IMG/VR virus record: IMGVR_UViG_3300030294_000003
Length of the DNA stretch: 64,000 bases
Strand: one strand, 5' to 3'
Source of the DNA: a virus
Lineage: Duplodnaviria; Heunggongvirae; Uroviricota; Caudoviricetes
The notes under the pieces were generated by a model, which was not told the origin of the DNA, did no database searches, and worked only from the letters and a program-made list of their open reading frames with translations. The stretch's first letter is position 1. Every line of letters starts with the position of its first letter. Positions 1 through 64,000 of the stretch are shown here, piece by piece. The position numbers were made by a program, and so were the translations under genes.

Positions 1-393
1 TTAATAACTGTTTTTGGTAATTCAATTAGTAAGTTATTAAAAGAAAATGTTGCACCTTGTACCACTGCATCTCATTTAGAAAATGAAACACTTTTAAATA
101 GATATGATTCGATTGATAAAGGTCATGCGTTATTACTTACCAATGGAATGCAATACATGGGTTTATTAGATGGGTTTAAAATCATTCAGACAAGAGAAAG
201 TAGTGTATTACAGTACCCTGATGAAATTAAGCCTACAAAAGAAGAAATTATTATTAAACGGTGGGATGATGGAACTCATTATTATGCTAAAATAGGTAGT
301 TTTAATGTTGTGGATGATAATGGAAATGTTAAATGGACTAGTTATAGACGGGCTATGGAAGAAGCACTTAAAATGTTAAATAAACTAATTTAA
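1..393 (+). CDS. hypothetical protein (5' partial; frame open from window start)
   Basis: Frame 1 is open from nt 1 to the TAA at 391-393. The ORF track shows only the Met-initiated part 148-393. Confidence 0.5.
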   Translation, partial: LITVFGNSISKLLKENVAPCTTASHLENETLLNRYDSIDKGHALLLTNGMQYMGLLDGFKIIQTRESSVLQYPDEIKPTKEEIIIKRWDDGTHYYAKIGSFNVVDDNGNVKWTSYRRAMEEALKMLNKLI

Positions 394-465
394 CAAATTC
401 AATTTTAGTCAACCGTTTATTTTATCTACATTTGTATTGCATATCAATTTAATCAAATAAACAAT

Positions 466-1263
466 ATGATAAAAGAAATTTTCACTTTCAATGATGACCA
501 TTTTAAACGTGACATAGTTTATAAAAATAAACTCATGCAGAAGTTAAGATTCAGTTTTGATTATTTATTAAAGTATTTACCTATCAATACAGTTGATGAT
601 AAATTCTCTTTTGATAAACTCAAATTTCATGAGGGTAAAAACTATGATTGGTTTTTATTGGTTAAAGATAATGTTTATTTATTGGTAAGACAATACGGTT
701 CTCATTTTACATTTATTACTGTTAACAAGGACAAAGAAATTTCATATCGAGATAGGATGTCTGTTTTCACTATAAATGATGACCGTGAAAAAATGGATGA
801 TGAAACCTCTGATGCACATGTTGATGACCATTTTTTAACAATGAAACAAATACTTCCTTCACTGATTGAAATGATTGAAAAAGATGATGTTCATTCAATT
901 TGGAATTCCCTTTCATTGGTTCGCCCTGAATTTACAGAAGTTAAAATTGGTCAAGTGGGTGATTCTACTCATAGCTTGGATTTGTTAACATTTGCTTGTG
1001 ATGAAGTTTTTAATTTGCATTCACAATATTTTGCTGAAAATGAAATGGCTAATAAAATAGCTGATTTTAAAGTAGATGATATGTTGGGAAACGTTTATAA
1101 AATAACAGAAGTTAAAAAAGAAATAGATAAAGAATATTATTATAATACAGGATTATCATTTATTAACACTAACTTCCCAAATGAAAAATCTAAATGGTCT
1201 GATGTTTATTCTTTAACAAGATATTACTTAGAATACATATTCCCTATAACAAACGTTATTTAA
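466..1263 (+). CDS. hypothetical protein
   Basis: 265-aa ORF with an acidic protein-like composition. Its stop codon sits inside promoter cassette P1. Confidence 0.6.
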   Translation: MIKEIFTFNDDHFKRDIVYKNKLMQKLRFSFDYLLKYLPINTVDDKFSFDKLKFHEGKNYDWFLLVKDNVYLLVRQYGSHFTFITVNKDKEISYRDRMSVFTINDDREKMDDETSDAHVDDHFLTMKQILPSLIEMIEKDDVHSIWNSLSLVRPEFTEVKIGQVGDSTHSLDLLTFACDEVFNLHSQYFAENEMANKIADFKVDDMLGNVYKITEVKKEIDKEYYYNTGLSFINTNFPNEKSKWSDVYSLTRYYLEYIFPITNVI

Positions 1264-1313
1264 CAAATTAGGTTTCGATATATAAAAGTTAAAGCTTATC
1301 TTTGTTATATCAA
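1260..1313 (+). promoter_or_regulatory. promoter cassette P1 (-7 TATCTTTG 1297-1304)
   Basis: TTAACAAATT box overlapping the upstream stop, then GTTAAAgctTATCTTTGttatatcaa. Confidence 0.55.
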
Positions 1314-1343
1314 ATAAATTAAATAAATGTAATTAAAAGTAAA

Positions 1344-1712
1344 ATGAAAACATTTTTAGTAGTTAAAGACTTTTTATCGTTGGTTAAAGATGATATAATT
1401 TCATTTTCACTTGATGATTCAAATGTTGTGATAAGTTCTAACCGTTTAATAGAGTATGAATTAAGTGGTAATAAAAATGGTCGTTGGAGTAGTGAAAATC
1501 CATATATTAAAGGTACTAATTTGATTTCAATACAAACTAAACAGGCTACAATTCACTTTACATTAATAATTGGTAAATTAAGTAATATTTATTCAAAAGA
1601 TATTAATCCTACTATTCGGTCATCTAAAATGATTCAGTTAAGAAATGAAGACTATAAGAATAAATGTATAAATGATTTAATAGATTTAGGTATTATAATT
1701 CAATCGTTATGA
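1344..1712 (+). CDS. hypothetical protein
   Basis: 122-aa ORF lying 40 nt downstream of the cassette -7 box at 1297-1304. Confidence 0.55.
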   Translation: MKTFLVVKDFLSLVKDDIISFSLDDSNVVISSNRLIEYELSGNKNGRWSSENPYIKGTNLISIQTKQATIHFTLIIGKLSNIYSKDINPTIRSSKMIQLRNEDYKNKCINDLIDLGIIIQSL

Positions 1713-1909
1713 AAAATAAACAATCACGTTCATTAAATGCAGCCGTAAATGGTTTTATCATCTTAGTTATAAATGGGTGGGATGTTGAGCTTGCGTTTAC
1801 ATGTATGTATGATACTGTATTTGATTTAATTGGAATTGATTCTTTCATTACACTATGTCAGAAACAATGTGAAATAGAAAAGGTTAATTTATTAAAAATT
1901 TTTAATTAA
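1709..1909 (+). CDS. hypothetical protein
   Basis: 66-aa ORF whose ATG overlaps the upstream stop (ATGA), suggesting translational coupling. Confidence 0.45.
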   Translation: MKNKQSRSLNAAVNGFIILVINGWDVELAFTCMYDTVFDLIGIDSFITLCQKQCEIEKVNLLKIFN

Positions 1910-1919
1910 ATATATTATC

Positions 1920-2693
1920 ATGGGTAGACCTAAAAGAGTATTTCCGCACAATTTGAAATTTCACACTATCAAGCATACTGTAAAAGTTAAAATGATGAGT
2001 GGTGTTGAAATGACAGCTTTACATTTGTTAAAAGAAACTGAGCATTATTATATTGGTATTGAATCGTGGGCGTTTTGTTGTTCTAAATATAAATGTAAAA
2101 AAGAGAAAGCTAAAATTGAATTTAACATTCCAATTATTAAGGATGAAAAGACTATTGAGTTTCTTAATAAAAAAGCATGGAAAGATTATGTTGAGGAAAG
2201 AAAAGATAGTCAAGACATGATTGAAGCAGTTTCATTTCTTAATGGGTTATTTCCTAATAAAAAAGCGATTTATTTTTACGAGCTTGAGCCATTAATCGGG
2301 TCATATTGTTATGGGTCATTTTCTGATGATAGAAATGATGAAGACCGAAAGTACTATAACTTCAAATATCAAGGAATGACTAAATTGATAATTGAAAGTC
2401 ATCCTGAAAATATTAAAAAATATTATGAAGCTTATCTTGAATCTTCAAAAAATAACGAAGATGATAAGATAACAAAGAAGAAATATAACGAATATAGAAA
2501 TTTATCCGATAACTTTATTCTTGAAAATTACGATTTGACGGATATATTTGAATCAATTGGTATTAATAGTATTGTTTGCCCTTACATATTTACTAATCAA
2601 ACAATGAAAGGTTATTCATATGAAAATGTTGGTGAAATATATTTTGTTGTAACAGATGATTGCGTGTATTTTGAAACAACTAGACATTTTTAA
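1920..2693 (+). CDS. hypothetical protein
   Basis: 257-aa ORF starting 10 nt after the previous gene. Confidence 0.6.
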   Translation: MGRPKRVFPHNLKFHTIKHTVKVKMMSGVEMTALHLLKETEHYYIGIESWAFCCSKYKCKKEKAKIEFNIPIIKDEKTIEFLNKKAWKDYVEERKDSQDMIEAVSFLNGLFPNKKAIYFYELEPLIGSYCYGSFSDDRNDEDRKYYNFKYQGMTKLIIESHPENIKKYYEAYLESSKNNEDDKITKKKYNEYRNLSDNFILENYDLTDIFESIGINSIVCPYIFTNQTMKGYSYENVGEIYFVVTDDCVYFETTRHF

Positions 2694-2742
2694 CAAATAA
2701 TATTTCATAAGTCAATGTTAAATACTATCTTTGCATATCAAT
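2690..2742 (+). promoter_or_regulatory. promoter cassette P2 (-7 2726-2733)
   Basis: Cassette consensus. Part of the duplicated 2690-2778 segment. Confidence 0.55.
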
Positions 2743-2778
2743 TAGAAATAAAACAATATAAAATAACAAAAAGTTATG
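2690..2778 (+). repeat. duplicated promoter+leader segment, copy A
   Basis: ~76 nt (2703-2778) differ at one position from 6973-7048. Confidence 0.7.
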
Positions 2779-3045
2779 GAAACAAGTTTTGAAACAATAA
2801 GATATAAAACTGACAACGGTTTTATTAAACACGTAAAAGTCAGTAAGGAAAACCCTCGTGATTTTAAATTGGGTGTATTTGAAAAATTCTTTGTTCATTG
2901 GGGTGGTATGAGTTTTATCGATGAAGTAAACGAATATACAAGCCAAATTGAAATTGATGAACTTAATGGGAATATTGAACCCAATCCTGATTTGATTGAT
3001 TTAACATCAGGATTTTGGAGATGTGTTAGAAAAGTTATTGAATAA
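2776..3045 (+). CDS. hypothetical protein
   Basis: 89-aa ORF preceded by promoter cassette P2, which is near-identical to the cassette at 6959-7048. Confidence 0.55.
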   Translation: METSFETIRYKTDNGFIKHVKVSKENPRDFKLGVFEKFFVHWGGMSFIDEVNEYTSQIEIDELNGNIEPNPDLIDLTSGFWRCVRKVIE

Positions 3046-3062
3046 AAAATTAAGCCTATAAT

Positions 3063-3116
3063 TTAACAAATTAGATTTCGGTATGTGGTTGTTAAAGTCT
3101 ATCTTTGCATTATCAA
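3063..3116 (+). promoter_or_regulatory. promoter cassette P3 (-7 3100-3107)
   Basis: TTTAACAAATT followed by GTTAAAgtcTATCTTTGcattatcaa. Confidence 0.55.
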
Positions 3117-3142
3117 ATAAAACATAAATAAATCAGTCAGTT

Positions 3143-3353
3143 ATGGAAGCACAAGAATTTTTAGATAAGCTTAAAGCTTTACTTGTTAATTATAAATTTA
3201 ACGATGAAATAAAGCGATTTAATTTTATTAGTATTTGGGGATGTATTTGATGATTTTTATATTTCAAATATAGATGTTTTAGAAACAATTAATAGTGTAT
3301 ATAAATTTTCTGATTTATACGGTTTTATCCCATTAAAAGAAGCTAATATATAA
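3143..3353 (+). pseudogene. small gene with an apparent +1 frameshift at a GGGG run (~3237-3240)
   Basis: Frame 2 ATG 3143 runs to a TGA at 3248-3250. Frame 3 is open from 3213 to the TAA at 3351-3353 with no start codon of its own, and its text reads as a continuation. Cassette P3 is upstream. Confidence 0.3.
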
Positions 3354-3366
3354 TTAAAGTAATGTT

Positions 3367-3861
3367 ATGAGAAAATGTGATTTATATTTACTTAGTGGGA
3401 TAATTCCCGAATTAAGAAATAAATTCATTAAGGATTTAAAAACCCAAATAAAAAACGGTTTTGTTAAAACAGAAGATGATGCTATAAAACTGGCTAAAAA
3501 GTATTTAAAAGAAAACCATCATTCTTATGAAGAAACAATGGCAGTTGTTTTATTTTTAGATTCAAAAATTGATAAAATTATTTCACTTAAAAAATACAAA
3601 CATCCTTATTTTAAAGGTAATACTATAAGAACTTTATACGCTGATAAATGGGGTCGTGTTTGGAGTAAAACAGTTGGTGTGTTAAAAGATGATAACGAAC
3701 TAAAACTTACATATAGCAAACAATTTAAATGTTATCATATTGATACGTTAGGTGGCGGTATGTGGAGTAGTAAAAGAGGTAAAACTTTTATATGCCAATA
3801 CAGAACATCAATAGAAGAATCAAAGGAACATGTTAACCCTGAAACATTTGTATCTTTTTAA
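3367..3861 (+). CDS. hypothetical protein
   Basis: 164-aa ORF. Confidence 0.55.
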   Translation: MRKCDLYLLSGIIPELRNKFIKDLKTQIKNGFVKTEDDAIKLAKKYLKENHHSYEETMAVVLFLDSKIDKIISLKKYKHPYFKGNTIRTLYADKWGRVWSKTVGVLKDDNELKLTYSKQFKCYHIDTLGGGMWSSKRGKTFICQYRTSIEESKEHVNPETFVSF

Positions 3862-3912
3862 CATATTTCATTTTCATATATTGATGTTAAACCGTATCTT
3901 TGCATATCGAAT
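3858..3912 (+). promoter_or_regulatory. promoter cassette P4 (-7 3895-3902)
   Basis: TTTAACATATTTCATTTTC followed by GTTAAAccgTATCTTTGcatatc. Confidence 0.55.
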
Positions 3913-3946
3913 TTAAAATAAAATCAAATAAAAACACATTCATATT

Positions 3947-4444
3947 ATGAAAACCATTAAAGTAATATTCATTGATAATTGTTCACACGGATATTATTCT
4001 GTATTAAAAAAAGATTTTTTGCTTAGTGGTTTAAAACCATCGGATATTTCAGGGTGTTCAGGAATGACATTGAACAGGGTTTATTTAGAAGAGGATGAGG
4101 ATGCAAGTAAGTTCTTTAATGCTTGTAAGGATAATAACAATAATATTAAAGTTGATGTTAAACGTTCTTACAATCCTAAATTTGCCATATCACATAACTA
4201 TGATGAATCGTTGTTTGATTATGTTCCGATGGTTGGGGATGTTGTTCATTGTGGGGTTAACAAATTTTTTATAACTGATGTTAATTCTAAAATGTTGCTT
4301 GTTTGTACTGATACTATTATAAACCTTGATAGCAGACAATACAGAATACCATTAAGTAACCTATTCAAATATGTTTCAGGTTTTGACAGAAACAGTATAT
4401 TGAATAATGAAAAAACTTTAACCAACAAATTTGAATCATTATGA
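3947..4444 (+). CDS. hypothetical protein
   Basis: 165-aa ORF with cassette P4 (-7 box at 3895-3902) upstream. Confidence 0.6.
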   Translation: MKTIKVIFIDNCSHGYYSVLKKDFLLSGLKPSDISGCSGMTLNRVYLEEDEDASKFFNACKDNNNNIKVDVKRSYNPKFAISHNYDESLFDYVPMVGDVVHCGVNKFFITDVNSKMLLVCTDTIINLDSRQYRIPLSNLFKYVSGFDRNSILNNEKTLTNKFESL

Positions 4445-4665
4445 AAAAAGTAAAAGTATATACAGACCACCCTTTCAGTAAAAAAGGTACTTTTGAGGTT
4501 GTGGATGTTCTTAGTATTGTTCCTATTGTTAAAAAACCTAAAACCAATTCTGAAATAGCAGCTTTTCATTTATTTAACAAATTTGGTTTAAATAAAGGAC
4601 TTGTTAAATTTTCTGATGGTACAATTCAGGATAACGTATTTTTTGATCCAAAAGATCTTATTTAA
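4441..4665 (+). CDS. hypothetical protein
   Basis: 74-aa ORF with an ATGA overlap with the upstream gene. Confidence 0.5.
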   Translation: MKKVKVYTDHPFSKKGTFEVVDVLSIVPIVKKPKTNSEIAAFHLFNKFGLNKGLVKFSDGTIQDNVFFDPKDLI

Positions 4666-4716
4666 CATATTTGATTTTGATATTAAAATGCTAATTCGTA
4701 TCTTTGTATTACAATA
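4662..4716 (+). promoter_or_regulatory. promoter cassette P5 (-7 4699-4706)
   Basis: Consensus match. Confidence 0.5.
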
Positions 4717-4748
4717 AAATTAATTAATCAATATAAAACATTCAGGTT

Positions 4749-5063
4749 ATGGACATATTAAAGGTAATAAAGAATTTCAATCCAAAAGCAATTAAATATA
4801 CTGGTGATGCAATCGATGGTTTTTCGGTATTGGTTAAAGACAAAAAAAGTGGACTTGAACTATGGCTTGATGTATTTGTGAGAGATGGTGATGTTTCTGT
4901 AGATTGGAATCAATACATTTTCTTTTTAAATGATGAAGATGATGCTATTAAAAAACAAATTCAGGAGGATGCATATGTTTATGATATATGTTCAAGTGAA
5001 GTGATTTCTCATTTACAGGATAATAAACAAATAATTCAAACTGACATGGGTCTTTGGTATTAA
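4749..5063 (+). CDS. hypothetical protein
   Basis: 104-aa ORF with cassette P5 upstream. Confidence 0.55.
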   Translation: MDILKVIKNFNPKAIKYTGDAIDGFSVLVKDKKSGLELWLDVFVRDGDVSVDWNQYIFFLNDEDDAIKKQIQEDAYVYDICSSEVISHLQDNKQIIQTDMGLWY

Positions 5064-5079
5064 AATAAATAAAAAACAT

Positions 5080-5340
5080 ATGAGAATAGTTAAATATTTT
5101 GCGGATAAAAACAATTTAAAAATTGTTGCTATTAATACAAGTGATATATCAAAAGGTTTTTATTTGGTTGATAATACAAATCACATAATTATATCTTTTG
5201 AAACTAATTCAGGTAATTTTGCTATTACTTATAAATGGCTTATTACAAATGATGGTAATGCAGAATTTTGTGATAGTATTGATCTGAAATTTCTTAACCA
5301 ATTAAATTTAAATCCTAAAAATCCATCCATTTTAAAATAA
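5080..5340 (+). CDS. hypothetical protein
   Basis: 86-aa ORF. Confidence 0.5.
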   Translation: MRIVKYFADKNNLKIVAINTSDISKGFYLVDNTNHIIISFETNSGNFAITYKWLITNDGNAEFCDSIDLKFLNQLNLNPKNPSILK

Positions 5341-5352
5341 TATAATATCACA

Positions 5353-5368
5353 ATACTCGTTTGAGTAC
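5353..5368 (+). promoter_or_regulatory. palindromic element H1 (aTACTCgtttGAGTAc)
   Basis: TACTC-N4-GAGTA lying after a stop codon, 30 nt upstream of the ATG. Confidence 0.4.
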
Positions 5369-5397
5369 CTAAAAAAAACAATTAAACATATACTTTT

Positions 5398-5595
5398 ATG
5401 GAAAAAATACTAACAAGTGAACAAATTGCGGACAATTTACTAAGTGATATAAACTCATACGGTGAGAATGTAAAAGAAATGATTATTAGATTACTTGAAA
5501 AGGATTCAAATTCTAAAAATTATTGGGATGCGTGGTTTAGGGGTGCTGAAAACAAAGATTTGGAAAAAGCCGAAAAAGGTTTAATATATAAATAA
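5398..5595 (+). CDS. hypothetical protein
   Basis: 65-aa ORF with palindromic element H1 30 nt upstream. Confidence 0.45.
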   Translation: MEKILTSEQIADNLLSDINSYGENVKEMIIRLLEKDSNSKNYWDAWFRGAENKDLEKAEKGLIYK

Positions 5596-5680
5596 ATTCA
5601 GTCGTTTTATATGGATGCAGTTACAATTTTGGATTCAATGAACTTATGTTTGAAAGTAAAGGTAAGTCGTTTAAAAGAGG

Positions 5681-5899
5681 TTGATAAATTGCCTATATTG
5701 TCGAAATTTTGGTTTTCCTCGAATGTTGGGTATAATTGTTTATTTTACGTTGATTATTACAATAGCAAATGTTATTTCTGATATAGTAGAGCGTTCGCAT
5801 TTAATGAGAGGGCGGTTAATAAATGGGGCATCTGTTTTTATATATGCCTTTATAAGTGAAATATCTATAACTTTAACAATTATATATTTTTTAATTTAA
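5681..5899 (+). CDS. putative small membrane protein
   Basis: 72-aa hydrophobic ORF (about 2 TM segments). The region 5596-5906 is ambiguous, with an alternative 55-aa ORF from 5611. Confidence 0.3.
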   Translation: MINCLYCRNFGFPRMLGIIVYFTLIITIANVISDIVERSHLMRGRLINGASVFIYAFISEISITLTIIYFLI

Positions 5900-5906
5900 A
5901 CAAATA

Positions 5907-6119
5907 ATGAAAGCAATTGTAACTATAAATAATAAAGAAGTTATTGTTAAAGTAAATGTATATCATGAAAGTTGTGATAGATTTGCAGATGTAACAATAG
6001 GTAGTAAAGATTTTAGATATGACTTCAAAGTTGAAGCAAATGGTGGTGATGATTGTCATGGTTATGTTTTTAAAGCGGAAGATTTAATAAATTTTTTATC
6101 TAATGATATTTTTATTTAA
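5907..6119 (+). CDS. hypothetical protein
   Basis: 70-aa ORF whose stop lies in cassette P6. Confidence 0.5.
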   Translation: MKAIVTINNKEVIVKVNVYHESCDRFADVTIGSKDFRYDFKVEANGGDDCHGYVFKAEDLINFLSNDIFI

Positions 6120-6170
6120 CAAATTCTATTTTAGAATGTCATTGTTAAACCGTATCTTTGCATTATCAAA
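6116..6170 (+). promoter_or_regulatory. promoter cassette P6 (-7 6153-6160)
   Basis: Consensus match. Confidence 0.55.
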
Positions 6171-6198
6171 TTTAATCAAATAATAAACACATACAGTT

Positions 6199-6513
6199 AT
6201 GGAAAAAGAACCAAAAGTATTAATAGATAGAAAAGAGGTTTCAAGGGATGCTTACAAGCAATTTCCTTATGGTAGCTTAATGCCAATCGGTTCAAGAGAC
6301 AGGGCTATGTATGAATCAAGAAAAGAAGCACATTTGCAAGGTGTTATATTCGCTGAACAAAAGTTAACAAATAAAATGTGCGATTTTAGCATATGGTGTG
6401 CAAAGGAATATAATTTTGATGGTGAAAGATTTTATTATGATACCCCAAATTACCCTGATGGAAGAACATTTTTCACTATTGAAGAACTTTTAAATCAGTT
6501 TTTAATACAATAA
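6199..6513 (+). CDS. hypothetical protein
   Basis: 104-aa ORF with cassette P6 upstream. Confidence 0.55.
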   Translation: MEKEPKVLIDRKEVSRDAYKQFPYGSLMPIGSRDRAMYESRKEAHLQGVIFAEQKLTNKMCDFSIWCAKEYNFDGERFYYDTPNYPDGRTFFTIEELLNQFLIQ

Positions 6514-6520
6514 TATAGGT

Positions 6521-6709
6521 ATGAAACAATTGATAGATGATAAAGAGGTTTCGGGTAGAAGTTATTACTATCTATTAGATTGGAATGAATCAAACAGGTG
6601 GGAATATATGTTTGAACATTTTGAAACAAAACGTCTTTGTGATTTAGAATTTCATCAATTTATTCAGTTATTTGAATATGCTACAAAACAAGATTTAAAA
6701 AATTTTTAA
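6521..6709 (+). CDS. hypothetical protein
   Basis: 62-aa ORF followed by the GNRA hairpin terminator. Confidence 0.45.
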   Translation: MKQLIDDKEVSGRSYYYLLDWNESNRWEYMFEHFETKRLCDLEFHQFIQLFEYATKQDLKNF

Positions 6710-6710
6710 C

Positions 6711-6740
6711 AAAAAGGTTTGCGAAAGTAAACCTTTTTTT
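6711..6740 (+). terminator. intrinsic terminator hairpin with GAAA tetraloop (copy 1)
   Basis: AAAAAGGTTTGC-GAAA-GTAAACCTTTTTTT, an 8-bp stem with a GNRA loop and a U-tract. Confidence 0.6.
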
Positions 6741-6757
6741 ATCTTTGTATCAAGAAG
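6735..6757 (+). promoter_or_regulatory. promoter -7 box P7 (6740-6747) fused to terminator hairpin
   Basis: TATCTTTGtatcaa immediately follows the T-tract of the hairpin. Confidence 0.45.
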
Positions 6758-6782
6758 TTAATCAATAAAACATAATAAAGTT

Positions 6783-6962
6783 ATGACCGAAAAAGATTAT
6801 AGTCCGTATTGCGGTAATAACATATCAAGAAACGAAAGAGGTGGCTGTGATAACCCTCGTACACGTTTCAATGGTAGTCAATTTGTTTGCCCTCGTTGTG
6901 GTTTTGTTTCACAATTTCCTGATGATTTCATTATTAGGTATAAAGCTAAATGGAATATTTAA
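6783..6962 (+). CDS. small zinc-ribbon protein
   Basis: 59-aa ORF, just below the track's 60-aa cutoff, with two Cys pairs (C-x-n-C and CPRC) and a -7 box at 6740. The track ORF 6841-7068 in another frame is rejected. Confidence 0.45.
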   Translation: MTEKDYSPYCGNNISRNERGGCDNPRTRFNGSQFVCPRCGFVSQFPDDFIIRYKAKWNI

Positions 6963-7012
6963 CAAATTCCATTTTCATAAGTCAATGTTAAACACTATCT
7001 TTGCATATCAAT
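6959..7012 (+). promoter_or_regulatory. promoter cassette P8 (-7 6996-7003)
   Basis: Near-identical copy of P2 with its leader. Confidence 0.55.
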
Positions 7013-7048
7013 TAGAAATAAAACAATATAAAATAACAAAAAGTTATG
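6959..7048 (+). repeat. duplicated promoter+leader segment, copy B
   Basis: See copy A. The downstream genes differ. Confidence 0.7.
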
Positions 7049-7402
7049 GTAAAGTTAAAACATTTTAATATAGATGAGGTTCTTAATTCTTATTTAGAAA
7101 CTTTATTATGGGTGGATGTTGAATTTGATGGGTATTCCATTATTGATGTTTGCGATGATTCAACTGAAATATCAAGATTAGATATTATCAACTTCATTAA
7201 AGAGATTGAAAAATCAAATGAAGCTATTGAAGAAGCGAATACCTATACTGATAGCTTATTAGGTCATAACTTCTTATTGAGTCGTAATGGACATGGGGCA
7301 GGATTTTTTGATGATAACAACGATGTGTTACAGGAAATTTGTAGGAAAACAAAAGAATGTAACATTTATTTGGGGGATGATAAACAAATACATATATTCT
7401 AA
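7046..7402 (+). CDS. hypothetical protein
   Basis: 118-aa acidic ORF with the duplicated cassette P8 upstream. Confidence 0.6.
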   Translation: MVKLKHFNIDEVLNSYLETLLWVDVEFDGYSIIDVCDDSTEISRLDIINFIKEIEKSNEAIEEANTYTDSLLGHNFLLSRNGHGAGFFDDNNDVLQEICRKTKECNIYLGDDKQIHIF

Positions 7403-7407
7403 TATTA

Positions 7408-7677
7408 ATGAATACGCCGAAAAAAGGTTCAACACAATTAAACAACATGAAAAAATCATTTTTGGTAGTATACGCATTAATATCTAATAATAATAATGAT
7501 AACTATACTATGGGTATTGACGTTGAATATGATGAAACGTTAATGATTGATGATAAAACATTAATTATTTTTACGGCTATATTGGTTAAACATCGCAATG
7601 AAAATACTAAAGGTCGTTTTAAAACTTGGGTATATGATACAGATGAAATATTTATAAAAACAATTTCTCAAATTTAA
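7408..7677 (+). CDS. hypothetical protein
   Basis: 89-aa ORF. Confidence 0.5.
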   Translation: MNTPKKGSTQLNNMKKSFLVVYALISNNNNDNYTMGIDVEYDETLMIDDKTLIIFTAILVKHRNENTKGRFKTWVYDTDEIFIKTISQI

Positions 7678-7728
7678 CAAATTCCATTTTAGAATATCAA
7701 AGTTAAATAATATCTTTGTATATCAATT
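7674..7728 (+). promoter_or_regulatory. promoter cassette P9 (-7 7711-7718)
   Basis: Consensus match. Confidence 0.55.
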
Positions 7729-7751
7729 TAATAAAGCAAATATAAAGTAAT

Positions 7752-7997
7752 ATGAAAATAGATGATTTTTTGAAAATATATAGTATTGAAACAATTGTTA
7801 AAGATAATCAAATTAACAATCGTGATTTATACTCTTCGGAAGAATTTAAAGCAAATATGAAATTGTGTAATACTAGTTTAATTGAGGTAGTTGAATATAA
7901 AAATATAAACAACTTTAATTCCACCACTTATGAAGTCATTTTTTATGATAATGATGATGAACTTTTATTTGAAACAGAAATTACATTAATTAAATAA
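7752..7997 (+). CDS. hypothetical protein
   Basis: 81-aa ORF with cassette P9 upstream. Confidence 0.55.
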   Translation: MKIDDFLKIYSIETIVKDNQINNRDLYSSEEFKANMKLCNTSLIEVVEYKNINNFNSTTYEVIFYDNDDELLFETEITLIK

Positions 7998-8006
7998 TAT
8001 TTAATT

Positions 8007-8306
8007 ATGAAAAACATTCAAGTTACAGGTAATTTATTTGGTGAAATGACAACACTAAAACAAATTAATATAGTTAAAGCTAAAAAGCTTTATGCTGATG
8101 GAATTACTGTATTTATTCAGTCATCAAATAAAATACCATTTCAACCTTATCAAAGTGTTTGCCCTATATCAAATCATTTGTTTAATTGTATGCATTCTTT
8201 TGATACAGATAGTGATTTATCCTTTAAAAGTCAATGCGAATCTTACTCATATTACAATTGTGATACCGAAAGAGGTACATATATTCACTATTTTGAAAAA
8301 ATTTAA
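8007..8306 (+). CDS. hypothetical protein
   Basis: 99-aa Cys-rich ORF. Confidence 0.5.
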   Translation: MKNIQVTGNLFGEMTTLKQINIVKAKKLYADGITVFIQSSNKIPFQPYQSVCPISNHLFNCMHSFDTDSDLSFKSQCESYSYYNCDTERGTYIHYFEKI

Positions 8307-8321
8307 CAAACTAAAAATATT

Positions 8322-8690
8322 ATGGAAAAAGAAATTAAAGGTGCTACTATTTTACATGCGGTTGTTGTTTTTGATGGAAATGTCAGTAACAATGATTTGG
8401 AAGAGGGGTTTGGCTCAATCACTTTAAAACGTGAAAATAGGGAATTTATTTTGGATATTGTTAATTCTAATTGGTTTTTCGATGGTGAAAAAACAGAGGT
8501 TGATTTAACGTTAGAAGTCGATTTAGAAGTGTTTGGGGATTGTAAATATGATTTAACAGATTTAGATTTACATTCAAGAGATTTGGAAGCTACTATTTTT
8601 ATCGGTGAAGTTGATGATATTTTAATTTCGGCAACCTTATTTGTTAAATTAGGTGAAATGACACAAGCAATTGATTTGAAATTAGATTAA
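8322..8690 (+). CDS. hypothetical protein
   Basis: 122-aa acidic ORF. Confidence 0.55.
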   Translation: MEKEIKGATILHAVVVFDGNVSNNDLEEGFGSITLKRENREFILDIVNSNWFFDGEKTEVDLTLEVDLEVFGDCKYDLTDLDLHSRDLEATIFIGEVDDILISATLFVKLGEMTQAIDLKLD

Positions 8691-8697
8691 ACATAAT

Positions 8698-8752
8698 TTA
8701 ACATATTCTATTTTGATATATCAATGTTAATGACTATCTTTGCATTACAATT
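8698..8752 (+). promoter_or_regulatory. promoter cassette P10 (-7 8735-8742)
   Basis: Consensus match. Confidence 0.5.
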
Positions 8753-8779
8753 TAATTAATTATATAAAAAAGTGGTATT

Positions 8780-9028
8780 ATGATATTCAACAAAAACGCA
8801 TCCGTATTATCAGACAATGGCGAAAAAGTCTTTTTAGTACCTGAAATTGAAGAGATTTTAACAATGGCTTATGACTATGATTATTCAAACAACAGTCGTA
8901 AAAATCGGTATTGTGATGAAGAGGTTTGTGATTGTTTTGATATTTCAGTTAATGAATTGAACCAAATGAAATATTTATTATCTTATGAATATAACACTGA
9001 TGAAAATGGTGGTCTGAAACAATTTTAA
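8780..9028 (+). CDS. hypothetical protein
   Basis: 82-aa ORF with cassette P10 upstream. Confidence 0.55.
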   Translation: MIFNKNASVLSDNGEKVFLVPEIEEILTMAYDYDYSNNSRKNRYCDEEVCDCFDISVNELNQMKYLLSYEYNTDENGGLKQF

Positions 9029-9032
9029 AAAA

Positions 9033-9087
9033 TTAACAAATTACATTTTGATATATTAATGTTAAACAGTATCTTTGTATTATAATT
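9033..9087 (+). promoter_or_regulatory. promoter cassette P11 (-7 9070-9077)
   Basis: Consensus match. Confidence 0.55.
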
Positions 9088-9110
9088 AATCAAATAATAA
9101 CAAAAACATT

Positions 9111-9344
9111 ATGAATACAGTAGCGTGTCAATTTGGTAATTTAAACAATCCGTTCATTAAAAAAGAAAACGAAAGCATATCATTATTTTGGTTGCATTGC
9201 ATTAGAGCATCAAGAGATGGTTATAATGGCGATGCAACTTTGTTTATAAATGGTAAGGCTGTTAGATACATGCTAAATGCAGATGTTAAAATATTAAATA
9301 AAAGTGTTCAGTGTACTTATGAAGTTATTAAACCTAAAAAATAA
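9111..9344 (+). CDS. hypothetical protein
   Basis: 77-aa ORF with cassette P11 upstream. Confidence 0.55.
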   Translation: MNTVACQFGNLNNPFIKKENESISLFWLHCIRASRDGYNGDATLFINGKAVRYMLNADVKILNKSVQCTYEVIKPKK

Positions 9345-9348
9345 TAAT

Positions 9349-9693
9349 ATGAAATCAATGAATCTTTGTTCTTATAAGACATCTCAATTTTGTTTAGCAC
9401 TTTTGAGACATGGTAAAAAATCAGATGAAGTACATGAAGAAATATGTTCTAAATTAGGCTTGTACGGTGTTAAATATTTTGGTCATGGTACTGCATACCA
9501 AAAAAGAAAAGTAGAGCATATTTGGCGTTCTATATTGTTTATACTCTATGATTTTACAGAGTTTTCCAATATGACAACGGTTGAACAAAAACAAGAAATT
9601 TCAAATTATTTAGAATTGAAAGTAGATAATAAAAATAATTTTGGTTTGAGTAAAAGTTATAAATCTATTAACAAATTACATTTTGATAATTGA
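9349..9693 (+). CDS. hypothetical protein
   Basis: Start at the internal ATG 9349, which avoids a 40-nt overlap of the track's 9304 start. The protein is 114 aa. Confidence 0.5.
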   Translation: MKSMNLCSYKTSQFCLALLRHGKKSDEVHEEICSKLGLYGVKYFGHGTAYQKRKVEHIWRSILFILYDFTEFSNMTTVEQKQEISNYLELKVDNKNNFGLSKSYKSINKLHFDN

Positions 9694-9722
9694 ATGTTAA
9701 ACCGTATCTTTGTACTATCAAT
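9668..9722 (+). promoter_or_regulatory. promoter cassette P12 (-7 9705-9712)
   Basis: Consensus match. Confidence 0.55.
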
Positions 9723-9767
9723 TAAAAGTAATTTAATCAAATAAAACAATTTAAAACCTATAAAATT

Positions 9768-10004
9768 ATGTATTACAGACTTTACGATAAACAGTGTAAA
9801 AGATATATGGCTACAGGCTATAATGCTAAATCAAAACAAGAATTAGTAGATGATTATAAAGACTATATTAACATGGATATTGATGAGAATGAAGAGGTTG
9901 AAATTGCAAATTTATCACTTAAAGATTCAATATCAATGATAATAGGAAATGATTTTTTTATTGATAAATCTAAAACAAAATTTGATGAAAATGAGTGTGA
10001 TTAA
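9768..10004 (+). CDS. hypothetical protein
   Basis: 78-aa ORF with cassette P12 upstream. Confidence 0.55.
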   Translation: MYYRLYDKQCKRYMATGYNAKSKQELVDDYKDYINMDIDENEEVEIANLSLKDSISMIIGNDFFIDKSKTKFDENECD

Positions 10005-10009
10005 ATTAT

Positions 10010-10064
10010 TTAACAAATTACATTAGTATATATCAATGTTAAAGACTATCTTTGTATTACAATA
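10010..10064 (+). promoter_or_regulatory. promoter cassette P13 (-7 10047-10054)
   Basis: Consensus match. Only short or split ORFs lie downstream. Confidence 0.5.
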
Positions 10065-10372
10065 AATCAAATAAAACAATTTATCGATTATGGAAAATAT
10101 AAAAAAAATGGAATTAGCAAAGGCTATGAGAAGAAAAGCTAATGAAAAAGAATATTAAGAACATTAAGTACTTCGTATAATAAATATATTAATACTATGA
10201 GAGATATTGAAATTGATTTACTAATCGAAGTATTAAATAATTGTAAACGTAAAGGGGCAAACTTTGTACAACTTCAAGGTACAATTATGTGTGAAGAAAC
10301 AGGAAATGAAATAATTTCGACAACAGAAAATCAAATTTAACAGATGAATTTTTAATTGATTTAGAAACAACG

Positions 10373-10388
10373 ATACTCGTTTGAGTAC
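10373..10388 (+). promoter_or_regulatory. palindromic element H2 (aTACTCgtttGAGTAc)
   Basis: Identical to H1. Confidence 0.4.
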
Positions 10389-10415
10389 TTAATTAATCAA
10401 AAATACTTTATTAAC

Positions 10416-10733
10416 ATGGAAGAAAAATTATATACGGAAGAGGATTTAAGAAACGCTTTTAAAGCAGGTAGATTATATGGCTATGATGATAGTATGGATG
10501 CGTTGAGTGAGGATGAATGGGTTAACGCATATAATTTAATACCTATAGTCATCGAAGAGAAAACCGTTCCTATCACATTGGGATGTATAAAAATAACATG
10601 TGGTTGGGAAAAATTTTGCGATGTAACAGGAGGTAATCATTGGATGATTGCTGAATGGACTGTTTCTGATAGTGAAATATTTCACGTTAAAATTTCGGAT
10701 GCTAAAAAATTAGGTTTTAATATTCAAAATTAA
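10416..10733 (+). CDS. hypothetical protein
   Basis: 105-aa ORF with palindromic element H2 upstream. Confidence 0.55.
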   Translation: MEEKLYTEEDLRNAFKAGRLYGYDDSMDALSEDEWVNAYNLIPIVIEEKTVPITLGCIKITCGWEKFCDVTGGNHWMIAEWTVSDSEIFHVKISDAKKLGFNIQN

Positions 10734-10738
10734 ATGTT

Positions 10739-10942
10739 ATGACAGAAATAAAGAAAGAACTAAAATTAATATTTCCCGATGCTGAATTTGATAATCATGA
10801 ATCGGATTTGTACGTGAGGTATACTCGTTGTATTTGGAAGTATTTAGACCGTGAATATATGTGGTTTGATAGTTGTTCTACTTTCATTAGTGAAGTTGAT
10901 GGTGAACGTTGGATTGAGATTCCTTTTGCTAATTGGGATTAA
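10739..10942 (+). CDS. hypothetical protein
   Basis: 67-aa ORF. Confidence 0.45.
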   Translation: MTEIKKELKLIFPDAEFDNHESDLYVRYTRCIWKYLDREYMWFDSCSTFISEVDGERWIEIPFANWD

Positions 10943-10957
10943 CAATAATTTTAAAAT

Positions 10958-11012
10958 TTAACAAATTCAATTAGTATAATCAAATGTTAATCCGTATCTT
11001 TACATTGTAATC
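10958..11012 (+). promoter_or_regulatory. promoter cassette P14 (-7 variant TATCTTTA 10995-11002)
   Basis: Consensus match except a G-to-A change at the last -7 position. Confidence 0.45.
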
Positions 11013-11041
11013 AAATTAATACAATCTAAATAAATAATAAT

Positions 11042-11278
11042 ATGGTAGTAGATAAAATAAGAGTTGAATACAGGGATAAAAAAACATTAAAATGGTTACA
11101 TGAGGATTTTCCTTTTGATGTTACAAAGGATTCTGAAAAGCAACTTAAAGAAGCTTGTGAACCATATAAGTATAATCAGGATGTTAGTTCAAGTTGGTTT
11201 ACGTTTATAAGTATTTCAGGTACATGGATGGAAATGAGGGTATATTATCCTTTTTTTAAAAGGTATGTAAAACTATAG
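11042..11278 (+). CDS. hypothetical protein
   Basis: 78-aa ORF with cassette P14 upstream. Confidence 0.55.
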   Translation: MVVDKIRVEYRDKKTLKWLHEDFPFDVTKDSEKQLKEACEPYKYNQDVSSSWFTFISISGTWMEMRVYYPFFKRYVKL

Positions 11279-11282
11279 TAAT

Positions 11283-11495
11283 ATGAAAAAAAAATATATA
11301 ATATTAGATGTTGAAAATAATCGATATTATTCATATATCGATTTGAGTTTAGAATTTTCTAAAAATTTAGAAAATGCACATAAATTTGATACTGAACAAG
11401 AAGCAGAAAAATTTATGGATGAGAATTTTAACGAATTAGACTCTTATTATCAATTAGTTGGTGTATATCATAAACACAGCCAAATATTTAACTAA
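11283..11495 (+). CDS. hypothetical protein
   Basis: 70-aa ORF. Confidence 0.45.
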   Translation: MKKKYIILDVENNRYYSYIDLSLEFSKNLENAHKFDTEQEAEKFMDENFNELDSYYQLVGVYHKHSQIFN

Positions 11496-11542
11496 TTTCA
11501 TTTCCATATATCATTGTTAAAGACTATCTTTGTATATCAATT
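11488..11542 (+). promoter_or_regulatory. promoter cassette P15 (-7 11525-11532)
   Basis: Consensus match. Confidence 0.5.
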
Positions 11543-11559
11543 AATAATTAAAACAAGTT

Positions 11560-11748
11560 ATGACAGTAAGAGAATTTATTGCAGAAATAAGCTTAATGAA
11601 AGATTCTTTACAGGATAAAGAAATTGTTATTAAAGCACCAAACGGATTATTATTTGAACCGTTTGTTAAATTTATTATGAAAGATGAACATATGATGCCT
11701 ATTTTTGATGCAGAGCATGTTGATAAAATTTTTATTACTTATAAATAA
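11560..11748 (+). CDS. hypothetical protein
   Basis: 62-aa ORF with cassette P15 upstream. Confidence 0.5.
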   Translation: MTVREFIAEISLMKDSLQDKEIVIKAPNGLLFEPFVKFIMKDEHMMPIFDAEHVDKIFITYK

Positions 11749-11763
11749 AAAACAAATAAACTT

Positions 11764-12267
11764 ATGTTAGAATTAAAACCTATTGTATTATCACTTGAAT
11801 ATCGTAAAGAATGGAACAAATCATCAAAGGATTTTTTTAATCTGTATGTTGATGGTAAAAAAGTAAATGATGCCATCTACAGAACAGGCATGTGGGACGG
11901 CAGAGTTAAGGATGGATATATTATGTTATTGAAATACGTTGAAGCGTTTTATTCAAAAGAAATACTTAAAATGAGTGGTAGTAATAAACCAAAGCATCTT
12001 GAGAGTCAGTGGTGTATTTTAAATGAAAAAGGTGAAGAAAAGGTTTGTTTTGAACCATATAATTCCCCTTATTTAATGGGTGGCGTAATTTATTCTATCA
12101 AATCCGATTATTTCAATATTGAAACAAATGAATTTTATTGCAACGCATCTTCTACCATGAATACAGATAATTATCTATTTTTGGAAAATAAATATGATAA
12201 AAATATTTTGAAACGTGGGGTTTTAAAAATAGAAAAGAAAACAGGTTTGTTTGAATTAATAAATTAA
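11764..12267 (+). CDS. hypothetical protein
   Basis: 167-aa ORF. Confidence 0.55.
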   Translation: MLELKPIVLSLEYRKEWNKSSKDFFNLYVDGKKVNDAIYRTGMWDGRVKDGYIMLLKYVEAFYSKEILKMSGSNKPKHLESQWCILNEKGEEKVCFEPYNSPYLMGGVIYSIKSDYFNIETNEFYCNASSTMNTDNYLFLENKYDKNILKRGVLKIEKKTGLFELIN

Positions 12268-12310
12268 TTATAATATTGATAAAAGTACAATATTGAATAA
12301 GATAAATAAT

Positions 12311-12365
12311 TTAACAAAATTGGTTTGTATATGTCGATGTTAAACCGTATCTTTGCATTATAATA
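12311..12365 (+). promoter_or_regulatory. promoter cassette P16 (-7 12348-12355)
   Basis: Consensus match. Confidence 0.55.
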
Positions 12366-12391
12366 ATTCAAACAAATAAACAAATACAATT

Positions 12392-12634
12392 ATGGAATTT
12401 AATTATAAATTTTGGAGTTGGAATAATGGAAAATATTATCAATCCTATCCTACTTTTTGGGGTAATACTGAAATTCGTTGGTTTTCAACAAAAGAAGCAG
12501 AGAAAAGTTGTGGCGAACTGTGGATTGACAATGTGCTAATTAAAACAGGTGAAGACTTAGGTTTTAATAATTATCATGACGGTACAATTGGATTGCTTAA
12601 ATTTGCGTTAGAAAATAACCTCTGTAAAAACTAA
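12392..12634 (+). CDS. hypothetical protein
   Basis: 80-aa ORF with cassette P16 upstream. Confidence 0.55.
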   Translation: MEFNYKFWSWNNGKYYQSYPTFWGNTEIRWFSTKEAEKSCGELWIDNVLIKTGEDLGFNNYHDGTIGLLKFALENNLCKN

Positions 12635-12641
12635 TATCATC

Positions 12642-12923
12642 ATGGAAGAAATAGTTGACCATTCATTTTGTAATTGTGGGGCTGTAACCGTTTATTTTGA
12701 AAACGGTGAAAACAATTCGCTAAAAAGAAAGAACTTAAAGAAGTTTGGACTATCTTTGAAATATAGTAATGAAATGCATTCTACATACGCTTGTAATCAT
12801 TGTGTTAATCATTACGGTTTAGATATATGCGAATGTGGAAGTGGTTTGAAACCTGAAAAATGTTGTAGAAAAGGAAGTCGTGAACAATTTGGTGAAAGCG
12901 TTAAATTTAGCTGTAAATTTTAG
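12642..12923 (+). CDS. SEC-C zinc-binding motif protein
   Basis: 93-aa ORF. CECGSGLKPEKCC matches the SecA C-terminal SEC-C motif (CxCxSGxxxxxCC), and there is an additional CxxC / CxxC pair. Confidence 0.5.
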   Translation: MEEIVDHSFCNCGAVTVYFENGENNSLKRKNLKKFGLSLKYSNEMHSTYACNHCVNHYGLDICECGSGLKPEKCCRKGSREQFGESVKFSCKF

Positions 12924-12935
12924 TAATATATTATT

Positions 12936-13136
12936 ATGAAGCAGATAAAATACGACCTATTCAATGTGGATTCTTATATGTGTAGTGTGTTCTTTTGTCC
13001 AAATATCGTTGGTGTTCTTTCAAAGGATGAAGAAAATTCTATTTTGAATTTAGTTAAAAAAGAACATTTTGAAATTGTTGATGGTTTTGGTGTATTATAT
13101 GGTTTAGTTATAAAAATAAATGCAGATTCATTATGA
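12936..13136 (+). CDS. hypothetical protein
   Basis: 66-aa ORF. Confidence 0.45.
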   Translation: MKQIKYDLFNVDSYMCSVFFCPNIVGVLSKDEENSILNLVKKEHFEIVDGFGVLYGLVIKINADSL

Positions 13137-13468
13137 TAAAAGATCTTATTAGTCAAATAGAAGCTATTAAAGAGCAGTTATACACTAAAATAAGTGAACT
13201 ACCCGACAATGCAAATATAAAGCGTTTAGATAGTGATTCTAATTGCTTTATTATTAATTCAAGTCAAATAATAGGAAAGCCATTTTCTCCTGAATACCAT
13301 GATTATAAACATCAATATAAACTTATCATTAAATATCTTAAAACGTGTGAAATTACCAACTTTGAAAATAGTTTAAATACTATAATTAAAACAAGTATTG
13401 TAAGGGATGGTAATAGAAGTGTTCGTTTAAACCCCGAAGTTGTTAAATATCTTAAAACAATTATTTAA
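13133..13468 (+). CDS. hypothetical protein
   Basis: 111-aa ORF with an ATGA overlap. Confidence 0.5.
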   Translation: MIKDLISQIEAIKEQLYTKISELPDNANIKRLDSDSNCFIINSSQIIGKPFSPEYHDYKHQYKLIIKYLKTCEITNFENSLNTIIKTSIVRDGNRSVRLNPEVVKYLKTII

Positions 13469-13518
13469 CAAATTCCATTTCATTATATCAAAGTTAAACC
13501 GTATCTTTGTGTATGAAT
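13464..13518 (+). promoter_or_regulatory. promoter cassette P17 (-7 13501-13508)
   Basis: Consensus match. Confidence 0.55.
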
Positions 13519-13549
13519 TAAATTAATAAATCAATTAAAATAATATTAT

Positions 13550-13912
13550 ATGAAAAAAGAAACGCTTGTAAACTGTTTAAATTGCGGACATGAATTTGTT
13601 TTAACAAGTTGGGGATATGATAAATTAGAAGATGATTGTGCTTTTTATACCGTTTGTCCTGAATGCGAAAGCAGTTTTGATATTTCAGATGAAGATGCTG
13701 AATCAATTTTAATACCTGATGGTACAGAAATCAAATTATCAGATGGTAGTATTTGTATTGTTGATGGGAATGATTTTGAAGATGTAGATTTTGAAGATGA
13801 TATACCTTTTGATAATATTAATTATCACGTTTGCCCTATTGAATTTACAAATGAAGAAATTTGGTCAGACCATTATATTTATGTGAGAAGAGTAGAATTC
13901 GAATTAAATTAA
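13550..13912 (+). CDS. zinc-ribbon protein
   Basis: 120-aa ORF with CLNCG..CPEC and a C-terminal CP motif. Cassette P17 is upstream. Confidence 0.55.
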   Translation: MKKETLVNCLNCGHEFVLTSWGYDKLEDDCAFYTVCPECESSFDISDEDAESILIPDGTEIKLSDGSICIVDGNDFEDVDFEDDIPFDNINYHVCPIEFTNEEIWSDHYIYVRRVEFELN

Positions 13913-13963
13913 CAAATTTCATTTCAGCCAATCAATTAAATTCACTACTTTTGTAATACAATT
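13909..13963 (+). promoter_or_regulatory. promoter cassette P18 (-7 variant TACTTTTG 13946-13953)
   Basis: The upstream box is conserved and the -7 box is a variant. Confidence 0.4.
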
Positions 13964-13987
13964 TAAAACAATAATAATAATAATCGT

Positions 13988-14215
13988 ATGAAAACATTAA
14001 TAACTGAAATGTCTCACAATATCGGACAAATTCGAGAAGAATTTGCAGATGAAGAAGTAAAACGAATGATTAAACAAACAGGTAAAAATTGGTCAAAATC
14101 TTATGAAGACCAAATGTTTGTTATTGATGAATCAGATGATGATGTTATTAATCCTTGTATAAGAAAAGAAGGACATTGTTTTGTATGTCAAGATAATTAT
14201 GTTGAAAATTGGTAA
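13988..14215 (+). CDS. hypothetical protein
   Basis: 75-aa ORF with cassette P18 upstream. Confidence 0.5.
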   Translation: MKTLITEMSHNIGQIREEFADEEVKRMIKQTGKNWSKSYEDQMFVIDESDDDVINPCIRKEGHCFVCQDNYVENW

Positions 14216-14238
14216 TTAAGCAAAATAAAACAATCGTT

Positions 14239-14400
14239 ATGGAAAAGAAAGTAGTAGTTGTAAGTTTTATCATTCCCGATAATGGTTTTGATATTGAACA
14301 TATTGAAGCAGCAATAAAAAGAGGATTAGCTTTTGGATTAGATGTTAAACATATTTGTAACCCAAATGAAATAGAAGAAATGGTAATAACCATTGCCTAA
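14239..14400 (+). CDS. hypothetical protein
   Basis: Internal ATG 14239 avoids the overlap of the track's 14209 start. The protein is 53 aa. Confidence 0.35.
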   Translation: MEKKVVVVSFIIPDNGFDIEHIEAAIKRGLAFGLDVKHICNPNEIEEMVITIA

Positions 14401-14412
14401 AAACTTTAATGA

Positions 14413-14613
14413 ATGAAAAAATATATTGTAATTGTTACGAGTGATGATATGTACCAACAGTTTACAACAGTTGATTGTGATACACAGGAAGTAGTTCATC
14501 AACATTCGTGTGGATATTGTTCAAGTGATGAAGAAGAAAATAATGAAGTAAGAAAAGCTTGTATTATGAGTAATGGTATTTACAAAACAATTAAAATTAG
14601 TGGTAGTTTTTAA
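14413..14613 (+). CDS. hypothetical protein
   Basis: 66-aa ORF. Confidence 0.4.
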   Translation: MKKYIVIVTSDDMYQQFTTVDCDTQEVVHQHSCGYCSSDEEENNEVRKACIMSNGIYKTIKISGSF

Positions 14614-14623
14614 CTAAATAATT

Positions 14624-14887
14624 ATGGAAATAAATACACTTGGAGAGCCTTTAAATAAAGAATTTAATAAATTTAATCCATCGTTTGATATTAATATCAA
14701 ATTGAATACTAAAAATATTCAAACTATTCTATGGTGGTTACATGTTCACAATGGTGAGGTTGATATGGATGTACAGGATGTTGCAGCGTATAAAAAGATT
14801 ATTAAAATGTTACCTGACAATGAGGAAAAAGGTAAAATTACAAGTCTTTATGATATTAATCATAAATTAAACAGTCAAGATTATTAA
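14624..14887 (+). CDS. hypothetical protein
   Basis: 87-aa ORF. Confidence 0.5.
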   Translation: MEINTLGEPLNKEFNKFNPSFDINIKLNTKNIQTILWWLHVHNGEVDMDVQDVAAYKKIIKMLPDNEEKGKITSLYDINHKLNSQDY

Positions 14888-14907
14888 TATAAATACATTA
14901 TTATATT

Positions 14908-15264
14908 ATGAGAAAATTTCATTTGGTAAGTAGAATTGGTGATGATGTTTTTGTTTGTGAAACATTGGTTGAAATGTGGAATTGTATTAATGATACTATT
15001 GAAGAACCTAAAAAATATGTTGTTGATGAAATGAACGGATATAGTTTTGTTGATTCTATAGGTGCTTATACTTTAATTGATATGTATAAAACGGAAGATG
15101 ATGTTCCCGAAACATTGTTCGAAGATGAAATAGCCATTAAAATAAAAAAAGAAGCAATTACATTCAAAACTTGGTGTGATGAAAATGTTTCAGACGGACG
15201 TGATTTAACAAATGAACAATTGTATGAGGAATTTATTAAACTCCATTATATAAAATGTGATTAA
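14908..15264 (+). CDS. hypothetical protein
   Basis: 118-aa acidic ORF followed by the GNRA hairpin terminator. Confidence 0.55.
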   Translation: MRKFHLVSRIGDDVFVCETLVEMWNCINDTIEEPKKYVVDEMNGYSFVDSIGAYTLIDMYKTEDDVPETLFEDEIAIKIKKEAITFKTWCDENVSDGRDLTNEQLYEEFIKLHYIKCD

Positions 15265-15339
15265 GAAAGGATGCAACAGAAATGTTAAGTACTAATTCGC
15301 TAAAATATATAATGGGGTTTTTATATTTATAAAATTAAC

Positions 15340-15372
15340 AAAAAGGGTTTGCGAAAGTGAATCCTTTTTTTT
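15340..15372 (+). terminator. intrinsic terminator hairpin with GAAA tetraloop (copy 2)
   Basis: AAAAAGGGTTTGC-GAAA-GTGAATCCTTTTTTTT, with the conserved TTTGCGAAAGT core and G:U/compensatory pairs. Confidence 0.5.
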
Positions 15373-15389
15373 ATCTTTGTACTATCAAA
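15368..15389 (+). promoter_or_regulatory. promoter -7 box P19 (15372-15379) fused to terminator hairpin
   Basis: TATCTTTGtactatcaa follows the hairpin T-tract. Confidence 0.45.
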
Positions 15390-15412
15390 TTAATTAAAAA
15401 ACAAGTAAAAAT

Positions 15413-15715
15413 ATGAGCACAATTAAACCTGATTATTATACTTTTAATGAACATTATAACCCTAAACAGATGTATTATGTTCTTTTGAATGGACAAACAT
15501 TTTTAGCTGTTTATAATAGATTTAAAAAGCCAAATAAAAGGGTACACGTTGAGGATTTTGAATATACAATTGAAATTACAACACTAAAAAGATTTAAACG
15601 AAATTGGATTGATGAAAATATTAATACAGTTGTTTATTTAAAGGTTATTGTGGGTACAAAAAAAGTAACGACTAATTTGCAAGATGGTGTTTTAATTCAA
15701 TTAGCAAAAATATAA
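15413..15715 (+). CDS. hypothetical protein
   Basis: 100-aa ORF with a -7 box at 15372. Confidence 0.55.
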   Translation: MSTIKPDYYTFNEHYNPKQMYYVLLNGQTFLAVYNRFKKPNKRVHVEDFEYTIEITTLKRFKRNWIDENINTVVYLKVIVGTKKVTTNLQDGVLIQLAKI

Positions 15716-15718
15716 ATT

Positions 15719-15964
15719 ATGGAAAATGATAATGTAATTTTTTCAGTGGGTACGAAATTCGAAGTTGTTGGATGGGTTATGCTTAAAGGATTGGATGATG
15801 GGTGTAAGTACGTTGTTACTATCAGAGAGGATAATGTGGTTCAATTTGCAAGGATTTTGAAAAATGGTAAGAAAGCTAAAAAGCAGTTTGCTCACTATTT
15901 GAGTGATATGGAATCAAGTGTTAACTGTAAAGATCGTTGTTTAAATCATATAAATATTCTTTAA
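15719..15964 (+). CDS. hypothetical protein
   Basis: 81-aa ORF. Confidence 0.5.
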   Translation: MENDNVIFSVGTKFEVVGWVMLKGLDDGCKYVVTIREDNVVQFARILKNGKKAKKQFAHYLSDMESSVNCKDRCLNHINIL

Positions 15965-16015
15965 TAAATTTCATTTTGATATATTAATGTTAAATAGTAT
16001 CTTTGTATTATCAAT
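15961..16015 (+). promoter_or_regulatory. promoter cassette P20 (-7 15998-16005)
   Basis: Consensus match. Confidence 0.5.
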
Positions 16016-16032
16016 TTAATTAAAATATAATT

Positions 16033-16245
16033 ATGAAAATTAAAAGATTATGTGCAGGATATTATAAGGTTGTTGGTTTTATTGAAGATGTTAATATAGT
16101 AAGAATATACCATGAAGAAGATAATAAATATTATTGGTATGTTGAGATTGATGGTTGTGCTGATGATTTAATTGATACAAAAAAAGAATGTATCTTAGGT
16201 CTCGATGAATTAATTAAAATGGGTAATATTCACCCAATAAAATAA
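16033..16245 (+). CDS. hypothetical protein
   Basis: 70-aa ORF with cassette P20 upstream. Confidence 0.5.
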   Translation: MKIKRLCAGYYKVVGFIEDVNIVRIYHEEDNKYYWYVEIDGCADDLIDTKKECILGLDELIKMGNIHPIK

Positions 16246-16265
16246 CAACAAAAAAATAAATTATT

Positions 16266-16451
16266 ATGAGTAAAAAAATGAATACTTGGATTGAACAATT
16301 ATTACCTATAATTGAAGAGTACAAAGATGGTTTTGAAAATGAACCTTTGGATAGTGATGCAGTGGATGATTTAATTGAAATCATTAGAGCCAAAATCAAT
16401 CTGCAAGAGGGTAATATTACCATTGAAGAATACGAAACACTAATCGGATAA
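16266..16451 (+). CDS. hypothetical protein
   Basis: 61-aa acidic ORF. Confidence 0.4.
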   Translation: MSKKMNTWIEQLLPIIEEYKDGFENEPLDSDAVDDLIEIIRAKINLQEGNITIEEYETLIG

Positions 16452-16470
16452 ACAAATAAAAATAATCATC

Positions 16471-16716
16471 ATGGACAAAAATTTAAAAATCAACATTAAA
16501 AATTTTGTTATTAGAAATTCATATTTTAAACCAAATTCAAACGATGTTGATGAAGTGTTCTTTAGTACACGAAAACATTCTTTTGGTGGTCATAGTGGGG
16601 ATGCAGATTTTAATGAGGGCTATCGTATCAAAAAGATGTTAATCGCTGAATTTGGGAATATGGATATTGAAGTACGTTCGTCTGATGAGTGGGTTAGTTT
16701 GAGCGTTTATAATTAA
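16471..16716 (+). CDS. hypothetical protein
   Basis: 81-aa ORF. Confidence 0.5.
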   Translation: MDKNLKINIKNFVIRNSYFKPNSNDVDEVFFSTRKHSFGGHSGDADFNEGYRIKKMLIAEFGNMDIEVRSSDEWVSLSVYN

Positions 16717-16728
16717 TTAATAATTAAT

Positions 16729-16783
16729 TTAACAAATTCCATTTCTATATATCAACGTTAAACAGTATCTTTGTAGGGTAATC
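16729..16783 (+). promoter_or_regulatory. promoter cassette P21 (-7 16766-16773)
   Basis: Consensus match. Confidence 0.55.
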
Positions 16784-16821
16784 AAAAATAAATAATTAAA
16801 CAAATAAAACATACACACATT

Positions 16822-17412
16822 ATGAAAATGAAAGACAGAGTTGCATTGAACGAAGTTAAAAATTTAAGTAAAGAAATGTACGAAACTTTTCTTAGATATA
16901 ATAAAGGAATATCTAACTTTATGGAATATTTTTTTAAATATCATGCATTAAAATTTCCCGAAATTCAAATTTTCAGAGAAGAAAATGAAGATTTTTTAGA
17001 CGATGGTAATACAAGAACTGCAGGTTTTACGTGGTCTGCATATTGGATTGTACCATTATCAGAAAATGAAGTTAGCGTTAGTGATGTTAGAAGTGGGTAT
17101 GGAAATTCAGCAATTGTATTTCATATGGAAAATTACGATCAAAGACTATTTGATGGTCGTATAGGTGGTATTAAATCTTTCTCACTATCTTTTAGTTTTG
17201 GTTCATATATTGATTTAGTTAAATTATCCGATGGTGCATTTATTCAGAATAATTCTAAAAGGTTGGATTTTCAGAATAACAATTATAATGAATTAGCATT
17301 ATTAAATAGAAAAGAAAATTATTTAAAGCTTATTATATGTTTGAATAAACTGAACGAGGTTAAAAAAATTGAGAGTTTTTTTGATAAACAAATTATTGAT
17401 TTAAAATATTGA
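16822..17412 (+). CDS. hypothetical protein
   Basis: 196-aa ORF with cassette P21 upstream. Confidence 0.6.
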   Translation: MKMKDRVALNEVKNLSKEMYETFLRYNKGISNFMEYFFKYHALKFPEIQIFREENEDFLDDGNTRTAGFTWSAYWIVPLSENEVSVSDVRSGYGNSAIVFHMENYDQRLFDGRIGGIKSFSLSFSFGSYIDLVKLSDGAFIQNNSKRLDFQNNNYNELALLNRKENYLKLIICLNKLNEVKKIESFFDKQIIDLKY

Positions 17413-17417
17413 TTAAC

Positions 17418-17433
17418 ATACTCAATTGAGTAC
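17418..17433 (+). promoter_or_regulatory. palindromic element H3 (aTACTCAATTGAGTAc, perfect 14-bp palindrome)
   Basis: Perfect palindrome. Confidence 0.4.
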
Positions 17434-17458
17434 TAAACAAATAATAAAATAAGTATAT

Positions 17459-17776
17459 ATGACAACAACTAAATTAAAAAAGTTTTTTGAGGAACATGAA
17501 TATAATGTTGAGTTATTTAAACAGGATAATCAACAATGTGCAGAAATTGAAAGTTGGACAGATGGCGGTGTAGATATGATTATTACACTTCAACCATTCT
17601 CAATAGAAGAATTCATTAAATATGTTAATGATTTTAATATAGATGAAGAAATTGATTTGTACCGACAAGATAAAAGTTATAAAACTTCTTTTACTATCAG
17701 CGAAAGTGTTGCGGACTTTACAAAGTATTTAGAAGAATTGAAAAGTGTTGTAACTGAATTAGAAAATTTAAAATAA
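17459..17776 (+). CDS. hypothetical protein
   Basis: 105-aa ORF with palindromic element H3 upstream. Confidence 0.55.
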   Translation: MTTTKLKKFFEEHEYNVELFKQDNQQCAEIESWTDGGVDMIITLQPFSIEEFIKYVNDFNIDEEIDLYRQDKSYKTSFTISESVADFTKYLEELKSVVTELENLK

Positions 17777-17780
17777 ATAT

Positions 17781-17891
17781 ATGGGAACAGCAAGATTATT
17801 TCAAGTGGTAAATATGAGCGAAATAAGTAAACCCATAAACGAAATAGCATTTTGGAATAATAATGGGGATTATATTTTTTTAAGAAAATAA
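17781..17891 (+). CDS. hypothetical small protein
   Basis: 36-aa ORF below the track cutoff that fills a gap. Confidence 0.25.
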   Translation: MGTARLFQVVNMSEISKPINEIAFWNNNGDYIFLRK

Positions 17892-17901
17892 GAATGATTG
17901 T

Positions 17902-18081
17902 ATGGGTGATAAAACATCAAAAGAATTTGCTAATACTACCACTATTGAGAATTTTGTTTTAACTATAGTTAATAAGGAATTACAAGATATGCTACCATCG
18001 TTTGATGTTAGTAAAAGTGGTTCACACATTTGGATTGAAGAAAAAACTTCAAAGACAAGAGTAATGTTGATAACATTTTAA
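17902..18081 (+). CDS. hypothetical protein
   Basis: 59-aa ORF whose stop overlaps cassette P22 in the usual way. Confidence 0.4.
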   Translation: MGDKTSKEFANTTTIENFVLTIVNKELQDMLPSFDVSKSGSHIWIEEKTSKTRVMLITF

Positions 18082-18132
18082 CAAATTTCATTTCGGTATA
18101 TCACTGTTAAGTATTATCTTTGTGTATCAATT
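18078..18132 (+). promoter_or_regulatory. promoter cassette P22 (-7 18115-18122)
   Basis: Consensus match. Confidence 0.55.
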
Positions 18133-18160
18133 AAAACAAATATTTATCCAATTAAAACAT

Positions 18161-18520
18161 ATGAATATGAAAACAGATTTAGAAATGACCCGTGAATTGA
18201 ATGCGTTGGATATTCAGATTTATAAAATCAAAGGAACTGAAAGATTTGAAACGTGTACTCATGATTCTTATCGTTTGGAATTTGATTCAATCAAAGATGC
18301 TTATGATTACCATAAAGCAACTAATTTTTTGAATAAAGAACCAACAGCAAATGTAAAAAAATTCAAATTAGTAATTACATCTGTATTTCATTTTCATGTT
18401 GAAATATTTGTTGATGATGAAATATTTTGTTGTAGTGATAGAAATATTTACAAATCGGAAATTATAAAAGCTATCAAGGAATATGAAGCCGAAGGATTTG
18501 TTTTGGTTGAATATTTTTAA
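18161..18520 (+). CDS. hypothetical protein
   Basis: First ATG at 18161, because the track's 18122 start is a GTG inside the -7 box. The protein is 119 aa, with cassette P22 upstream. Confidence 0.55.
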   Translation: MNMKTDLEMTRELNALDIQIYKIKGTERFETCTHDSYRLEFDSIKDAYDYHKATNFLNKEPTANVKKFKLVITSVFHFHVEIFVDDEIFCCSDRNIYKSEIIKAIKEYEAEGFVLVEYF

Positions 18521-18571
18521 TAAATTCTATTTCCATATATCATAGTTAAAGCTTATCTTTACACTATCAAT
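18517..18571 (+). promoter_or_regulatory. promoter cassette P23 (-7 variant TATCTTTA 18554-18561)
   Basis: Variant -7 box. Confidence 0.45.
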
Positions 18572-18601
18572 TAATTATTTAATCAAATAAAAAACAGATA
18601 T

Positions 18602-18826
18602 ATGAATTCACGTGAAAATGAGATGAAGTTTTATAATTATATTATTGATAAGGCTATAGAATCAAAAGATGGTGGTGATTTAAAAGAATTACAGGAACTA
18701 ATTCAATTATATTCTTTTGATGATATGTTAAGATATACTTTCCTTATGGGATTAATATATGGTGCGTTAATGCAATTTAATAAAAAGATTGCTATTGAAG
18801 AATTACAGGAGTTTAAAAAGTTTTAA
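18602..18826 (+). CDS. hypothetical protein (paralog of 19401-19604)
   Basis: 74-aa ORF. Its N-terminal ~37 aa and ~110 nt are ~85% identical to the gene at 19401. Confidence 0.55.
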   Translation: MNSRENEMKFYNYIIDKAIESKDGGDLKELQELIQLYSFDDMLRYTFLMGLIYGALMQFNKKIAIEELQEFKKF

Positions 18827-18849
18827 CTTAAATAAATAAGTACATTGTT

Positions 18850-19101
18850 ATGAAGACCGAATATGAACAACTTACAACAGCAAAGAAAAATATTGCAAAA
18901 TCTTTGATTAAATACATAACTTTATCCAATAAACTTGGTCAACATGGAACACAAAGTATTGCTTTGATTGATGGTGTTTATGAAGCATATAACGTTACCA
19001 ATATGAGTAGTGATGTGTTGGAGTTATTAATGAAGAGTTTAAATAATTGGCACGAGCAAAATGAGGAATTAAAACGTATGTTCACACCACCAATTATTTA
19101 A
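18850..19101 (+). CDS. hypothetical protein
   Basis: 83-aa ORF. Confidence 0.5.
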   Translation: MKTEYEQLTTAKKNIAKSLIKYITLSNKLGQHGTQSIALIDGVYEAYNVTNMSSDVLELLMKSLNNWHEQNEELKRMFTPPII

Positions 19102-19152
19102 CAAATTTCATTTCCATATATCAGAGTTAAAGACTATCTTTGTATTATAATT
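19098..19152 (+). promoter_or_regulatory. promoter cassette P24 (-7 19135-19142)
   Basis: Consensus match. Confidence 0.55.
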
Positions 19153-19164
19153 AAAACAAAATGT

Positions 19165-19404
19165 ATGATAAAAGAGGAATCAAATTATTTTAAATGTAAA
19201 TCAACAGAATATTCTACATTTTTAAAAAATAGAATTTATCATAAAGATTTAATAGGTAAGTATCTAATATCAGAACCAAATGATTGGGTATTAGTACCAT
19301 CATATCCTACTTATCAAGAAATAATTGAAATAATTGAAATAGGTGATGATGTTCAAATTAAAAAATTATTGAAATTATTAAAAATATGGAGAAAAGAATT
19401 ATGA
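19165..19404 (+). CDS. hypothetical protein
   Basis: 79-aa ORF with cassette P24 upstream. Confidence 0.5.
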   Translation: MIKEESNYFKCKSTEYSTFLKNRIYHKDLIGKYLISEPNDWVLVPSYPTYQEIIEIIEIGDDVQIKKLLKLLKIWRKEL

Positions 19405-19604
19405 ACTCATCAGAAAACGAAATAAAATTTTGTAATTATATTATTGATAAGGTTATAAAATCAAATGGCGGTGGTGATTTAAAAGAATTACAGGAACTAG
19501 TTCAGGCAGATACAGTTGGAATTTCTCCCGAATATTCAGAAGTTTACACAAAGGAAATATCAATATCTTTCGATGGTGATGAGTTGGTTAAGAATAATTT
19601 ATAA
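19401..19604 (+). CDS. hypothetical protein (paralog of 18602-18826)
   Basis: Start at ATG 19401 (MNSSENEIKF), aligned to its paralog MNSRENEMKF, with an ATGA overlap with the upstream gene. Confidence 0.5.
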   Translation: MNSSENEIKFCNYIIDKVIKSNGGGDLKELQELVQADTVGISPEYSEVYTKEISISFDGDELVKNNL

Positions 19605-19610
19605 ATAAAT

Positions 19611-19626
19611 ATACTCATTTGAGTAT
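19611..19626 (+). promoter_or_regulatory. palindromic element H4 (ATACTCAtttGAGTAT)
   Basis: 7-nt arms. Confidence 0.4.
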
Positions 19627-19647
19627 CTAATAAATACATTTAATACA

Positions 19648-20127
19648 ATGGAAAATTCAATTAAAATATACGATGGTTTTATTGCAGATAAAAATACTGA
19701 ACTACACTATGACCTTGAACGCTTAGACGAGTGGTTCGATCATTGTCCTGTTGAGGGTATAAGTAATTATCGTTCCGATAAAAGTTGTTTAAATCATTGG
19801 AGAATTATTGATAACGGAGAGTTTTTTACTATCATTAGTAAACCTAATTTTACAGAGGGTAAGTGCGATTATTATAAACGGCTTGTGATTTGTAAACTTG
19901 TTAAAGATGATATGTGGAAGTACATAAACAAATTTAATTTAAGTCCTTGTATTTATAAGTTTGGTGAGGATGACCAATTTGAAAATTTTCCTGTAGATGA
20001 AGAAACATTAATTATATTAAGTGGATTTTCAGAAATTGTGATGGATTTGTTTGTTGAAGACAGTGAATCGTGTGAAAAATTATTAGACGTAATAAATATT
20101 AAAAATTTATATTATCATGAAAAATGA
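19648..20127 (+). CDS. hypothetical protein
   Basis: 159-aa ORF with palindromic element H4 upstream. Confidence 0.55.
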   Translation: MENSIKIYDGFIADKNTELHYDLERLDEWFDHCPVEGISNYRSDKSCLNHWRIIDNGEFFTIISKPNFTEGKCDYYKRLVICKLVKDDMWKYINKFNLSPCIYKFGEDDQFENFPVDEETLIILSGFSEIVMDLFVEDSESCEKLLDVINIKNLYYHEK

Positions 20128-20311
20128 ACAACAAATAAGAGATACCCGAAATGATACGGATGATAAGCTAATAAAAGTGTTAGAATATTTTTTATCATTG
20201 CATGAAGCGGATGAAATATTCAATATGATAAATGACCCACAATTTGAAGTTGATGATGTCATTGAACTATTGGAAAAATATGAAACTGATTATAAAAACG
20301 ATATAGAATAA
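20117..20311 (+). CDS. hypothetical protein
   Basis: 64-aa acidic ORF. Confidence 0.4.
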   Translation: MKNEQQIRDTRNDTDDKLIKVLEYFLSLHEADEIFNMINDPQFEVDDVIELLEKYETDYKNDIE

Positions 20312-20335
20312 AAATTAATTAAAATATTAAAAATT

Positions 20336-20617
20336 ATGGAAGTATTAGGATTTGTAGTGTTATTAATTATATTAGTTGGGTTGGGTTATTGGTTGGTTTA
20401 TGATGGTCGTAATTTTAATACGATTACTCTTGTGTCTATAATATTTTCAATGTCAAGTTTTTGTTTATTTTTAATACCAAATAAATTAGGATATGAAAGA
20501 GGTCAAATTGATGCATTAAAAGGGAATATGCAATACGAGATGAAAATAAGTTATAAGATGGTTGATTCAGTATATATACCTATTGACACAGTTTATGTAC
20601 TTAAAAATAATAAATAA
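20336..20617 (+). CDS. small 2-TM membrane protein (paralog of 31218-31487)
   Basis: 93 aa with two hydrophobic helices and a conserved tail LKGnmqYeMkIsYkmvDsVyipiDTvYvLKnnK, matching 31218. Confidence 0.55.
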   Translation: MEVLGFVVLLIILVGLGYWLVYDGRNFNTITLVSIIFSMSSFCLFLIPNKLGYERGQIDALKGNMQYEMKISYKMVDSVYIPIDTVYVLKNNK

Positions 20618-20634
20618 GTATATAATTATTTTAT

Positions 20635-20689
20635 TTAACAGATTATATTTTAGAATGTCAGTGTTAAACCATATCTTTGTATTATAAAA
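20635..20689 (+). promoter_or_regulatory. promoter cassette P25 (-7 20672-20679)
   Basis: Consensus match. Confidence 0.5.
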
Positions 20690-20700
20690 AATAAATAATT

Positions 20701-21090
20701 ATGGAAAAAGAATTTGTAACGTATGAAATTGCTTTACTATTAAAAGAGTTGGGTTATATAGGTGATGATTGTTTTGGGGTTTACATTAAAAGCATTATAT
20801 CAAATGAGGGTGTTTTGGTTAATTTTGCTACCGATGATTTGAATGGTATAGATTTAGTTGGTGAAGTAAATGCCCCACTATGGCAACAGGTTATTAATTG
20901 GCTTAGGGAAAAGCATAATTATAATATTACATATAATGTATTGGAAGGGTATGATTGTAAAAAAATTATAAATTATATTTTTAAGGGTGGTGATATTCAG
21001 TCACATTTTAAAATACTATCAAAAAAATCAGATTATTACGAGGCTCGTGAATCTGCTATTTTAAAAGTAATAGATTTAATAAAAAAATAA
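20701..21090 (+). CDS. hypothetical protein (paralog of 29197-29547)
   Basis: 129 aa. The motifs MEKxFVxYEIALxLKExG and APLWqQVinWLRxKHN are shared with 29197. Confidence 0.55.
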   Translation: MEKEFVTYEIALLLKELGYIGDDCFGVYIKSIISNEGVLVNFATDDLNGIDLVGEVNAPLWQQVINWLREKHNYNITYNVLEGYDCKKIINYIFKGGDIQSHFKILSKKSDYYEARESAILKVIDLIKK

Positions 21091-21366
21091 ATGAAAGAGT
21101 TAAATTTAGAAATGGCTTTAGGTAGCGGTAAAAACAGATTTAGGTTATTAGCTTCAATGAATAGCACACCGTGGATTTTCATGTGGTGCGATGAAGAAGA
21201 TAATTTTCTTGGAATGTCGGGTTCAGATATTGATGAATATAAGTTTGATTATACTTTGGAAGAGTTACCAAAAATGATTGATAATGCGCAGGATTGGCTT
21301 AATCGAGCTAAAAATGCAGAACATCCATGTGCTAATATTTCAAATATTTATGTAATGGCAATCTAA
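21091..21366 (+). CDS. hypothetical protein
   Basis: 91-aa ORF. Confidence 0.5.
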   Translation: MKELNLEMALGSGKNRFRLLASMNSTPWIFMWCDEEDNFLGMSGSDIDEYKFDYTLEELPKMIDNAQDWLNRAKNAEHPCANISNIYVMAI

Positions 21367-21386
21367 TTAAATACAAAAATAAATAT

Positions 21387-21425
21387 AAATGCAATCAATT
21401 AACATATTCTGTTTTGGTTGCATTT
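21387..21425 (+). terminator. inverted repeat (possible weak terminator)
   Basis: AAATGCAA..22 nt..TTGCATTT followed by CTTTTTT. Confidence 0.3.
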
Positions 21426-21453
21426 CTTTTTTATGTATCTTTGTATATCAAAT
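21426..21453 (+). promoter_or_regulatory. promoter -7 box P26 (21436-21443) after inverted repeat
   Basis: GTATCTTTGtatatcaa, with an inverted repeat (21387-21425) in place of the usual upstream box. Confidence 0.4.
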
Positions 21454-21473
21454 AATTTAAAAGATAAGTGGGT

Positions 21474-22013
21474 ATGAAAACTGAATCAATGACGGCAAGT
21501 GAATTTTCTAAATTAGTTTATTGTGGATGTTTACCAAAAGAAAATTATGTTAATGATTTAAAACAAATTAAATATTTCAGTTATGATGATTTTGGCTGTC
21601 ATTTTTATGGAAGTAAAGAATATAATGATTCGTTGGTGTTCGTGGTTTGTTATGATGAAGAACATATTTATGGAGTTACCAAATTTGCCTATTTTTCAAA
21701 TGAAGAACACTATTCAATTTCTTATTGTTCAACAAATAAAAACTATTTAAATAAAGGTATTTGTTCTAAAATGGTTGATTTATTCACTTCTTATTTTTCA
21801 CATAAATACAGTAAAGAAATTTTATATGTTTCACAATATTCGGTAAGCGGTTGGAAGTATTTAAGACCATTATTATTAAATTTATGTAAACAAAAAGATA
21901 TTTCTTTCAGAGATAATATTATTGGATATATGGATGATGATGCAAAATATAGTGATGAGTATTATACACTAAGGGATATATCTATTAAAATAGTAGGGGA
22001 AAGGTTTTATTAA
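21474..22013 (+). CDS. hypothetical protein
   Basis: ATG at 21474, because the track's 21468 start is a GTG. The protein is 179 aa, with a -7 box at 21436. Confidence 0.55.
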   Translation: MKTESMTASEFSKLVYCGCLPKENYVNDLKQIKYFSYDDFGCHFYGSKEYNDSLVFVVCYDEEHIYGVTKFAYFSNEEHYSISYCSTNKNYLNKGICSKMVDLFTSYFSHKYSKEILYVSQYSVSGWKYLRPLLLNLCKQKDISFRDNIIGYMDDDAKYSDEYYTLRDISIKIVGERFY

Positions 22014-22064
22014 CAAATTACATTTTCAAATATAATTATTTTGATATATCTTTGTAGTATGAAT
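22010..22064 (+). promoter_or_regulatory. promoter cassette P27 (-7 22047-22054)
   Basis: Consensus match. Confidence 0.5.
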
Positions 22065-22082
22065 TTTAAATGATAAACAATT

Positions 22083-22601
22083 ATGAATGTAGAAATTAAG
22101 AATATTAAAATCAGTTTAGGCAATAGTGACGAAACTTATTGTTTCAATGCCGATATTTATGCTGACGGTAAAAAAGTTGGATATGCAAAAAACAATGGTC
22201 GTGGTGGAAATACCGATTATAATAGATACCCTAAATTTAGCTATGATGATATTCGTGATATTGAAAATTATTTTAAGTCAATGCCTTGTAAAGAATATAC
22301 ATTAAATAATGAAATTTTTAAAATGAATTATTCACTTGAAAATTTTATTGATGAAGCAGTTGAAAAAAAATTGGCTGAAAGGGATGCTGCGAGATTGAAA
22401 AATAGAATGGAAAAGGATTTCCAAAAATATATTTGTTACAAAGTTGAAAATGGATGGAATTCAACGGGTTGGAAAAATTATACTATAACTCAAATGTTGG
22501 GTACACCAGTTGGTATGTCATTGATTCAAAAGACCGTTGATACATTAAAAGAAAAAGGCGAAAAGATTTTAAATAATAATTTAATTGGTATAAAATTATA
22601 A
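22083..22601 (+). CDS. hypothetical protein
   Basis: 172-aa ORF with cassette P27 upstream. Confidence 0.6.
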   Translation: MNVEIKNIKISLGNSDETYCFNADIYADGKKVGYAKNNGRGGNTDYNRYPKFSYDDIRDIENYFKSMPCKEYTLNNEIFKMNYSLENFIDEAVEKKLAERDAARLKNRMEKDFQKYICYKVENGWNSTGWKNYTITQMLGTPVGMSLIQKTVDTLKEKGEKILNNNLIGIKL

Positions 22602-22607
22602 AATATT

Positions 22608-22805
22608 ATGGAAATTGAACAATGGATTTGTATTGGTATTATTGTATTAGCTTTATTATGTTTAATAACTAAAGTGATTTATAGGTGGATAGTTATTGGT
22701 AACCTGTTATGTGCTTTAGGTCTTCATGATTTTGGAGATTCACAAAGTGGTGTAATGTTCAGTAATATAACTTGTAACAGATGCGGGCATACAGACATTG
22801 AATAA
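22608..22805 (+). CDS. small membrane protein
   Basis: 65 aa with an N-terminal hydrophobic stretch and CxxC. Confidence 0.4.
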   Translation: MEIEQWICIGIIVLALLCLITKVIYRWIVIGNLLCALGLHDFGDSQSGVMFSNITCNRCGHTDIE

Positions 22806-22860
22806 TTAACAAATTTGATTTTGATAACCAAAAGTAAAATATTATCTTTGTATATCAATT
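22806..22860 (+). promoter_or_regulatory. promoter cassette P28 (-7 22843-22850)
   Basis: Consensus match. Confidence 0.5.
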
Positions 22861-22891
22861 AAAAATTAAAACAATTTAAATAAAAAACATT

Positions 22892-23131
22892 ATGAAAAAT
22901 TTAACAGTAGAAACAGCAAAGGATTTTTTAAAATCAAACGGTTATTTTGTTGATAACCTTTGGCATATTGATGATGTAAAAAACGTATGTAATTGCACCG
23001 ATGAAGAAGCTCAAAAAATACTGTGCGATAGTTTAACAAATGAAGAGCTAATATCTCAAATAAATTGCGATATAGAGGATAATGCTTCAATGATGGGTTT
23101 TGAAATAATTGATACAAATAATGAAGATTAA
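22892..23131 (+). CDS. hypothetical protein
   Basis: 79-aa ORF with cassette P28 upstream. Confidence 0.5.
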   Translation: MKNLTVETAKDFLKSNGYFVDNLWHIDDVKNVCNCTDEEAQKILCDSLTNEELISQINCDIEDNASMMGFEIIDTNNED

Positions 23132-23339
23132 AAGAGAAAACGTTTATAAAGATACTACTTCTTGTAGCTTTTGTGATAGAGGTAAATTAAGTGTTACAAG
23201 GTATAGTTTAGTTTATCCTTATCAGGAGGTAACAACTTTTATGCGAAGTAATGGAAACGGTATGAAAGTTTCTATTTGTGATGACTGTTTGAAAGAATTG
23301 AACTTATTTAATGAACCACCAACTAAATTAATTGATTAA
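23109..23339 (+). CDS. zinc-ribbon protein
   Basis: 76 aa with CSFCD..CDDC. The start is uncertain (23109 or 23121). Confidence 0.45.
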   Translation: MIQIMKIKRENVYKDTTSCSFCDRGKLSVTRYSLVYPYQEVTTFMRSNGNGMKVSICDDCLKELNLFNEPPTKLID

Positions 23340-23342
23340 ACT

Positions 23343-23543
23343 ATGGATGCACTTGGACTAAATGCCTTATCAAATATTATTTACAGAATGGATGAGTTAC
23401 CTGAAAGAATTGAATTTTTACATAGAATTACTGTTAGAGGTGATGTTGATTTACAGGGTTTTAATGAATTAATTAAAAAATGTAATATAGAAAGCGTTGA
23501 ACAGGATGCTAAAAGAAAAAGCGGTGGGCGAAGAAGTTGGTAA
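23343..23543 (+). CDS. hypothetical protein
   Basis: 66-aa ORF. Confidence 0.4.
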   Translation: MDALGLNALSNIIYRMDELPERIEFLHRITVRGDVDLQGFNELIKKCNIESVEQDAKRKSGGRRSW

Positions 23544-23545
23544 AT

Positions 23546-23600
23546 TTTAACAAATTCCATTTTTACAATTGAAGTTAAAGCACTATCTTTGTATTATAAT
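23546..23600 (+). promoter_or_regulatory. promoter cassette P29 (-7 23583-23590)
   Basis: Consensus match. Confidence 0.55.
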
Positions 23601-23634
23601 AACCAAATTAAAATAAATAAATAAAAACTGATAT

Positions 23635-24012
23635 ATGCTAATCAAAACTAAAGAAATTACACAAAAAAATACGTTACTTTCTCATATGATTTTGAATTGC
23701 TTGACGAAAGAGGTAATCAATGATAAAATAGAAAGTAAGGCTGAAAGAACAGGAGATACTGAATATGATATAGTCTTAATGTTTGAGGGGGTAGAACTTG
23801 ATATTAGACTTTTTACTGAACATTTGGATAAATCGTGGGATTCATGTGTAAGTGAAGCAACCCGACCCGAAGCAGAGAAAATGTTTGAAGAATTGAAACA
23901 CACTTTTATTAGTAAAAACTCAACAAACGCAAAGCTTGAAAGCATTCGAAAACAAATGATTAAGGTTAATGAACAAATGTTGAATATTAATAACGCATTA
24001 TTAAACTTGTAA
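23635..24012 (+). CDS. hypothetical protein
   Basis: 125-aa ORF with cassette P29 upstream. Confidence 0.55.
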   Translation: MLIKTKEITQKNTLLSHMILNCLTKEVINDKIESKAERTGDTEYDIVLMFEGVELDIRLFTEHLDKSWDSCVSEATRPEAEKMFEELKHTFISKNSTNAKLESIRKQMIKVNEQMLNINNALLNL

Positions 24013-24015
24013 AGC

Positions 24016-24486
24016 ATGAAAAAGCAAATTATGTTTGAGGGTATGAGTTTCAACGAGGGAACGCCAAAATCTGTGATGGAAATATTACACGCAACCAATG
24101 AATACGGTTGGAGAATTAGATTGTGGTACGGTGATGATGATGGAAAAAGTTGGAATGAGGAAAATGATATTATTGGTAAGGTTGGTAAATCAACAGGAAC
24201 AAAATGTCCACTACTAATTAATAATAGCAGGTCATTAGGTGGCGGTATTATTTTATCAGACTGTATTGTTAAGATTGTGGATGTGGTAACAAAGGAAGTA
24301 TTATATCAACATCGTACTTTTAATCAGTCAAAATTTGAAGCGGTTGGTAATTCGGTGGTTGTTGATGGTAAGGTATGGGGTAAAGAATTAACTGATTTGG
24401 ATCAACCTAAATACGCTAATTGTAAAAACTTTCAACAGGCTTACAGATTAGCAGCATTTATGAATGGTGAGCGAATGTCTAAATAA
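24016..24486 (+). CDS. hypothetical protein
   Basis: 156-aa ORF. Confidence 0.55.
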   Translation: MKKQIMFEGMSFNEGTPKSVMEILHATNEYGWRIRLWYGDDDGKSWNEENDIIGKVGKSTGTKCPLLINNSRSLGGGIILSDCIVKIVDVVTKEVLYQHRTFNQSKFEAVGNSVVVDGKVWGKELTDLDQPKYANCKNFQQAYRLAAFMNGERMSK

Positions 24487-24488
24487 CA

Positions 24489-24504
24489 ATACTCAAATGA
24501 GTAT
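24489..24504 (+). promoter_or_regulatory. palindromic element H5 (ATACTCAaaTGAGTAT)
   Basis: 7-nt arms. Confidence 0.4.
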
Positions 24505-24522
24505 TTAAAGCTAATATGTTAT

Positions 24523-24810
24523 ATGAAAAAGAAAAAAGAATTAATAATAACAATCGATGATATTAGTAGAAGTGCTTGGCTTCAGCAGGGTTATAATTGG
24601 GATAGTATTTCTATTGAAAAAATAACTGAAAAAATATTAGCCGATGAGGATTGTTATAATTTTTCAAGAAATCTTGAGGATAATGGTGTTGTAAATGATT
24701 ATATTAACACTGAATATATGGGATATTTAATATTTCATTGCCTTGTAACTTTATCAAATGAAGACTTAGTAAATGGGATTAACAACGCTTTAAAACAATT
24801 ATTAAAATAA
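24523..24810 (+). CDS. hypothetical protein
   Basis: 95-aa ORF with palindromic element H5 upstream. Confidence 0.5.
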   Translation: MKKKKELIITIDDISRSAWLQQGYNWDSISIEKITEKILADEDCYNFSRNLEDNGVVNDYINTEYMGYLIFHCLVTLSNEDLVNGINNALKQLLK

Positions 24811-24821
24811 ATATAAATAAT

Positions 24822-25055
24822 ATGAAAAAATTAACATCGTTATTAGAAGCATTTCACGCAATGTTGAACGAAGATACATTTGCTTTGAGCGAAGATGTAC
24901 TTAAAATAGTTGTAGAAGAACAGGGGTATCAGGTAACTGAAAATGAATTTACCATTCAATCAATTGAACGTGATGGTCGTATATCATTGTATTGTCAAAG
25001 TTGTTCGGATGTTATTTATGATTTTGAGGTTTATCAATTAGAAAAAATTAACTAA
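24822..25055 (+). CDS. hypothetical protein
   Basis: 77-aa ORF. Confidence 0.5.
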   Translation: MKKLTSLLEAFHAMLNEDTFALSEDVLKIVVEEQGYQVTENEFTIQSIERDGRISLYCQSCSDVIYDFEVYQLEKIN

Positions 25056-25102
25056 TTCCATTTTCATAAGTAAATAATAAATATTATCTTTGTACTGTAA
25101 TT
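25048..25102 (+). promoter_or_regulatory. promoter cassette P30 (-7 25085-25092)
   Basis: Consensus match. Confidence 0.5.
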
Positions 25103-25124
25103 AAAAACATAAAAAATTATTACC

Positions 25125-25337
25125 ATGATAAACATAAATGATAGAGAAAAATATTTAGAAAGCAAACTACCTAAAAATGTTGATATTGAAGCAAAGTATA
25201 GAAAAAATTTCGAAAGGTATGCTACCTATTTAGGTAATGGAATATATCAATGGAAAGGTATTACCGCTACAGATACCGCTTTGTTATTTCTTATGGGTGT
25301 TCTAAGAAGTGAAAATATAAATTTTAAAGAAATTTAA
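25125..25337 (+). CDS. hypothetical protein
   Basis: 70-aa ORF with cassette P30 upstream. Confidence 0.5.
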   Translation: MININDREKYLESKLPKNVDIEAKYRKNFERYATYLGNGIYQWKGITATDTALLFLMGVLRSENINFKEI

Positions 25338-25352
25338 TATATTATAATTAAT

Positions 25353-25607
25353 ATGAAAACAGAAATTAAAAAAAGAACATTTGAGGCTTCAAAATTTCCA
25401 AAAGGAAGTGATGAGAGAGCTAAACTAAATTGCGATCCTTTAACAAGTGAATACATGACAAGTTATAAATATACTTTATATATTTATAAAGAACAAACGG
25501 TTACTTCGTTACCTATAATTCACACATATAATTTTAGGACTAAATCCGATGCAATGGATAAAGAAAAGTCCATAATTGATAACCCATCTTATTACGAAGC
25601 TAAATAA
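25353..25607 (+). CDS. hypothetical protein
   Basis: 84-aa ORF. Confidence 0.5.
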   Translation: MKTEIKKRTFEASKFPKGSDERAKLNCDPLTSEYMTSYKYTLYIYKEQTVTSLPIIHTYNFRTKSDAMDKEKSIIDNPSYYEAK

Positions 25608-25624
25608 ATAAGCTAATATAAGTT

Positions 25625-25915
25625 ATGAAAACAATACAGTTAACAAATGCTGAAAAGGTACTTTTAAATAATGTGGTTGAGTATGAATATAATGGTGAAA
25701 AGCTTCAATCTACATTAGATGATATATTAAACGATATATTGCTATGTGCTGAAATGAAAGTTATTAATAATAAACCTTATTTCTTTGTTCCTTTAAAAGT
25801 GGAAGACATTTATCATCCGTTAGATCAAAAATATTATAACATATTAGTTGAAAATGGTATTAATCCATTTGAATATATGTTCGGAGATTACGGTATAGGT
25901 AAAATAATTAATTAA
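25625..25915 (+). CDS. hypothetical protein
   Basis: 96-aa ORF. Confidence 0.5.
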   Translation: MKTIQLTNAEKVLLNNVVEYEYNGEKLQSTLDDILNDILLCAEMKVINNKPYFFVPLKVEDIYHPLDQKYYNILVENGINPFEYMFGDYGIGKIIN

Positions 25916-25966
25916 CTAATTACATTTTTACTATTCAATATATTTTACTATCTTTGTGTATTAAAA
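25912..25966 (+). promoter_or_regulatory. promoter cassette P31 (-7 25949-25956)
   Basis: Consensus match. Confidence 0.5.
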
Positions 25967-25987
25967 TTAAATAAAAACATAAATATT

Positions 25988-26332
25988 ATGATGGGTGATG
26001 AAAATTTAGATAAAAATATTGCTATTGCAGAATTTATTGGTATGCAAAAAACCTCACTTGGTTGGTACGATGCAGAAGAAATTCTTTCTCTGCATTATAC
26101 GACTGATAATACTTTCGATAGGTTATTATTTGATGTATCTTTTGATTGGTTAATACCTGTTGGATTAAAATGTTCAAACTTAGCATGTTTAGCTGAAATG
26201 GATGAATGGGATTATGGTATCATGAACGCAGCATCAACATTTAATATTAAAATTCTTTTTAAAGAAATATTTGACTTTATTACCTTTTATAAGAAGAACC
26301 CCGACATTTTTGAATCAATTATTGAAAAATAA
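25988..26332 (+). CDS. hypothetical protein
   Basis: 114-aa ORF with cassette P31 upstream. Confidence 0.55.
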   Translation: MMGDENLDKNIAIAEFIGMQKTSLGWYDAEEILSLHYTTDNTFDRLLFDVSFDWLIPVGLKCSNLACLAEMDEWDYGIMNAASTFNIKILFKEIFDFITFYKKNPDIFESIIEK

Positions 26333-26391
26333 TTTTTTAACAATTTTGATTTTAATAAGTAAATAAAAACAAAACCAAACTTAATATTATT

Positions 26392-26748
26392 ATGACAGAT
26401 AAGCAGATGAATAAAAATCATAATATTGAAAGATGTAATTCTCAATATTGGATTGATAGGAGTGGAAAAATACATAAATATAAAGGTAGTTTGAATCGTG
26501 AATGTGTTTCAATACACTATGAAATAGTAAATACTTTATTCCCCGATGTACCCCACGCAAAACAGTATGTTGAAAAATTAGGTTGGTGTATGGTTGGAAG
26601 TACCGTTTATAGTACGCCTATTATCGAAATAAAGCCATCACAGGCACAAATAAATACGCTTGATAAATTAGGGTTATATGATAGATTGTGCATTCCATAT
26701 GAGGGATATATGATAAATTATAAAGAAAACGAAAGTAAATTTCAATAA
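26392..26748 (+). CDS. hypothetical protein
   Basis: 118-aa ORF. Confidence 0.5.
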   Translation: MTDKQMNKNHNIERCNSQYWIDRSGKIHKYKGSLNRECVSIHYEIVNTLFPDVPHAKQYVEKLGWCMVGSTVYSTPIIEIKPSQAQINTLDKLGLYDRLCIPYEGYMINYKENESKFQ

Positions 26749-26832
26749 AAAAATTGTCTAAAATAACAGATGAAAATATTTCTAAAGTGCTATATGAAAA
26801 CTTTTTATATTTAAACAAAAAATAAAAATATC

Positions 26833-27579
26833 ATGAACTTAAAAGATTTAAAAGAATACTATACAGTCAATAAAGACTATGTTAAAGATCATTATTTACT
26901 TTTTAATCCAATTGTAGGTAGTGGTAAAAATCTTAATATTCAATATTATTGTAGAGTTGAGAGAGTTGGTGATGGATTTAAAATTATTCCGAGTGAATAT
27001 ATTAAAAATCCTATTAATGAAGTGAAATATTTTTATACTTCAATATCTGTTTTAAAAGATGTTATTAAAAAATATGTTGAATCATTACCTTATCACTCTG
27101 ATTTCTATTACCCAAATAATAGACCGTTTGTTTTTCCTTATCTTGTTGTGAATGAATTTCTGAAAGATTTGGGTTTTGTATGTGGCTCGAATGAAACATA
27201 TATCTTTGAGCAAAAAGATATTTATGGATGTACAACCAATAAAATGACTATGCGTATTAATGGACTTGATATGTCCGAATACGATGAAAGCGATGAAATA
27301 ACTATAAACTTATTTACATCTAACAAATCATATATAACAGTTAAATCCGAAAAAGATGTTGATTCAATTATTTCAATTTTAAGTAGTTTATTGAAACCGT
27401 TATTTTTAACGACAGGTATTCAAAATATTGAATTGGCTGATAAATTGAATTTTAATAGTTTCGAACCTATATTAAGTACAGTTGAGTGGTCTTCATTAAA
27501 TATTGAACACTCATTATATAAACAAGAGCTAATAGGTAAGCTTGAAGATATGCTTAAAAAATTAAAAACCAGCAATTAA
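26833..27579 (+). CDS. hypothetical protein
   Basis: 248-aa ORF. Confidence 0.6.
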   Translation: MNLKDLKEYYTVNKDYVKDHYLLFNPIVGSGKNLNIQYYCRVERVGDGFKIIPSEYIKNPINEVKYFYTSISVLKDVIKKYVESLPYHSDFYYPNNRPFVFPYLVVNEFLKDLGFVCGSNETYIFEQKDIYGCTTNKMTMRINGLDMSEYDESDEITINLFTSNKSYITVKSEKDVDSIISILSSLLKPLFLTTGIQNIELADKLNFNSFEPILSTVEWSSLNIEHSLYKQELIGKLEDMLKKLKTSN

Positions 27580-27584
27580 TTAAA

Positions 27585-27639
27585 TTAACAGATTTCATTT
27601 TTATAATTGAAATAAATAATTTATCTTTGTGTTACAATA
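27585..27639 (+). promoter_or_regulatory. promoter cassette P32 (-7 27622-27629)
   Basis: Consensus match. Confidence 0.5.
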
Positions 27640-27667
27640 TAATAAAAAACAAAATAAACTATATAAT

Positions 27668-27982
27668 ATGAAAGTTACAAAAGTATTAGATCACAAATTT
27701 AGAACTGCGGCTACCAAAATGATATTAGTTTATAACGCTAAGGTAATCAATGAAGCAGTTAGAAATGGCAGCTATAAGGTTGATGGGGAAATAAACAACG
27801 TGGAGATATATGTTGATGATAATATTGGAAGCGGATTATTTAGTGTTTTTTGTAGATTTGATAACTGTAATGAATTGACAGGTTATATGAATTCAAAACA
27901 TAATTTTCACACTCAATCGACTTGTGATTTAGCTTTGGTTGAATTTCAAAAATTTATACTTGAATTGGTGAAATATTTATAA
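27668..27982 (+). CDS. hypothetical protein
   Basis: ATG at 27668, because the track's 27629 start is a GTG inside the -7 box. The protein is 104 aa, with cassette P32 upstream. Confidence 0.55.
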   Translation: MKVTKVLDHKFRTAATKMILVYNAKVINEAVRNGSYKVDGEINNVEIYVDDNIGSGLFSVFCRFDNCNELTGYMNSKHNFHTQSTCDLALVEFQKFILELVKYL

Positions 27983-28053
27983 TAGGGTGGAAGTGGTTTT
28001 TTACTTACAGTCATCGATAGTGAATTTAGTTTAAATCACAGATACCCTATTAT

Positions 28054-28108
28054 TTAACAAAAATCATTTTCAGTATTAAAATTAATTTAATAATTTTGTA
28101 TTATAATT
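28054..28108 (+). promoter_or_regulatory. promoter cassette P33 (-7 variant TAATTTTG 28091-28098)
   Basis: The upstream box is present and the -7 box is a variant. Confidence 0.4.
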
Positions 28109-28124
28109 AAAGAAGAGAAATATT

Positions 28125-28292
28125 ATGAATAAATTTGATGAAATATTAAAAATATTAGAAAATAGACTTGAAGTGTTGGAATCAGGGATGTACAATTATG
28201 ATAAAGATGATTATTATTTTGAAATGGTTGGTAGAATTGATGAACTTAAAGATGCTATTACTACAATTGAAAATATAATATTAAAAGATTAA
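28125..28292 (+). CDS. hypothetical small protein
   Basis: 55-aa ORF below the track cutoff, with a variant cassette P33 upstream and plausible helical composition. Confidence 0.4.
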   Translation: MNKFDEILKILENRLEVLESGMYNYDKDDYYFEMVGRIDELKDAITTIENIILKD

Positions 28293-28297
28293 TCAAT

Positions 28298-28591
28298 ATG
28301 AAAACTATAAATTATGAAACGTCTGATAAAAGTATAAAAATAAGGTTAGAGTATTTAACAGGGCATCCATTGAGAATGTATTATGTTGGTAAATCTTACC
28401 CTAAAACAACGCAATGTTTAATGTATGTAAATGGGTTTCTACGTGGAACAGGAACAGTGATTAAACACGAAAAGGATATTGATAACGAAAATTTAGCAGT
28501 AAGACTTGCTACAAAAAAAGCATTACCATCATTAAATATAAAATTCCTAAGGGGAGAAGTTTGGAAATTAGTTTTAAAAGAAACAAAATAA
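28298..28591 (+). CDS. hypothetical protein
   Basis: 97-aa ORF. Confidence 0.5.
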   Translation: MKTINYETSDKSIKIRLEYLTGHPLRMYYVGKSYPKTTQCLMYVNGFLRGTGTVIKHEKDIDNENLAVRLATKKALPSLNIKFLRGEVWKLVLKETK

Positions 28592-28604
28592 ATAATATAA
28601 TAAT

Positions 28605-28898
28605 ATGGAAGATGTAACGAAATTAGGTGATTTTTACCAATATTACGATACCACTATGAAGCGAAATATTTGGTCTTTAGGTTATTTTGGTGGTGGTTCA
28701 ATCAATTGTCTTGATGCTTACGATGCTGCTTTACAATATGCTAAAATAGTAAATGTAGATGTATCTACTGTGCAAATAGATGAGATATTAAGATCGAGTA
28801 GGTATAAGCATTTTAAAATCATATACTCTCGTGAGAAACAAGAACCTGTTGGTGACCCAATGAAACTTAAAAATGTGTATGAATTTTTAACAGATTAA
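28605..28898 (+). CDS. hypothetical protein
   Basis: 97-aa ORF. Confidence 0.5.
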   Translation: MEDVTKLGDFYQYYDTTMKRNIWSLGYFGGGSINCLDAYDAALQYAKIVNVDVSTVQIDEILRSSRYKHFKIIYSREKQEPVGDPMKLKNVYEFLTD

Positions 28899-28941
28899 AT
28901 TTTCATAAACCAATGTAAAGGTTTATCTTTGTATCAGAAAT
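28887..28941 (+). promoter_or_regulatory. promoter cassette P34 (-7 28924-28931)
   Basis: Consensus match. Confidence 0.5.
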
Positions 28942-28968
28942 TAATTAAAGCAAATAAAAAGTAAACAT

Positions 28969-29190
28969 ATGGAAAATAAATTAACAGTATTATTTGGTAG
29001 CATGACGTTTTTAGAATATAATTTTGACGGTGTTTATAAAACTATTGTGCATCGAATTGATTCAATACAACACCTAACAGAGGATGAAGCTAATGAAGTG
29101 ATTGATGCCGATGAATACGATTGTTACCTTATCCCTGAAGAATATAAAGGCGATATTGAATACGAATGTGAAAAACCAAAATTTAATTAA
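28969..29190 (+). CDS. hypothetical protein
   Basis: 73-aa acidic ORF with cassette P34 upstream. Confidence 0.5.
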   Translation: MENKLTVLFGSMTFLEYNFDGVYKTIVHRIDSIQHLTEDEANEVIDADEYDCYLIPEEYKGDIEYECEKPKFN

Positions 29191-29196
29191 ATCATT

Positions 29197-29547
29197 ATGG
29201 AAAAATATTTTGTTAATTACGAGATAGCATTAGAATTAAAAGAAGTTGGTTTTAATGAAACTTGTTTTAAAGTTTATGATGAAGAAGGGTTCATTCAAGA
29301 TGAAAAAATAATGGATGAATTGAAACTTACAAAAATTTTAGCTCCGCTTTGGGATCAGGTTTTTGATTGGCTTAGAATTAAACATAATGTGTTTGCTTGT
29401 CCTATTTTTAGCCACATTAATGGTAAAGGTTATTGGGTTACGTTTGGTAAAATGGGTAAAACTTGTAATTCAGAATATAATTTTGACACTTACGAACAAG
29501 CCCGTGAATATGTTATTTTAGAAGCAATTAAATTAATTGAAATATAA
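29197..29547 (+). CDS. hypothetical protein (paralog of 20701-21090)
   Basis: 116 aa with conserved blocks shared with 20701. Confidence 0.55.
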   Translation: MEKYFVNYEIALELKEVGFNETCFKVYDEEGFIQDEKIMDELKLTKILAPLWDQVFDWLRIKHNVFACPIFSHINGKGYWVTFGKMGKTCNSEYNFDTYEQAREYVILEAIKLIEI

Positions 29548-29602
29548 TTAACAATTTACATTTTATTAAACCAATAAAAACTATTATCTTTGTGTATCAA
29601 AA
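29548..29602 (+). promoter_or_regulatory. promoter cassette P35 (-7 29585-29592)
   Basis: Consensus match. Confidence 0.5.
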
Positions 29603-29628
29603 TTTAACTAAATAACATTTTGTAATAT

Positions 29629-29898
29629 ATGAAAACAGAAAAAGATTTTCCAAATGGATTTACGGATTGGTTGGAAGCACATTATAAAATAGTGATGGCA
29701 ATAGAACAACAACTTAGTCATTCAGATGATGTTGGTAAAGCTTGGGATGTAGTAAAAACACGTGGTACTGGAGGTTTATATAATCTTTCAGAAGACTTAA
29801 CAGATAAATTTGAGCTTGAATATGAGAGTGTAATGTGGGGAGAAGATTTAGAATATATTGATGAAATGGAAGCATTTATAAAAAGAGAACTTTATTGA
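29629..29898 (+). CDS. hypothetical protein
   Basis: 89-aa ORF with cassette P35 upstream. Confidence 0.55.
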   Translation: MKTEKDFPNGFTDWLEAHYKIVMAIEQQLSHSDDVGKAWDVVKTRGTGGLYNLSEDLTDKFELEYESVMWGEDLEYIDEMEAFIKRELY

Positions 29899-29922
29899 TG
29901 ACAAAAAAATAAAATAATTATT

Positions 29923-30171
29923 ATGGAAACAAAGAAAATTAATTTACAGGAAATATTAGATGATATTGCAGTTGAAAAAGGTTGGTCAATTGCTGATAGA
30001 ATGATTAAAGATGTTATAGTTCCTGCTATGTTTGAAGCTTGTAAACAAGTTCTTGAATTAGGATTTGAAAATGCTGATGCTGAATTAATAGATAGTACGG
30101 ATGATAGTCGAGGATTAATTGTTATTGTTAAAGAATCAATTACCGATACAATCAAACAAGTTGTAATTTAA
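29923..30171 (+). CDS. hypothetical protein
   Basis: 82-aa ORF. Confidence 0.5.
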   Translation: METKKINLQEILDDIAVEKGWSIADRMIKDVIVPAMFEACKQVLELGFENADAELIDSTDDSRGLIVIVKESITDTIKQVVI

Positions 30172-30222
30172 CAAATTTCATTTCTACTATTAAAATAAAA
30201 CTACTATCTTTGTATTAGAAAT
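30168..30222 (+). promoter_or_regulatory. promoter cassette P36 (-7 30205-30212)
   Basis: Consensus match. Confidence 0.55.
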
Positions 30223-30239
30223 TAATTTAAACAAATAAT

Positions 30240-30509
30240 ATGGAAATAAAATATTTTTTACTAACAGAATCAGATAACGTTGCAGTTGCAGTTATATCGG
30301 CTTACAATAGCACTGAATTAAATGAAAAAGCTAAAATAGCTTTGACTGAACATTTTGATTGTGAAATTCCAACTGAAATAGATTTGGATATGAATGATTA
30401 TGGATTTGGACAAGAAGGTACGTTTGAAATTCTTGTGACTTTTGATAAAGATGATGAGGATGATACCGATACTACTACCATTTATGTTCAGGAAGTTGTT
30501 GTTTATTAA
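30240..30509 (+). CDS. hypothetical protein
   Basis: 89-aa very acidic ORF with cassette P36 upstream. Confidence 0.55.
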   Translation: MEIKYFLLTESDNVAVAVISAYNSTELNEKAKIALTEHFDCEIPTEIDLDMNDYGFGQEGTFEILVTFDKDDEDDTDTTTIYVQEVVVY

Positions 30510-30532
30510 TTGAAACATTTAAAAATAAATAT

Positions 30533-30784
30533 ATGAAAGTACTACATATTACACCTGAAACCGATGGTTATGAAATTGTTGAACTATTGGCTAATAGCGT
30601 TAATAAAACTAATCATTTGAAAGTTATTGATATAAATGGAGAACAGTTTATCACAGGTGGATTCATTTTAACTGACAATGATAGAATAAGGCAAGTTTTA
30701 GATTCGTTTCCAAAAGATAAACAATATGGATTTGTTAAAGAATTTTTAATTTGTCCGTTTGAAAAAATGTATTTCGAAGACTAA
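30533..30784 (+). CDS. hypothetical protein
   Basis: 83-aa ORF. Confidence 0.5.
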   Translation: MKVLHITPETDGYEIVELLANSVNKTNHLKVIDINGEQFITGGFILTDNDRIRQVLDSFPKDKQYGFVKEFLICPFEKMYFED

Positions 30785-30914
30785 ATATATAAATAAAAAA
30801 ATTATCATTTTTACCAATCAATTTATTATTAATTATTTGGGTTTTTATATGAAAACTTAACTGAAAACGAATTAATATTCAAATAGTAATAACAACTAAA
30901 AAATTTATTTAATC

Positions 30915-31187
30915 ATGGGAGCAACAAATATTGATATTACAATTTTAATAAAGAAACAACAAGTTGAAAAGGTTCGTAAATACGTACCTACATTTGATAA
31001 TGAATTTGATTATGAAACAGCAGCTACCCACGGATTAATTGATGGTAAGCTTTACGCAATAGTAGAACGAGGTGAGTTTTTCTTTGGTTTATCTAATCAT
31101 ATTTCATATCAGAAAAATAATAAAAACATTACTTGGTTGCGGTTGTATGAAATTGATTATGAAAATATAAATTTTCCGACTTGGTAA
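30915..31187 (+). CDS. hypothetical protein
   Basis: 90-aa ORF. Confidence 0.5.
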   Translation: MGATNIDITILIKKQQVEKVRKYVPTFDNEFDYETAATHGLIDGKLYAIVERGEFFFGLSNHISYQKNNKNITWLRLYEIDYENINFPTW

Positions 31188-31217
31188 AAACATTTTAAAA
31201 ATAAATAAATTAAAAAT

Positions 31218-31487
31218 ATGGAAATAATTACTATTTTATGTCTAATATATTCGTTGGTGATTGGAATATTAACATATCTAATCGTTAAAGAGAAAAACGT
31301 ATTCTTAATCTTTCTTTTTATAATATTACTTGTAATAACCGTATCAATATTAGGTTTTTTCGTTGGTACTAGAACTGGTGAATCAAATGTGTTAAAGGGT
31401 AAACCAACTTATAAAATGGTTATAAACTATCAAAAAATTGATAATGTTGTTTCAGTAAAAGACACAACGTTCATATTAAAAAAATAG
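31218..31487 (+). CDS. small 2-TM membrane protein (paralog of 20336-20617)
   Basis: 89 aa with two TM helices and a tail LKGkptYkMvInYqkiDnVvsvkDTtFiLKK. Confidence 0.55.
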   Translation: MEIITILCLIYSLVIGILTYLIVKEKNVFLIFLFIILLVITVSILGFFVGTRTGESNVLKGKPTYKMVINYQKIDNVVSVKDTTFILKK

Positions 31488-31496
31488 ATATATTAT

Positions 31497-31551
31497 TTAA
31501 CAAATTCCATTTTCACGGTTAAAACTATTATAGTATCTTTGCATATCAAAA
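31497..31551 (+). promoter_or_regulatory. promoter cassette P37 (-7 31534-31541)
   Basis: Consensus match. Confidence 0.55.
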
Positions 31552-31595
31552 TTAATTAAAAACAAATAAATAATTATTAAAAAAAACAAGAATTT

Positions 31596-32423
31596 ATGAA
31601 AAAAGTATTTTCGATTATTTTTCTAACTGTATTAATGTTTACAATGAACAGTTGCTATCGGGTTTCACCAAATGCAGGTGAAGAGAGTGTGTTAGTGTAT
31701 AAACCTATGATTTTTGGTGATGGTGGGGTTGATACTACTCCTATCCCAACAGGTTCTATTTGGTGTGTTGTAACTACAGATCATTATGAATTTCAGATTA
31801 CACCAACTACCATTACCGAAGATTTTAAGAATATGATTCCATCGGATAATACACCTGTTTCCTTTTCAGTTTATTTGAAAGTCCAAATACAACAAGGTAA
31901 AACACCGTATTTATATCAAAATTTTGGTGCTAAGTGGTATGAACACAGCCTACAGGCAACATTTAGAACGATGGTTAGAGATAAGGCAAGTGCTTTTAAA
32001 ATGTTTGACTTGGCAAGTAAACGAGACATTTCATCTAAATTAGAAAGTGATATTTTCAAAGACTTATCGGCATACGCTAAAAAATTAAATATTCCTGTCA
32101 AAATTCTACAAGTTTCAATCGGTGCAATTACACCACCTGAACAAGTATTAACTGAAACAAAATTAACAGCAGCACAAAATCAAAGTGTATTAACCCAAAA
32201 TGCAAGGGCTACAGCCGAGCTTTCAAGAAAACAAGCCGAAATAAATAAAGCTATTGCTGATAAATCATACCAAAATCAAATGGGTATGAGTGTTAATGAA
32301 TATCTTCACCTAAGGCAACTTGAAATTGAAAAGGAAAAAGTTGAGTTAATTAAAGATCATGATAATGTTACCATTATATTCGGTGGTGGGTCAGGAGTAC
32401 CAATGACATATCCAGTAAAATAA
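31596..32423 (+). CDS. putative lipoprotein with SPFH/band-7-like C-terminal region
   Basis: 275 aa. The N-terminal signal peptide ends in a lipobox (LMFTMNSC). The C-terminal Ala/Gln-rich coiled coil (TAAQNQSVLTQNARATAELSRKQAEINKA) resembles the helical region of HflK/C, stomatin and prohibitin proteins. Cassette P37 is upstream. Confidence 0.45.
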   Translation: MKKVFSIIFLTVLMFTMNSCYRVSPNAGEESVLVYKPMIFGDGGVDTTPIPTGSIWCVVTTDHYEFQITPTTITEDFKNMIPSDNTPVSFSVYLKVQIQQGKTPYLYQNFGAKWYEHSLQATFRTMVRDKASAFKMFDLASKRDISSKLESDIFKDLSAYAKKLNIPVKILQVSIGAITPPEQVLTETKLTAAQNQSVLTQNARATAELSRKQAEINKAIADKSYQNQMGMSVNEYLHLRQLEIEKEKVELIKDHDNVTIIFGGGSGVPMTYPVK

Positions 32424-32451
32424 TAAAATATAATTTTAATTAACATATTTT

Positions 32452-32489
32452 AGCTAAATCCATTTGTATATTACATCGGATTTAGCTAT
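32452..32489 (+). terminator. inverted repeat hairpin (possible terminator)
   Basis: TAGCTAAATCC-N16-GGATTTAGCTA followed by TTTTT. Confidence 0.4.
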
Positions 32490-32505
32490 TTTTGTATCAT
32501 AATTT
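32484..32505 (+). promoter_or_regulatory. promoter -7 variant P38 (TATTTTTG 32488-32495) after inverted repeat
   Basis: Variant -7 box. Confidence 0.35.
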
Positions 32506-32522
32506 TAAAAACAATAAACATA

Positions 32523-32711
32523 ATGAGCGTACTAAAAACAAATCCTGAAATGATGAGCGTTGTTATTAACATTCAAACAATGAAAAGTAAAATTAACCCT
32601 CTTTATAATTCACATTATGATTTTCAACAGTTGATTAAAAAGAGTGTTGAAGAATTATACAATGAACAAGATTCTTTAATTACTGAATATAATAAAACAT
32701 TTAATAAATAA
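32523..32711 (+). CDS. hypothetical protein
   Basis: 62-aa ORF. An inverted repeat precedes a variant -7 box TATTTTTG. Confidence 0.45.
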   Translation: MSVLKTNPEMMSVVINIQTMKSKINPLYNSHYDFQQLIKKSVEELYNEQDSLITEYNKTFNK

Positions 32712-32718
32712 ATATATT

Positions 32719-33084
32719 ATGACAACAGACGGAAAATTAGAAGAAAAAGAAATTGAAGTAGGTAGTGGGTTGATATTAGAATTTGCTGGGTTTGTAAAAT
32801 GTCTCGATGTTTATGCTTGGAGGAGTATCGAGGGTGACTATATACTACCTTTCAGGTCGGTTACATACCATTTATCTTATGATACTTTGATGTCAATAGT
32901 TGAAAAAATAATAAAACTTAAAATTGATGGGTATACTCCATTTATTGAAATAACGAATCATGGTTCAAGTATTGAAGTTGGTAAAAAACCTATGAAATTT
33001 AGTGGTGTACGTGGTGAAAGTATGTTAATTAACACTTGGGTTGCGGTTGTTGAATTTTTGGATTGGTACTTAAAAACAAAATAA
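32719..33084 (+). CDS. hypothetical protein
   Basis: 121-aa ORF. Confidence 0.5.
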   Translation: MTTDGKLEEKEIEVGSGLILEFAGFVKCLDVYAWRSIEGDYILPFRSVTYHLSYDTLMSIVEKIIKLKIDGYTPFIEITNHGSSIEVGKKPMKFSGVRGESMLINTWVAVVEFLDWYLKTK

Positions 33085-33087
33085 ATC

Positions 33088-33291
33088 ATGAAAAATAGAT
33101 TTTGGAGTTCAGTTTTAATATTTGTAGTTACTTGGTTGATTACCTATTTGATTAGCGGTATAGTTCCATTTAATTGGGATATGAGCCGTTGGAGTGAAGA
33201 TGGTAGAATAGCTTACACGGTGTTTTGTACGGGTATGGGTGCTTTATTTGTTGGTATATATTGGTTTAATTCTGTAACTGATAATAAATAA
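33088..33291 (+). CDS. small membrane protein
   Basis: 67 aa with two hydrophobic helices. Confidence 0.45.
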   Translation: MKNRFWSSVLIFVVTWLITYLISGIVPFNWDMSRWSEDGRIAYTVFCTGMGALFVGIYWFNSVTDNK

Positions 33292-33302
33292 TATATGTTA
33301 TT

Positions 33303-33848
33303 ATGAGAGATAAAATGAATTCAGTTGTTTACTTTGTTGAAGCAACAAGTTTTGAACAACATTCTTTGTGGAAAGAATATCATACTAAAACAGAATGGGA
33401 AGAAATACGTGATGGTTTTGGTGAAATTATTGGTGAATTTGGTGGAAAGCCTATTTTTTTAACCTTTAGTTTCATTAATCTTTATGGTAAGTTAATATGT
33501 TTTTATAATCCAATATCTACAGTTGTTAATTATGTGATAATTGAAAACTATTTTAAAGCAAAATATGTTGGAGTTAAAACAACAGATGCTAAAAATTTTT
33601 CGGATGTAATTAACTTTTGTAAAATTATGAAAAAACAATATATAATTAATTATCAAATAAAAGATAAGTGTTTTACTACGTGTTTAAACGTATTAATATC
33701 AGAATCAAACCCAAAAAATACATTAAATGAACTTTTGAGTGGTATTAAAAATGATTTTGATAATGACACCAATAAAAAAGGTCATAATGGTAATAACAGT
33801 ATTTATCTTTCTGAAATTTTAATCACAAATATGTTTCCTTTAACATAA
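33303..33848 (+). CDS. hypothetical protein
   Basis: 181-aa ORF. Confidence 0.55.
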   Translation: MRDKMNSVVYFVEATSFEQHSLWKEYHTKTEWEEIRDGFGEIIGEFGGKPIFLTFSFINLYGKLICFYNPISTVVNYVIIENYFKAKYVGVKTTDAKNFSDVINFCKIMKKQYIINYQIKDKCFTTCLNVLISESNPKNTLNELLSGIKNDFDNDTNKKGHNGNNSIYLSEILITNMFPLT

Positions 33849-33894
33849 TTCATTTGTAACTATTGTTCAAATAAACTATCTTTGTATTATAAAA
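33840..33894 (+). promoter_or_regulatory. promoter cassette P39 (-7 33877-33884)
   Basis: Consensus match. Confidence 0.5.
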
Positions 33895-33923
33895 ATTAAT
33901 AAACAATTTAAATAAATAAGGTT

Positions 33924-34124
33924 ATGGAAAAATATGAGTTAATGGGTATTGATGGTAACGCATTTAGTATAATGGGATATGTTAGTGGTGCTATGAGAAG
34001 TGAGGGTAAAAGTCAGGAAGAAATAGATGCTTACATTACAGAAGCAAAATCAGGAAACTATGATAATTTGTTATGTGTTAGTATGGATATGATTGATGAA
34101 TTAAACAAAGAGTTGGAAAAATAA
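33924..34124 (+). CDS. hypothetical protein
   Basis: 66-aa ORF with cassette P39 upstream. Confidence 0.5.
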   Translation: MEKYELMGIDGNAFSIMGYVSGAMRSEGKSQEEIDAYITEAKSGNYDNLLCVSMDMIDELNKELEK

Positions 34125-34221
34125 TCTTAAACTTAAATACTATGGATTTTTTTATCAATGGAAAAAAGAAATATGTAGTTAGTAAGGGGTCAATCACGAA
34201 AACAATAGATCAAATAGTACT

Positions 34222-34276
34222 TTAACAAATTTGATTTCCAAAACAGACTAAAATAGCTTATCTTTGTGTCATAATT
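34222..34276 (+). promoter_or_regulatory. promoter cassette P40 (-7 34259-34266)
   Basis: Consensus match. Confidence 0.55.
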
Positions 34277-34298
34277 AAAACAAATAAAGAAATAGAAT

Positions 34299-34790
34299 AT
34301 GAAAAAAGAATTTGATTTTGGAAAAATTGACTACAATAGTATTGGTAAAAGAGTTAACACTGTTTTGGTTGAAGTTGAATTATTCGAAAAGAAATGCAAA
34401 AACTTTGAAACAAACGAAATAGAATTGATGTGGTGTTTTAGCTGTAGTTGTGGCGTTTGGAATGGTAGGAAAACAGATATAATTGCAGGAGGTAATTTAT
34501 TTTCTGAATTAAAAACATTTATTAAAAATCCTTTGTTAGAAACTATTTCTATTTTATATAATAAATGGAATCTGAATGATTTAAAGTCGGGTTCTAAGAC
34601 ACAATGCGAAGCAATTGAACTATTCCGTAAAGAAAATAATATGGGTGGTATATGGGCTTATGAACAAGAATGTAATTATCTTAAATCAATTGGAATATAT
34701 GAAGATGGCGATTTTAGATATGGTATCGGTTGGTGGTGTCAAGAGATACCAAATGAAGTAGTTGAAGAAATTAAAAACCTTTTAAAATAA
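34299..34790 (+). CDS. hypothetical protein
   Basis: 163-aa ORF with cassette P40 upstream. Confidence 0.55.
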   Translation: MKKEFDFGKIDYNSIGKRVNTVLVEVELFEKKCKNFETNEIELMWCFSCSCGVWNGRKTDIIAGGNLFSELKTFIKNPLLETISILYNKWNLNDLKSGSKTQCEAIELFRKENNMGGIWAYEQECNYLKSIGIYEDGDFRYGIGWWCQEIPNEVVEEIKNLLK

Positions 34791-34803
34791 AATATAATTT
34801 AAT

Positions 34804-35601
34804 ATGGAAAAAGTATTATTAAACTCATTGAAAATAGGTGATGAATTTCGGTTATTAAGCGAAAATGATACGCTATATACAATTCGTGTTGTTGATAATG
34901 ATAATCGTGTATTTGTTGATAGCAACGTGACGGCACTTTCAGAAATAAGAACTGAATATGTGTATGTTGATAATAAAATTAAAAAAGCATTGGAGTGGTG
35001 GAGTGGAATAACTAATACTATGAAAAAAGTTAATTTACAAGAAACATATATTGGTAATTGTAGTTTATTGAGAACATTAACAGATGGAGAAATAGTTTAC
35101 ATTTGGGAATCTGAAAATAACAAAAAAATAACACCAATTATCAAAAACGAAAAAATGTTGGATAAAATGGAAGAGTTCATGAGAGATTCAACATCAGAAT
35201 CCATATTGGATGATTGTAAAAAATGGGGTATTCCTGTGGAAGATGTTATCGAGGAAAAACCAAAGTCAATTAATAATATGGTGGAAGATTTAAAAGAATA
35301 TTTCAGAATAACATCAAGAGAAAAGGTTTTGGAAGATTGGGCAAAATCTGCTGAATATGATAATGTTGGTGTATCTGTAAGTGAGTTTCTTGATGTACAG
35401 GAAAGTTACCAATATAAATATGTTTGGCTTAATTTAATCACAGGTGCGTTTACTATGTCATGGACAGAAGAGATTGAAAAATTATATGGTTGTGATGCTG
35501 AACTGCAAGAAAAAGCCAACAAAGACGGAATGAAACTTATCAAATACCAATGTGTTAACGACCATGAGTTTGAATTTTATAATCAAATGAAACTTAGATA
35601 A
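34804..35601 (+). CDS. hypothetical protein
   Basis: 265-aa ORF. Confidence 0.6.
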   Translation: MEKVLLNSLKIGDEFRLLSENDTLYTIRVVDNDNRVFVDSNVTALSEIRTEYVYVDNKIKKALEWWSGITNTMKKVNLQETYIGNCSLLRTLTDGEIVYIWESENNKKITPIIKNEKMLDKMEEFMRDSTSESILDDCKKWGIPVEDVIEEKPKSINNMVEDLKEYFRITSREKVLEDWAKSAEYDNVGVSVSEFLDVQESYQYKYVWLNLITGAFTMSWTEEIEKLYGCDAELQEKANKDGMKLIKYQCVNDHEFEFYNQMKLR

Positions 35602-35614
35602 TTAAATAATAATA

Positions 35615-35630
35615 ATACTCAATTGAGTAC
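35615..35630 (+). promoter_or_regulatory. palindromic element H6 (aTACTCAATTGAGTAc)
   Basis: Perfect 14-bp palindrome identical to H3. Confidence 0.4.
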
Positions 35631-35650
35631 CTTAAAAAAACAAGCTAACT

Positions 35651-35758
35651 ATGAATACTATAAAGTTATCAAAAAGACAAATAGAAATATTGGAATTGAT
35701 TAATGATGATGGTTCAATAATTAAAATTAGTTGTATTACACCAATTAAAACAAATTAA
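35651..35758 (+). CDS. hypothetical small protein
   Basis: 35-aa ORF lying 20 nt after palindromic element H6. Confidence 0.25.
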   Translation: MNTIKLSKRQIEILELINDDGSIIKISCITPIKTN

Positions 35759-35761
35759 ATT

Positions 35762-36160
35762 ATGAAAACAAATTTGACCTTTTATTTGAACGATAAAGCG
35801 GAAACATGTATTACGACAATTTATGATTACCAAACAGCACCAATTTTTAAGAAAGGGTATAGGTTTTGGTTTTCAGTTTCGGATTTATACCCAAAGACAA
35901 TATCAGAATTATCGAAAGAATATAAAACTACATTTGTTGATTCAATAATTGCTGATAATAAAGAAAAAATCAAAAACTTTAATAATACTGAATTTAAGAT
36001 TGTCTCAATATATTCTGAAATGAAATTTGATCAAAATTTATCTGAAAATCATCGAATGGTAATAGAATATAGATGTAAAAAAATAAAACATTTTTATTGG
36101 AGATTTTGGGATAGATATAAATTTAAACAGTTTTTTAATTTAAAAAATTATTTTAACTAA
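35762..36160 (+). CDS. hypothetical protein
   Basis: 132-aa ORF. Confidence 0.5.
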   Translation: MKTNLTFYLNDKAETCITTIYDYQTAPIFKKGYRFWFSVSDLYPKTISELSKEYKTTFVDSIIADNKEKIKNFNNTEFKIVSIYSEMKFDQNLSENHRMVIEYRCKKIKHFYWRFWDRYKFKQFFNLKNYFN

Positions 36161-36184
36161 ATCAACTTGCTTTATAAATAAAAT

Positions 36185-36205
36185 GTTAGTACATTTGTAC
36201 AAAAA
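36185..36205 (+). promoter_or_regulatory. class-2 promoter (aGTACATTTGTAcaaaaa; -7 36190-36197)
   Basis: GTACATTTGTA core. Confidence 0.4.
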
Positions 36206-36220
36206 AATTATAATTAATAT

Positions 36221-36502
36221 ATGAAAACGAATTTCAACTTTCAACTAAATAACTGGGAATTAAATTTAATTCTTGATGTTAAATGTCAAGAAATAGTTAA
36301 CGATGTTGTAGATGTAACAATAAGTATTATGGGTTGTAATTTTGAAAATAGATTAGGTATTTTGAATTTAGAAACAAGAAAATTAATATGTAAAGAAAAG
36401 TTTTCAATTAAACCATATAAAGAAAACGAAGAAATTAAATCTACATATAATTTTATAGTCCCAAAAGATATTGTTAAACAAATAAAATCATATTTAAATT
36501 AA
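36221..36502 (+). CDS. hypothetical protein
   Basis: 93-aa ORF with a class-2 -7 box (TACATTTG at 36190) upstream. Confidence 0.5.
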   Translation: MKTNFNFQLNNWELNLILDVKCQEIVNDVVDVTISIMGCNFENRLGILNLETRKLICKEKFSIKPYKENEEIKSTYNFIVPKDIVKQIKSYLN

Positions 36503-36531
36503 AATAACCATTAAAAAATAAATGTAAGAAA

Positions 36532-36834
36532 ATGAAGAAATTATTATTAGTATTAGCCTTGGCTTTCTCCCTATCATCTTGTTATGAGGATGTTAATAAA
36601 TCAGTAACTAATCCAGCAAAGGAAACAACAAGTTATTTACAGCATTTACCAAAAGATACAACTGTAACGGTTGCATATGAACGGCATAGTGTTTATATTT
36701 TTGATGCAAAAACTAATTTATTAAAATATAAAGCTGATTCTGAAATAGATAGTGGTTTTTCGATTGATATTTTTCTTTTTCTTTGTATTTGTGTTATGTT
36801 CTTTTTGCTTGGAGCTTTGATAGGTAGTAATTAA
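36532..36834 (+). CDS. putative lipoprotein with C-terminal TM helix
   Basis: 100 aa with a signal peptide plus lipobox (AFSLSSC) and a C-terminal hydrophobic helix. Confidence 0.5.
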   Translation: MKKLLLVLALAFSLSSCYEDVNKSVTNPAKETTSYLQHLPKDTTVTVAYERHSVYIFDAKTNLLKYKADSEIDSGFSIDIFLFLCICVMFFLLGALIGSN

Positions 36835-36843
36835 TGGTATTAT

Positions 36844-36963
36844 ATGAACAAAGAAATATATTTTAAAATTAAAATAGGAATTATTAGGTTGATTGTTTTT
36901 ATAGCTTATGCTGTATTAGGTGTATGTATCGGGTGCGGTTTAATTTATACATTAAAAATATGA
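36844..36963 (+). CDS. putative small hydrophobic peptide
   Basis: 39-aa ORF with one TM-like segment. Its TGA overlaps the next ATG. Confidence 0.25.
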   Translation: MNKEIYFKIKIGIIRLIVFIAYAVLGVCIGCGLIYTLKI

Positions 36964-37121
36964 TAAAAAGAGCAATTGAAACAGAAGACGATTATATTGA
37001 TAGAAAATATGAAAGTAGTAAACAGGTATTAGAAACATTTTATAAATTAATTTTTATAGTTTTATTTGGTGTTATACTTGGTAAAATTTTTGGTTATGTA
37101 ATTTTAACCTTTTTAAATTAA
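36960..37121 (+). CDS. putative small membrane protein
   Basis: 53 aa from ATG 36960 (the track's 36924 start overlaps the upstream peptide), with a C-terminal TM helix. Confidence 0.3.
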   Translation: MIKRAIETEDDYIDRKYESSKQVLETFYKLIFIVLFGVILGKIFGYVILTFLN

Positions 37122-37131
37122 TTATAATATA

Positions 37132-37314
37132 ATGATTAGATTTTTGAAAAGAAATTACTATAAACTATTTGATTATGCTAGTCGAATAGATAACGATTCT
37201 AAAGGGAAATTCAGAGTTAAATATTCAGATGGTAAAACAACAACAAAAATGAGTTATTGGACTGCCAAAACATATGCAACTACATTTAATGGGGTAATAA
37301 TCGACGCATTTTAA
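37132..37314 (+). CDS. hypothetical protein
   Basis: 60-aa ORF. Confidence 0.4.
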   Translation: MIRFLKRNYYKLFDYASRIDNDSKGKFRVKYSDGKTTTKMSYWTAKTYATTFNGVIIDAF

Positions 37315-37330
37315 TTAAAATCAAAATAAT

Positions 37331-37498
37331 ATGGAATTAACATTTAGAAAAACAGAAACTGATGAAATTATCATTGAAGGACTTTTCCCTCTACCAGTAG
37401 TGTATCAGGATTTAGATACTGCCCTCACCTGTGAATTTGCTACGAAGTTGGAAGAGGCATTAAAGGAATACGGTGGGAATGTGATTGTAAAATTTTAA
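37331..37498 (+). CDS. hypothetical small protein
   Basis: 55-aa ORF below the track cutoff. Confidence 0.3.
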   Translation: MELTFRKTETDEIIIEGLFPLPVVYQDLDTALTCEFATKLEEALKEYGGNVIVKF

Positions 37499-37658
37499 AT
37501 AATATGAGAAAAATATATATGGTACAGACTTTGAACTTTATAGCTCAAACAAATGTGGATTTTGTAAATGATATACTTAAAAATTCAACTCAACAACAGT
37601 TGAAAGATGATACGTATTATTTTGTTATGAATTAATTAACAATCAAAATTTTATTGTT

Positions 37659-37916
37659 ATGGCGAATGATTATTTTAACTATGAACCTACAGCTATTGAA
37701 TTGAACGAATTCAAAATGGTTAATTCAGGCTATATAAAGCCACCTAAACCATTTGAAATTATCAAACCTACTCACGGTTCACTTGTATTAATAGAGGGTA
37801 ATAATCGAACGATAATAAAGAATAATTTACCAATACCTTTATTACAACATATAAGAAGTAAAATGATAAAAAATTGTTATAAAAAGAAAAATTTAAAAAT
37901 AGAACATATAATTTAA
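37659..37916 (+). CDS. hypothetical protein
   Basis: 85-aa ORF. Confidence 0.45.
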   Translation: MANDYFNYEPTAIELNEFKMVNSGYIKPPKPFEIIKPTHGSLVLIEGNNRTIIKNNLPIPLLQHIRSKMIKNCYKKKNLKIEHII

Positions 37917-37929
37917 AATAAATAAACAT

Positions 37930-38313
37930 ATGGAAATAATAAAAGTTATAATTTTATGGATACTTATAGATATTTCAATTATCTTAGTCATTATTGAAAT
38001 TACGAATATATTGGTAAATGGCTATCATTTTATCCATGGAAATGGTGTGAATTTATTAATTGAAGAACTTGATGTTAGTACATCTTCAATTTTAAGTTCG
38101 ATGATAGATTTAAAAGGAAAGTCAAGATTGAATGCGCAGTATATATCGAATTCAATGTCAACTTTAATCTTTCCTTATATTATTAGATGTGGAGAGTTAG
38201 GTGATAAAAGGACTACGTATATGATTATTAGGTGGACAAAATCTTATTATCTCATTAAGGATAAATACAAAGAGCTTTACCCGAAAAAAAAAAACAAACC
38301 AAAAATACATTAA
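37930..38313 (+). CDS. membrane protein
   Basis: 127 aa with an N-terminal TM helix, followed by a terminator hairpin at 38328-38358. Confidence 0.5.
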   Translation: MEIIKVIILWILIDISIILVIIEITNILVNGYHFIHGNGVNLLIEELDVSTSSILSSMIDLKGKSRLNAQYISNSMSTLIFPYIIRCGELGDKRTTYMIIRWTKSYYLIKDKYKELYPKKKNKPKIH

Positions 38314-38327
38314 ATTTTAGTTGATTT

Positions 38328-38358
38328 AACCACATTATATTTTATTTTGTGGTTTTTT
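38328..38358 (+). terminator. intrinsic terminator
   Basis: AACCACA-loop-TGTGGTT followed by TTTTT. Confidence 0.45.
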
Positions 38359-38366
38359 AATATATT

Positions 38367-38421
38367 TTAACAAATTAAATTTTTACAAGTAAATGTTTTA
38401 TAATATCTTTGTTGCCTAATC
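38367..38421 (+). promoter_or_regulatory. promoter cassette P41 (-7 38404-38411)
   Basis: Consensus match. Confidence 0.5.
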
Positions 38422-38471
38422 AATAAATAAATAAATAAATGATTAATATTAAGTAAAAAAAATATACTGAT

Positions 38472-38819
38472 ATGGAAATAGAAATAGGTAAAAAATACAA
38501 TTACTTTGATGATGGAAAAATATGGGAAAGTAGACGGTTGACTGTTGAAATTACAGAGATAATTCCATTTAAAGATATTGATGATACAACACTTTGTATT
38601 TGGAAAAGTGAGGTTGAACAGTGTTATTGGTTATATTCTAAAGAAACAGACTATTTTGTTAAAGGACTTTTAGAAACGGAATATATAGAAATAAAATACG
38701 AGGAAATTATTTTTGTTAGAACCTTAGATGGTGGATGGTTTAGTCTCGGATGGTGGGGTGGAAGATTAGATGTAGATGGAAAACTTGCCATATTATCAAA
38801 TAAGAACTCACAAAAATAA
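38472..38819 (+). CDS. hypothetical protein
   Basis: 115-aa ORF with cassette P41 upstream. Confidence 0.55.
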   Translation: MEIEIGKKYNYFDDGKIWESRRLTVEITEIIPFKDIDDTTLCIWKSEVEQCYWLYSKETDYFVKGLLETEYIEIKYEEIIFVRTLDGGWFSLGWWGGRLDVDGKLAILSNKNSQK

Positions 38820-38823
38820 TATT

Positions 38824-39048
38824 ATGACGGAAGAAGAAAAATGGTGTCGGCGTTTAAAACGTGTAGTTGATAATATGCCCGAAACTTTAGAGGTTTGTAT
38901 ATGTCTAGGTACTATTAATGTTTATTCAAATGGATCTATTCGTAGAAGTTTTGAACAAAGTGGTGATGCAGATGAAGTTGGTAAATATTCAGAATTTAAT
39001 TTCACAATTTATGATACAGGGTTCTATGGAAACGAAGAAAGCATTTAA
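38824..39048 (+). CDS. hypothetical protein
   Basis: ATG at 38824 (the track's 38776 start overlaps the previous gene). The protein is 74 aa. Confidence 0.45.
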   Translation: MTEEEKWCRRLKRVVDNMPETLEVCICLGTINVYSNGSIRRSFEQSGDADEVGKYSEFNFTIYDTGFYGNEESI

Positions 39049-39062
39049 TAAAATATATTAAT

Positions 39063-39491
39063 ATGGAAGACATTTTTAGAATAGTTACAAAAGCATTTGG
39101 TAATAAAGTTGATAAGGGTGGAAGTCCATATGTTTACCATCTAAATAGGGTTGCCGATAAAGTGATGGTCTATTATAGCGAAGATTATGAGTTAAAAGAA
39201 GCTGCTTTTTGTTATGATCTTTTGGAAGACATAAAAGGTTGGACACCTGAAAAGTTGGGTGAATATGTAAGTCCTCGTGTTGTTAATTTAGTTAGTATTT
39301 TAACGCATAAAGAATATGAACCATATAAAGATTATATTGATAGGGTTGCAATGGATAAGGATGCTATTAAGATTAAATTAGCTGACTTAGAGGACAATAT
39401 GGATATTACAAGATTACCTGAATTGACTGAAAAGGACATTGTGCGTTTAAAGAAATACCACAAGTACTACATTTACTTAAAAAATTTATAG
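39063..39491 (+). CDS. HD-domain protein, SpoT/Mesh1-like (p)ppGpp-hydrolase fold (HD dyad replaced by YD)
   Basis: 142 aa. GGSPYVYHLNRVA matches the GePYixHplxVA block of RelA/SpoT hydrolases. AAFCYDLLEDI aligns to AALLHDvvEDT, but with Tyr in place of His. KLADLEDNMDITRL matches KLADRLHNMRTL. Confidence 0.55.
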   Translation: MEDIFRIVTKAFGNKVDKGGSPYVYHLNRVADKVMVYYSEDYELKEAAFCYDLLEDIKGWTPEKLGEYVSPRVVNLVSILTHKEYEPYKDYIDRVAMDKDAIKIKLADLEDNMDITRLPELTEKDIVRLKKYHKYYIYLKNL

Positions 39492-39494
39492 AAT

Positions 39495-39713
39495 ATGAAA
39501 GTAACACAAAACGGGCTACAGGAATTTCCAGAAGAGAGTGGTTTAATAATGGATGATATTATTAATTTAATGAATTTAATAAATAAAAAAGATGGCCATT
39601 TGGGTGACATAGTTTCTTGTATTAGAACGACATGTTCAAGCCTGAAATTAAAAGCAGATAAATTATCAAAAATATTTGAAGAACAAAAATATGAGACTAA
39701 TAAAAATAACTAA
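39495..39713 (+). CDS. hypothetical protein
   Basis: 72-aa ORF. Confidence 0.45.
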   Translation: MKVTQNGLQEFPEESGLIMDDIINLMNLINKKDGHLGDIVSCIRTTCSSLKLKADKLSKIFEEQKYETNKNN

Positions 39714-39999
39714 ATATCTTAGTGCTAGAAGTTTTGATCACTATGTTGTTATATATGATGATTCAAAAACTGTATCGGAAATCGATGAAATAGTGGAAGA
39801 CTGGGGACAGTCCAACCCATCAGGTTCTAATAATGGATATAATCTTAATTGGTCATTTATTGAGGATGAAAAACTAATTGAAGATTCTTTTCTAAAAGAA
39901 CTTAAAAGAATATTATTAGATATTGATGAATTACAGAAAAAAGAAATTGAATTGTATACGTATTTTAAATCAATAAAAGTAAAAGATGTAGAATCATGA
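39691..39999 (+). CDS. hypothetical protein
   Basis: ATG at 39691 (the track start is 39676). The protein is 102 aa. Confidence 0.5.
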   Translation: MRLIKITKYLSARSFDHYVVIYDDSKTVSEIDEIVEDWGQSNPSGSNNGYNLNWSFIEDEKLIEDSFLKELKRILLDIDELQKKEIELYTYFKSIKVKDVES

Positions 40000-40184
40000 A
40001 AAAGAAAGTAAACCTTAAAGATCCTGAAACGGACGAAATTATTGCACAGGTAAATTTACTGACAATTGATTGGTATGACGACCTTATACCGACTTGGGAA
40101 TATTTTTTAGAACAGGTTGGTGGAAATATTGAGGATTTTATAGAATATGTTAATGAAACTACAAACTTAAAAATAAGCAAATAA
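39996..40184 (+). CDS. hypothetical protein
   Basis: 62-aa ORF with an ATGA overlap. Confidence 0.4.
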   Translation: MKKKVNLKDPETDEIIAQVNLLTIDWYDDLIPTWEYFLEQVGGNIEDFIEYVNETTNLKISK

Positions 40185-40185
40185 A

Positions 40186-40383
40186 ATGCAAAAAATAAAT
40201 AATTTAATAGAAGATTATCAGAGACGAAGTTCAAATATTGAAAGTCAATTAAAATCTTCTAAATGTAAAGAAGATAATGTTAATATTAATCGTTTGAGTG
40301 CTAAACTTCATTGTTATAAAACGTTTGTAGTTGAACTAGAACGTTTGGTTGATGAAATTAATGAGAAAAATCAACGAATTTAA
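40186..40383 (+). CDS. hypothetical protein
   Basis: 65-aa helical ORF. Confidence 0.4.
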   Translation: MQKINNLIEDYQRRSSNIESQLKSSKCKEDNVNINRLSAKLHCYKTFVVELERLVDEINEKNQRI

Positions 40384-40436
40384 TTGTTAATTTATTTTGT
40401 TAATCCAATACCTTTACGTATCTTTGTATTAGAAAT
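40382..40436 (+). promoter_or_regulatory. promoter cassette P42 (-7 40419-40426)
   Basis: The -7 box is conserved and the upstream box is degenerate. Confidence 0.45.
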
Positions 40437-40456
40437 TTAAAGAAGAAAATTATATT

Positions 40457-40786
40457 ATGGAAACAACATTTAGTACGATTAATTTTATTGAACCTACGGA
40501 TGAGTTCAAAAAAGAATTTTTCGATGTTTTGAATATTAAGGAATTTTTTAATATGGACTTAATTGCTTATTCTTTTTATTATAAAGATGTTTTAAAAGAT
40601 AATAACCTTAAATTAGATGAACTCGAAAGATCTTTTAATGGGTATGTAAAATTTTATAATTTACAGTATTCATTATTAGAAATCTATGAAATGTTCAAAG
40701 ATTGGACTGAAAATGATTTAACTAATTTCATGGCTTATTATAGACCAATTTTTTTAAAAAATAATAAAGATACAAATGAACAATAA
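40457..40786 (+). CDS. hypothetical protein
   Basis: 109-aa ORF with cassette P42 upstream. Confidence 0.55.
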   Translation: METTFSTINFIEPTDEFKKEFFDVLNIKEFFNMDLIAYSFYYKDVLKDNNLKLDELERSFNGYVKFYNLQYSLLEIYEMFKDWTENDLTNFMAYYRPIFLKNNKDTNEQ

Positions 40787-41108
40787 AGAATTTATATTAT
40801 GTGCAGCTATTCATTATAAAAATGGTGCTGAAACAACCGTATATGGGGTTGAAGATGGTGTAATTGTTTGTGGGAGAAGACATGGAGATTGTTATGCTAT
40901 TTTGAAAGGTATATTGAATATTGGTGATGATTATAATATTGATGATTTACCCGATAGAGATGAGCAGGGATTTTTAACATCTGAAAATAGGTTTGTTTCA
41001 AGACGTGAAGCGTGGTTTATAGCTAAAAAAAATAAACAAATTAGATTTGGGTTAGAAGCAACAGAGAATGGAGAATTTAGTGAATTAATTTCCGAAAACT
41101 TATATTAA
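40776..41108 (+). CDS. hypothetical protein
   Basis: 110-aa ORF. Confidence 0.5.
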   Translation: MNNKEFILCAAIHYKNGAETTVYGVEDGVIVCGRRHGDCYAILKGILNIGDDYNIDDLPDRDEQGFLTSENRFVSRREAWFIAKKNKQIRFGLEATENGEFSELISENLY

Positions 41109-41122
41109 AATACTAATATTTT

Positions 41123-41401
41123 ATGAAAACAAATATTTTAGATAGAAGATTATCAGTCGAAGATCAAAGTGAAATTTTAGAAACGTTGTTTTCTTTTAAA
41201 TGTGTAAAAACGGATGAAAATGATGATAAACATGTTATTATCTACGATGAAGAGGGTTACGAATTTTATGGTAATGATATTAACCTGAAATATGATTTAA
41301 CAAATATTCGGGGAATTATATGGTATGCCAAAGACATATCAGCTTATAATGCTATTTGGGAACATAACACCAAAATCAAAAATCTTTTAAATATAAGATA
41401 A
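41123..41401 (+). CDS. hypothetical protein
   Basis: 92-aa ORF. Confidence 0.5.
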   Translation: MKTNILDRRLSVEDQSEILETLFSFKCVKTDENDDKHVIIYDEEGYEFYGNDINLKYDLTNIRGIIWYAKDISAYNAIWEHNTKIKNLLNIR

Positions 41402-41402
41402 G

Positions 41403-41642
41403 ATGATGGAACAACAGAATATAATAAAAGGCAATAAAGTTAAATTTTACGATTGTTTTCAAGTTTCAATTGATAAAGATGCATCTGGAACTAATCCAAA
41501 ACATTACCCTATTGGTATTGTCGATAAGGTTTATATCTATCACAGTATTTTTGGTTATTCTGATCAGGTTTGTGACATTAAAATAGGTAATAGAATATCA
41601 AGAGCGCATTTCACTAATTGTGTTACCAAAATACCCAATTGA
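41403..41642 (+). CDS. hypothetical protein
   Basis: 79-aa ORF. Confidence 0.45.
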   Translation: MMEQQNIIKGNKVKFYDCFQVSIDKDASGTNPKHYPIGIVDKVYIYHSIFGYSDQVCDIKIGNRISRAHFTNCVTKIPN

Positions 41643-41878
41643 GTATGCTGAAAAAGAAAAAACTCACAGTTAAAGAAAAACTGTTTAATGATATTGATAG
41701 TGTAATATCAATTAAACTTAGTTTAACGGGGCTTAAAGAGTTCGAAAACTATTTTAGAACCGAACTATTCACTGCAGGACCCGATCAATGGAATGAGCTT
41801 GAAATAGCTATTTGTGACTATAATATGAGAATACAAACTGAATTAGAAACCGAAATAAAAAAACTACTAATAAAATGA
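41618..41878 (+). CDS. hypothetical protein
   Basis: 86-aa ORF. The start is uncertain (41618 or 41645). Confidence 0.45.
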   Translation: MCYQNTQLSMLKKKKLTVKEKLFNDIDSVISIKLSLTGLKEFENYFRTELFTAGPDQWNELEIAICDYNMRIQTELETEIKKLLIK

Positions 41879-42168
41879 AAAATATAGAGAAAAAATATAC
41901 AAAAGAAGAAATTCTTTTATTTAATGAAAATGATTGGGAGTTTGGTCGTAGTAGTGGCTATGCTGGTTATTATCGGAAAGGATCAGAATATTGTGATAAG
42001 GAATCTAATTGGATCTATGAACAAGATTATATGGATCGTAAAAATCTATTGGAAAAGTATTATGAAGATTATAAACTACTTCACAATTTCAGACTTGAAC
42101 AATTAGAATTTGGAAAATACCCCGACTACATCATTCAAGATTTTTTAAACAACAAATATTTTAAATAA
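41875..42168 (+). CDS. hypothetical protein
   Basis: 97-aa ORF with an ATGA overlap. Confidence 0.5.
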   Translation: MKNIEKKYTKEEILLFNENDWEFGRSSGYAGYYRKGSEYCDKESNWIYEQDYMDRKNLLEKYYEDYKLLHNFRLEQLEFGKYPDYIIQDFLNNKYFK

Positions 42169-42178
42169 ACAATATTAT

Positions 42179-42334
42179 ATGGTATTATTCATTTTAATTT
42201 TAGGTTTAATTCTTAATATTTTGAGTGTTTATGTTGATATTAAGAAAAAATATTACTATGTTCTTATATTAAACGCAATTGCGGTTGTTTTAATATCTTT
42301 TGCTATTATTAATCACTTCTTTAAAATTATATAA
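42179..42334 (+). CDS. putative small 2-TM membrane protein
   Basis: 51-aa hydrophobic ORF below the track cutoff. Confidence 0.3.
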   Translation: MVLFILILGLILNILSVYVDIKKKYYYVLILNAIAVVLISFAIINHFFKII

Positions 42335-42338
42335 ATAT

Positions 42339-42683
42339 ATGAAACTAAGCGAAATTCACAATGGTTTAGAAAACCAAAATATTAGAGAAATGTTATCAAA
42401 AAAAATAGGTGATTTGGTTTTTAATTTACCACAAAAAATACAGGTAGATAATAAACTATATATTCTTGATTGGTCAATTAAAAATGAAGAGGCTGAAATA
42501 GCCTATCATACGGAATTATTAAATAAAACAAAAGAAAAACAAGCCTGTAGATTACTAATTAAAATGATGGGTTGGGAGGAATATGATGTTTCGGATTACA
42601 CACAATTGGATTTACCTAATTGGATTAACTTTATTGGAACTGAAAACGAATATCATAACCTTTTAAAACAATTAAACGTATGA
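42339..42683 (+). CDS. hypothetical protein
   Basis: ATG at 42339, because the track's 42300 start is a TTG. The protein is 114 aa. Confidence 0.5.
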   Translation: MKLSEIHNGLENQNIREMLSKKIGDLVFNLPQKIQVDNKLYILDWSIKNEEAEIAYHTELLNKTKEKQACRLLIKMMGWEEYDVSDYTQLDLPNWINFIGTENEYHNLLKQLNV

Positions 42684-42967
42684 TATTAATGTATATTTTC
42701 GCTGGATTAGTATTATTGTGTGCCATAGCCTCTGGTGTTATGGTTGATAACGATAACAAAAATGGTAAATATAATACGGCTATGATAGTATTTGTGATTA
42801 TGCTTCTTTTTTCGGTAATTGTTGGTGGAATAACATCAAAAACATCATATAAGGATGGCTTTGAAAAAGGATACCAAAAAGGTCAAGTTGACTACCAAAA
42901 AGGCAAAATAGAATATAAGGTGGAAATCAAACAAGTAACCGATACAATTATATCAAAAGCTAATTAA
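42680..42967 (+). CDS. membrane protein
   Basis: 95 aa with two TM helices and a C-terminal YQKGxxDYQKG repeat. Confidence 0.5.
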   Translation: MILMYIFAGLVLLCAIASGVMVDNDNKNGKYNTAMIVFVIMLLFSVIVGGITSKTSYKDGFEKGYQKGQVDYQKGKIEYKVEIKQVTDTIISKAN

Positions 42968-42969
42968 TA

Positions 42970-42985
42970 ATACTCAAATGAGTAC
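42970..42985 (+). promoter_or_regulatory. palindromic element H7 (aTACTCAAATGAGTAc)
   Basis: Same arm sequences as H1-H6. Confidence 0.4.
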
Positions 42986-43001
42986 CTAAAATAAACTAAA
43001 A

Positions 43002-43484
43002 ATGTTGATCATGGGAAAATATAGAATAAAAATAGACTATAGTACTGGAGATAGTTTTAGTAACAGTTATGAATCTGACCTTATCGACCTTGAATGGGAT
43101 GATATTGAAGTAGCTAAAAAAAATTTGGGTAGAATTAAAGAGCATTACGAAATGTATCAAAGACTAAATAGCTATTTTAATAATATAAGTCAATTCGATA
43201 TAGTAAATGAATATAAAAATAAAGATTGGTTTGTTTCTGGGGAAAATAAGTTATTAAATATAAAAAATAACTGTATCATTACTAAAGAGGAAGCTGATAG
43301 AATTGGGGTGGACAACTTTAAGGTTGTAATAGATGTTGATATGGCCTCAAGATGTATAATATTTATTACAGATAATAAAACACCTATGCAGATAGGGTGC
43401 TTTTGGTGTGGATGTTTTGAACATCTTGATGGTGCCGAAATTATAATTGATCAAGATGATGATATTAAATTCATAGTAAATTAA
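43002..43484 (+). CDS. hypothetical protein
   Basis: 160-aa ORF with palindromic element H7 upstream. Confidence 0.55.
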   Translation: MLIMGKYRIKIDYSTGDSFSNSYESDLIDLEWDDIEVAKKNLGRIKEHYEMYQRLNSYFNNISQFDIVNEYKNKDWFVSGENKLLNIKNNCIITKEEADRIGVDNFKVVIDVDMASRCIIFITDNKTPMQIGCFWCGCFEHLDGAEIIIDQDDDIKFIVN

Positions 43485-43492
43485 ATAATATT

Positions 43493-43547
43493 TTAACAAA
43501 TTTCATTTTACTAGTCCAATTAAATAAATTATCTTTGTATTATAAAA
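43493..43547 (+). promoter_or_regulatory. promoter cassette P43 (-7 43530-43537)
   Basis: Consensus match. Confidence 0.55.
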
Positions 43548-43569
43548 TAAATTTAAATTAAAATATATT

Positions 43570-44013
43570 ATGACAAAAGAATTAGAATTAAAGAAAATAA
43601 TCCGTAATGAAAAATTTTTACGTGAAAGAATTTCTATCGCTCTTGAAAAGGAGTTACAACTACAAAAAAATTCTGGTAAAAAATTTATTACAACTGAAGA
43701 TGTTGATTCACTAATTAAACAAATTATAAAAGAAGAAAGTAATAAAACATTTACTTCTTGCAAGGCAAAACCAATGAAAATTGAAGAACAGGTTGTGGAA
43801 CATTTTACCCCAAATGATGAAAGTATTGGGTTTCTAACAGCAAACGAATTTTTATATTTAAGAATTCAAATTAGAAATGAATATGAGTCTGGTTGGTATC
43901 TAATGTTTGAAGGAGAAAGAATAATGATTAAGCCTAATGGCGATATCGAAAAATGGCCGAACAATTTATATAACACAGCGACGGATCTTTTGAATGAACT
44001 TTTTGGAATTTAA
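43570..44013 (+). CDS. hypothetical protein
   Basis: 147-aa ORF with cassette P43 upstream. Confidence 0.55.
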   Translation: MTKELELKKIIRNEKFLRERISIALEKELQLQKNSGKKFITTEDVDSLIKQIIKEESNKTFTSCKAKPMKIEEQVVEHFTPNDESIGFLTANEFLYLRIQIRNEYESGWYLMFEGERIMIKPNGDIEKWPNNLYNTATDLLNELFGI

Positions 44014-44027
44014 ATATAGTAAATATT

Positions 44028-44876
44028 ATGGGAAAAATTAACAGAACACAACTTGAAATTGAAAAACTACTTTTAGAACCTTTTAAAGTTGGTGAGGTAG
44101 TTAGTGTAGACGAACGTTTGGTAGGTAATAGAGGATCTTCCAAAACATCTGCTAAAATTATTGAGATTGATGGTGATGAAGTTGTTTTGGAAGCGTTCGG
44201 TGGTTATAAAGATAAAAAAACGTATAAAGTTCACATATCCAACTTAGGAAAAAGTATTTATTACGTTGGTTATTCCCCGATGGTAAGACCATCATATCGC
44301 TTAGAAACCATTAATTTCTCACTTGAATCAATTGTTTTTGATTGTGGTTTTGATAGACGTGAAAGAAAATTTAAACCAGATGAAAATATTGGTGAAATTA
44401 CTGTACCAGAATTGAATTGGAACCCATATGTAATTCAATCTGATGGTTCAAAATTTTATTATCAACGAGAGTTTGTTTGGACATTGGAGGATAAACAATC
44501 ATTTATTGATTCAATTTATAACAACATATCTTTAGGTAAGGTTATTTTAAGGGAACGTGGTTTTGAATGGAATAGACAACAGGCATTACTTGGAAATACG
44601 GTGTTTGGTTATAAAGATATTGTTGATGGAAAACAACGTTTGAACTGCATTCTATCGTTTTTACAGGATGAATTTCCAGATTCAAAAGGATTTTATTATT
44701 CTGAATTTTCAAAAGCATCCCAAAACCAATTTTTAAATCACCAATTGCTTGGCTATGCAAAATTAGATGAAAACGCATCTGATAAAGATGTTATCGATTG
44801 TTTCCTTAGAACAAACTTTTCAGGAGTACAAATGAGTAAAGAGCACTTAGAGTATATTAAGACTATTAAATTATAA
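44028..44876 (+). CDS. DUF262-like ParB/Srx-fold NTPase domain protein
   Basis: 282 aa. The C-terminal half has YQREFVW followed by IVDGKQRLNCILSF, matching the DUF262 hallmark xQRxxVW and (I/V)DGQQRLT. The N-terminal ~140 aa are unassigned, and no HNH/DUF1524 partner was seen. Confidence 0.55.
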   Translation: MGKINRTQLEIEKLLLEPFKVGEVVSVDERLVGNRGSSKTSAKIIEIDGDEVVLEAFGGYKDKKTYKVHISNLGKSIYYVGYSPMVRPSYRLETINFSLESIVFDCGFDRRERKFKPDENIGEITVPELNWNPYVIQSDGSKFYYQREFVWTLEDKQSFIDSIYNNISLGKVILRERGFEWNRQQALLGNTVFGYKDIVDGKQRLNCILSFLQDEFPDSKGFYYSEFSKASQNQFLNHQLLGYAKLDENASDKDVIDCFLRTNFSGVQMSKEHLEYIKTIKL

Positions 44877-44880
44877 TATC

Positions 44881-45417
44881 ATGGAAAAATATAAATTACT
44901 TGAAAAGGCCTATGAAATTGACCTAAGTAAAATTGATGAACGTTATGTGTATGAACGAGAAATTGCATATGCAGATAGCGTTGGTAAAGCTAAAACAAAA
45001 TTATTAAGTACGGCAAATTATAATGGAATGCAACTTTATATCGGCGATGATCTAACATATATTAATATACCTGTTATTAGAGCTAAGGATCATGATAAAT
45101 TCGAATTTGAGGGTAAGGGAGAAACCATGTATTCAATAAATGAAATACTTCATGATCGAGAGCGAATAACGAAATTAGACGAACTACTTAATAATGAAAA
45201 TATAAAATTCTGTTACATTAAGAAAGGTAGCTACTATAAACCAGGATCATGTGGATATACGGATTTTAAACACAGGGCGGGGGTATTTACAAAAGAAGAT
45301 GCTGTTCAAAGTGCTAAATCATGTGATGACCTTTGGATTATCCCAGTTATCATTGAAGAGCATAACGAGATGATAAATAAAGAGATTGAAGAACTACAAA
45401 CGAGGTTATTGAATTAG
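44881..45417 (+). CDS. hypothetical protein
   Basis: 178-aa ORF followed by the GNRA hairpin terminator. Confidence 0.55.
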   Translation: MEKYKLLEKAYEIDLSKIDERYVYEREIAYADSVGKAKTKLLSTANYNGMQLYIGDDLTYINIPVIRAKDHDKFEFEGKGETMYSINEILHDRERITKLDELLNNENIKFCYIKKGSYYKPGSCGYTDFKHRAGVFTKEDAVQSAKSCDDLWIIPVIIEEHNEMINKEIEELQTRLLN

Positions 45418-45430
45418 ATTAATATAAGTT

Positions 45431-45460
45431 AAAGGATTTGCGAAAGTAAGTCCTTTTCTT
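45431..45460 (+). terminator. intrinsic terminator hairpin with GAAA tetraloop (copy 3)
   Basis: AAAGGATTTGC-GAAA-GTAAGTCCTTTTCTTT, with the same core and covarying stem positions. Confidence 0.5.
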
Positions 45461-45478
45461 TACTTTTGTATCATAATA
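45457..45478 (+). promoter_or_regulatory. promoter -7 variant P44 (TACTTTTG 45461-45468) fused to terminator hairpin
   Basis: Variant -7 box. Confidence 0.4.
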
Positions 45479-45512
45479 ATTTTAATTAAAAACATCTAAT
45501 AAACCAATAGTT

Positions 45513-45767
45513 ATGAAATACAACAAAACATCATTGAATAATGCTATTATAACAATGGCTGAAAATTTCAAACAAAAAGACAGTTTCGAAGCTCTAATTA
45601 AAGCATATCAAGGAACACCAAGAATTGTAGAAATGATAGTTTACCAAATATTCTTAAATAAATTTGATTCAAGGTCATGTTCTGACGAATTATATGATGC
45701 ATTTGATATAATATTGAATTATGCAAGAGAATTAGAAAAAAATGGGTTTGTTGAATTTAAAGATTAA
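45513..45767 (+). CDS. hypothetical protein
   Basis: 84-aa ORF. Confidence 0.5.
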   Translation: MKYNKTSLNNAIITMAENFKQKDSFEALIKAYQGTPRIVEMIVYQIFLNKFDSRSCSDELYDAFDIILNYARELEKNGFVEFKD

Positions 45768-45773
45768 ATAAAT

Positions 45774-46370
45774 ATGATTGAAGCAAATATTACAAGCTAT
45801 ATTGGACAGGATAACGATGCAGTGCATTATTATTGCCACTATGATGAGGAAAATTATGAGATTCCAAAAAAATATGGATCGGTTGGTTATGGGTGTGATG
45901 AACTATTTAGAACGATTACAGATACTATTGAAGTAATACGTTTGAATAATAAAGATAGGGCACATGGAATACGTTTAGGTGGGAAAACAAATAGATTCAA
46001 TACGTTCGAAGAAATCCATAATGAATTATTAAAAAAGTTCCCTAATGAAAATATAGTTACATATCAAGATAATCAACCATTTAGGGAAATGTTATGTTTT
46101 ATTGATGGGCATGATCTTGGTTATAAGGGATTGGGTGAATTGTGGTTAAATGTTCCTCACACTTGTTGGAGAGATTTATTACCAAACGAAGGTGAAATAA
46201 TAGTTAAATGTGAACATTGTGGAACTGTTCACACATTTGAAGAAATAGTTATGGATGAATATTATCATGAAATAGAAAAAAGAACGTTAATTAAATTCGC
46301 CACTCGTGGTTATGAGATGAATGATAGATGTTGTAAATTTCCTGATTTAGTTTGGAACGTAATACTATAA
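45774..46370 (+). CDS. hypothetical protein with CxHCG zinc-ribbon
   Basis: 198-aa ORF. Confidence 0.55.
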   Translation: MIEANITSYIGQDNDAVHYYCHYDEENYEIPKKYGSVGYGCDELFRTITDTIEVIRLNNKDRAHGIRLGGKTNRFNTFEEIHNELLKKFPNENIVTYQDNQPFREMLCFIDGHDLGYKGLGELWLNVPHTCWRDLLPNEGEIIVKCEHCGTVHTFEEIVMDEYYHEIEKRTLIKFATRGYEMNDRCCKFPDLVWNVIL

Positions 46371-46379
46371 TATCCTATA

Positions 46380-46709
46380 ATGAGCCAAGAAGAATATGAA
46401 AAATTATTAGATCACTCAACTACTTACCGTACAAGTGAAAGGTGCTTTGAAATTCAGGGTGGTATTGATTGTTTTTTAATTAATTTTGTTAGATCAATTA
46501 TAAATAGAAATTTTACTTCAAGCGATCAAAACCGTTATCGTGTGAATGTTTTTAAATCACCCGATGTTTTAGATAAACGAAATGCATCACCATATTACGA
46601 AAAAGGTGAATATGTGGGTTATAAATGGTTTTCGGAATTTTTAAATGTTTCATCGAACATGTGTTTATATGTTGAAATACACAAGGATTTAATTAAAAAA
46701 GTTTTATAA
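46380..46709 (+). CDS. hypothetical protein
   Basis: 109-aa ORF. Confidence 0.5.
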   Translation: MSQEEYEKLLDHSTTYRTSERCFEIQGGIDCFLINFVRSIINRNFTSSDQNRYRVNVFKSPDVLDKRNASPYYEKGEYVGYKWFSEFLNVSSNMCLYVEIHKDLIKKVL

Positions 46710-46940
46710 GCTATGAAAAACAACGAACATTTTTTAGGTGAAGAAATATGGTTAACTTGGGTAGGTAATTGTGTTTCAAATATTCAGGAAAACCATTTAA
46801 AAGTGGTTCAAAAATAGAAAAAGTTGTTAATATGATGATTAACCCATTATCTAATAAAATCGCTTTTAAAATGGAAGATGGTACATTTGTTGACTGTTTT
46901 CGTTGTTACATAACTAATTATAAAAAAAAATAAATATATT

Positions 46941-47129
46941 ATGAGACACCATTTAAATATTATTGCTTCGAATTATAAATTTGATAAAGAAAAATTTACA
47001 GAATTCGCATTGAAACCACAGAATTATAATAAATATGGAATTATTAATGAAAATGGGTTTGTCACTACCAGTACGTTTTTTACCGATGCGTTAGTATTTG
47101 CGTTTAAAAAAGAATATGAACTGAAATAA
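46941..47129 (+). CDS. hypothetical protein
   Basis: 62-aa ORF. Confidence 0.4.
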   Translation: MRHHLNIIASNYKFDKEKFTEFALKPQNYNKYGIINENGFVTTSTFFTDALVFAFKKEYELK

Positions 47130-47149
47130 ATAAATAATAAAAACAAGTT

Positions 47150-47416
47150 ATGGACTACATACATAAAACTTCAACCATCGGTTTCTTGGGAAGCTCTTAC
47201 AATTCTAAATGCAAAGGTATTCTTGAAGATGGGGCTATTGAAATTGAACAACCTAAAGAATGGTGTAAAAATCTTGTATGCGTTGTTGATAATGGAGAAT
47301 TTGGTGCTTCGGCATTTGTTCGTGATGAATCTGATTTTGGAAGATGTACAAATCCAAACGACATTAGACCAACAAGATGGTTTATCTGGAATAAAGTAGA
47401 ATCATATATTGACTAA
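47150..47416 (+). CDS. hypothetical protein
   Basis: 88-aa ORF. Confidence 0.5.
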   Translation: MDYIHKTSTIGFLGSSYNSKCKGILEDGAIEIEQPKEWCKNLVCVVDNGEFGASAFVRDESDFGRCTNPNDIRPTRWFIWNKVESYID

Positions 47417-47434
47417 AATAACAATTAAAATATT

Positions 47435-47731
47435 ATGAAAGATAATAAAATATTAGAATTAATAGACAGTTATTGGAAATTTGATGATGATCAATACCCA
47501 GCCTCATCGTATCACGATAAACAAGATTTATTGTTAGCAATTGAAGATGAACTATATGCTCAATTAGCAGCTGTTCGTAATAAAATGAGTCCAATCAAAA
47601 ATTTAATTGCTTTGGTGGAAAATTTTAATGTTAACTTAATAGCGGAAGAAACAAACGTAAGTAAACTTTTCAAAGTTGAAATAGTTAAATCGAAAAATGT
47701 AATTAAACAAATTTGTCAAACAGAAGATTAA
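47435..47731 (+). CDS. hypothetical protein
   Basis: 98-aa ORF. Confidence 0.5.
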   Translation: MKDNKILELIDSYWKFDDDQYPASSYHDKQDLLLAIEDELYAQLAAVRNKMSPIKNLIALVENFNVNLIAEETNVSKLFKVEIVKSKNVIKQICQTED

Positions 47732-47748
47732 ATTAAATAAGATATATT

Positions 47749-48024
47749 ATGGGAATGGATGAAAAATTAGCATATGACTGTAATGATTATATTAAACGGG
47801 CAGTTAGATCGACAATATCGACAATGGTACAACCAAAAATTATAAGCACAAAAAAAGATTTACTTCTTAAAAAGAAAAAATATCTTGAGTATATGCTCGA
47901 ATACTATACTAAGGAACGTGACAAAAAAGATGTAAGTAGTCTTATCACATTACCATTTACACTTGCCGTAAACACGACAAAAGATTCACTTGATTTGGTT
48001 GATATAATGTTAATAGATTTATAA
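47749..48024 (+). CDS. hypothetical protein
   Basis: 91-aa ORF. Confidence 0.5.
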   Translation: MGMDEKLAYDCNDYIKRAVRSTISTMVQPKIISTKKDLLLKKKKYLEYMLEYYTKERDKKDVSSLITLPFTLAVNTTKDSLDLVDIMLIDL

Positions 48025-48043
48025 ATAAAAATAACAACACACA

Positions 48044-48277
48044 TTGGAAAATAAAGAATTACTTAGTGAGATTTTGGATTCAATGAAAGAATTTAAAATA
48101 ATTGCTTATGGTGAGGATGAACATATTGCAAATAAAATCATGGCTGTAATTAAATCATCATTACTCACTAAAATAAATACGCTTATAGTTAGTAGTACCG
48201 ATATTTGTGATTATGATGCTGGATATATTATGGCACTAGAGGGTGTTTCAAACCTCATTGATGACGAATTATCTTAA
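48044..48277 (+). CDS. hypothetical protein
   Basis: 77-aa ORF. The track start is a TTG; the alternative is an internal ATG ~36 nt downstream. Confidence 0.4.
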   Translation: MENKELLSEILDSMKEFKIIAYGEDEHIANKIMAVIKSSLLTKINTLIVSSTDICDYDAGYIMALEGVSNLIDDELS

Positions 48278-48423
48278 AAAAGCTTAATTAATTTGTATAT
48301 TTGAATTATTTATTATATTTTTACAGTCCAATTAATAGATAACCAACACAAAATTGTCTTTATTCCAAAATAATACATAAACAATATAAAAATAACCCCT
48401 TAAATTTGTTTTAATCAATGAAA

Positions 48424-48445
48424 TACCTTACATTTGCAAACTGTT
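48424..48445 (+). promoter_or_regulatory. class-2-like promoter (cttACATTTGcaaa; -7 48429-48436)
   Basis: TACATTTG core lying ~90 nt upstream of the GHKL ATPase start. Confidence 0.3.
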
Positions 48446-48525
48446 TTTTTTAATAACAATCGGTAGGTGATTACAACCATTAAAAACAAAATGGATTTTT
48501 CGCCTATCAAAAAATTTAACTTGAT

Positions 48526-50109
48526 ATGAAAAATTTAAATGTGAAACAAGACTTGAAAGAATTGGTTACGCAAATTGACGTAACTCCAAATGTGAATTTT
48601 TTAACAACATTAAGAAATTCTGGTTATAATAATTATACGGCTATTGCTGATATAATTGATAACTCGTTAGATACAGATGTAAACTCTAAAAACGTTAAGG
48701 TTCAAATTAAGAGAACTAAAGATGATTACGAGTTTATTAAAATTTGTGATGATGGGTGTGGTATGAATATTGAAACTCTTAATGAGGCCTTTAAGCTTGG
48801 TGCGTTAATGGGTAAAAATAAAGAATTTGATCTTGGTTCGTATGGGACTGGGTTAAAGGCAGCGGCTCTATCATTGGGTCGTAAATTTGTTGTTAAAACT
48901 AAAGCGTCAGATGACGATTTTTATATCGCTACATATGATTTGGATGTTATGATAATGACAAATACATTTGAAATTCCTGTTACAATAGGTAGTTGGGAAG
49001 AATATAGTGAATTTAAACGTGAGACTGGAAGTGATATAGGTACAGTTGTGATAGTATCTAAATTAGATAGAATAACAAATGCTAATATTACTGTATTCAA
49101 GGACATATTAAAAGGTAAACTTGGATTGTTTTATAAGTACTTTATTGATGAATTAAATATTAATTTATTTGTTAATAATGAATATATAAAAAGTGTTGAT
49201 CCAATGCTTAGAAATGAACCATATACTACATGTCTAACATCGAATGAAAAATTTGAGTATAATGAGTCTGAATTTAGATTCAGCGTATTTAATATTGAGT
49301 TCGTTAGCCAATCACTTTCAAATGAAGTAAACCGAAGTTCAGCTTATTCTGGGTTGTATGTTTATAGAAACAATCGTTTAGTTGGGAGTAGCTTGGATTT
49401 AGGTATTGTTGGTAAGGTTGGTGATGGTCACTTAAATGGTCTTAGAATTGAACTATTTTGTAGTGGTGATAGTGATAACTTATTTGGCTCAACCTTTAAT
49501 AAGATTATACACGAAAAAGATAAAAATGAAATCGATCAAGGGTTCAGAGATGTATGTAAAGGTAAACTTCGTGGTTATATTAAGACAGTAAAAAACAACG
49601 AAGATTCTAAAACAACCAACGAAAAGATTAGCGATGATGTTAAAAGTGAAATGGCTGAAATAGTCAAATCAATTAACCAAAATCCATTTATTGGAATAAA
49701 AAAGGAACGTGGGAAAAATGAGCAACATAAAGATATTATTCCAGCAACAACAGAAAAAGAAAAGAAGGAACCAGTTGACGATAGGATAAAAAACAAACTT
49801 GCTCCTCGAAAAAGAGAAGATAAATTTGCTGATTATCGGTTTACTAAGCTTGGTGAAAATGGGTTAATCTTTAAATCGGTTAAGGAACACGGACTATATA
49901 TTATAGAGATAAATCAAGAGCATCCATTTTGGATTAGATTTTTAAATAATGCAACTCTCCAAACGAAAGATGTAATTATTAAAATGTTATTTTCGTTAGG
50001 TGTATCTTTAGAAGAAACCGAATATTATAATAACCCTGAAAAGGAAGACTTATTGAATGAGTATTTTATTAAAGTAAGTGAACGACTAAGGAAGTTTATT
50101 ATATATTAA
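48526..50109 (+). CDS. GHKL-superfamily ATPase, MORC-like (HATPase_c_3-type)
   Basis: 527 aa with a Bergerat fold: N-box IADIIDNSLDT, G1 box DDGCGMN, and G2 box GSYGTGLKAAALSLG. The G-x-x-G-x-G-x-K-x6-G pattern is the MORC/paraMORC variant. A Lys-rich linker and a C-terminal domain follow. The gene has its own upstream promoter-like TACATTTG and a downstream intrinsic terminator. Confidence 0.7.
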   Translation: MKNLNVKQDLKELVTQIDVTPNVNFLTTLRNSGYNNYTAIADIIDNSLDTDVNSKNVKVQIKRTKDDYEFIKICDDGCGMNIETLNEAFKLGALMGKNKEFDLGSYGTGLKAAALSLGRKFVVKTKASDDDFYIATYDLDVMIMTNTFEIPVTIGSWEEYSEFKRETGSDIGTVVIVSKLDRITNANITVFKDILKGKLGLFYKYFIDELNINLFVNNEYIKSVDPMLRNEPYTTCLTSNEKFEYNESEFRFSVFNIEFVSQSLSNEVNRSSAYSGLYVYRNNRLVGSSLDLGIVGKVGDGHLNGLRIELFCSGDSDNLFGSTFNKIIHEKDKNEIDQGFRDVCKGKLRGYIKTVKNNEDSKTTNEKISDDVKSEMAEIVKSINQNPFIGIKKERGKNEQHKDIIPATTEKEKKEPVDDRIKNKLAPRKREDKFADYRFTKLGENGLIFKSVKEHGLYIIEINQEHPFWIRFLNNATLQTKDVIIKMLFSLGVSLEETEYYNNPEKEDLLNEYFIKVSERLRKFIIY

Positions 50110-50143
50110 TTAGATTAATGTAGTTTTTCAATTATTACTAATA

Positions 50144-50178
50144 AAAAAACCCATAAGCTAAATACTTGTGGGTTTTTT
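50144..50178 (+). terminator. intrinsic terminator after GHKL ATPase gene
   Basis: AAAAAAACCCATAAG-ctaaata-CTTGTGGGTTTTTT. Confidence 0.65.
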
Positions 50179-50216
50179 ATTAAAATTTGTTAACCAACTT
50201 GTTTATTACTATTTTT

Positions 50217-50240
50217 ATTAGTACATTTGTATCGAATTAA
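50217..50240 (+). promoter_or_regulatory. class-2 promoter (aGTACATTTGTATCGAATTaaaaac; -7 50222-50229)
   Basis: Shares an 18-nt identity with the copy at 53646. Confidence 0.5.
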
Positions 50241-50263
50241 AAACAAACTTAAAACTAAATTAT

Positions 50264-50665
50264 ATGGAACAACAATTAATTGATAAAATAAATAAATTAT
50301 GCCCAGAAAATCAGGGTATTTTTATTGAACCATTCGGTTGCGATGGAATAAATGAACCATTAATTTATATTCGGTGGGTTACTGGTGGGATTGGCGGTGG
50401 AGGCTATCACGAAGACGATTATCAACGACGATATGATGGCAACGGTAAACCACAATTTGAAGTATTAAATTTGGTTTTAAAAGAACTGAAACAAAATATA
50501 ACGTTCTCACAATTTAAAGAAATTGAAGAATTAATCATATCAACAGAGAAAGATGAATTTCCTGACTACTATGGTAACTTCGAAGAGTATGGAATTGAAT
50601 ATATTAAATTAAGCCAATTAGAAGCACAAATTAATTATTTTAAAACAATTGAAAATTATGACTGA
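50264..50665 (+). CDS. hypothetical protein
   Basis: 133-aa ORF with a class-2 promoter at 50222. Confidence 0.55.
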   Translation: MEQQLIDKINKLCPENQGIFIEPFGCDGINEPLIYIRWVTGGIGGGGYHEDDYQRRYDGNGKPQFEVLNLVLKELKQNITFSQFKEIEELIISTEKDEFPDYYGNFEEYGIEYIKLSQLEAQINYFKTIENYD

Positions 50666-51482
50666 AGTTGAAAAAATACATAATGAAATTGATACAGCCC
50701 AAGATCGTTTACTCAATCAGGCTATGTTATTAATTTCAATGAATGATGTTTCTCAAGAACTTAAAAGCAAAGCTGATAGACTTCTAAAAATTGGGTTTAC
50801 AAGTAACCCATTGATTAAAGATGTTTTGAATAAAACAAATAGTTTGGTAAAAACAACCGAACAAGCAAATACTATTTCTCATTATAAAACCGAGTACCCA
50901 GGATTAAAGTTTTTAACCGAAACAGAATTTGATAGGATTTGTGATAAATACAAATTGATTTATGCACCTGTAGCTAATTATATTAAAGATATACCTGAGG
51001 TTAATTTGAAAGAAATTGAAACAGTAATAGAGTTGAACCCAAGCGACTATTTTGTTAATGTAATACAAATAAAGGTTCGTATAGACAATGAATGTATATC
51101 CTATTTAACAGATGAGGAGAAAGAGTTAATATATGTTAAAGGGTTTTATATTAATAATAAAGATTTAATTGGTTCTGGTTCTGGGATGTATGGTTATAGT
51201 CCAGATATAATTGTTTCTAAATTATTGGGTAGATCAATATTGTTTCAATTTAGTACTATTCACTGTGATATTATAGCTAGGGTAGAAAAGTCTGGTTTAT
51301 TTATAGCTGCACCAAAGTCACATTTCAATTTGAATGGATTGGAAAAACAAGGAAAAGGATTTTTTAAAATCTTTAAAATAGAGCCAAAAGACCCGATTGT
51401 TTTTCGATATGTTAATGGTGGAATTCAAGTTATTACCAAATGGGGAAATGAAGCTAATGATCCGAATTTAATAATATTTTAA
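50649..51482 (+). CDS. hypothetical protein
   Basis: 277-aa ORF with a 17-nt overlap. Confidence 0.55.
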   Translation: MKIMTEVEKIHNEIDTAQDRLLNQAMLLISMNDVSQELKSKADRLLKIGFTSNPLIKDVLNKTNSLVKTTEQANTISHYKTEYPGLKFLTETEFDRICDKYKLIYAPVANYIKDIPEVNLKEIETVIELNPSDYFVNVIQIKVRIDNECISYLTDEEKELIYVKGFYINNKDLIGSGSGMYGYSPDIIVSKLLGRSILFQFSTIHCDIIARVEKSGLFIAAPKSHFNLNGLEKQGKGFFKIFKIEPKDPIVFRYVNGGIQVITKWGNEANDPNLIIF

Positions 51483-51508
51483 ACAATTGAAAACATAATA
51501 TTAATAAT

Positions 51509-51832
51509 ATGAAAATACTAAGAATCTCAATTAGTTTAAATAAGGCTGGATTTACAACGGATATAGTGGAATATGATGCTTCAGAAAAAAAGCTAATATA
51601 TGTACTCACCAGATGTTCAGTTGATGGTGATACTGTAATTAGAAAAATACCCAAAGGTGAATTGACTGTTTTAAGATCACATATGCATCACACAACTAAT
51701 TTCATAGAGTACAATACCTATGCATTTCCAGAAGATGTTGATACAACCAAAGATAGATTAACAAAAGCAATTGTGGAAGTAGCTAAAAATTTTGAACAAG
51801 ATCTAAACCAGTTACTTAAACACATTAAATAA
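51509..51832 (+). CDS. hypothetical protein
   Basis: 107-aa ORF. Confidence 0.5.
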   Translation: MKILRISISLNKAGFTTDIVEYDASEKKLIYVLTRCSVDGDTVIRKIPKGELTVLRSHMHHTTNFIEYNTYAFPEDVDTTKDRLTKAIVEVAKNFEQDLNQLLKHIK

Positions 51833-51843
51833 AAACCAATATA

Positions 51844-52044
51844 ATGAAAAAATTTATCACTAACACTTTTATACCGTATTTTATTTTTTTTATTGTGTGT
51901 CTATTAATTGTTCATTTTGGTGTTGGTGAAGTACTTAATATAAAATCGGAAATTTTTGTTGCAACGATTATCGCAATGTTTTTAAACATACTCTTCGATA
52001 TTTCTGAATCAATTGATAATATAAATAAAAAATTAACTAAATAA
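51844..52044 (+). CDS. small membrane protein
   Basis: 66 aa with two TM helices. Confidence 0.45.
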   Translation: MKKFITNTFIPYFIFFIVCLLIVHFGVGEVLNIKSEIFVATIIAMFLNILFDISESIDNINKKLTK

Positions 52045-52055
52045 ATCTATAAAAT

Positions 52056-52472
52056 ATGGCTTGGCAGTTCTACGCAATTATATTCGTTACGTTTTTGGGT
52101 ATATCACATTTAGTTATTAATTTGGGTATTAATAAAATCAATCAACTAAAAACCTACTTTATTAAACATAAAATTCCGCTAATATTTGATGAAATATGGG
52201 TGAAAGATGACCTACTTAAAATTAAATATATTAATATCTCGGATCAAAAAATAGTCGGATTTAATATGATTATTGAAATAGAAAAAAAAGATGGCGAAAA
52301 GGAATTAATCGATTACTATGTTGATAAACTAGAATCACCAATAAAAATGTTTATTAATAAGACATTTACATTATACGTTCCTATAAGTGAAAATGAAAAA
52401 ATAATAAACACTTATACTACTAAGGTACTGTTTTTAGATGGTAGTTTTTGGAAACTTAAAAAAATAAAATAA
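52056..52472 (+). CDS. membrane-anchored protein
   Basis: 138 aa with an N-terminal TM helix. Confidence 0.5.
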   Translation: MAWQFYAIIFVTFLGISHLVINLGINKINQLKTYFIKHKIPLIFDEIWVKDDLLKIKYINISDQKIVGFNMIIEIEKKDGEKELIDYYVDKLESPIKMFINKTFTLYVPISENEKIINTYTTKVLFLDGSFWKLKKIK

Positions 52473-52473
52473 T

Positions 52474-52698
52474 ATGAAAGAAAATAACGAAATTGAAATT
52501 GTTAAGGCTTTGGGTGAAACAATTGGCTATGGACATATGATGGTATTGGCATCTGCATTGTGGAGAGAGAGTTTAAAAGAGAAAAACTACCCAACATCTG
52601 GTGCATTTATTGGTGTCTGTATGTCTTCGGTGTATAAAAAATATCGAAATGAAATTGAAAATGAAAATAAATTTTACGATAAATATATAACAAAATAA
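52474..52698 (+). CDS. hypothetical protein
   Basis: 74-aa ORF. Confidence 0.45.
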   Translation: MKENNEIEIVKALGETIGYGHMMVLASALWRESLKEKNYPTSGAFIGVCMSSVYKKYRNEIENENKFYDKYITK

Positions 52699-52704
52699 AC
52701 TTAT

Positions 52705-53262
52705 ATGGAATTAAATGAGTTTGGTAGTAAAATCAAGGGTCTTATGGGCTTAAAAGAAAATAAACAAGTAAATGGTTTTGGTTGTGTGATGTTGTATGTC
52801 TACTTTCCAGAATTTAAAGAGTTACAATCTAAAATTGATGAGAAGGATTTATATAATGATGATACAAAGTCATATGGTTTTGAAAAATCGGAACATATTA
52901 CCCTTTTATATGGTCTCCACGAAGAAGTTAAAGATCAACAAGTTAAAGATATTATGAGTAAATTTGATTTTGAAGATGTAGAAATTAAAAATGTTTCTTT
53001 ATTTAAAAATGAAACATTCGAAGTACTAAAATTTGAAGTTTATAAAGAAAAGTATTTATCTAAATGTAATAAGGAACTTTCAAAATTACCTAATACAAAC
53101 GAATATAAAATATTTAATCCTCATTTAACACTGGCGTATTTAAAATTAGGTGAAGGTGATAAATATATTGAAATGTTTAAAGACCTGAAATATGAATTAC
53201 AACCAACAAAAATAGTATATTCAAAAATAGATGGTTCGGAATTAAAAATAAAAATTGATTAA
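52705..53262 (+). CDS. 2H phosphoesterase (LigT/ThpR-like 2',3'-cyclic phosphodiesterase / 2'-5' RNA ligase family)
   Basis: 185 aa with two H-x-T-x motifs in the typical context and spacing (EHITLLYGL and PHLTLAYLK). Confidence 0.65.
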   Translation: MELNEFGSKIKGLMGLKENKQVNGFGCVMLYVYFPEFKELQSKIDEKDLYNDDTKSYGFEKSEHITLLYGLHEEVKDQQVKDIMSKFDFEDVEIKNVSLFKNETFEVLKFEVYKEKYLSKCNKELSKLPNTNEYKIFNPHLTLAYLKLGEGDKYIEMFKDLKYELQPTKIVYSKIDGSELKIKID

Positions 53263-53264
53263 TC

Positions 53265-53456
53265 ATGACAAATAAAGAATTTTACACCCATACTGGTTTT
53301 AACTTTGATGATGTAATTGAAATGTTGAAAAGTGACTCAGTATATACTGTTTTACGTTATGGTTATAAAAACCCATCAGATAGTGGTGCTGATGAATGTG
53401 ATGATTGTAAAAACATTTCACTATATGGTATTTCTCAATTATTACGTTCTATGTGA
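53265..53456 (+). CDS. hypothetical protein
   Basis: 63-aa ORF. Confidence 0.4.
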   Translation: MTNKEFYTHTGFNFDDVIEMLKSDSVYTVLRYGYKNPSDSGADECDDCKNISLYGISQLLRSM

Positions 53457-53586
53457 ACTAAACCACCACCAAGCCGACAGGCTGAAGGAAGGGTATGTTT
53501 TGCTTGGATATTAAAAAATACTAATATATTATGTGGTTAATTTGTATAATTATTGCTTTTTATTTTTACTTGGAAAATGAAGAGCC

Positions 53587-53616
53587 TAACATATATTAAA
53601 TATTTAATATATGTTA
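53587..53616. promoter_or_regulatory. 30-bp perfect palindrome (candidate operator) upstream of the 710-aa gene
   Basis: TAACATATATTAAAT|ATTTAATATATGTTA is its own reverse complement. A third half-site, CACATATATTAAT, lies at 53631-53643 immediately before the class-2 -7 box. Confidence 0.5.
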
Positions 53617-53640
53617 AAGAAATTGTTAATCACATATATT

Positions 53641-53662
53641 AATCGTACATTTGTATCGAATT
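53641..53662 (+). promoter_or_regulatory. class-2 promoter (cGTACATTTGTATCGAATTttaaaac; -7 53646-53653)
   Basis: Same 18-mer as the copy at 50222. Confidence 0.5.
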
Positions 53663-53746
53663 TTAAAACAGTTATAAATAAAATTAAACAAGTCCAATTA
53701 CGAATAAAGTAGTGTTGGAAAGAAAAAAAACAAAAAATTAAAAAAA

Positions 53747-55879
53747 ATGAAAGAACTAACTAATTTAATGCAAGCACAATTTGATAAGATGTGCGCTACT
53801 GGTAAACTTTTTAGGAGTGAAGTTACTGGTCAAAAAGTTTGGGATGTATATCTTCAAGCTTTTAATCCAGAAGATAATCCTATTTTTCGAGATCCAAATT
53901 CAACAGTTCATAACTGTAATTTCTGTAAAAATTTTGTTCGTAGGTATGGTAATATTGTTGCTATTGGTGATGATAATGAAATTATGTCTATTTGGGGTGT
54001 TGATGCACCTGAAGAGTATAAAAATTCAGCAAACACATTAAATAATTTAATAGCAAATTCTAAAATAGTTGAGGTATTCTTTGAAACATATAATGAATTA
54101 AACTCATTACCTTATGAAAAGAATTGTACTAAAACACAAGCTACATTTAAATTAGGTGTTGAAAAAAATACAAAAAGGTATACGAAAGAGGAGGCTGAAA
54201 TGTTCGGTGTTGTAAAGCCAAATGAAGAAATAACTTTCGACCATTTCAATTTATCTATATCAAAACAATTCGTTGATCAAACTGGTTCTTCAGTTGAAAG
54301 TATAATTGGTAATTATAGAGATTCAAAAAATGTTTTTCAACGTGGGATGGAAGAAATTTCATTAGATACATTGATACTTGTAAAAGATTTAATCAATCAG
54401 GAGTCACTACTTGATGGTAAAACTCATTTATTTAAGGTTGAAAAAATGATCACGTTTAAAACAGAATATGAGTCTAAATCTCAAAAAGAGAAAGATAATT
54501 ATTGCTGGGTGGCTTCATATAATAATCAGCTTGCTAAGTTCCGTAACGAACTGATTGGTGTACTTTGTAGTGAATTGTCTGAGGGTAAGGAACTTAACGA
54601 AGCTTGTAAATCTTGGAATAAACGTGTTGATCCAATTAATTATATGAAAACAACTACCCCTATTACCAAGAAACAAATTGAGGAGGCAAAATTATTTGTA
54701 GAGGAAAATGGATTTGTCGAATCTTTTGATAGAAGGTTTGCTACCATTGATGATATAAAGGCATCCGAAATACTTCACGTTAATATGGGGGATGGATCTA
54801 TTAAAAATGTTTCAATATTCGATAATGTAAAATCTACTTCGACAAGACACAAGAGGAGTGAATTCGATGGTATTGATGAAGTTACAATTGATAAGTTTAT
54901 GTCTGATATTCTACCTAATTGTACCTCTGTGGAAGCCTTTTTGTTAAGTAAACATGAGGGTAATTTGGTTTCACTTACCACTTCAAACAAGTCTGAAAGT
55001 AAGCCTATTTTTAAATGGAATAATAACTACTCTTGGACTTTTAATGGTAATTTAGCAGGTAAATCTCAAATCAAAGAAGCTGTTAAAGGACGTGGTGGAA
55101 ATGTGATTGGTGATGTTAGAATAAGTTTGGCATTCCCTCTAACTACTGATGACTACGATCTTCACGTACAAGATACTGATGGAAACCATATTTATTATTC
55201 AAATGTAAGACAAAAACACAACTCTTCTGGAATGCTAGATTTAGATGCTCAAGGTGTAGACGGTGCTCAAACCCCAGAAAAAAGAGTAGAAAACATAATA
55301 TTTACAGATAAATCAAAAATAAAAAATGGAAATATAAAAATTTGGGTTGAAAATTACTCACAAAGAGGATTAAGAGTTCCATTTGATATTGAAATTGAAA
55401 TTGAGGGTGATATTACAACATTAACATATGATAGGAATCATTCAGGTAATAAAGCTGAGGTCGGTAATATTGTAGTTAAAAATGGTATGTTTGAATTACA
55501 TCCTGATGCTTATATGACTTTAAAGGAAAGTACAAATTTATCAAAAGAAGTTTATGGGTTGGAAACAAATAATTTTCATAAGGTTAACTTAGTATGCCTT
55601 TCACCTAACCATTGGGGTGATAATAATGTTGGTAATAAGCACTATTTATTTATGTTAGATGGTTGTAAATGTCCAACAGATATTAGAAGTTTTCATAATG
55701 AAAACCTATTACCTGAATTGGCTGAACATAGAAAAGTATTGGAGGTACTTGGTGCGACTAATATGATTAAGCCAACAGATAAACAGCTATCAGGTCTTGG
55801 ATTTAATGCCACTGTAAGGGATGAGATAGTAGTTAGACTACAAGGTTCATTTAAAAGAGTTATCAAAATTAAATTTTAA
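53747..55879 (+). CDS. large hypothetical protein (710 aa), function unknown
   Basis: The longest ORF in the window, with a clean frame. A class-2 promoter and a palindromic operator lie upstream. I could identify no catalytic motif. Confidence 0.7.
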   Translation: MKELTNLMQAQFDKMCATGKLFRSEVTGQKVWDVYLQAFNPEDNPIFRDPNSTVHNCNFCKNFVRRYGNIVAIGDDNEIMSIWGVDAPEEYKNSANTLNNLIANSKIVEVFFETYNELNSLPYEKNCTKTQATFKLGVEKNTKRYTKEEAEMFGVVKPNEEITFDHFNLSISKQFVDQTGSSVESIIGNYRDSKNVFQRGMEEISLDTLILVKDLINQESLLDGKTHLFKVEKMITFKTEYESKSQKEKDNYCWVASYNNQLAKFRNELIGVLCSELSEGKELNEACKSWNKRVDPINYMKTTTPITKKQIEEAKLFVEENGFVESFDRRFATIDDIKASEILHVNMGDGSIKNVSIFDNVKSTSTRHKRSEFDGIDEVTIDKFMSDILPNCTSVEAFLLSKHEGNLVSLTTSNKSESKPIFKWNNNYSWTFNGNLAGKSQIKEAVKGRGGNVIGDVRISLAFPLTTDDYDLHVQDTDGNHIYYSNVRQKHNSSGMLDLDAQGVDGAQTPEKRVENIIFTDKSKIKNGNIKIWVENYSQRGLRVPFDIEIEIEGDITTLTYDRNHSGNKAEVGNIVVKNGMFELHPDAYMTLKESTNLSKEVYGLETNNFHKVNLVCLSPNHWGDNNVGNKHYLFMLDGCKCPTDIRSFHNENLLPELAEHRKVLEVLGATNMIKPTDKQLSGLGFNATVRDEIVVRLQGSFKRVIKIKF

Positions 55880-55916
55880 AAATTATTAACTAACAAAATT
55901 AAAACAATTAATTATT

Positions 55917-56294
55917 ATGGAAATGTACAAAGAAGCTGCAAAGCTGGGATTACGAATTGTTACTGTTAAAGGCCCTTTGTCGGTAGAACAGTTGTTTGGA
56001 ACAGATAAGGAAACTCTTATTTTAGCGGAAGAGAGTTTAACTGATCAAGTTGAAAAGCTTGGTAAGGTATCAAGAAGGTCTACTGGAGTTAGAGGTAAGA
56101 ATGTTGAGCTTTTAAAATTGAAATTATCAATCGTTTCAGATGTGTTAGATACTATTGAAACGGAAGAAGAAACTGCAAGAACTGAAGCTGCCAAAAGGCT
56201 TAACAATAAGAAAATTATCGAGCTTATAGCTGCTAAAAAAGAACTTCAACTTGGAGAGAAGTCTATCGAAGAACTTGAATCGATGCTTCAATAG
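55917..56294 (+). CDS. hypothetical protein, C-terminal coiled coil
   Basis: 125-aa ORF followed by a 270-bp structured ORF-free region. Confidence 0.55.
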   Translation: MEMYKEAAKLGLRIVTVKGPLSVEQLFGTDKETLILAEESLTDQVEKLGKVSRRSTGVRGKNVELLKLKLSIVSDVLDTIETEEETARTEAAKRLNNKKIIELIAAKKELQLGEKSIEELESMLQ

Positions 56295-56299
56295 TGAAA

Positions 56300-56530
56300 A
56301 AATACTTATTTTACCCTGAAAAGTTAAACTAAAATAATTAACAATTTAAAAACTAATCTTAGTTGTTTCTGATATGTTTTTAATACAAAAATTCGGGGTG
56401 AAATAAGTTGTAAAATAAATTGGTTGTATTGTTTGTAATTCAAATCATATTTTACACAACTTTTACTGTTTTTTTTACACAACCAATAAGAATTGCCAGT
56501 TTGTGAAAATCGGTAATTCTTTTTTTAATC
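56300..56530 (+). ncRNA. candidate structured non-coding RNA / 3' UTR element
   Basis: ORF-free region with nested inverted repeats (56304-56316 with 56395-56408; 56409-56417 with 56448-56456), a direct repeat TTTTACACAAC x2 (56450-60 and 56474-84), and a terminal strong terminator. Confidence 0.25.
56488..56527 (+). terminator. strong intrinsic terminator
   Basis: AAGAATTGCC-14 nt loop-GGTAATTCTT followed by TTTTTTT. Confidence 0.65.
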
Positions 56531-56564
56531 TATTATATAATAATTAGCTATTTAAAAAACAAAT

Positions 56565-56876
56565 ATGAAAGCAGAAGAATTAATTAAAGAGGATCTTATT
56601 TCGGTGGATAAATTATCATCTTATCTTTTACCAAAATATGATAATGGGATGATTGAAGATGTTATAACAATCGTTTTGTTTAGGGATAATCTACGTTATG
56701 AAAATAGAAAAACACTTATTAAAGAGCTATCTTTAAAACATTTCTCTTTTGATAATAACCCAAGTATATCACCTCTTAGAAAACCAATGAAAGCCGAATT
56801 GGTTATTTTTGTTGATAAAGATGGCAAAACAAAAATATTAAAAAGTCGTTGGGGAAACCTTGGTATTGTCAAATAA
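56565..56876 (+). CDS. hypothetical protein
   Basis: 103-aa ORF after the strong terminator at 56488-56527. Confidence 0.5.
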   Translation: MKAEELIKEDLISVDKLSSYLLPKYDNGMIEDVITIVLFRDNLRYENRKTLIKELSLKHFSFDNNPSISPLRKPMKAELVIFVDKDGKTKILKSRWGNLGIVK

Positions 56877-56936
56877 AAAATTAATAAACTAAATCTTTTT
56901 TATTTTTCTACACTATTTATATTAAAAATATTTATA

Positions 56937-57425
56937 ATGCTAATGGAAAATAAAACATTAATAAGTCTAAATGAGAGCCAACTTACTAATTTGGTTAAAA
57001 AAATTATAACAGAGTCTTTTGGTGAGTCTAAAACACAGGCTGCTATTAATTATATTGAATATATGCGAAGGTCGCTTACACGTATTTACGGTAGGTCTAA
57101 TAGGGATTTAGTAAATCGTAATTTGGATAAATATATTAAGTTGATTGAGAAAAATAACTTACAAGATACTATTGATATATTCGGAGATAAATATAAAAAT
57201 TTTGACCCCAAAGAACTCGAAAAAAATAATGTACCTAAAGAAAGTTTACCGATAATAAATCGGCCAGATGATTGGAAACAGAAAGCGCAATCTGATTTTG
57301 ATAAATACTATTCTGGTATAAAAAGGTCGAGTAACAAGTTAGCTAATGAACCATATTTTGAATCAAAATTAATTGAGTCAAATATAAATTATTTATTGAT
57401 GGAATATATTAAAAAGGTAATCTGA
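56937..57425 (+). CDS. hypothetical protein
   Basis: 162-aa ORF followed by the terminator at 57450-57482. Confidence 0.55.
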   Translation: MLMENKTLISLNESQLTNLVKKIITESFGESKTQAAINYIEYMRRSLTRIYGRSNRDLVNRNLDKYIKLIEKNNLQDTIDIFGDKYKNFDPKELEKNNVPKESLPIINRPDDWKQKAQSDFDKYYSGIKRSSNKLANEPYFESKLIESNINYLLMEYIKKVI

Positions 57426-57449
57426 AATAAAACATTTAATGTTAAAATA

Positions 57450-57482
57450 CCCTAAGAAACTTGTTTTTTAGGGATTTTTTTT
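57450..57482 (+). terminator. intrinsic terminator
   Basis: CCCTAA-loop-TTAGGGA followed by TTTTTTTT, directly abutting a class-2 promoter. Confidence 0.55.
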
Positions 57483-57500
57483 GTACATTTGTTTTGAAAT
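57480..57500 (+). promoter_or_regulatory. class-2 promoter (tGTACATTTGTtttgaaat; -7 57484-57491)
   Basis: GTACATTTGT core directly after a terminator. Confidence 0.4.
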
Positions 57501-57515
57501 AAAAAAATATGTAAA

Positions 57516-57818
57516 ATGGATAAACGGATTACGGCTTTAAAAACCCAAATTATAAAAGAGAATATGGGTCGTTTACTTTCTTTAAATAAAGATGGTATTG
57601 TGGATATTGATATTAACGAAAAACTTTGTATTGAGACAACCTTGGACTATGGTTTTTTCATAACAAAATTAATTTGTGAAGAAAGTACTATTTCGGTTAT
57701 ATCAAACCATTTTAAAGATGGTGAAAAGTGTGATACTGATATTCGTTTATTTGATTTAGAAAGCATTGACTATTTTATCACAAATATATTAGAACGTTTA
57801 ATTAACAATCAAAAATAA
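57516..57818 (+). CDS. hypothetical protein
   Basis: 100-aa ORF with a class-2 promoter at 57484. Confidence 0.5.
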   Translation: MDKRITALKTQIIKENMGRLLSLNKDGIVDIDINEKLCIETTLDYGFFITKLICEESTISVISNHFKDGEKCDTDIRLFDLESIDYFITNILERLINNQK

Positions 57819-57821
57819 CGT

Positions 57822-58076
57822 ATGGTAAAAACTAAAAAAGAATTTATCATGAAGGTTCAATCTATGAAAAGGCCATATATGTTTGAATTTGAAGAAGATT
57901 CTATGTTTAAAAATTTAAGTTTTATATGTAAGGATTTAGATAATAGTTTTAATAGATTTGAAACAAACACTATAAGATTTAATCCTGAAAATCAGATGCT
58001 GGAAGATTATAATATTAGGGTGGAAAAATATAAACAAAAAATAAATAAATGGTTTAATGAAGCAAAAAATCAATGA
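57822..58076 (+). CDS. hypothetical protein
   Basis: 84-aa ORF. Confidence 0.5.
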   Translation: MVKTKKEFIMKVQSMKRPYMFEFEEDSMFKNLSFICKDLDNSFNRFETNTIRFNPENQMLEDYNIRVEKYKQKINKWFNEAKNQ

Positions 58077-58089
58077 GAATAATTATTTT

Positions 58090-58269
58090 ATGTATTCAAT
58101 AATGCGAAAAATAAAACGTTTAACCCGTAAAATAAGGTTACTGATATATATTTGTGAAAGATGGTTAAGACCTACTTGTAGTAGATGTGGACATTATTCT
58201 TATGATGATGCCGATGGTACTATTAGTTGTCCACATTGCGGATATGTACGATACTACGAAACAAGATAA
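58090..58269 (+). CDS. zinc-ribbon protein
   Basis: ATG at 58090 (the track's 58057 start overlaps the previous gene). The protein is 59 aa with CSRCG..CPHCG. Confidence 0.45.
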   Translation: MYSIMRKIKRLTRKIRLLIYICERWLRPTCSRCGHYSYDDADGTISCPHCGYVRYYETR

Positions 58270-58307
58270 TTTTAAATAGTAAATTCAAAAATAATATATA
58301 TATATAT

Positions 58308-58592
58308 ATGAAAACAGCAATATTTATTAATAAACATAAACGAATACTAAAAAGATATAATGTAAATTTTGAGCCTGATTGTGATTACTACTCAATGGTG
58401 AATGGTTCATATTACTATGATATGAAAATAAGTGAAGAAATGACGGATGACTCATTTATAATCCATATAATGGGAATAGGTATTTGTGATGGATATATTG
58501 GTGGAGATCCAGAAGGATATTTAAAATTACTATCAAAATCACTTAGAGAATATAGAAAAGACCCAATAAAATTTAAAATTGATAGTTTATGA
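58308..58592 (+). CDS. hypothetical protein
   Basis: ATG at 58308, following a (TA)n run (the track start 58227 overlaps). The protein is 94 aa. Confidence 0.45.
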   Translation: MKTAIFINKHKRILKRYNVNFEPDCDYYSMVNGSYYYDMKISEEMTDDSFIIHIMGIGICDGYIGGDPEGYLKLLSKSLREYRKDPIKFKIDSL

Positions 58593-58807
58593 TAATAGAA
58601 GTTAAAATGTTTACAGTACAGTGTGATAATTGTAAAAAGTTTAGTGGACAAGATTCAGATTATTCGTGTTGGAATGACGAATCGACGGCCTGGGATGATG
58701 CATCTGAAAGTGGTTGGATAGAAGATGAAGGAAAGCATTATTGCCCTAATTGTTATACCATTGATAGTATTGATAATATAATAATTAAACCAATAAAAAT
58801 TAAATAA
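58589..58807 (+). CDS. zinc-ribbon protein
   Basis: 72 aa with CDNCKK..CPNCY and an ATGA overlap. Confidence 0.5.
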   Translation: MIIEVKMFTVQCDNCKKFSGQDSDYSCWNDESTAWDDASESGWIEDEGKHYCPNCYTIDSIDNIIIKPIKIK

Positions 58808-59371
58808 ATGAAAAAATTAAAAGAATCTTACGAGAAAATTGTTAATAAATATCTTCAACTTTTTTGTGAAAAACACGAATTTAACATTCAAGATGGTTAT
58901 TGGGTTGGTAAAGAAATTGGGGATATTATAATGATTGGTGATTATTATTTTAATTTTGATGATATACGACTTGATATTGATGAAAATGTTGAAGAGAAGA
59001 TAATTTTTGATTGGTATGAATTTTCGGTTGAAAAAGAGAGTGATGTTAGTTATCGTTCTTGGGTTAAAGGTTATAGGCCATTAAAATGCTGGATTTCAAA
59101 TTGTTTCTTTGATGAGTATTCCGAAAGAGAATTGGATGTTAAAAAATTGGGATTTGAACCTAAGTCGCTCGAACATTTAGGATTATCGACTGGGGTTGAT
59201 TCAAAATACGAATTACTACAATCCTTAGAAGCATTATCAAAATGTCAGAAATTGATGTTACCAATAGAGTGGGAAAAATATCATACTTGCAGAATTGAAC
59301 GTGATTTCTTTTTAGAAGGAACGGTCAGTGATATGAATAATTATGAAAATGAAAATATAATTTATGTATAA
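58808..59371 (+). CDS. hypothetical protein
   Basis: 187-aa ORF. Confidence 0.55.
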   Translation: MKKLKESYEKIVNKYLQLFCEKHEFNIQDGYWVGKEIGDIIMIGDYYFNFDDIRLDIDENVEEKIIFDWYEFSVEKESDVSYRSWVKGYRPLKCWISNCFFDEYSERELDVKKLGFEPKSLEHLGLSTGVDSKYELLQSLEALSKCQKLMLPIEWEKYHTCRIERDFFLEGTVSDMNNYENENIIYV

Positions 59372-59395
59372 TTTAATTAATTAGCTTGCATATTT

Positions 59396-59686
59396 ATGAA
59401 AGATGCTGAAAATTATCCAGATTTATTAAAAGTTCCAGATTATGTTATTATTAAAGAATTGAGAATTGAACTAGGAAAAGCCAATGCCTATATACTGGAA
59501 TTAAAACACGATTTAAATAAATTAGAAGAAAAACACTCTAAAATTGAAGATGATGTTCGAAAAAATAATCATATTAAAGGTTTGGAAAACAAAAATAACA
59601 AATTAAAAGAGAGAAATCAAATACTTACGTATGAAAACACAAGTTTAAAATTAAGAATTAACCATATACACTCACAAAATAGATAA
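59396..59686 (+). CDS. coiled-coil protein
   Basis: 96 aa with heptad-like K/E/L-rich sequence. Confidence 0.5.
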   Translation: MKDAENYPDLLKVPDYVIIKELRIELGKANAYILELKHDLNKLEEKHSKIEDDVRKNNHIKGLENKNNKLKERNQILTYENTSLKLRINHIHSQNR

Positions 59687-59687
59687 T

Positions 59688-60719
59688 ATGAAAAAACTTT
59701 GCAAATTCTCGGACATAGGTCAATTTAGGGAAATTTATTCAACAATTAAACATAGAACGCAATACATTGGTAAGGATGAAAATGGGGACTGTATGTATGA
59801 TACAACAATTCCTCTTCCAATTATCAAAGTTTCAGGTACAATAAAAATTGATGGAACAAACGGAGGGATTTCAATGAATAAAAATGGTGAAATCTGGGCT
59901 CAATCAAAAGACAATATATTGACTTTAAAGAATGATAATTATAATTTTGCTTTCACGTTAGAATCAAAAAAAGATGTTTTTAAAGATCTACTAAATAAAA
60001 TTGATTTCAAAGGATATGATTACATAACTATTTTTGGTGAATTTGCAGGAAAAGGGATACAGGCTGGAATGGCCGTATGTCAGCTTCCAAGAATATTTGT
60101 TATATATGACATTAAGCGATCATATGAAGATAATTCAAAAGGTGATAATAAATATGCGCCAATAGATCAAATTAAACTATTGCGTTCACCTGAAAATGAT
60201 ATTTATAACATATATGACTTCCCAACGTTTGAAGTTGAAATTGATTTTAACGAGCCTCAGGCAGCTTTAGATAAACTAACTGAAATAACTACCCAAGTTG
60301 GTATTAAATGCCCATTTGGTGACGCTATGGGTGTTGAAGGTAGGGGAGAAGGCATAGTTTACACTTTCTTTACTGAAACTGGTGAAAAACTTAGGTTTAA
60401 AGTAAAAGCCGAAAAAAGTAAAATTTCAAAAACGAAGGAATTGGTTGCAATCGATATAGATAGAATGAATTCAATTAATGAATTTATTGAGTATGCTGTT
60501 ACTGAAAATAGATTAAACCAAGGGCTTGAAAAAATATACGGTAACGGAGTTTTGTTTATTGAGAAGATGGGTGATTTCTTGAGATGGTTAGCTAATGATA
60601 TTATTAAAGAAGAAACAGATGTTTTGATTGGGAATAATTTGGAACCAAAAGCCGTTACAGGTGGTATATCAAAAAAAGGTAGAGATTGGTTGTTGGCTAA
60701 AATAAATAATTTCGAATAG
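59688..60719 (+). CDS. ATP-dependent RNA ligase, Rnl2-like nucleotidyltransferase
   Basis: 343 aa with the covalent nucleotidyltransferase motifs. Motif I is KIDGTN (compare Rnl2 KIHGTN). Motif III is IFGEFAG. Motif IV is EGIVY. Motif V is RFKVKAEK (KxK). Confidence 0.7.
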   Translation: MKKLCKFSDIGQFREIYSTIKHRTQYIGKDENGDCMYDTTIPLPIIKVSGTIKIDGTNGGISMNKNGEIWAQSKDNILTLKNDNYNFAFTLESKKDVFKDLLNKIDFKGYDYITIFGEFAGKGIQAGMAVCQLPRIFVIYDIKRSYEDNSKGDNKYAPIDQIKLLRSPENDIYNIYDFPTFEVEIDFNEPQAALDKLTEITTQVGIKCPFGDAMGVEGRGEGIVYTFFTETGEKLRFKVKAEKSKISKTKELVAIDIDRMNSINEFIEYAVTENRLNQGLEKIYGNGVLFIEKMGDFLRWLANDIIKEETDVLIGNNLEPKAVTGGISKKGRDWLLAKINNFE

Positions 60720-60792
60720 AAGTTAATTAATTTGGGTTATTGCGGTTTAAATATTACCTTTGTGGCTAATTATTAAAAAAACAAAATATATA

Positions 60793-61506
60793 ATGAAAAA
60801 AGAATTAAAGCAATTTAAAATATTAAGCGAGTACGATTATAATCTAAAAAACACACAAAAAAGGTTATTTGAATCATTTGTAACCATATCGGAAATAAAT
60901 CGATATTCACATAGATTATCTGAATCGTTGTCTATGGAGTTGGATGCTACAAATTTAACCGAATCTGGTGATCAACAAAATGTCTTGGATTTAATCGGTA
61001 GTAACCAATATGATGTTAATAATAATATTGAATTTAAGAATTCATTAAAATATGGTAATCGTGGTGAATTTTTAAGTGATTACACCGAAGATGAATATGG
61101 ACAAATGAAAACATATAAACTGAAAGGTTATAATATTGGGTTTGCTATTAAGTTGGATGGTGACATAGTTTCACTTCATAATAATAGTGGTATTGGTGGG
61201 TTAGGTGGAGCTTTAGTTAAATCAGCTGTATCATTAGGTGGCACTAAAATGGATCATTTTGATGGATTTTTAACAGGATTATATTCAAAAAATGGGTTTA
61301 ATGTTGTTAATTCAGATCAATGGAACGATGATTATTCCCCATCTGATTGGAAATACGTACCTGTAGACATATTTAACCCTGATAGCTCGATTTACGCAAA
61401 TACATTGAAGAAATTCCCAAGTGAAAATGAAATTACTCCAGAATTAAAACAGGAAATTAACTTATATGGTTCTGGAATGCCAGATGTTGTGTATCGCTCA
61501 CTATAA
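60793..61506 (+). CDS. GNAT-like N-acetyltransferase (putative)
   Basis: ATG at 60793 (the track's 60760 start lies in the upstream spacer). HNNSGIGGLGGALVKSAV resembles GNAT motif A (R/Q-x-x-G-x-G/A). YSKNGF is a motif B-like element. Confidence 0.45.
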   Translation: MKKELKQFKILSEYDYNLKNTQKRLFESFVTISEINRYSHRLSESLSMELDATNLTESGDQQNVLDLIGSNQYDVNNNIEFKNSLKYGNRGEFLSDYTEDEYGQMKTYKLKGYNIGFAIKLDGDIVSLHNNSGIGGLGGALVKSAVSLGGTKMDHFDGFLTGLYSKNGFNVVNSDQWNDDYSPSDWKYVPVDIFNPDSSIYANTLKKFPSENEITPELKQEINLYGSGMPDVVYRSL

Positions 61507-61526
61507 TATAAAAATTTAAATTTATA

Positions 61527-62228
61527 ATGTTTCAAAGCCTATTATTACACATCCCCCATTCAAGTACTTACATTCCAGATTCTTTTGGAAATATTAATGA
61601 CTACACATTAATGGGAAATGTTGTTATTCAAACAGATTTATTAGTTGATGACTTATTTTACCACCCAGTAACTACAAATGTTAAAACATTAAAATTTATT
61701 TATAGTCGGTTTTATTGTGATGTGGAAAGATATTGGGATGACAAAAAAGAACCAATGTCACTAATTGGACAGGGTGTATATTATAAACAATATTCTGATG
61801 GTTCATTAATTAATAGAACCGACTCAAAGGATGATATTAAATTAGTTTACAATGAGCATCACTCAAAATTAAACTATATTTCCCAAAAACTTATTGCGGA
61901 AAATGGTTCTTGTTTAATCATTGATTGTCATTCTTTTACACCAACGAATGAAAATGAGCCAGATATATGTATTGGGGTTAATTATGATAAAAATGACCCA
62001 GGTCCTGAAACATTATGGTCTATTATAAATCATTTTATTGATAATGGGTATAAATTTAAGATAAATTATCCGTTTTCAGGATCAATATATCCATCAAAAT
62101 ATTTAAATAAAAACTTAAAATCTATTATGATTGAAGTAAATAAAAATATTTATTTGGGTAATGAGATTAAGTTTTCGAAATTAAAAAATACAATAAACGA
62201 ATTATATCATAAATTGTTAAAATATTAA
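61527..62228 (+). CDS. putative Zn-dependent amidohydrolase (N-formylglutamate amidohydrolase / AstE-AspA-like fold)
   Basis: 233 aa with LLHIPHSSTYIP, CDVERY (compare DxNR) and IDCHSF (compare DLHS), arranged as in FGase-family proteins. The assignment is tentative. Confidence 0.35.
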   Translation: MFQSLLLHIPHSSTYIPDSFGNINDYTLMGNVVIQTDLLVDDLFYHPVTTNVKTLKFIYSRFYCDVERYWDDKKEPMSLIGQGVYYKQYSDGSLINRTDSKDDIKLVYNEHHSKLNYISQKLIAENGSCLIIDCHSFTPTNENEPDICIGVNYDKNDPGPETLWSIINHFIDNGYKFKINYPFSGSIYPSKYLNKNLKSIMIEVNKNIYLGNEIKFSKLKNTINELYHKLLKY

Positions 62229-62947
62229 TGAAAAATAAACTTTCAATTGTTGCAATTTCCGACCTTCACGGGTATCTACCTGAAATAACCGAAGAAGCTG
62301 ATATAATGATCATCGGTGGGGATATTTCTCCTTTAAATATTCAACGTAATAAACCTAAAACGAAAATTTGGCTTGAAACAACGTTTCTCGAATGGGTCAA
62401 TAATTTACCAGTTAAGAAAGTATTCCTTGTGGCTGGTAATCATGATTTTGCGTTAGAGGGTTTATCTGATACTGAAAAATATTTTTTTGAAAAATTATTT
62501 GGCGGAAAACTTAAATATTTAGAAAACGAAACATTTAACCACGTTGATGATAACGGTTGTTCTTGGGTGATTTTTGGAACGCCTTATTGTCACATATTTA
62601 GTTCTGGTTGGGTATTTATGATACCAGATGATAATATGTATTTCAAATTTCTGAAAATTCCAGATGAAGTTGATATAATTATTTCTCATGACCCGCCTTA
62701 TGGTGTTGGTGAAGTTGATGTTATTTTGGAACAATATAATTTAAATGAACCAATCACGCATATTGGAAATAAACCTTTAGCAAAAAGATTGCAACAAATC
62801 AAATATAAATTTCTATGCTGTGGTCATATACATAGTGGTAGCCATATACCATATGAATTTAATGGTGGAAAATGTGTAAACGTTTCGATCAAAGATGAAG
62901 ATTACCAACCAATCTATCATCCATTTTATTATACATTAGAAAAATGA
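62228..62947 (+). CDS. calcineurin-like metallophosphoesterase
   Basis: 239 aa with the MPP motifs ISDLHG, GGD, VAGNHD, SHDPP and GHIHSG. Confidence 0.75.
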   Translation: MKNKLSIVAISDLHGYLPEITEEADIMIIGGDISPLNIQRNKPKTKIWLETTFLEWVNNLPVKKVFLVAGNHDFALEGLSDTEKYFFEKLFGGKLKYLENETFNHVDDNGCSWVIFGTPYCHIFSSGWVFMIPDDNMYFKFLKIPDEVDIIISHDPPYGVGEVDVILEQYNLNEPITHIGNKPLAKRLQQIKYKFLCCGHIHSGSHIPYEFNGGKCVNVSIKDEDYQPIYHPFYYTLEK

Positions 62948-63348
62948 TAGAACTAATAATATTTATAGGACTTATCTTGGTGATCTCTTGGTATGGTGTT
63001 AAAGTATCAATAGGTGGTGCAAGTTTTGAAATATTTCCAATTAAACGATTTTTTACTAAATTAAATGTGATTAAAATACAAAAAAAAGTAAACAAACAAG
63101 CTATTAGCGATGTACAAATGGGTGATTTCGGTAGATGGCTTGAAAAAAATTATGTTGGAGAATTTAATATTTATAACACAACAATCACACCACCGAAAAA
63201 ATTAGAAATATCAGATTTAATCGAAATATATAAAAAAGAAGTATTAAACTATAATGATACTTGCCCATTTTGTAATTCAAAACACCTTCACTCATTTGTA
63301 TTAAAACACACGAAATGTAAATCCTGTGACCAAATGTGGACTGATTAA
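62944..63348 (+). CDS. membrane-anchored zinc-ribbon protein
   Basis: 134 aa with an N-terminal TM helix and a C-terminal CPFC..CKSC. Confidence 0.5.
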   Translation: MIELIIFIGLILVISWYGVKVSIGGASFEIFPIKRFFTKLNVIKIQKKVNKQAISDVQMGDFGRWLEKNYVGEFNIYNTTITPPKKLEISDLIEIYKKEVLNYNDTCPFCNSKHLHSFVLKHTKCKSCDQMWTD

Positions 63349-63358
63349 ATTATATGAT

Positions 63359-63413
63359 ATTTGTTAAAATATTTTGATATATCAATTAAATTATTTACTT
63401 TTGTCACATAAAA
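63359..63413 (+). promoter_or_regulatory. promoter cassette P45 (-7 variant TACTTTTG 63396-63403)
   Basis: The only main-type cassette in the last 18 kb. Confidence 0.4.
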
Positions 63414-63436
63414 TAAATTATAAAAAAATAAATATT

Positions 63437-63619
63437 ATGAGCGTAAGGACGACAGCAGATGATGCATTGGAAAATGCAAGAGAACACATATTAGATGCCT
63501 ATAAGTCATTATTGGTGGTTATTAATCCAGATACTTGGGGTTCTGATTGCTATTCCGTAGAATTTAATAAAAAAATTATGGATGCTATGAACCAATTAAA
63601 TGAATTAAGAAAATTATAA
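63437..63619 (+). CDS. hypothetical protein
   Basis: ATG at 63437 (the track's 63374 start lies inside the promoter cassette). The protein is 60 aa. Confidence 0.45.
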   Translation: MSVRTTADDALENAREHILDAYKSLLVVINPDTWGSDCYSVEFNKKIMDAMNQLNELRKL

Positions 63620-63621
63620 TA

Positions 63622-63843
63622 ATGAAAAATAATAATAATATTAAAACTGGAATAATCGATATTGATAATATATTATCAAATGGGATTAATCCAACTGAAT
63701 TAGAATTAATTATTGGCCCACCAACAGTTGGTATGAAACATATGTCAGTATATATGGAAAGAGCTAAAAGATTAATGAAGGAAGCTGGTATTGGCGTTAT
63801 TGAAACTAATACAGACCCAATTATAACTATCTGTAATGAATAA
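63622..63843 (+). CDS. hypothetical protein
   Basis: 73-aa ORF. Confidence 0.45.
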   Translation: MKNNNNIKTGIIDIDNILSNGINPTELELIIGPPTVGMKHMSVYMERAKRLMKEAGIGVIETNTDPIITICNE

Positions 63844-64000
63844 CGACACTATTAAAATATGTTTCATAGGGGACATCCACGGAAAATCTGTTTGGAAAAA
63901 ATTCATAAAAGATCCAACCATTAACTTTTTCGTGTTCTCTGGTGACTATGTTGATAATGATATGGGTATGGTTATTTCTGATGAAGAAATGATTGAAAAT
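63836..64000 (+). CDS. calcineurin-like (lambda PPase-type) metallophosphoesterase, 3' partial
   Basis: Begins MNNDTIKICFIGDIHGK, then FVFSGDYVDND (motifs GDxHG and GDxVDRG-like). The ORF runs off the window end. Confidence 0.55.
   Translation, partial: MNNDTIKICFIGDIHGKSVWKKFIKDPTINFFVFSGDYVDNDMGMVISDEEMIEN

Follow-up and report, generated by a model that had tools for sequence, protein, structure and literature searches.

Copies of an inverted repeat between genes

The window, by which we mean the whole 64,000-nt stretch of phage DNA that was analysed, contains seven exact matches to TACTCNNNNGAGTA, a 14-base inverted repeat of the form TACTC-N4-GAGTA that we call PAL. An earlier note on this sequence had reported the same seven copies, with coordinates one base low because they include an invariant A. 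The copies are given here together with one imperfect match.

5354..5367, + strand: PAL copy TACTCGTTTGAGTA; flanks A and CCTAA; 13 nt after the stop of gene 5080-5340, 30 nt to ATG 5398
10374..10387, + strand: PAL copy TACTCGTTTGAGTA; flanks A and CTTAA; 33 nt after a 47-codon ORF, 28 nt to ATG 10416
17419..17432, + strand: PAL copy TACTCAATTGAGTA, perfect palindrome; 6 nt after the stop of gene 16822-17412, 26 nt to ATG 17459
19612..19625, + strand: PAL copy TACTCATTTGAGTA; flanks A and TCTAA; 7 nt after the stop of gene 19386-19604, 22 nt to ATG 19648
24490..24503, + strand: PAL copy TACTCAAATGAGTA; flanks A and TTTAA; 3 nt after the stop of gene 24016-24486, 19 nt to ATG 24523
35616..35629, + strand: PAL copy TACTCAATTGAGTA, perfect palindrome; 14 nt after the stop of gene 34804-35601, 21 nt to ATG 35651
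42971..42984, + strand: PAL copy TACTCAAATGAGTA; flanks A and CCTAA; 3 nt after the stop of the ninth gene of an operon, 17 nt to ATG 43002
41632..41645, + strand: one-mismatch PAL TACCCAATTGAGTA, exactly at a gene junction

The arms are invariant and the loops vary (GTTT, AATT and AAAT twice each, ATTT once), and two of the copies are perfect palindromes, all as first described. The copy at 19612 is conserved exactly in the strain-level contigs L005-L009. The 47-codon ORF upstream of the copy at 10374 has the appearance of a broken gene. ATG 35651 opens a 35-codon ORF, with gene 35762 next, and the operon whose ninth gene precedes the copy at 42971 starts at promoter 40419.

All seven copies are intergenic, in gaps 34-75 nt long, and none of these gaps contains a TATCTTTG box; the observation that PAL follows a stop codon and precedes a gene without that cassette holds for every copy in the window. 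Each copy has a stop codon 3-33 nt before it and an ATG 17-30 nt after it, so that their placement just upstream of start codons stands, while the range of 11-30 nt originally given for it does not. Dinucleotide-preserving shuffles yield a mean of 0.02 matches and a maximum of 1. Intergenic sequence makes up 7,438 of the 64,000 nt, and by our own arithmetic the chance of all seven copies falling within it is about 3e-7; the motif is enriched between genes and is not scattered at random in coding sequence. Allowing up to two arm mismatches gives 25 matches against 16 expected, which is near chance, and only one of these near-copies, TACCCAATTGAGTA, coincides with a gene junction: gene 41403-41642 ends on its TGA, the next ATG begins at its last base, and it is possibly a decayed copy of PAL.

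With its flanks the phage sequence extends to 83 kb and contains 12 copies, five of them in the flanks. For nine of the 12 the preceding stop codon is 2-14 nt away, and for a tenth it is 33 nt away. A promoterless ATG follows 17-30 nt downstream of eight, the eighth such case being a copy in the upstream flank, 25 nt ahead of its ATG. Two copies stand directly 5' of a full promoter cassette, another follows a -7 box by 11 nt in a gap without ORFs, and a further copy is inside the end of an ORF. All but one of the 12 fall within a 52-kb zone of small ORFs and promoter cassettes. In L025, the copy at 3151 is followed within ~20 nt by what reads in the sequence as a terminator-like GC-rich hairpin and T-run, fused to a promoter cassette. 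Because this separate hairpin follows PAL, PAL is not simply the terminator.

PAL in related phages

Other phage contigs carry a further 107 distinct copies in 61 loci (448 kb). These relatives are AT-rich uncultured phage contigs with Bacteroidota-type promoters. PAL was not found in host genomes, cultured phages, Rfam or the searchable literature; for Rfam 15, neither strand of the window or of L025 gave a match at gathering score. One 17-19-mer containing the motif is common to phages that share almost no genes.

Among 86 gene-oriented copies in the relatives, the distance from stop codon to PAL has a median of 19 nt (first quartile 8), against a median of 82 nt from PAL to the next ATG. 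From these medians we conclude that PAL tracks the end of the upstream gene and not the start of the downstream one. What lies downstream is mixed: 18 copies have a promoterless ATG within the next 45 nt, 24 (~24/73) precede a full promoter, four lie in a leader just past a -7 box, and 27 are of none of these kinds. The earlier proposal that PAL occupies the promoter slot is therefore too narrow, given that copies also precede full promoters, follow a -7 box or tRNA genes, or overlap an ORF end.

The orientation of PAL relative to genes is nearly fixed in the relatives. Copies bearing the 19-mer are in the sense orientation in 43 of 43 cases, the 19-mer having been the search query. Among the relative copies not selected by that search, 41 of 43 have G at position -1, the loops are AAAT (24), GAAT (9) and ATTT (1), and at the central step AA outnumbers TT by 35 copies to one.

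In six loci PAL starts 2-6 nt past the 3' end of a tRNA gene, always on the tRNA strand: tRNA-Met in L168, and tRNA-Arg in L323, L331, L325, L332 and L344. The order in L323 is tRNA-CCA, 2 nt, ATG, PAL, 45 nt and a promoterless ORF. A transcript with this order must be cut at that point.

Sequence constraints and predicted folding

All 30 of 30 sites that were aligned have identical PAL arms, with no compensatory changes, and copies with one mismatch number only nine in the 448 kb of relatives. We take the invariance and the missing compensatory changes to indicate base-specific reading by a protein, as opposed to a hairpin recognised by structure only. Covariation is absent since the five stem pairs never vary, and is uninformative for or against structure. 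The stem comprises five invariant base pairs, two of them G-C, and the loop always has 4 nt; flanking positions pair in a minority of copies, again without covariation. In its AT-rich context PAL is predicted to be able to form the hairpin, with a stem probability of 0.69-0.80 and a free energy of -4.0 to -5.6 kcal/mol at 37 C.

The conserved stretch around PAL is ~20 nt. In the relatives a 5' flank (W)ATG is conserved and the 3' flank is free; the window phage has YNTAA(A) on the 3' side. The frames opened by the flanking ATG are unconserved and run for 5-39 codons at 25 of 26 sites, the exception being a TTG-flanked site with 92 codons. In the window phage all 24 half-sites read R-TACTC-R, giving a full site RTACTCR-NN-YGAGTAY; the loop begins with R and ends with Y. 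At the central step AA and TT are found in five copies each and AT in two, never TA or G/C, where AA, TT and AT together make up 51% of steps in the intergenic background. No conserved -7-like box was found at a fixed distance after PAL.

What reads PAL?

PAL is a real, selected element of invariant arms, tied to the ends of genes, nearly fixed in orientation in the relatives, widespread among phages and absent from hosts. The explanation that we tentatively favour, and consider a good possibility, is that PAL works as a sequence-specific hairpin, a processing or stability mark in polycistronic early RNA. Within one group of Bacteroidota phages, large and AT-rich, PAL would then be a lineage-wide punctuation of gene-module ends in early regions, which are crowded with small ORFs. 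On the transcript, UACUC-NNNN-GAGUA would fold to a 5-bp stem with a 4-nt loop. A dedicated reader protein is proposed because this hairpin is too weak and too invariant to act by structure alone; the reader, probably phage-encoded, would recognise it base by base. We infer that it is the RNA that is read, rather than the DNA, and that the likely outcome would be a cut beside the hairpin, protection of the newly formed RNA end, or both. This would part an upstream cistron or tRNA from what follows and give genes near the promoter a stability or expression level different from that of distal ones. In a variant of this scheme, the hairpin would be a place of regulated pausing or attenuation. The mixture of promoterless genes, full promoters and other contexts that follow PAL fits a processing or stability mark better than it fits a promoter or an efficient terminator. 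An RNA processing site had been mentioned in the earlier note, although not as its main idea, and is the reading we now prefer.

Parts of the sequence speak against RNA. It would be odd for an RNA loop to take AAAU and AUUU alike yet refuse UA, and the dyad-symmetric constraints in the window phage look like those on duplex DNA. Furthermore, an A.C mismatch on the sense strand stands in the way of a longer stem in 8 of the 12 window-phage copies, and 13 of the 86 relative copies lie inside ORFs (by crude ORF calls). No nuclease or RNA-binding domain was found in the ~158 window ORFs.

In a second explanation, possible but rather less than probable, PAL is a 16-bp dyad-symmetric site in duplex DNA, RTACTCR-NN-YGAGTAY, for a dimeric phage regulator within early transcription units. 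Such a site might be a polar roadblock or insulator after gene ends and before promoters, or the operator of a temporal switch. The format, already likened to a dimer site in the earlier note, is that of a classic helix-turn-helix dimer operator, a dyad of 14-18 bp with invariant half-sites that lack compensatory variants. Moreover, in the temperate phage L087/L273 a CI/Cro switch has the same 14-mer in its -35/-10 spacer, and homologous switches have TACGC..GCGTA or TATGC..GCATA with the same A/T centre. The restriction of the central step fits read-out of a narrow minor groove, and four PAL copies follow a -7 box at 11-31 nt, a position taken by roadblock repressors. However, most copies overlap no promoter element and are far from -33/-7 boxes, and the distance from PAL to the next -7 box, 49-86 nt, shows no helical phasing. 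A symmetric dimer predicts neither the near-absolute orientation and loop strand bias of the relatives nor their conserved 5' ATG beside a free 3' flank, and copies just past tRNA genes have no obvious operator logic. Among the ~158 window ORFs no helix-turn-helix, RHH or sigma domain was found, and no homologue of the L087 repressor was found in any PAL-bearing locus.

Returning to the RNA hairpin, a bolder claim, which we think unlikely, is that PAL is the site of a novel phage-encoded hairpin-specific RNA (or single-strand DNA) enzyme system in a broad clade of large Bacteroidota phages. If true, one version would be an mRNA/tRNA punctuation nuclease, a functional analogue of RegB/RNase III in hosts without Shine-Dalgarno-led translation. 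In a more radical version PAL would be attC-like, and phages would swap promoter-gene-PAL cassettes there.

It seems to us improbable that PAL is all or part of a promoter of a second temporal class, served by a phage-encoded RNA polymerase, sigma factor or activator and possibly extruded as a hairpin as in N4. This was the idea to which the earlier note gave most room, and it survives as a minority reading. The seven window copies stand before promoterless genes at what is a normal leader length here, the eighth copy and 18 relative copies also have a promoterless gene downstream, the ~20-nt conserved stretch is promoter-sized, and T4 has tandem early plus middle promoters. Set against this, PAL is fixed to the upstream gene end with a very variable distance to the next gene, and neither a -7-like box nor a start site is conserved at a fixed offset. 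In relatives the conserved flank is upstream of PAL and the downstream flank is free. Some copies immediately follow tRNA genes or lie in or across the ends of ORFs, 11 of 12 are in the early-type cassette zone and not among later genes, and no polymerase or sigma gene was found within the window.

There is likewise only a slim chance that PAL has no dedicated reader and is a linker at module borders for recombinational shuffling of small early genes, whether in the manner of PeSLs (promoter-early stem-loops) or by site-specific cassette exchange. L253 and L071, which are 92% identical, differ by a ~480-nt promoter-plus-gene-plus-PAL module, inserted in L253 relative to L071 and bounded by a one-mismatch PAL at its left junction and a perfect PAL at its right end. 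PAL regions are also rich in small orphan genes and repeated promoter cassettes, like PeSLs (PMC2839356, PMC4122927), and the shared 17-19-mer agrees with exchange. But this is a single junction example, 14-19 bases are short for homologous exchange, and second-order selection for evolvability is unlikely to keep 10 arm positions fixed across 107 copies whose loops and flanks drift. The PAL sites have no linked recombinase. TnpB-like and HNH genes do occur in PAL-bearing loci, kilobases from the PAL sites.

We can practically dismiss a chance or compositional artefact, for which only the 26% G+C of the genome and the commonness of AT-only palindromes there can be said, given the counts, the copies in other phages and the fact that TACTC is the sole G/C-containing arm among enriched 5-N(3-6)-5 palindromes, and with it an ordinary intrinsic terminator, which, as had been recognised at the outset, is contradicted by a weak stem with no T-run and a 3' flank that is YNTAA(A) or unconserved, a terminator scan having passed over PAL and picked two canonical terminators with T-runs nearby.

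Comparison with known systems

Three copies of a hairpin promoter with 3-nt loops, at one genome end, serve the giant virion RNA polymerase of phage N4, which reads the template strand ahead of the start site. They resemble PAL as short inverted repeats in the early region with a sequence-specific stem; PAL differs in its 4-nt loop, its dispersal and its anchoring to gene ends, and the N4 arrangement of a 5-7-bp stem with a 3-nt loop before early starts was not seen. The one BLAST match in N4-like phages proved to be coding sequence and not PAL. In lambda nut, boxA lies a few nt upstream of a 5-bp boxB stem with a conserved purine-rich 5-nt loop; the loop of PAL has 4 nt and varies in this phage, and no conserved element lies beyond -4. 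REP and IS200-IS605-type ends combine a conserved 5' tetranucleotide with a hairpin, are strand-specific, and have a Y1 (HUH) transposase in the genome. PAL resembles them in its (W)ATG-plus-hairpin layout and strand specificity; TnpB-like ORFs occur in two PAL-bearing loci, and TnpA/RAYT was not seen.

Operators of XRE/CI-Cro type repressors are dyad-symmetric and 14-17 bp long, e.g. ACAA-N6-TTGT in 434. They share with PAL the 5-N4-5 layout, A/T centre and invariant half-sites, and in L087 the identical 14-mer. Unlike PAL, they overlap -35/-10 beside the regulator gene and are free in orientation, whereas PAL is mostly off promoter elements, tied to gene ends and strongly oriented in relatives, with no regulator gene nearby.

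PeSLs of T4-type phages are stem-loops physically joined to a strong early promoter (Arbiol 2010, PMC2839356; Comeau 2014, PMC4122927). They are described as effective terminators, and their sequences differ between phage pairs (PMC2839356, PMC4122927). Like PAL, they are short conserved regulatory repeats that separate small, non-essential early genes in hyperplastic regions. Their stem-loop, too, comes immediately after a gene, in many cases with a strong promoter of host type directly downstream; short stems also occur (AGNA-loop-TCNT), and close relatives have their indel junctions at the repeat. The 52-kb zone and the L253/L071 module match this setting. The joined promoter is found for a third of the relative copies classified above and for 2 of 12 in the window phage, most window copies preceding promoterless genes. 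PAL differs in being invariant across many unrelated phages, in often standing alone before a promoterless gene or after a tRNA, and in coexisting with separate canonical terminator-promoter composites; its two G-C pairs and lack of a T-run would argue against an intrinsic terminator in the PeSL sense.

The histone mRNA 3' stem-loop is read by SLBP and forms an RNA end. It has a short stem, a 4-nt loop, a conserved stem and 5' flank and a position shortly after the stop codon, as PAL does; being eukaryotic and unrelated in sequence, it is comparable in logic alone.

T7 RNase III sites and T4 RegB GGAG sites serve the intercistronic processing of phage early mRNAs. RNase III needs ~20 bp of duplex RNA, and PAL has 5-7 bp, with five invariant pairs and no imperfect duplex of ~20 bp or more; RegB recognises a motif of 4 nt at Shine-Dalgarno sites, and the hosts in question make no use of such sites. 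The likeness to PAL lies in repeated signals between the cistrons of polycistronic early transcripts and in leaders, where upstream RNAs are parted from downstream ones and protective hairpins are left. From its position just behind gene ends, those of tRNA genes included, PAL looks more like a protein-read mark in early transcripts than like a spare promoter.

PAL marks gene ends in the window phage

A pattern scan of the window returned seven exact copies of TACTCNNNNGAGTA, the 14-base inverted repeat TACTC-N4-GAGTA that we term PAL, at positions 5354, 10374, 17419, 19612, 24490, 35616 and 42971, while dinucleotide-preserving shuffles of the window give an expected count of 0.02. The window has a G+C content of 26% and a strongly positive GC skew; in a simple gene map every plausible gene is on the plus strand, and 11.6% of the window is intergenic. 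All seven copies occupy gaps of 34–75 nt devoid of the cassette, the main host-type promoter of this phage, and stand 3–33 nt past a stop codon and 17–30 nt ahead of an ATG. These gap, stop and ATG distances confirm an earlier note's description of the seven copies, save that its coordinates were off by one base and its lower bound for the distance to the ATG was wrong. Around each copy the operon layout is promoter, one to nine genes, PAL, one to three genes, next promoter.

The cassette itself, TTTAACAAATTnCATTT-N~20-(gttaaa)-N-TATCTTTG, is a very conserved element of ∼55 bp placed 22–60 nt ahead of start codons, and is a Bacteroidota-type −33/−7 promoter with a TAnnTTTG −7 box and an upstream TTAAC element. 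TATCTTTG occurs 41 times against 5 expected. Related phages have the same layout, with TAYCTTTG instead.

Window 1297-43537, plus strand: promoter cassette, 40 copies
L025 (same phage, upstream of the window) 895-8791: further promoter cassettes

Metagenome contigs with identical proteins lengthen the sequence on both sides, giving an assembly of 82.9 kb with 12 PAL copies, so that our phage-wide statements cover 83 kb out of a genome of >200 kb. Four of the additional copies lie upstream of the window. Two of them, 2 and 7 nt past a stop codon, are followed 13 and 10 nt on by a full cassette, one of which contains a terminator-like GC-rich hairpin and T-run; a third is 10 nt past a stop and 25 nt ahead of an ATG; and the fourth, 11 nt 3′ of a TACCTTTG −7 box, is within an ORF-free gap of 660 nt. 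The twelfth copy falls inside an ORF, near its 3′ end, and stops 33 nt short of that ORF's stop codon. The earlier note had placed PAL in an empty promoter slot. The window copies do precede genes without a cassette, but the settings of the upstream and twelfth copies indicate that the shared feature is the end of the preceding gene.

Two of these neighbourhoods have peculiarities of their own. Just upstream of the copy at 10374, window 10091-10340, 3′ of the promoter at 10047, holds a 22-codon and then a 47-codon ORF where one gene is expected, and is probably a broken gene. The ORF-free gap (L025 7697-8355) contains a terminator 3′ of gene 7529-7696, a stretch unusually rich in C at 7940-7995 and an 11-bp-stem hairpin overlapping the −7 box next to its PAL; it could encode a small RNA.

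Arms, loop and flanks

As sense RNA, PAL would be the hairpin AUGUACUCAAAUGAGUAUG, which is weak (−4.0 to −5.6 kcal/mol) yet still predicted to fold (stem probability 0.69–0.80) in its AT-rich, unstructured surroundings. All aligned copies agree at each of the ten arm positions; the five stem pairs show zero variation, and covariation at flanking positions is not above that of shuffled controls. Just nine one-mismatch copies and six paired double variants were found in 448 kb. That PAL is either perfect or absent implies base-specific reading of both arms. The sole intergenic paired double variant seen, TACTT-ATGA-AAGTA at ∼3255 of L184 (reverse strand), lies 50 nt 5′ of a perfect PAL and just ahead of a TACCTTTG box; it may be a coincidence or a copy that has diverged.

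In the window phage the first loop position is always a purine and the fourth always a pyrimidine, and the central step is AA in five copies, TT in five and AT in two, never TA and never containing G or C; AA, TT and AT account for 51% of intergenic dinucleotides. The base 5′ of the motif is A in 12/12 copies, and the 3′ bases follow Y-N-T-A-A. The relatives, which are other AT-rich PAL-bearing contigs with Bacteroidota-type promoters, obey different flank and loop rules: their motif, (W)ATG-TACTC-RAAT-GAGTA, is strongly asymmetric and gene-oriented, with an unconstrained 3′ flank. Among the 43 relative copies that lie outside search-pattern selection, G stands at −1 in 41, the loop is AAAT in 24, GAAT in nine, AATT in four and ATTT in one, and the central step is AA in 35 vs TT in one. 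Read on the opposite strand, the window copies resemble those of the other phages at −4, −3 and −1. The ATG before PAL opens frames of 5–39 codons at 25 of 26 sites (the remaining one is TTG-flanked, with 92 codons), and these short, unconserved frames rule it out as a true start codon; PAL is not coding.

Distribution among phages and hosts

By protein, the nearest named relatives of the window phage are Cellulophaga phage phi4:1, whose single PAL is inside a gene and was taken as chance, and the uncultured 462-kb phage LR756500, with zero copies in the 100 kb fetched. Two PAL-adjacent proteins had no relatives in IMG/VR, and homologues of window 24016-24486 (≤53% identity) lie in unrelated phages without PAL. 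An IMG/VR search with the promoter-cassette pattern gave four 36% G+C contigs with one PAL each, which we count as one chance event because all the copies fall in the same coding sequence (YSVEY). When IMG/VR was scanned for motif patterns, most matches were single and put down to chance; the scans also brought up several large AT-rich contigs (92–360 kb) in which a fetched stretch has two to five PALs and TAnnTTTG promoters are numerous. Scanning metagenomes for the 19-mer ATGTACTCAAATGAGTATG identified 50 loci; several carry a human-gut assembly label, and nearly all are of 28–40% G+C with extra PAL copies. The total is 107 distinct copies at 61 loci in 448 kb. PAL-bearing contigs come from rumen, gut and peat samples, among them ERZ808252 NODE-58, OPXD01000001 and the Ga0247611/Ga0310697 series, with the Ga0302215/Ga0311351 series representing the window phage.

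Few proteins are common to the window phage and the relatives, and somewhat more to the relatives themselves. Across the fetched stretches the sole family linking the window phage to others, namely two of five compared PAL-phage groups, is a 99-aa protein (window 8007-8306; also in L222, L168, L071 and L253) with conserved YYNCD-ERG-Y and no Pfam or PHROG match.

Bacterial and archaeal genomes totalling 596 Gb yielded just 14 single matches to the 18-mer, by rough estimate about the number due to chance; most of these read as coding, and a host element is ruled out. No INPHARED record of a cultured phage has more than one copy, and a match in N4-like phages was rejected as coding sequence with a differing right arm. 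PAL has no match in Rfam, and six PAL variants appear in no searchable paper.

Placement in the relatives

Using crude longest-ORF calls, we find PAL in the relatives a median of 19 nt past the upstream stop (first quartile 8) and a median of 82 nt ahead of the next ATG; in two copies a TGA within the motif doubles as the upstream stop codon. What follows is mixed. Among 73 classifiable copies, a host-type promoter comes next in 24 and a promoterless ATG within 45 nt in 18, while four lie in a leader just past a −7 box and 27 belong to none of these classes. In a 38-site table the −7 box begins 49–64 nt past the motif at ten sites and 82–86 nt past it at three. Copies of PAL are also found behind tRNA genes, on the same strand as the tRNA: tRNA-Met in L168, and tRNA-Arg(CCT) in five loci, several of which are probably one inherited arrangement. 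The order in L323 is tRNA-CCA, two bases, ATG-PAL, 45 nt and then, without an intervening promoter, the ATG of the following gene. PAL marks the ends of protein genes and tRNA genes alike, and a promoterless cistron may come next; we conclude that it is neither a translational signal nor an efficient terminator.

A transcript mark or a DNA site

Our functional statements are all drawn from sequence. The reading we tentatively put first, with slightly less than even confidence, is that PAL may be a transcript-level mark for processing, stability or attenuation. That it is instead a duplex site for a regulator or polar roadblock seems doubtful to us. The invariant arms fit a duplex site as well as a protein-read RNA hairpin. 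In the window phage, the symmetric loop rule and the sense-strand A.C flank speak for duplex DNA. An RNA-level, or at least transcription-polar, mark is favoured by the anchoring to gene ends, tRNAs included, by the mixed downstream contexts and, in the relatives, by the near-absolute orientation together with the conserved 5′ flank. Neither the placement nor the orientation bias in the relatives is operator-like.

A precedent for an operator does exist in an unrelated temperate phage, L087 (37% G+C), where a divergent CI/Cro pair has TACTCGAATGAGTA and TACTCAAACGAGTA around and between its −35 and −10 boxes.

L087 1771-1925 (= L273): CI/Cro switch with exact PAL 14-mer operators
L274-L294: homologous switches

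In the homologous switches TACGC-ATTT-GCGTA or TATGC-ATTT-GCATA occupies the same place, the 5-N4-5 layout being kept and inner arm bases exchanged, which is repressor-operator co-variation; 5-N4-5 with an A/T centre is thus a normal operator format of an XRE family. No PAL locus encodes a homologue of the L087 repressor, and Pfam and PHROGs searches of the ∼158 window ORFs for a reader protein gave small zinc ribbons alone, with no HTH, sigma, nuclease or other nucleic-acid-binding regulator; both results weigh against a duplex site.

Other proteins encoded in the window are:

Window 31596-32423: SPFH/Band 7 protein
Window 44028-44876: GmrSD_N (DUF262)-like protein
Window 48526-50109: HATPase_c_3 (MORC/GHKL-type) protein, 527 aa
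Window 53747-55879: DUF8224 protein, 710 aa, with 56% identity to a Cellulophaga phage phi4:1 protein and 62% to an LR756500 protein

Window 58808-63348 and L270 5147-5848 hold a gene cluster that is probably for RNA repair or modification and includes an RNA ligase (PF09414), two calcineurin-like phosphoesterases and an FGase-family protein; a LigT/2H phosphoesterase match also occurs somewhere among the window ORFs. Other PAL loci (L329 8012-9175 and L340 11826-13469; L316, L334 and L337; L342, L324 and L323) carry TnpB-like (phrog_506) or HNH homing-endonuclease genes or a recurrent 355-aa protein of phrog_1221, a family with no assigned function. Linkage of PAL to such genes was rejected, as these ORFs are kilobases from every copy.

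Promoters and terminators

We think it improbable that PAL is an alternative promoter. It has no TAnnTTTG box, which excludes a host-type promoter, and no position-specific signal for a MotA-like or extended −10 promoter follows it. Sigma-70-type matches in window 1-20000 are fewer than in shuffled sequence (143 vs 169 ± 11), consistent with a host without TTGACA/TATAAT promoters. With two G-C pairs and no T-run, PAL is not an intrinsic terminator either. The canonical terminators apart from PAL, two in the first 20 kb, are each fused to a cassette, and such composites place a GC-rich hairpin (GCGAAAG-type loop) and T-run within the cassette spacer, ending directly in TATCTTTG.

Window 6711-6747 and 15340-15379: terminator-promoter composites
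L025 ∼860-902 and ∼3165-3210: terminator-promoter composites

Significance and comparison with known systems

Bacteroidota phages are a major part of gut, rumen and environmental viromes, and to our knowledge their gene regulation is almost unmapped. Coliphage models do not transfer, because Bacteroidota hosts have unusual promoters and use no Shine-Dalgarno sequences. A signal of 14–19 nt that stays invariant over >100 sites, in dozens of uncultured phages not otherwise related, implies that a conserved trans-acting factor awaits discovery, and is a direct handle for finding it. PAL is also of practical use as a flag for module borders and for early, hyperplastic regions when contigs of this phage group are met in metagenomes.

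Such a border is seen in L253, which is 92% identical to L071 and carries an extra ∼480-nt module made up of a promoter, one small gene and a PAL, with a one-mismatch PAL at the left junction and a perfect one at the right end. A pure recombination linker is nonetheless a reading to which we give little weight. In T4-type phages, orphan genes that undergo shuffling have conserved promoter/stem-loop repeats at their borders (PMC2839356, PMC4122927). The L253 border, a single example here, matches that picture, and the terminator-promoter composites have an architecture like that of these promoter-early stem-loop (PeSL) cassettes. PAL is familiar in kind, as a conserved intercistronic inverted repeat of phage early regions, and new in sequence, as an undescribed element invariant over many uncultured Bacteroidota phages and set apart in defined ways from PeSL stem-loops and from operators.

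What the first reader, a model, noticed from the sequence alone, without database searches (positions are those of the whole stretch)
6711..45460. Conserved GNRA-tetraloop terminator hairpin (3 copies) with compensatory stem changes, each fused directly to a -7 promoter box
At 6711-6740, 15340-15372 and 45431-45460 the core TTTGC-GAAA-GT is invariant. The flanking stem arms differ (AGGTTTGC/GTAAACCT, AGGGTTTGC/GTGAATCCT, AGGATTTGC/GTAAGTCCT) but retain pairing through G:U and compensatory substitutions. Each is followed by a U-tract and then immediately by TATCTTTG or TACTTTTG. Covariation indicates selection on RNA structure rather than simple sequence duplication. This is a terminator-promoter insulator unit replacing the usual upstream box.
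Basis: seen in the sequence. Interest (0 to 1): 0.55.

Follow-up and report, generated by a model that had tools for sequence, protein, structure and literature searches.

The report
Terminator hairpins nested inside phage promoters
Three near-identical RNA hairpins in a large phage of Bacteroidota are most likely ordinary transcription stop signals, but each is built inside the next gene's promoter, so its "invariant" TTTG doubles as the promoter's -33 element; this is a compact variant of known parts, not a new kind of element.

Summary
Hairpins at 6711-6738, 15340-15369 and 45431-45456 share TTTGCGAAAGT (3 copies; 0.05 expected), fold at about -13 kcal/mol (z -3.7 to -4.6), and each ends in a T-tract abutting a TAnnTTTG box.

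They are probably intrinsic terminators fused to promoters, but they do not replace the usual upstream box. About 38 intergenic regions carry one promoter: TTAACA(-37), TTT(-24..-22), TATCTTTG. The hairpins sit inside it, in register, so the invariant TTTG is the Bacteroidota -33 element and the U-tract is the spacer before the -7 box.

A covariance model found no fourth copy in the window. It found two just upstream in the same genome and two in related contigs.
- One extra copy has an AGAA loop, so the GNRA loop is not invariant.
- One copy is nearly decayed yet keeps the promoter register.

Covariation is modest: 3 pairs change on both sides, and 14-16 of 500 shuffles do as well. Strand asymmetry from G·U pairs supports an RNA role.

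Nesting is general here: 6 of 8 strong + strand terminators abut a box, including three unrelated hairpins.

Function was not tested. I rate it a new variant of known kinds, of modest interest.

The parts
6711..6738 (+). Hairpin 1 (A5-GGTTTGC-GAAA-GTAAACC-T5). GC-containing stem 6716-6733, with TTTG at 6718-6721 in the 5' arm. U-tract 6734-6739.
   Evidence: 12 pairs, dG -13.3, z -4.6. Starts 2 nt after the TAA stop (6707-6709) of ORF 6521-6709.
6740..6747 (+). -7 box TATCTTTG of the promoter for ORF 6783-6962. TTTG lies 18 nt upstream and TTAACA at 6706-6711 (34 nt upstream, overlapping the upstream stop codon). Inferred TSS about 6752.
   Evidence: Box to ATG is 35 nt against a family median of 37. 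The -12..-5 position of the box is from PMC9723704.
15340..15369 (+). Hairpin 2 (A5-GGGTTTGC-GAAA-GTGAATCC-T5). GC-containing stem 15345-15364, TTTG at 15348-15351, U-tract 15365-15371.
   Evidence: 13 pairs, dG -13.6, z -4.5. Top CM hit, 71.7 bits. Three G.U pairs; the reverse strand folds at only -3.3.
15372..15379 (+). -7 box TATCTTTG of the promoter for ORF 15413-15715. Exact family register: TTAACA (15335-15340)-N7-TTTG-N20-box.
45431..45456 (+). Hairpin 3 (A3-GGATTTGC-GAAA-GTAAGTCC-T3). GC-containing stem 45434-45453, TTTG at 45437-45440, U-rich tract TTTTCTT 45454-45460.
   Evidence: 11 pairs, dG -13.1, z -3.7. Lies 14 nt after the stop of ORF 44881-45417. Identical in 4 strain variants.
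45461..45468 (+). -7 box TACTTTTG of the promoter for ORF 45513-45767. TTTG lies 20 nt upstream. No TTAACA in register.
21387..21443 (+). Unrelated nested terminator-promoter. Hairpin 21387-21425 encloses the TTAACA box (21399-21404) in its loop and TTTG (21413-21416) in its 3' arm. CTTTTTTATG follows, then TATCTTTG (21436-21443).
   Evidence: dG -13.3, z -4.9. TTTG-N19-box.
32451..32494 (+). Unrelated nested terminator-promoter after the SPFH/Band-7 gene. Hairpin 32451-32488, with TTTG (32463-32466) 20 nt before the box TATTTTTG (32487-32494). The box is itself the U-tract.
   Evidence: dG -15.8, z -5.7. Next ORF 32523-32711.
57450..57491 (+). Unrelated nested terminator-promoter of the second promoter class. 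Hairpin 57450-57473 with CTTG in its loop, then A+T8+G, then TACATTTG (57484-57491).
   Evidence: dG -11.5, z -2.4. CTTG-N20-box.
6959..7003 (+). Example of the ordinary, hairpin-free family promoter: TTAACAAATTCCATTTTCATAAGTCAATGTTAAACAC-TATCTTTG. It is one of 38 + strand copies with TTAAC exactly 37 nt before the box (that count includes nested site 2 and the 21436 promoter; 36 are hairpin-free).
   Evidence: 13 exact matches to the 23-base pattern against 0.00 expected.
50147..50178 (+). Non-nested comparison terminator (A7CCCATAAGC...CTTGTGGGT6). It lies upstream of, not inside, the CTTG-N20-TACATTTG promoter at 50222.
   Evidence: dG -16.4, z -6.0.
56490..56526 (+). Non-nested comparison terminator (GAATTGCCAGTTTGTGAAAATCGGTAATTC+T7) with no adjacent box.
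   Evidence: dG -11.1, z -4.2.

Best explanation
Each element is a Rho-independent terminator nested inside a promoter of the type read by the main sigma factor of Bacteroidota.

Shown:
- The window comes from a large (contigs up to 263 kb), 27% GC phage related to Cellulophaga phages.
- Its small + strand genes are each preceded by one highly repeated promoter: TTAACA at -37, TTT(G) at -24..-21 and TATCTTTG, counted from the start of the -7 box.
- In a sub-family of these promoters, the ~29 nt between TTAACA and the -7 box is A(3-5)-GG(N)TTTGC-GAAA-GTRAR(N)CC-U(6-7).
- The 5' arm of the stem carries the -33 TTTG in its normal register, and the U-tract is the T-rich spacer abutting the -7 box.

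Inferred:
- RNA polymerase arriving from the upstream gene transcribes the hairpin and U-tract and releases the transcript 1-7 nt before the -7 box.
- The same DNA, as duplex, recruits a fresh sigma-A holoenzyme that starts about 5 nt after the box, 28-44 nt before the next start codon.
- The unit therefore ends one transcript and starts the next within about 45 nt. This insulates the downstream promoter from read-through at no cost in genome length.

The three window copies, two more just upstream of the window and two in related contigs are paralogs or orthologs of one such unit. Their invariant core reflects three things: the -33 element, a stable C(GAAA)G loop, and shared descent.
For: - Hairpins and U-tracts.
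- Non-chance recurrence: (3 copies against 0.05 expected).
- Promoter family and register: 38 copies with TTAAC at exactly -37; site 2 is TTAACA-N7-TTTG-N20-box; four further copies in the same register.
- Box-to-ATG distance of the hairpin promoters is 28-44 nt against a family median of 37.
- TTTG N18-20 before the box at all three sites.
- Published definition of the Bacteroidota promoter (TTTG at about -33; TAnnTTTG at -12..-5): PMC7366714 and PMC9723704.
- The same core+T-tract+box pattern in bacterial genomes is almost exclusive to Bacteroidota and mostly lacks a hairpin, so it is a promoter signature.
- The structure is RNA-level and strand-specific (+ strand -12.3 to -12.8 against -3.2 to -7.6 kcal/mol for the reverse complement, owing to 1-3 G.U pairs). 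The CM scores 72 bits on the + strand and 22 on the - strand.
- Pairing is maintained across 7 copies (97.4% paired, 3 pairs changed on both sides, 14-16/500 shuffles as good).
- These are almost the only strong terminator-like elements on the coding strand.
- Nesting is systematic. 6 of 8 strong + strand terminators end -2..+10 nt from a box (P about 2e-5 against intergenic positions). Three of them are unrelated in sequence.
- Independent look-alikes with the same layout between genes occur in an IMG/VR contig and a Mucilaginibacter chromosome.
- Three terminators run straight into TACATTTG boxes in cultured Cellulophaga phage phi4:1.
Against: - There are no transcript data, so neither termination nor initiation at these sites has been observed.
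- The GC-containing stems are short and weak by E. coli standards: 7-8 bp with 3 G-C pairs, -7.3 to -8.8 kcal/mol at 37 C without the A/U extension. Efficiency could be low.
- In the phage's own promoter family the base at -21 is not a conserved G; only TTT at -24..-22 is. [quoted passage not shown] The weight of 'TTTG = -33' therefore rests on register and on the general Bacteroidota consensus.
- Site 1 has an 18-nt spacer and TTAACA 3 nt out of register. Site 3 lacks TTAACA.
- One paralog (L326 3176-3220) has a nearly non-folding stem, so the structure is not always maintained.
- The covariation statistics are modest, and the copies are related by descent.
Confidence: 0.68

Rival explanations
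1. The hairpin is an RNA 3'-end or processing element and not an efficient terminator. It would protect the upstream mRNA from 3' exonucleases, act as a pause site, or be a regulated attenuator that a phage antiterminator overrides later in infection. The adjacent promoter would act independently.
For: The GC-containing stems are weak at 37 C (-7.3 to -8.8 kcal/mol). Only 5 of about 40 early-type promoters in the window carry a hairpin (the three GAAA sites plus 21436 and 32487), so most transcription units read through anyway. The structure is + strand RNA-specific, which fits any RNA-level role.
Against: A 6-7 nt U-tract directly follows every stem and is conserved in all 7 copies. A stabiliser or processing site does not need one. 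The A-tract/U-tract symmetry and the position just after stop codons are the classic terminator layout. No antiterminator gene was identified.
Confidence: 0.14
2. The hairpin has no function of its own. One promoter variant that happened to contain an inverted repeat was copied several times, and the pairing persists only because the copies are young.
For: The copies are clearly paralogous: shared TTAACAAAAAGG...TTTG...box, 87% mean column identity. One copy is decayed to -3.9 kcal/mol. The covariation signal is within the range related sequences can give without constraint (tool caveat).
Against: 19 of the 21 cells in the alignment that differ from the commonest pair still form a standard pair. 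They include a C-G to U-A switch, a G-C/G-U/A-U series and an A-U/G-C exchange. Three hairpins of unrelated sequence occupy the same place in other promoters, and 6 of 8 terminators are nested. Folding z-scores are -3.7 to -4.6.
Confidence: 0.09
3. The inverted repeat acts in DNA, either as an operator for a dimeric repressor or activator covering the -33 to -7 region of a few promoters, or as an N4-type hairpin promoter for a phage RNA polymerase.
For: The repeat overlaps the core promoter, where operators usually sit. The ordinary family promoters at 1-20 kb also carry an inverted repeat, TTTAAC...GTTAAA, around the same region.
Against: The arms are not Watson-Crick symmetric. Every copy has an invariant G.T plus 0-2 further G.T positions, so the reverse strand folds 5-9 kcal/mol worse and the DNA half-sites differ. 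The substitutions seen are the ones RNA pairing tolerates, not ones that keep a protein half-site. The conserved U-tract is unexplained by this model. No virion-RNAP gene was looked for or found in the window.
Confidence: 0.04

Closest known systems
Canonical Rho-independent (intrinsic) terminators with GNRA or UNCG tetraloops, including A-tract/U-tract 'bidirectional-looking' terminators
   Same: A short G-C-containing stem, a 4-nt GAAA loop closed by C-G, and a U-tract immediately 3'. An A-tract 5' extends the stem. They sit just after stop codons and work as RNA on the coding strand.
   Different: The whole hairpin lies between the -33 and -7 elements of the next promoter. One stem arm is constrained to carry TTTG, and the U-tract is the promoter spacer. 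The stems are AU/GU-rich (3 G-C pairs). The GNRA loop is not fixed across paralogs (AGAA in one).
Bacteroidota sigma-A (sigma-ABfr) promoters: TTTG at about -33 and TAnnTTTG at -7 (Bayley et al. 2000, as cited in PMC7366714; F. psychrophilum TSS map, PMC9723704)
   Same: The -7 box is TATCTTTG or TACTTTTG. TTTG lies 18-20 nt upstream. The 5' UTR is about 30-45 nt. The same core+box pattern is found almost only in Bacteroidota genomes.
   Different: The spacer is a self-complementary terminator. The phage family adds a strongly conserved TTAACA at -37 from the box that is not part of the published host consensus.
Tandem terminator-then-promoter junctions in phage early regions and phage 'morons' (a gene with its own promoter and terminator)
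   Same: One transcript ends and the next starts within an intergenic gap. Site 3 follows a gene whose homologs occur in non-syntenic contexts in many phages, which is moron-like.
   Different: In the usual arrangement the terminator sits upstream of the whole promoter. Examples are window 50147-50178 followed by the promoter at 50222, and locus L325. Here the two are superimposed.
Phage N4 early promoters
   Same: A few copies of a conserved small hairpin sit at promoters in the early region of a phage.
   Different: N4 hairpins have 5-7 bp stems with 3-nt loops and act in DNA on the template strand. Here the pairing relies on G.U, is followed by a U-tract and a host-type -7 box, and is RNA-strand-specific. 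I did not test for a virion RNA polymerase gene.

Membership tests
Intrinsic (Rho-independent) terminator | Stable stem-loop with G-C pairs and a short loop | tested here: met
   11-13 pairs including 3 G-C, 4-nt loop, dG -13.1 to -13.6, z -3.7 to -4.6. The core stems alone give -7.3 to -8.8 at 37 C and -11.7 to -13.3 at 15 C.
Intrinsic (Rho-independent) terminator | U-tract immediately 3' of the stem | tested here: met
   T6, T7 and TTTTCTT directly after the GC-containing stem. Conserved in all 7 copies.
Intrinsic (Rho-independent) terminator | Lies downstream of a gene on the transcribed strand, and the structure is specific to that strand | tested here: met
   2, 76 and 14 nt after stop codons of + strand ORFs. 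The reverse complement folds 5-9 kcal/mol worse.
Intrinsic (Rho-independent) terminator | Transcript 3' ends map to the U-tract | not testable with these tools
   Needs term-seq, 3'-RACE or in vitro transcription.
Bacteroidota sigma-A promoter (-33 TTTG / -7 TAnnTTTG) | TAnnTTTG box | tested here: met
   TATCTTTG at 6740 and 15372; TACTTTTG at 45461.
Bacteroidota sigma-A promoter (-33 TTTG / -7 TAnnTTTG) | TTTG about 19-21 nt upstream of the box | tested here: met
   Spacers of 18, 20 and 20 nt; 20 nt in the four other copies. Site 1 is 1 nt short of the usual range.
Bacteroidota sigma-A promoter (-33 TTTG / -7 TAnnTTTG) | Transcription starts about 5 nt after the box | not testable with these tools
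   Position only: the box ends 33-44 nt before the next ATG, like the 36 ordinary family promoters (median 37).
This phage's repeated promoter family (TTAACA-N7-TTTn-N20-TATCTTTG) | TTAACA exactly 37 nt before the box, and TTT at -24..-22 | tested here: inconclusive
   Site 2 is exact. Site 1 has TTAACA at 34 nt and TTTG shifted by 2. Site 3 has the TTT register but no TTAACA and a TACTTTTG box. The four copies outside the window are all exact.
GNRA tetraloop hairpin as a conserved structural motif | Loop G-N-R-A conserved across homologs | tested here: not met
   GAAA in 6 of 7 copies, but AGAA in the strongly folding paralog L326 858-902.
Any curated RNA family (Rfam 15) | Match at the gathering threshold | tested here: not met
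   0 matches in the whole window. No tRNA or tmRNA.
Palindromic DNA operator | Watson-Crick symmetric half-sites whose sequence is conserved | tested here: not met
   There are 1-3 G.T positions per stem. The arms vary by A<->G opposite T, which breaks DNA symmetry but keeps RNA pairing.

The most novel reading that the evidence does not exclude
The nesting is a functional 'terminate-and-restart' module and not just economy of space. Polymerase releases its RNA in the U-tract a few bases before the -7 box. Placing the release point inside the next promoter could let the same, still DNA-associated polymerase re-bind sigma and re-initiate at once. That would reset transcript boundaries, giving short, defined mRNAs, without losing polymerase flux. 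It could be a general design rule in phages of Bacteroidota, whose T-rich -7 box and spacer make the fusion easy.
Probability: 0.12. Interest if true: 0.6.

Novelty: new variant of a known kind. Interest (0 to 1): 0.33.

Why it matters
Transcription signals of phages that infect Bacteroidota are poorly mapped. This window gives a clean, repeated promoter (about 38 copies) and a small set of terminators.

Most of those terminators are superimposed on promoters, so that one 45-nt stretch both ends and starts transcripts. Three practical points follow.
- It explains why a stem arm looks 'invariant': it is read twice, as RNA and as promoter DNA. This is a caution for covariation-based RNA discovery in intergenic DNA.
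- It offers compact, portable terminator-promoter parts for Bacteroidota genetics.
- Terminator or promoter finders that treat the two signals as separate will mis-annotate such units.

If termination and re-initiation prove to be mechanistically coupled, it would be a natural test bed for polymerase recycling.

Tried and rejected
- DNA similarity of 49 kb of the window to 50,697 phage records: no match. The lineage was identified only through a 710-aa protein.
- Orthologous intergenic regions via the gene upstream of site 3: the search for related loci in IMG/VR found nothing. Its 40-72% homologs sit in unrelated, non-syntenic phages without the unit. Strain variants are identical at site 3, so they carry no information.
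- Core+box pattern in IMG/VR: 77 loci, of which only L055/L060 is a real hairpin and the rest are chance matches, mostly non-folding.
It gave two true relatives (L169, L198), a few imperfect look-alikes and many plain promoters.
- Same pattern in 185,579 species genomes: 119 hits, nearly all Bacteroidota, mostly hairpin-free promoters. I rejected the idea that this is a widespread conserved RNA.
- Family-promoter pattern in IMG/VR: 3 contigs at 36% GC with only sporadic matches and no hairpin variant.
- CM search of 100 kb of Cellulophaga phage phi4:1 and 50 kb of LR756500.1: no copy. LR756500.1 also lacks the promoter family.
- Rfam and tRNA scans: nothing.
- Pfam and PHROGs on ten flanking small proteins: no informative hit, so there is no clue why these particular genes are bracketed.
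- Operator/DNA-palindrome reading: rejected on strand asymmetry.
- N4-type hairpin promoter: considered from memory. I rejected it because of the U-tract, the G.U dependence and the host-type -7 box.
- Literature searches for terminators overlapping Bacteroidota or phage promoters found no description. The searches were few, so absence is weak evidence.

Full report
**1. The observation**

- Site 1 reads AAAAA-GGTTTGC-GAAA-GTAAACC-TTTTTT, then TATCTTTG at 6740.
- Site 2 reads AAAAA-GGGTTTGC-GAAA-GTGAATCC-TTTTTTT, then TATCTTTG at 15372.
- Site 3 reads AAA-GGATTTGC-GAAA-GTAAGTCC-TTTTCTT, then TACTTTTG at 45461.

The 11-mer TTTGCGAAAGT occurs exactly three times, always on the + strand. Dinucleotide shuffles give 0.05. 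Each site folds into an 11-13 bp hairpin of -13.1 to -13.6 kcal/mol, with z from -3.7 to -4.6. The generic terminator scan picks out all three. All are intergenic: 2, 76 and 14 nt after a stop codon and 33-44 nt before the next ATG.

**2. The surrounding genome**

The window is 26.9% GC, and essentially all genes are small and on the + strand. It has no DNA-level relative among 50,697 phage records. A 710-aa protein places it near Cellulophaga phages phi4:1 and phi17:2 (50-56% identity) and an uncultured 462-kb phage (62%). Identical proteins occur on metagenomic contigs up to 263 kb. It is therefore a large phage of a Flavobacteriia-like host.

**3. The hairpins sit inside a repeated promoter**

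TAnnTTTG, the Bacteroidota -7 box, is over-represented: 179 copies against 128 expected. TATCTTTG alone occurs about 45 times on the + strand. Nearly all those copies belong to one long conserved intergenic unit, roughly TTTAACAAATTnCATTTTnATATATCAATGTTAAAnnn-TATCTTTG-TATTATCAA.

In 38 copies TTAAC lies exactly 37 nt before the box, and the triplet TTT at -24..-22 from the box is conserved. A 23-base version of the pattern matches 13 times against 0.00 expected. Published work defines the promoter of the primary sigma factor of this phylum as TTTG near -33 and TAnnTTTG at -12..-5 (PMC7366714; PMC9723704).

Site 2 reads TTAACA-N7-TTTG-N20-TATCTTTG, which is exactly the family register. Site 1 has the same parts compressed by 1 nt and 2 nt. 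Site 3 has TTTG-N20-box but no TTAACA. The hairpin promoters sit 28-44 nt from the next ATG, like ordinary family members (median 37).

So the hairpin does not replace the usual upstream box. It is nested between the upstream box and the -7 box. Its 5' arm carries the -33 element and its U-tract serves as the spacer.

**4. The invariant TTTG as a promoter signal**

I scanned 185,579 species genomes for core + T-tract + box and got 119 hits, almost all in Bacteroidota. In most of them the stem extends only 2-5 bp beyond the loop, so they are plain promoters that happen to have CGAAAGT after the -33 TTTG.

A few hits are true hairpins with the same layout between genes:
- an IMG/VR contig (L055/L060), with outer stem TCC/GGA instead of GG/CC;
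- a Mucilaginibacter chromosome (L251), with outer stem GCCGC/GCGGC.

These look like independent solutions to the same constraint: TTTG in the 5' arm, a C(GAAA)G loop, and U-tract plus box.

**5. Further copies**

A covariance model built from the three sites and two relatives finds only those three in the window with filters off (60-72 bits). The next hit, at 22 bits, is the reverse strand of site 2.

In the 9.5 kb just upstream of the window, fetched from a metagenomic contig, it finds two more copies at 57-58 bits.
- L326 858-902 is TTAACAAAAAGGGTTTGC-AGAA-GTAAGCCC-TTTTCTG-TATCTTTG (-16.7 kcal/mol). Its loop is not GNRA.
- L326 3176-3220 is TTAACAAAAATGGTTTGT-GAAA-ATGAATCC-TTTTCTT-TACTTTTG. 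The closing pair has switched C-G to U-A, but the stem is nearly gone (-3.9 kcal/mol, z -0.4).

Both keep TTAACA-N7-TTTG-N20-box exactly. Two short contigs from related 26% GC phages (L169, L198) carry another copy, also in exact register.

The family is narrow, however. There is nothing in phi4:1 or LR756500.1, and IMG/VR holds no copy from a related phage.

**6. Covariation**

The MAFFT alignments are structurally consistent.
- With five sequences: 98.2% of cells pair, 2 pairs change on both sides, and 74/500 column shuffles do as well.
- With seven sequences: 97.4% pair, 3 pairs change on both sides (C-G/U-A; G-C/G-U/A-U; A-U/G-C/G-U), and 14-16/500 shuffles reach the observed values. Sliding the register drops pairing to <=69%.

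Most variation is A<->G opposite U. The tool's own caveat applies: related sequences can reach such values without constraint. I read this as suggestive but not decisive.

Strand asymmetry is stronger evidence for an RNA role. The + strand folds at -12.3 to -12.8 kcal/mol, against -3.2 to -7.6 for the reverse complement, because each stem uses 1-3 G.U pairs. This also argues against a DNA palindrome or operator.

**7. Nesting is a habit of this phage**

A systematic catalogue of hairpin plus T-tract elements shows eight strong ones on the coding strand. Six end -2 to +10 nt from a TAnnTTTG box.
- Against intergenic positions, P is about 2e-5.
- Counting the three paralogs once leaves 4 of 6, which by my own arithmetic is still about 1e-3.

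Besides the three sites, the nested ones are:
- 21387-21425, with TTAACA in the loop and TTTG in the 3' arm, N19 to TATCTTTG (-13.3 kcal/mol, z -4.9);
- 32451-32488, with TTTG-N20-TATTTTTG, where the box itself is the U-tract (-15.8 kcal/mol, z -5.7);
- 57450-57473, with CTTG in the loop, N20 to TACATTTG.

Two terminators are not nested: 50147-50178 and 56490-56526. In cultured phi4:1, three terminators run into TACATTTG boxes 9-13 nt after the T-tract starts.

**8. Mechanism**

*Shown:*
- a terminator-like RNA structure on the coding strand just after stop codons;
- promoter elements in the correct register and at the correct distance from the next gene;
- paralogy of the copies;
- systematic nesting.

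*Inferred:* polymerase from the upstream gene terminates in the U-tract 1-7 nt before the -7 box, and a new holoenzyme initiates about 5 nt after the box. The unit thus ends one transcript and starts the next within about 45 nt, shielding the promoter from read-through.

*Not shown:* any transcript end or start. The core stems are weak at 37 C (-7.3 to -8.8 kcal/mol) and firmer at 15 C (-11.7 to -13.3).

**9. Comparison and novelty**

The parts are known: intrinsic terminators with GNRA loops, and the Bacteroidota -33/-7 promoter. No Rfam family matches. What is unusual is the superposition, with the terminator lying inside the promoter spacer and the -33 element in the stem. The usual layout is tandem, and it is also present here at 50147 followed by 50222, and in locus L325.

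A few literature searches found no description of this arrangement. The searches were limited, so this is weak evidence of novelty. I class the finding as a new variant of known kinds, of modest interest.

**10. Limits**

- Only about 84 kb of a >=263-kb genome was examined.
- The flanking genes are uninformative ORFans, so it is unknown why these genes are bracketed.
- Function is entirely inferred.

Noticed in passing
window 1-44000, + strand (e.g. 6959-7003, 9033-9077, 16729-16773, 43493-43537): A ~55-nt promoter unit is repeated about 38 times with TTAAC exactly 37 nt before TATCTTTG. The conserved TTAACA is not part of the published Bacteroidota promoter consensus. It could be a site for a phage or host factor, or an UP-like element.
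   Followed up: partly
window 1-20000 versus 21000-44000: Family promoters in the first 20 kb carry an inverted repeat, TTTAAC(-38)...GTTAAA(-11), bracketing the -33 region. Promoters from about 21 kb onward keep TTAACA but lose GTTAAA. This suggests two sub-classes, possibly temporal.
   Followed up: no
window 36190, 48429, 50222, 53646, 57484, 63396: A second promoter class appears in the right-hand part of the window: (T/C)TTG-N19-20-TAC(A/T)TTTG (ATTG at 53646), preceded by TTGTTAA at three of the sites (50222, 53646, 63396). It sits upstream of larger genes (GHKL ATPase, the 710-aa DUF8224 protein, RNA ligase).
   Followed up: partly
window 21387-21443, 32451-32494, 57450-57491: Three further strong terminator hairpins, unrelated in sequence to the finding, are also nested in -33/-7 promoters. 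At 32487 the -7 box TATTTTTG is itself the U-tract.
   Followed up: yes
window 56490-56526: The stand-alone terminator GAATTGCCAGTTTGTGAAAATCGGTAATTC+T7 has an inner stem-loop, GTTTGTGAAAAT, that matches the decayed paralog L326 3176-3220 (GGTTTGTGAAAATG). This could be coincidence or a distant family member.
   Followed up: no
window 44028-45417: A GmrSD_N/DUF262-domain gene (44028-44876) is followed 5 nt later by a 178-aa gene. Homologs of the 178-aa gene (40-72% identity) occur in many unrelated, non-syntenic phage contigs. The pair looks like a mobile, moron-like cassette that ends at hairpin 3.
   Followed up: partly
window 53747-55879: A 710-aa protein (DUF8224) has full-length homologs in 549 phage records from very different hosts, including Cellulophaga phi4:1 gp180, Ralstonia phiRSL1, Salmonella, Klebsiella and Bacillus phages. 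It is a widely conserved large-phage protein of unknown function.
   Followed up: no
loci L094, L149, L194, L209, L266, L313, L315 and others (Bacteroidales / Cryptobacteroides MAGs): A conserved promoter-like string, CATTTCGTTCC(T/G)nTTT-TTTGCGAAAGTAGCGAT(T/A)ATTTTTATAACTTTG-CAAAGAT, recurs across dozens of Bacteroidales genomes without forming a hairpin. It probably belongs to one conserved gene or mobile element.
   Followed up: no
L325 8940-9015 (IMG/VR contig 3300045988_135603, 167 kb, 36% GC): An unrelated viral contig carries the same TTAACAAATTACATTTG-N19-TATCTTTG promoter, with a terminator hairpin placed just upstream of it (tandem, not nested). The TTAACA-type promoter is therefore not unique to this phage lineage.
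   Followed up: no
L326 858-902 (about 8.7 kb upstream of window position 1): This paralog of the hairpin unit lies between a + strand gene (389-844) and a - strand gene (1060-1419). Here it sits at a convergent gene junction, near what may be the start of the long + strand gene array.
   Followed up: no

Follow-up and report, generated by a model that had tools for sequence, protein, structure and literature searches.

A large-phage homologue of the Aph1/PbcSpo-type small alarmone hydrolases with tyrosine in place of the dyad histidine

Main finding

A 142-residue protein encoded in the window, as we call the whole 64-kb stretch of viral DNA that was analysed, is, by its sequence and its predicted structure, a small hydrolase of the Aph1/PbcSpo type and not of the SpoT/Mesh1 type, and it carries tyrosine at the position where its relatives have the histidine of the metal-binding HD dyad. 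We regard the locus as a new addition, probably an impaired one, to a family of counter-defence enzymes that is already known from phages. The explanation that we prefer, with some reserve, is that the gene is a recent and tolerated allele with partial or complete loss of function in a clonally spreading phage, and that it would not represent a designed, Tyr-type class of enzymes. The homology, the fold, the mapping of residues, the orthology, the rarity of Tyr and the clonality are shown by the analysis; both the effect of the tyrosine on catalysis and the counter-defence role of the protein in this phage are what we infer.

The gene and its active-site residues

The gene and the residues discussed below are located in the window as follows.

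39063..39491, + strand: open reading frame of 142 aa with an ATG start, homologue of the Aph1/PbcSpo family of small alarmone hydrolases, HD-domain fold
39111..39113, + strand: Asp17 (Aph1 D24), specificity residue in place of the guanine-stacking Arg of Rel/SpoT (PMC10083569)
39138..39140, + strand: His26 codon, first metal ligand of the H...HD...D set (Aph1 H33), kept, invariant column
39213..39218, + strand: dyad codons TAT GAT, Tyr51-Asp52, where the family has His-Asp (Aph1 H53-D54)
39225..39230, + strand: Glu55-Asp56, the ED pair of HDxxED (Aph1 E57-D58), kept, invariant columns
39342..39344, + strand: Arg94 (Aph1 R96), signature residue
39375..39413, + strand: KLADLEDNMDITR block, K105-R117, mapped onto Aph1
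39453..39458, + strand: Lys131-Tyr132 (Aph1 K133-Y134), signature residues

The reading frame is as an earlier note on this DNA had described it, and the two blocks quoted there are found in the translation at residues 19–31 (GGSPYVYHLNRVA) and 105–118 (KLADLEDNMDITRL). Within the KLADLEDNMDITR block, D108 (Aph1 D110) is the last metal-ligand Asp, N112 (Aph1 N114) is the ribose contact, and D114 and R117 (Aph1 D116 and R119) are the adenine-specificity residues, with the residue roles taken from PMC10083569. The tyrosine of Aph1 that corresponds to Tyr132 of the query, Y134, has been proposed to contact the pyrophosphate (PMC10083569). The catalytic and metal positions H26, E55/D56, K105, D108, D111, N112 and R117 are all intact, Asp52 of the dyad is kept, and the mapping of columns to Aph1 and to the family bears out the earlier statement that the remaining metal ligands are present.

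The codon of Tyr51 is TAT (39213–39215). Tyr51 falls in the column of the dyad His in three independent alignments (HMMER against 7SMG, pairwise MAFFT, and a MAFFT alignment of 121 sequences). The exchange of His for Tyr at the dyad, which had been read from the sequence before, therefore holds.

Sequence and fold point to Aph1

In a phmmer search of the PDB chain sequences, the best match is 7SMG, a '(p)ppApp hydrolase' from Bacteroides caccae (E 3.4e-23), of which residues 9–142 align with residues 2–140 of the query at 58 identical positions, while the SpoT and Rel chains reach E values of 0.01–0.2. The PHROG match is phrog_990, 'metal-dependent phosphohydrolase' (E 4e-38), and Pfam HD_4 scores 15.5 bits on the query, under its gathering score of 27.2. 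The matches to 7SMG and phrog_990 confirm that the protein has an alarmone-hydrolase (RSH hydrolase/HD_4) domain, as had been claimed. The query has 135 database homologues, and there are 8190 related cluster representatives at E<=1e-3.

A structure prediction, which the earlier note had suggested as a check, was made with AF2 from a 70-sequence alignment; the model of the 142 residues is all-helical, with a mean pLDDT of 95.9 and a pTM of 0.90. When it was compared with the PDB by Foldseek, four chains of 7SMG came out on top, with TM scores of 0.87–0.88 and an rmsd of 1.6–1.7 Å over 140–141 columns. Mesh1, RelH, PaSAH and the Rel/SpoT hydrolase domains rank after 7SMG, with target-normalised TM scores (TMt) of 0.17–0.68; the TMt values for Mesh1, PaSAH and RelH are 0.56–0.68, as against 0.88/0.88 for 7SMG, so that the best fold is not that of SpoT or Mesh1. 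As modelled, the query would have a compact HD fold of about eight helices without the C-terminal helix 9 of the dimeric SAHs, and a compact fold without helix 9 has been described for Aph1 (PMC10083569).

Six residues are conserved in Aph1-like enzymes and not in (p)ppGpp hydrolases, namely D24, R96, D116, R119, K133 and Y134 of Aph1, and the exclusion of ppGpp by Aph1 is governed by D24 and R119 (PMC10083569). The query has all six, as D17, R94, D114, R117, K131 and Y132. The guanine-recognition residues (R43, R44 and S45 of TtRel) are absent from the query, which has D17, K18 and G19 as compared with D24, K25 and A26 in Aph1. The substrates of Aph1 are pApp, ppApp and pppApp but not ppGpp; the enzyme depends on Mg2+ or Mn2+ and hydrolyses at a rate of about 478 per minute (PMC10083569).

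The best match in both sequence and fold to 7SMG, the complete signature and the kinship with gp220 of Salmonella phage PVP-SE1 (35% identity over 139 aa, E 5e-26) together lead to the Aph1/PbcSpo-type assignment. The label 'SpoT/Mesh1-like' in the earlier note is thus correct as to the superfamily, but the closest group is Aph1/PbcSpo, and the matches to SpoT, Rel and Mesh1 are weak in both searches. In the Aph1/PbcSpo family, the HD dyad is needed for function, and the motif is reported for every one of more than 10,000 jackhmmer matches (PMC10083569); the query lacks the intact dyad and reads YD. Because of this YD, the query is an evolutionary member (orthologue) of the family, but its sequence gives no ground for annotating it as a working (p)ppApp hydrolase.

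The tyrosine arose on a terminal branch

The four closest proteins in a database of 5.8 billion sequences, P0002–P0005, are 66–73% identical to the query and have 142 aa each, and their dyad regions read AAFCHDLLEDI or AAFLHDLLEDI (FCHD/FLHD). One of these sisters, P0002, is encoded on contig L003, which shows synteny with the window: 17 further genes match in conserved order at 37–77% protein identity, and the hydrolase, with 72.5% identity, is among the best conserved. Since HD is found in the syntenic P0002 and in all four sisters, the tyrosine arose on the terminal branch to the query phage, by a single C-to-T transition from CAT to TAT. Tyr is what results when the first base of a His codon changes from C to T, the most common mutation of such a codon, which makes Tyr a mutationally likely replacement.

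At least 23 contigs in ENA, Logan and JGI assemblies encode the identical protein, and three assemblies are 100% identical to the window in their DNA (1.1 kb by direct alignment; 4713 and 4464 nt by blastn). The tyrosine is therefore not a read or assembly error; it is real, and it is fixed in the sampled clone, the sample being one without time depth. The cluster of the query at >=90% identity consists of one sequence and holds no His allele. As all copies are identical, the age of the mutation is not datable from variation within the population, and the mutation is either recent or tolerated.

Tyr at the dyad is exceptional

In the MAFFT alignment, the dyad column has His in 118 of 121 rows, and the three rows without His belong to the query, to the database copy identical to it and to one further protein, P0105. 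Among 150 representatives at 50% identity, drawn from the 8190 related clusters, His is found in 154 of 159 aligned domains and Tyr in none (0/159); Lys occurs in two of the 159, both of which are degenerate N-terminal domains of two-domain proteins. Scans with a DNA pattern of the motif pair, validated on the window with a match that starts at 39213, cover only genes with the exact downstream DLxDNMD motif and compare CAT with TAT, plus TAC in the viral contigs only, with CAT as the one His codon covered. Within this scope, the CAT-Asp pattern was found in 91 IMG/VR viral contigs, and TAT-Asp and TAC-Asp in none; in species-representative bacterial genomes there were at least 120 CAT-Asp loci and no TAT-Asp locus. 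A metagenome scan for TAT carries little weight, as it did not recover the query phage and came with no count of His versions for comparison, and the one TAT-Asp match that it gave (L098) was discarded, since its translation is an unrelated protein matched by chance. No literature precedent was found for Tyr at the HD dyad.

The other carrier of Tyr, P0105, comes from one 3.5-kb contig (L006:2956-3480). Its ED pair has become ND and its counterpart of R94 is W, and 6 of 29 highly conserved columns are changed in it, as compared with 2 of 29 in the query. A protein that is 85% identical to it, P0271, has kept the dyad (LLHDVLED), while P0273, of the same clade, reads KD..DY. Synteny between L006 and the window was considered, since both have upstream genes of 115 and 74 aa, and was rejected because the neighbours show no similarity. 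Judged by these sequences, the tyrosine of P0105 is an independent occurrence in a degenerate singleton.

The 'distinct subclass' of Tyr-substituted variants proposed in the earlier note is hence not borne out: apart from a single clone of phage, Tyr is found only in an unrelated, degenerate singleton, His is kept by the closest relatives of each, and the sequence comparison does not support a Tyr-dyad subclass of alarmone hydrolases. It shows, rather, losses at the catalytic site that are scattered over the tips of this phage-borne family.

Two further groups of relatives may be mentioned here. The clade of P0105 and P0273 comprises small Aph-like phage proteins of 170–174 aa with repeated loss of catalytic residues (YD..ND; KD..DY), and its relatives at 85% and at 54–64% identity retain HD..ED. 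The proteins P0210, P0267, P0122, P0175, P0256 and P0261 are two- or multi-domain relatives of 207–441 aa. In P0210 and P0267, the dyad His of the N-terminal Aph-like domain is replaced by Lys and the first His is lost, with a C-terminal domain that looks canonical; judged by its sequence, such an N-terminal domain would amount to a pseudo-domain built into the protein, in a family with a tetrameric founder.

The query allele shows no decay

Apart from the dyad, the protein is well preserved. Conservation in the family reaches 90% or more in 29 columns, and the query agrees with 27 of them; the departures are L50C and H51Y, and L50C is common to the query and three of the four HD-bearing sisters. 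On a profile built without the query clade, the query scores 159.4 bits and the sisters 155.5–165.9 bits; an in-silico Y51H reversion adds 5 bits on the family profile. To 54 outgroup sequences, the query is on average 42.8% identical and the sisters are 40.2–42.9% identical, and this parity argues that there is no rate acceleration in the query. The comparison of rates was made by relative rate and profile score, the nucleotide identity of ~71% to the sister phage being such that synonymous sites are saturated.

Compared with the unanimous sisters, 12 residues are unique to the query. Besides Tyr51, the sole query-specific change near the active site is Lys58 (39234–39236), two residues past the ED pair, where all four sisters have Pro and 1 of 115 other members has Lys.

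An old pseudogene was considered and is ruled out by the intact conserved columns, the profile score and the unaccelerated rate. The options left, as far as they can be read from the sequences, would be a recent mutation or a still-working protein under selection.

A weakened metal site as the preferred explanation

The gene is the positional orthologue, in an AT-rich large uncultured phage, of the compact Aph1/PbcSpo small alarmone hydrolases that are common in phages. In the canonical enzyme, one Mg2+ or Mn2+ is held by the H...HD...D set and the 3′-pyrophosphate cut from pApp, ppApp and pppApp, with the ED pair and the conserved Arg, Lys, Asn and Tyr positioning the substrate (PMC10083569; PMC8177086). 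Related SAHs also cut the 3′-pyrophosphate from pyrophosphorylated tRNA ends, and such hydrolysis undoes the action of host toxSAS toxins, be they (p)ppApp-synthesising or tRNA-modifying. In the query phage, one C-to-T transition has swapped a direct metal ligand, His, for Tyr and spared the fold, the ED pair, the six specificity residues and the three remaining ligands; most likely, the metal site would thereby be weakened or mis-shaped, and the hydrolase activity strongly reduced or lost.

The neutral hydroxyl of Tyr binds Mn2+ or Mg2+ poorly and has a longer reach than the imidazole of His. Given such a poor ligand, and given that ligand mutants are dead, we judge a weakened site with less or no hydrolysis to be the likeliest outcome. 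The HD-to-AA mutant of Aph1 has lost its protection (PMC10083569), and substitutions of the ligands in the HD phosphatase YfbR are inactivating (PMC8177086). Several points count against an impaired allele. The published mutants of RSH hydrolases at the dyad are Ala substitutions or changes of the Asp, and not His-to-Tyr. Mg2+ favours oxygen donors, for which reason the Tyr hydroxyl might partly substitute for the imidazole. Moreover, the query allele shows no decay in its sequence, and the occurrence of the phage with the Tyr allele on at least 23 contigs from several sources indicates that the change is at least not strongly deleterious.

These points lead to an alternative that we hold to be possible, although doubtful, namely that the enzyme tolerates Tyr51 and is active. 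The metal would then be bound through H26, D52 and D108, with the hydroxyl of Tyr51 or a water as the fourth ligand, and the protein would hydrolyse (p)ppApp or 3′-pyrophosphorylated tRNA, perhaps with an altered metal preference or a lower kcat, and would still work in counter-defence. The unaccelerated rate and the intactness of all other catalytic and specificity residues would be expected of such an enzyme; by a rough estimate, an early loss of function on a branch of ~15% divergence would leave 27 columns unchanged with a probability of 0.85^27, roughly 1%. In addition, the allele is fixed in every sampled copy, Aph1 is active with Mg2+ (PMC10083569), and Tyr does ligate metal in the HD-domain proteins PhnZ and TmpB, but from another loop and to iron (PMC8177086). 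However, all copies belong to one clone (100% DNA identity), and a very recent mutation would explain the intactness equally well. The published ligand mutants are inactive, and the lack of Tyr in several hundred other members suggests that it is normally selected against.

We think it rather unlikely, although the pristine state of every other functional residue would allow it, that the Tyr51 protein is a selected functional variant, whether as a Tyr-assisted, oxygen-rich hydrolase that prefers Mg2+ or Fe and has changed kinetics or substrate range, or as a non-cleaving trap for adenosine alarmones or 3′-pyrophosphorylated tRNA that a giant phage would use against toxSAS-type defence.

A neofunctionalised pseudo-enzyme, which would capture (p)ppApp, (p)ppGpp or modified tRNA as a sponge or trap and leave its ligand uncleaved, or would bind and block a host toxSAS, seems improbable from the sequence comparison. 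It would agree with the retention of all substrate-recognition residues alongside the loss of a catalytic ligand, and degenerate Aph-like domains do recur, in P0105, in P0273 and in the N-terminal pseudo-domains of P0210 and P0267. Phage nucleotide sponges exist for other signals, which also speaks for such a role. On the other hand, no diverged lineage conserves the tyrosine, there are no co-varying second-shell changes save the unexplained K58, and no toxin or synthetase partner gene was found in the 64 kb. Stoichiometric capture would presumably also be a poor defence, since the (p)ppApp toxins are catalytic and deplete ATP as well (PMC11782079), which would render sequestration ineffective.

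It is very unlikely that the protein is a (p)ppGpp hydrolase of the SpoT/Mesh1 type aimed at the stringent response. The superfamily is the same, the matches to Rel and SpoT, although weak, do exist, and the fold resembles those of Mesh1 and the SAHs with query-normalised TM scores (TMq) of 0.75–0.81; nevertheless, Aph1 is by far the better match in both sequence and fold, and the query, with its 142 aa and a TMt of only 0.61–0.68, lacks the further C-terminal helix found in Mesh1 and the SAHs. The guanine-stacking Arg-Arg of TtRel is D17-K18 in the query and R117 is present, an arrangement that excludes ppGpp in Aph1, and 10 of 12 Aph homologues assayed showed no ppGpp hydrolysis (PMC10083569). 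A sequencing or assembly artefact in a phage that really has CAT can practically be dismissed, for although the difference is a single base, the same protein occurs on all those contigs from independent assemblies and sources, and the DNA is identical in three assemblies.

We therefore return to the impaired allele. Should it be inactive, as we expect, it would be one case of sporadic loss of counter-defence in phage populations, with limited general interest; should it be active, the 'invariant' HD dyad of RSH enzymes would be more tolerant than assumed, and the allele would be a natural experiment on the plasticity of the metal site. In either event, phage small alarmone hydrolases are a recognised but little-studied counter to toxSAS and (p)ppApp toxicity, and the locus adds to them a giant-phage member of the Aph1/PbcSpo type and a natural one-residue mutant of a metal ligand. 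For annotation, we recommend the label of an Aph1-like (p)ppApp hydrolase homologue, and not of a SpoT/ppGpp hydrolase, with activity not to be assumed.

Genomic setting

The window has a G+C content of 26.9%. Its genes, about 157 in number, are short and lie almost without exception on the + strand; no tRNA genes were found in its 64 kb. Few of the genes have recognisable domains, among them the following.

31596-32420: Band_7
44028-44873: GmrSD_N / NsnA-like (Pfam E 8e-13; PADLOC NsnA E 8e-8)
48526-50106: MORC-type HATPase / MzaB-like (HATPase_c_3 E 7.5e-20; PADLOC MzaB E 4.6e-23)
59688-60716: RNA ligase
61527-62225: FGase
62228-62944: Metallophos (calcineurin-like phosphoesterase)
within the gene block of the window: LigT-type phosphoesterase (2'-5' RNA ligase/LigT)

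The element is a block of early or accessory genes from a large uncultured phage. Contigs with the identical protein reach 263 kb, and a 710-aa neighbour is closest to proteins of an uncultured 462-kb phage and of Cellulophaga phages. The host is possibly a member of the Bacteroidota. A megablast of the window from 30 to 50 kb against GenBank phages gave no match, and a search of IMG/VR for related loci with the query gave pattern matches only, with no confirmed relative.

The 110-aa reading frame at 40776-41108 is assigned to Pfam T4_Y16D in the precomputed annotation of an identical contig (L002), and is one of the few signs that hint at a T4-like kinship. The GmrSD_N and MORC-type HATPase proteins of the accessory block resemble bacterial defence components, and there is a PADLOC match to PDC-S10 (E 4.6e-37) among the 150 window ORFs. 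Neither Pfam nor PADLOC detected a RelA_SpoT synthetase or toxSAS domain among these 150 ORFs, and tblastn with the query and with Aph1 found no second copy of the hydrolase in the 64-kb window.

A 72-aa reading frame without a family match (39495-39713) starts 4 nt past the stop of the hydrolase gene. It is the sole immediate neighbour retained beside the HD orthologue (L003:6431-6643, 48% identity), and from this arrangement a functional link to the hydrolase is possible. The sister phage also has a PNK-type kinase/phosphatase (L003:9375-10274), which the window lacks at that position. Taken together, the RNA ligase, the Metallophos and LigT proteins, the PNK of the sister phage and the SAH homologue suggest a counter-defence theme of RNA or tRNA repair.

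Comparison with known systems

The closest characterised system is Aph1, adenosine 3′-pyrophosphohydrolase 1, from a prophage of Bacteroides caccae (7SMG; PMC10083569), which is 41% identical to the query over the whole length, with a chain sequence of 149 aa compared with 142 aa. The two share the compact helical HD fold, the ED pair and the H...(H)D...D scaffold save one residue, the dyad His, which is H53 in Aph1 and Tyr51 in the query. Aph1 is a homotetramer (PMC10083569). Its gene adjoins those of the MuF-Apk2 toxin and the Tis1 immunity protein, whereas the gene of the query lies in an accessory block of what looks like a lytic giant phage. A neighbouring (p)ppApp synthetase toxin is missing from most Aph1 homologues (PMC10083569), and its absence here is therefore not disqualifying.

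The stand-alone SAH of the PbcSpo type from phage PVP-SE1 neutralised every toxSAS assayed (Jimmy et al., PMC7229694), so that phage hydrolases of this family are indeed, as the earlier note stated, already known to counter toxSAS toxins. Like the query, it is a stand-alone small hydrolase of a large phage, PVP-SE1 being virulent. Judging from its annotation, gp220 would be the exact construct assayed in that work; it differs from the query in its canonical dyad (VLHDVLED) and in its length of 169 aa. The importance of hydrolysis in such systems is illustrated by the antitoxin ATfaRel, in which D54A abolished neutralisation, the HD Asp and hydrolysis hence being required (PMC7229694). Some SAHs strip the 3′-pyrophosphate that FaRel2-type toxins add to tRNA (bioRxiv 10.1101/2021.04.30.441581).

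Mesh1, PaSAH, RelH and the hydrolase domains of SpoT and Rel have the HD_4 superfamily fold and the catalytic layout in common with the query. They differ from it in being only about 20–26% identical, 30–50 aa longer and equipped with an additional C-terminal helix, and they carry the guanine-recognition residues that the query does not have. A precedent within the superfamily for the loss of catalysis with the fold kept is the pseudo-hydrolase domain of RelA (PMC8012599). The pseudo-domain of RelA, however, is ancient and conserved and belongs to a multidomain protein, whereas the query has a single mutation at the tip of the tree, in a protein that stands alone.
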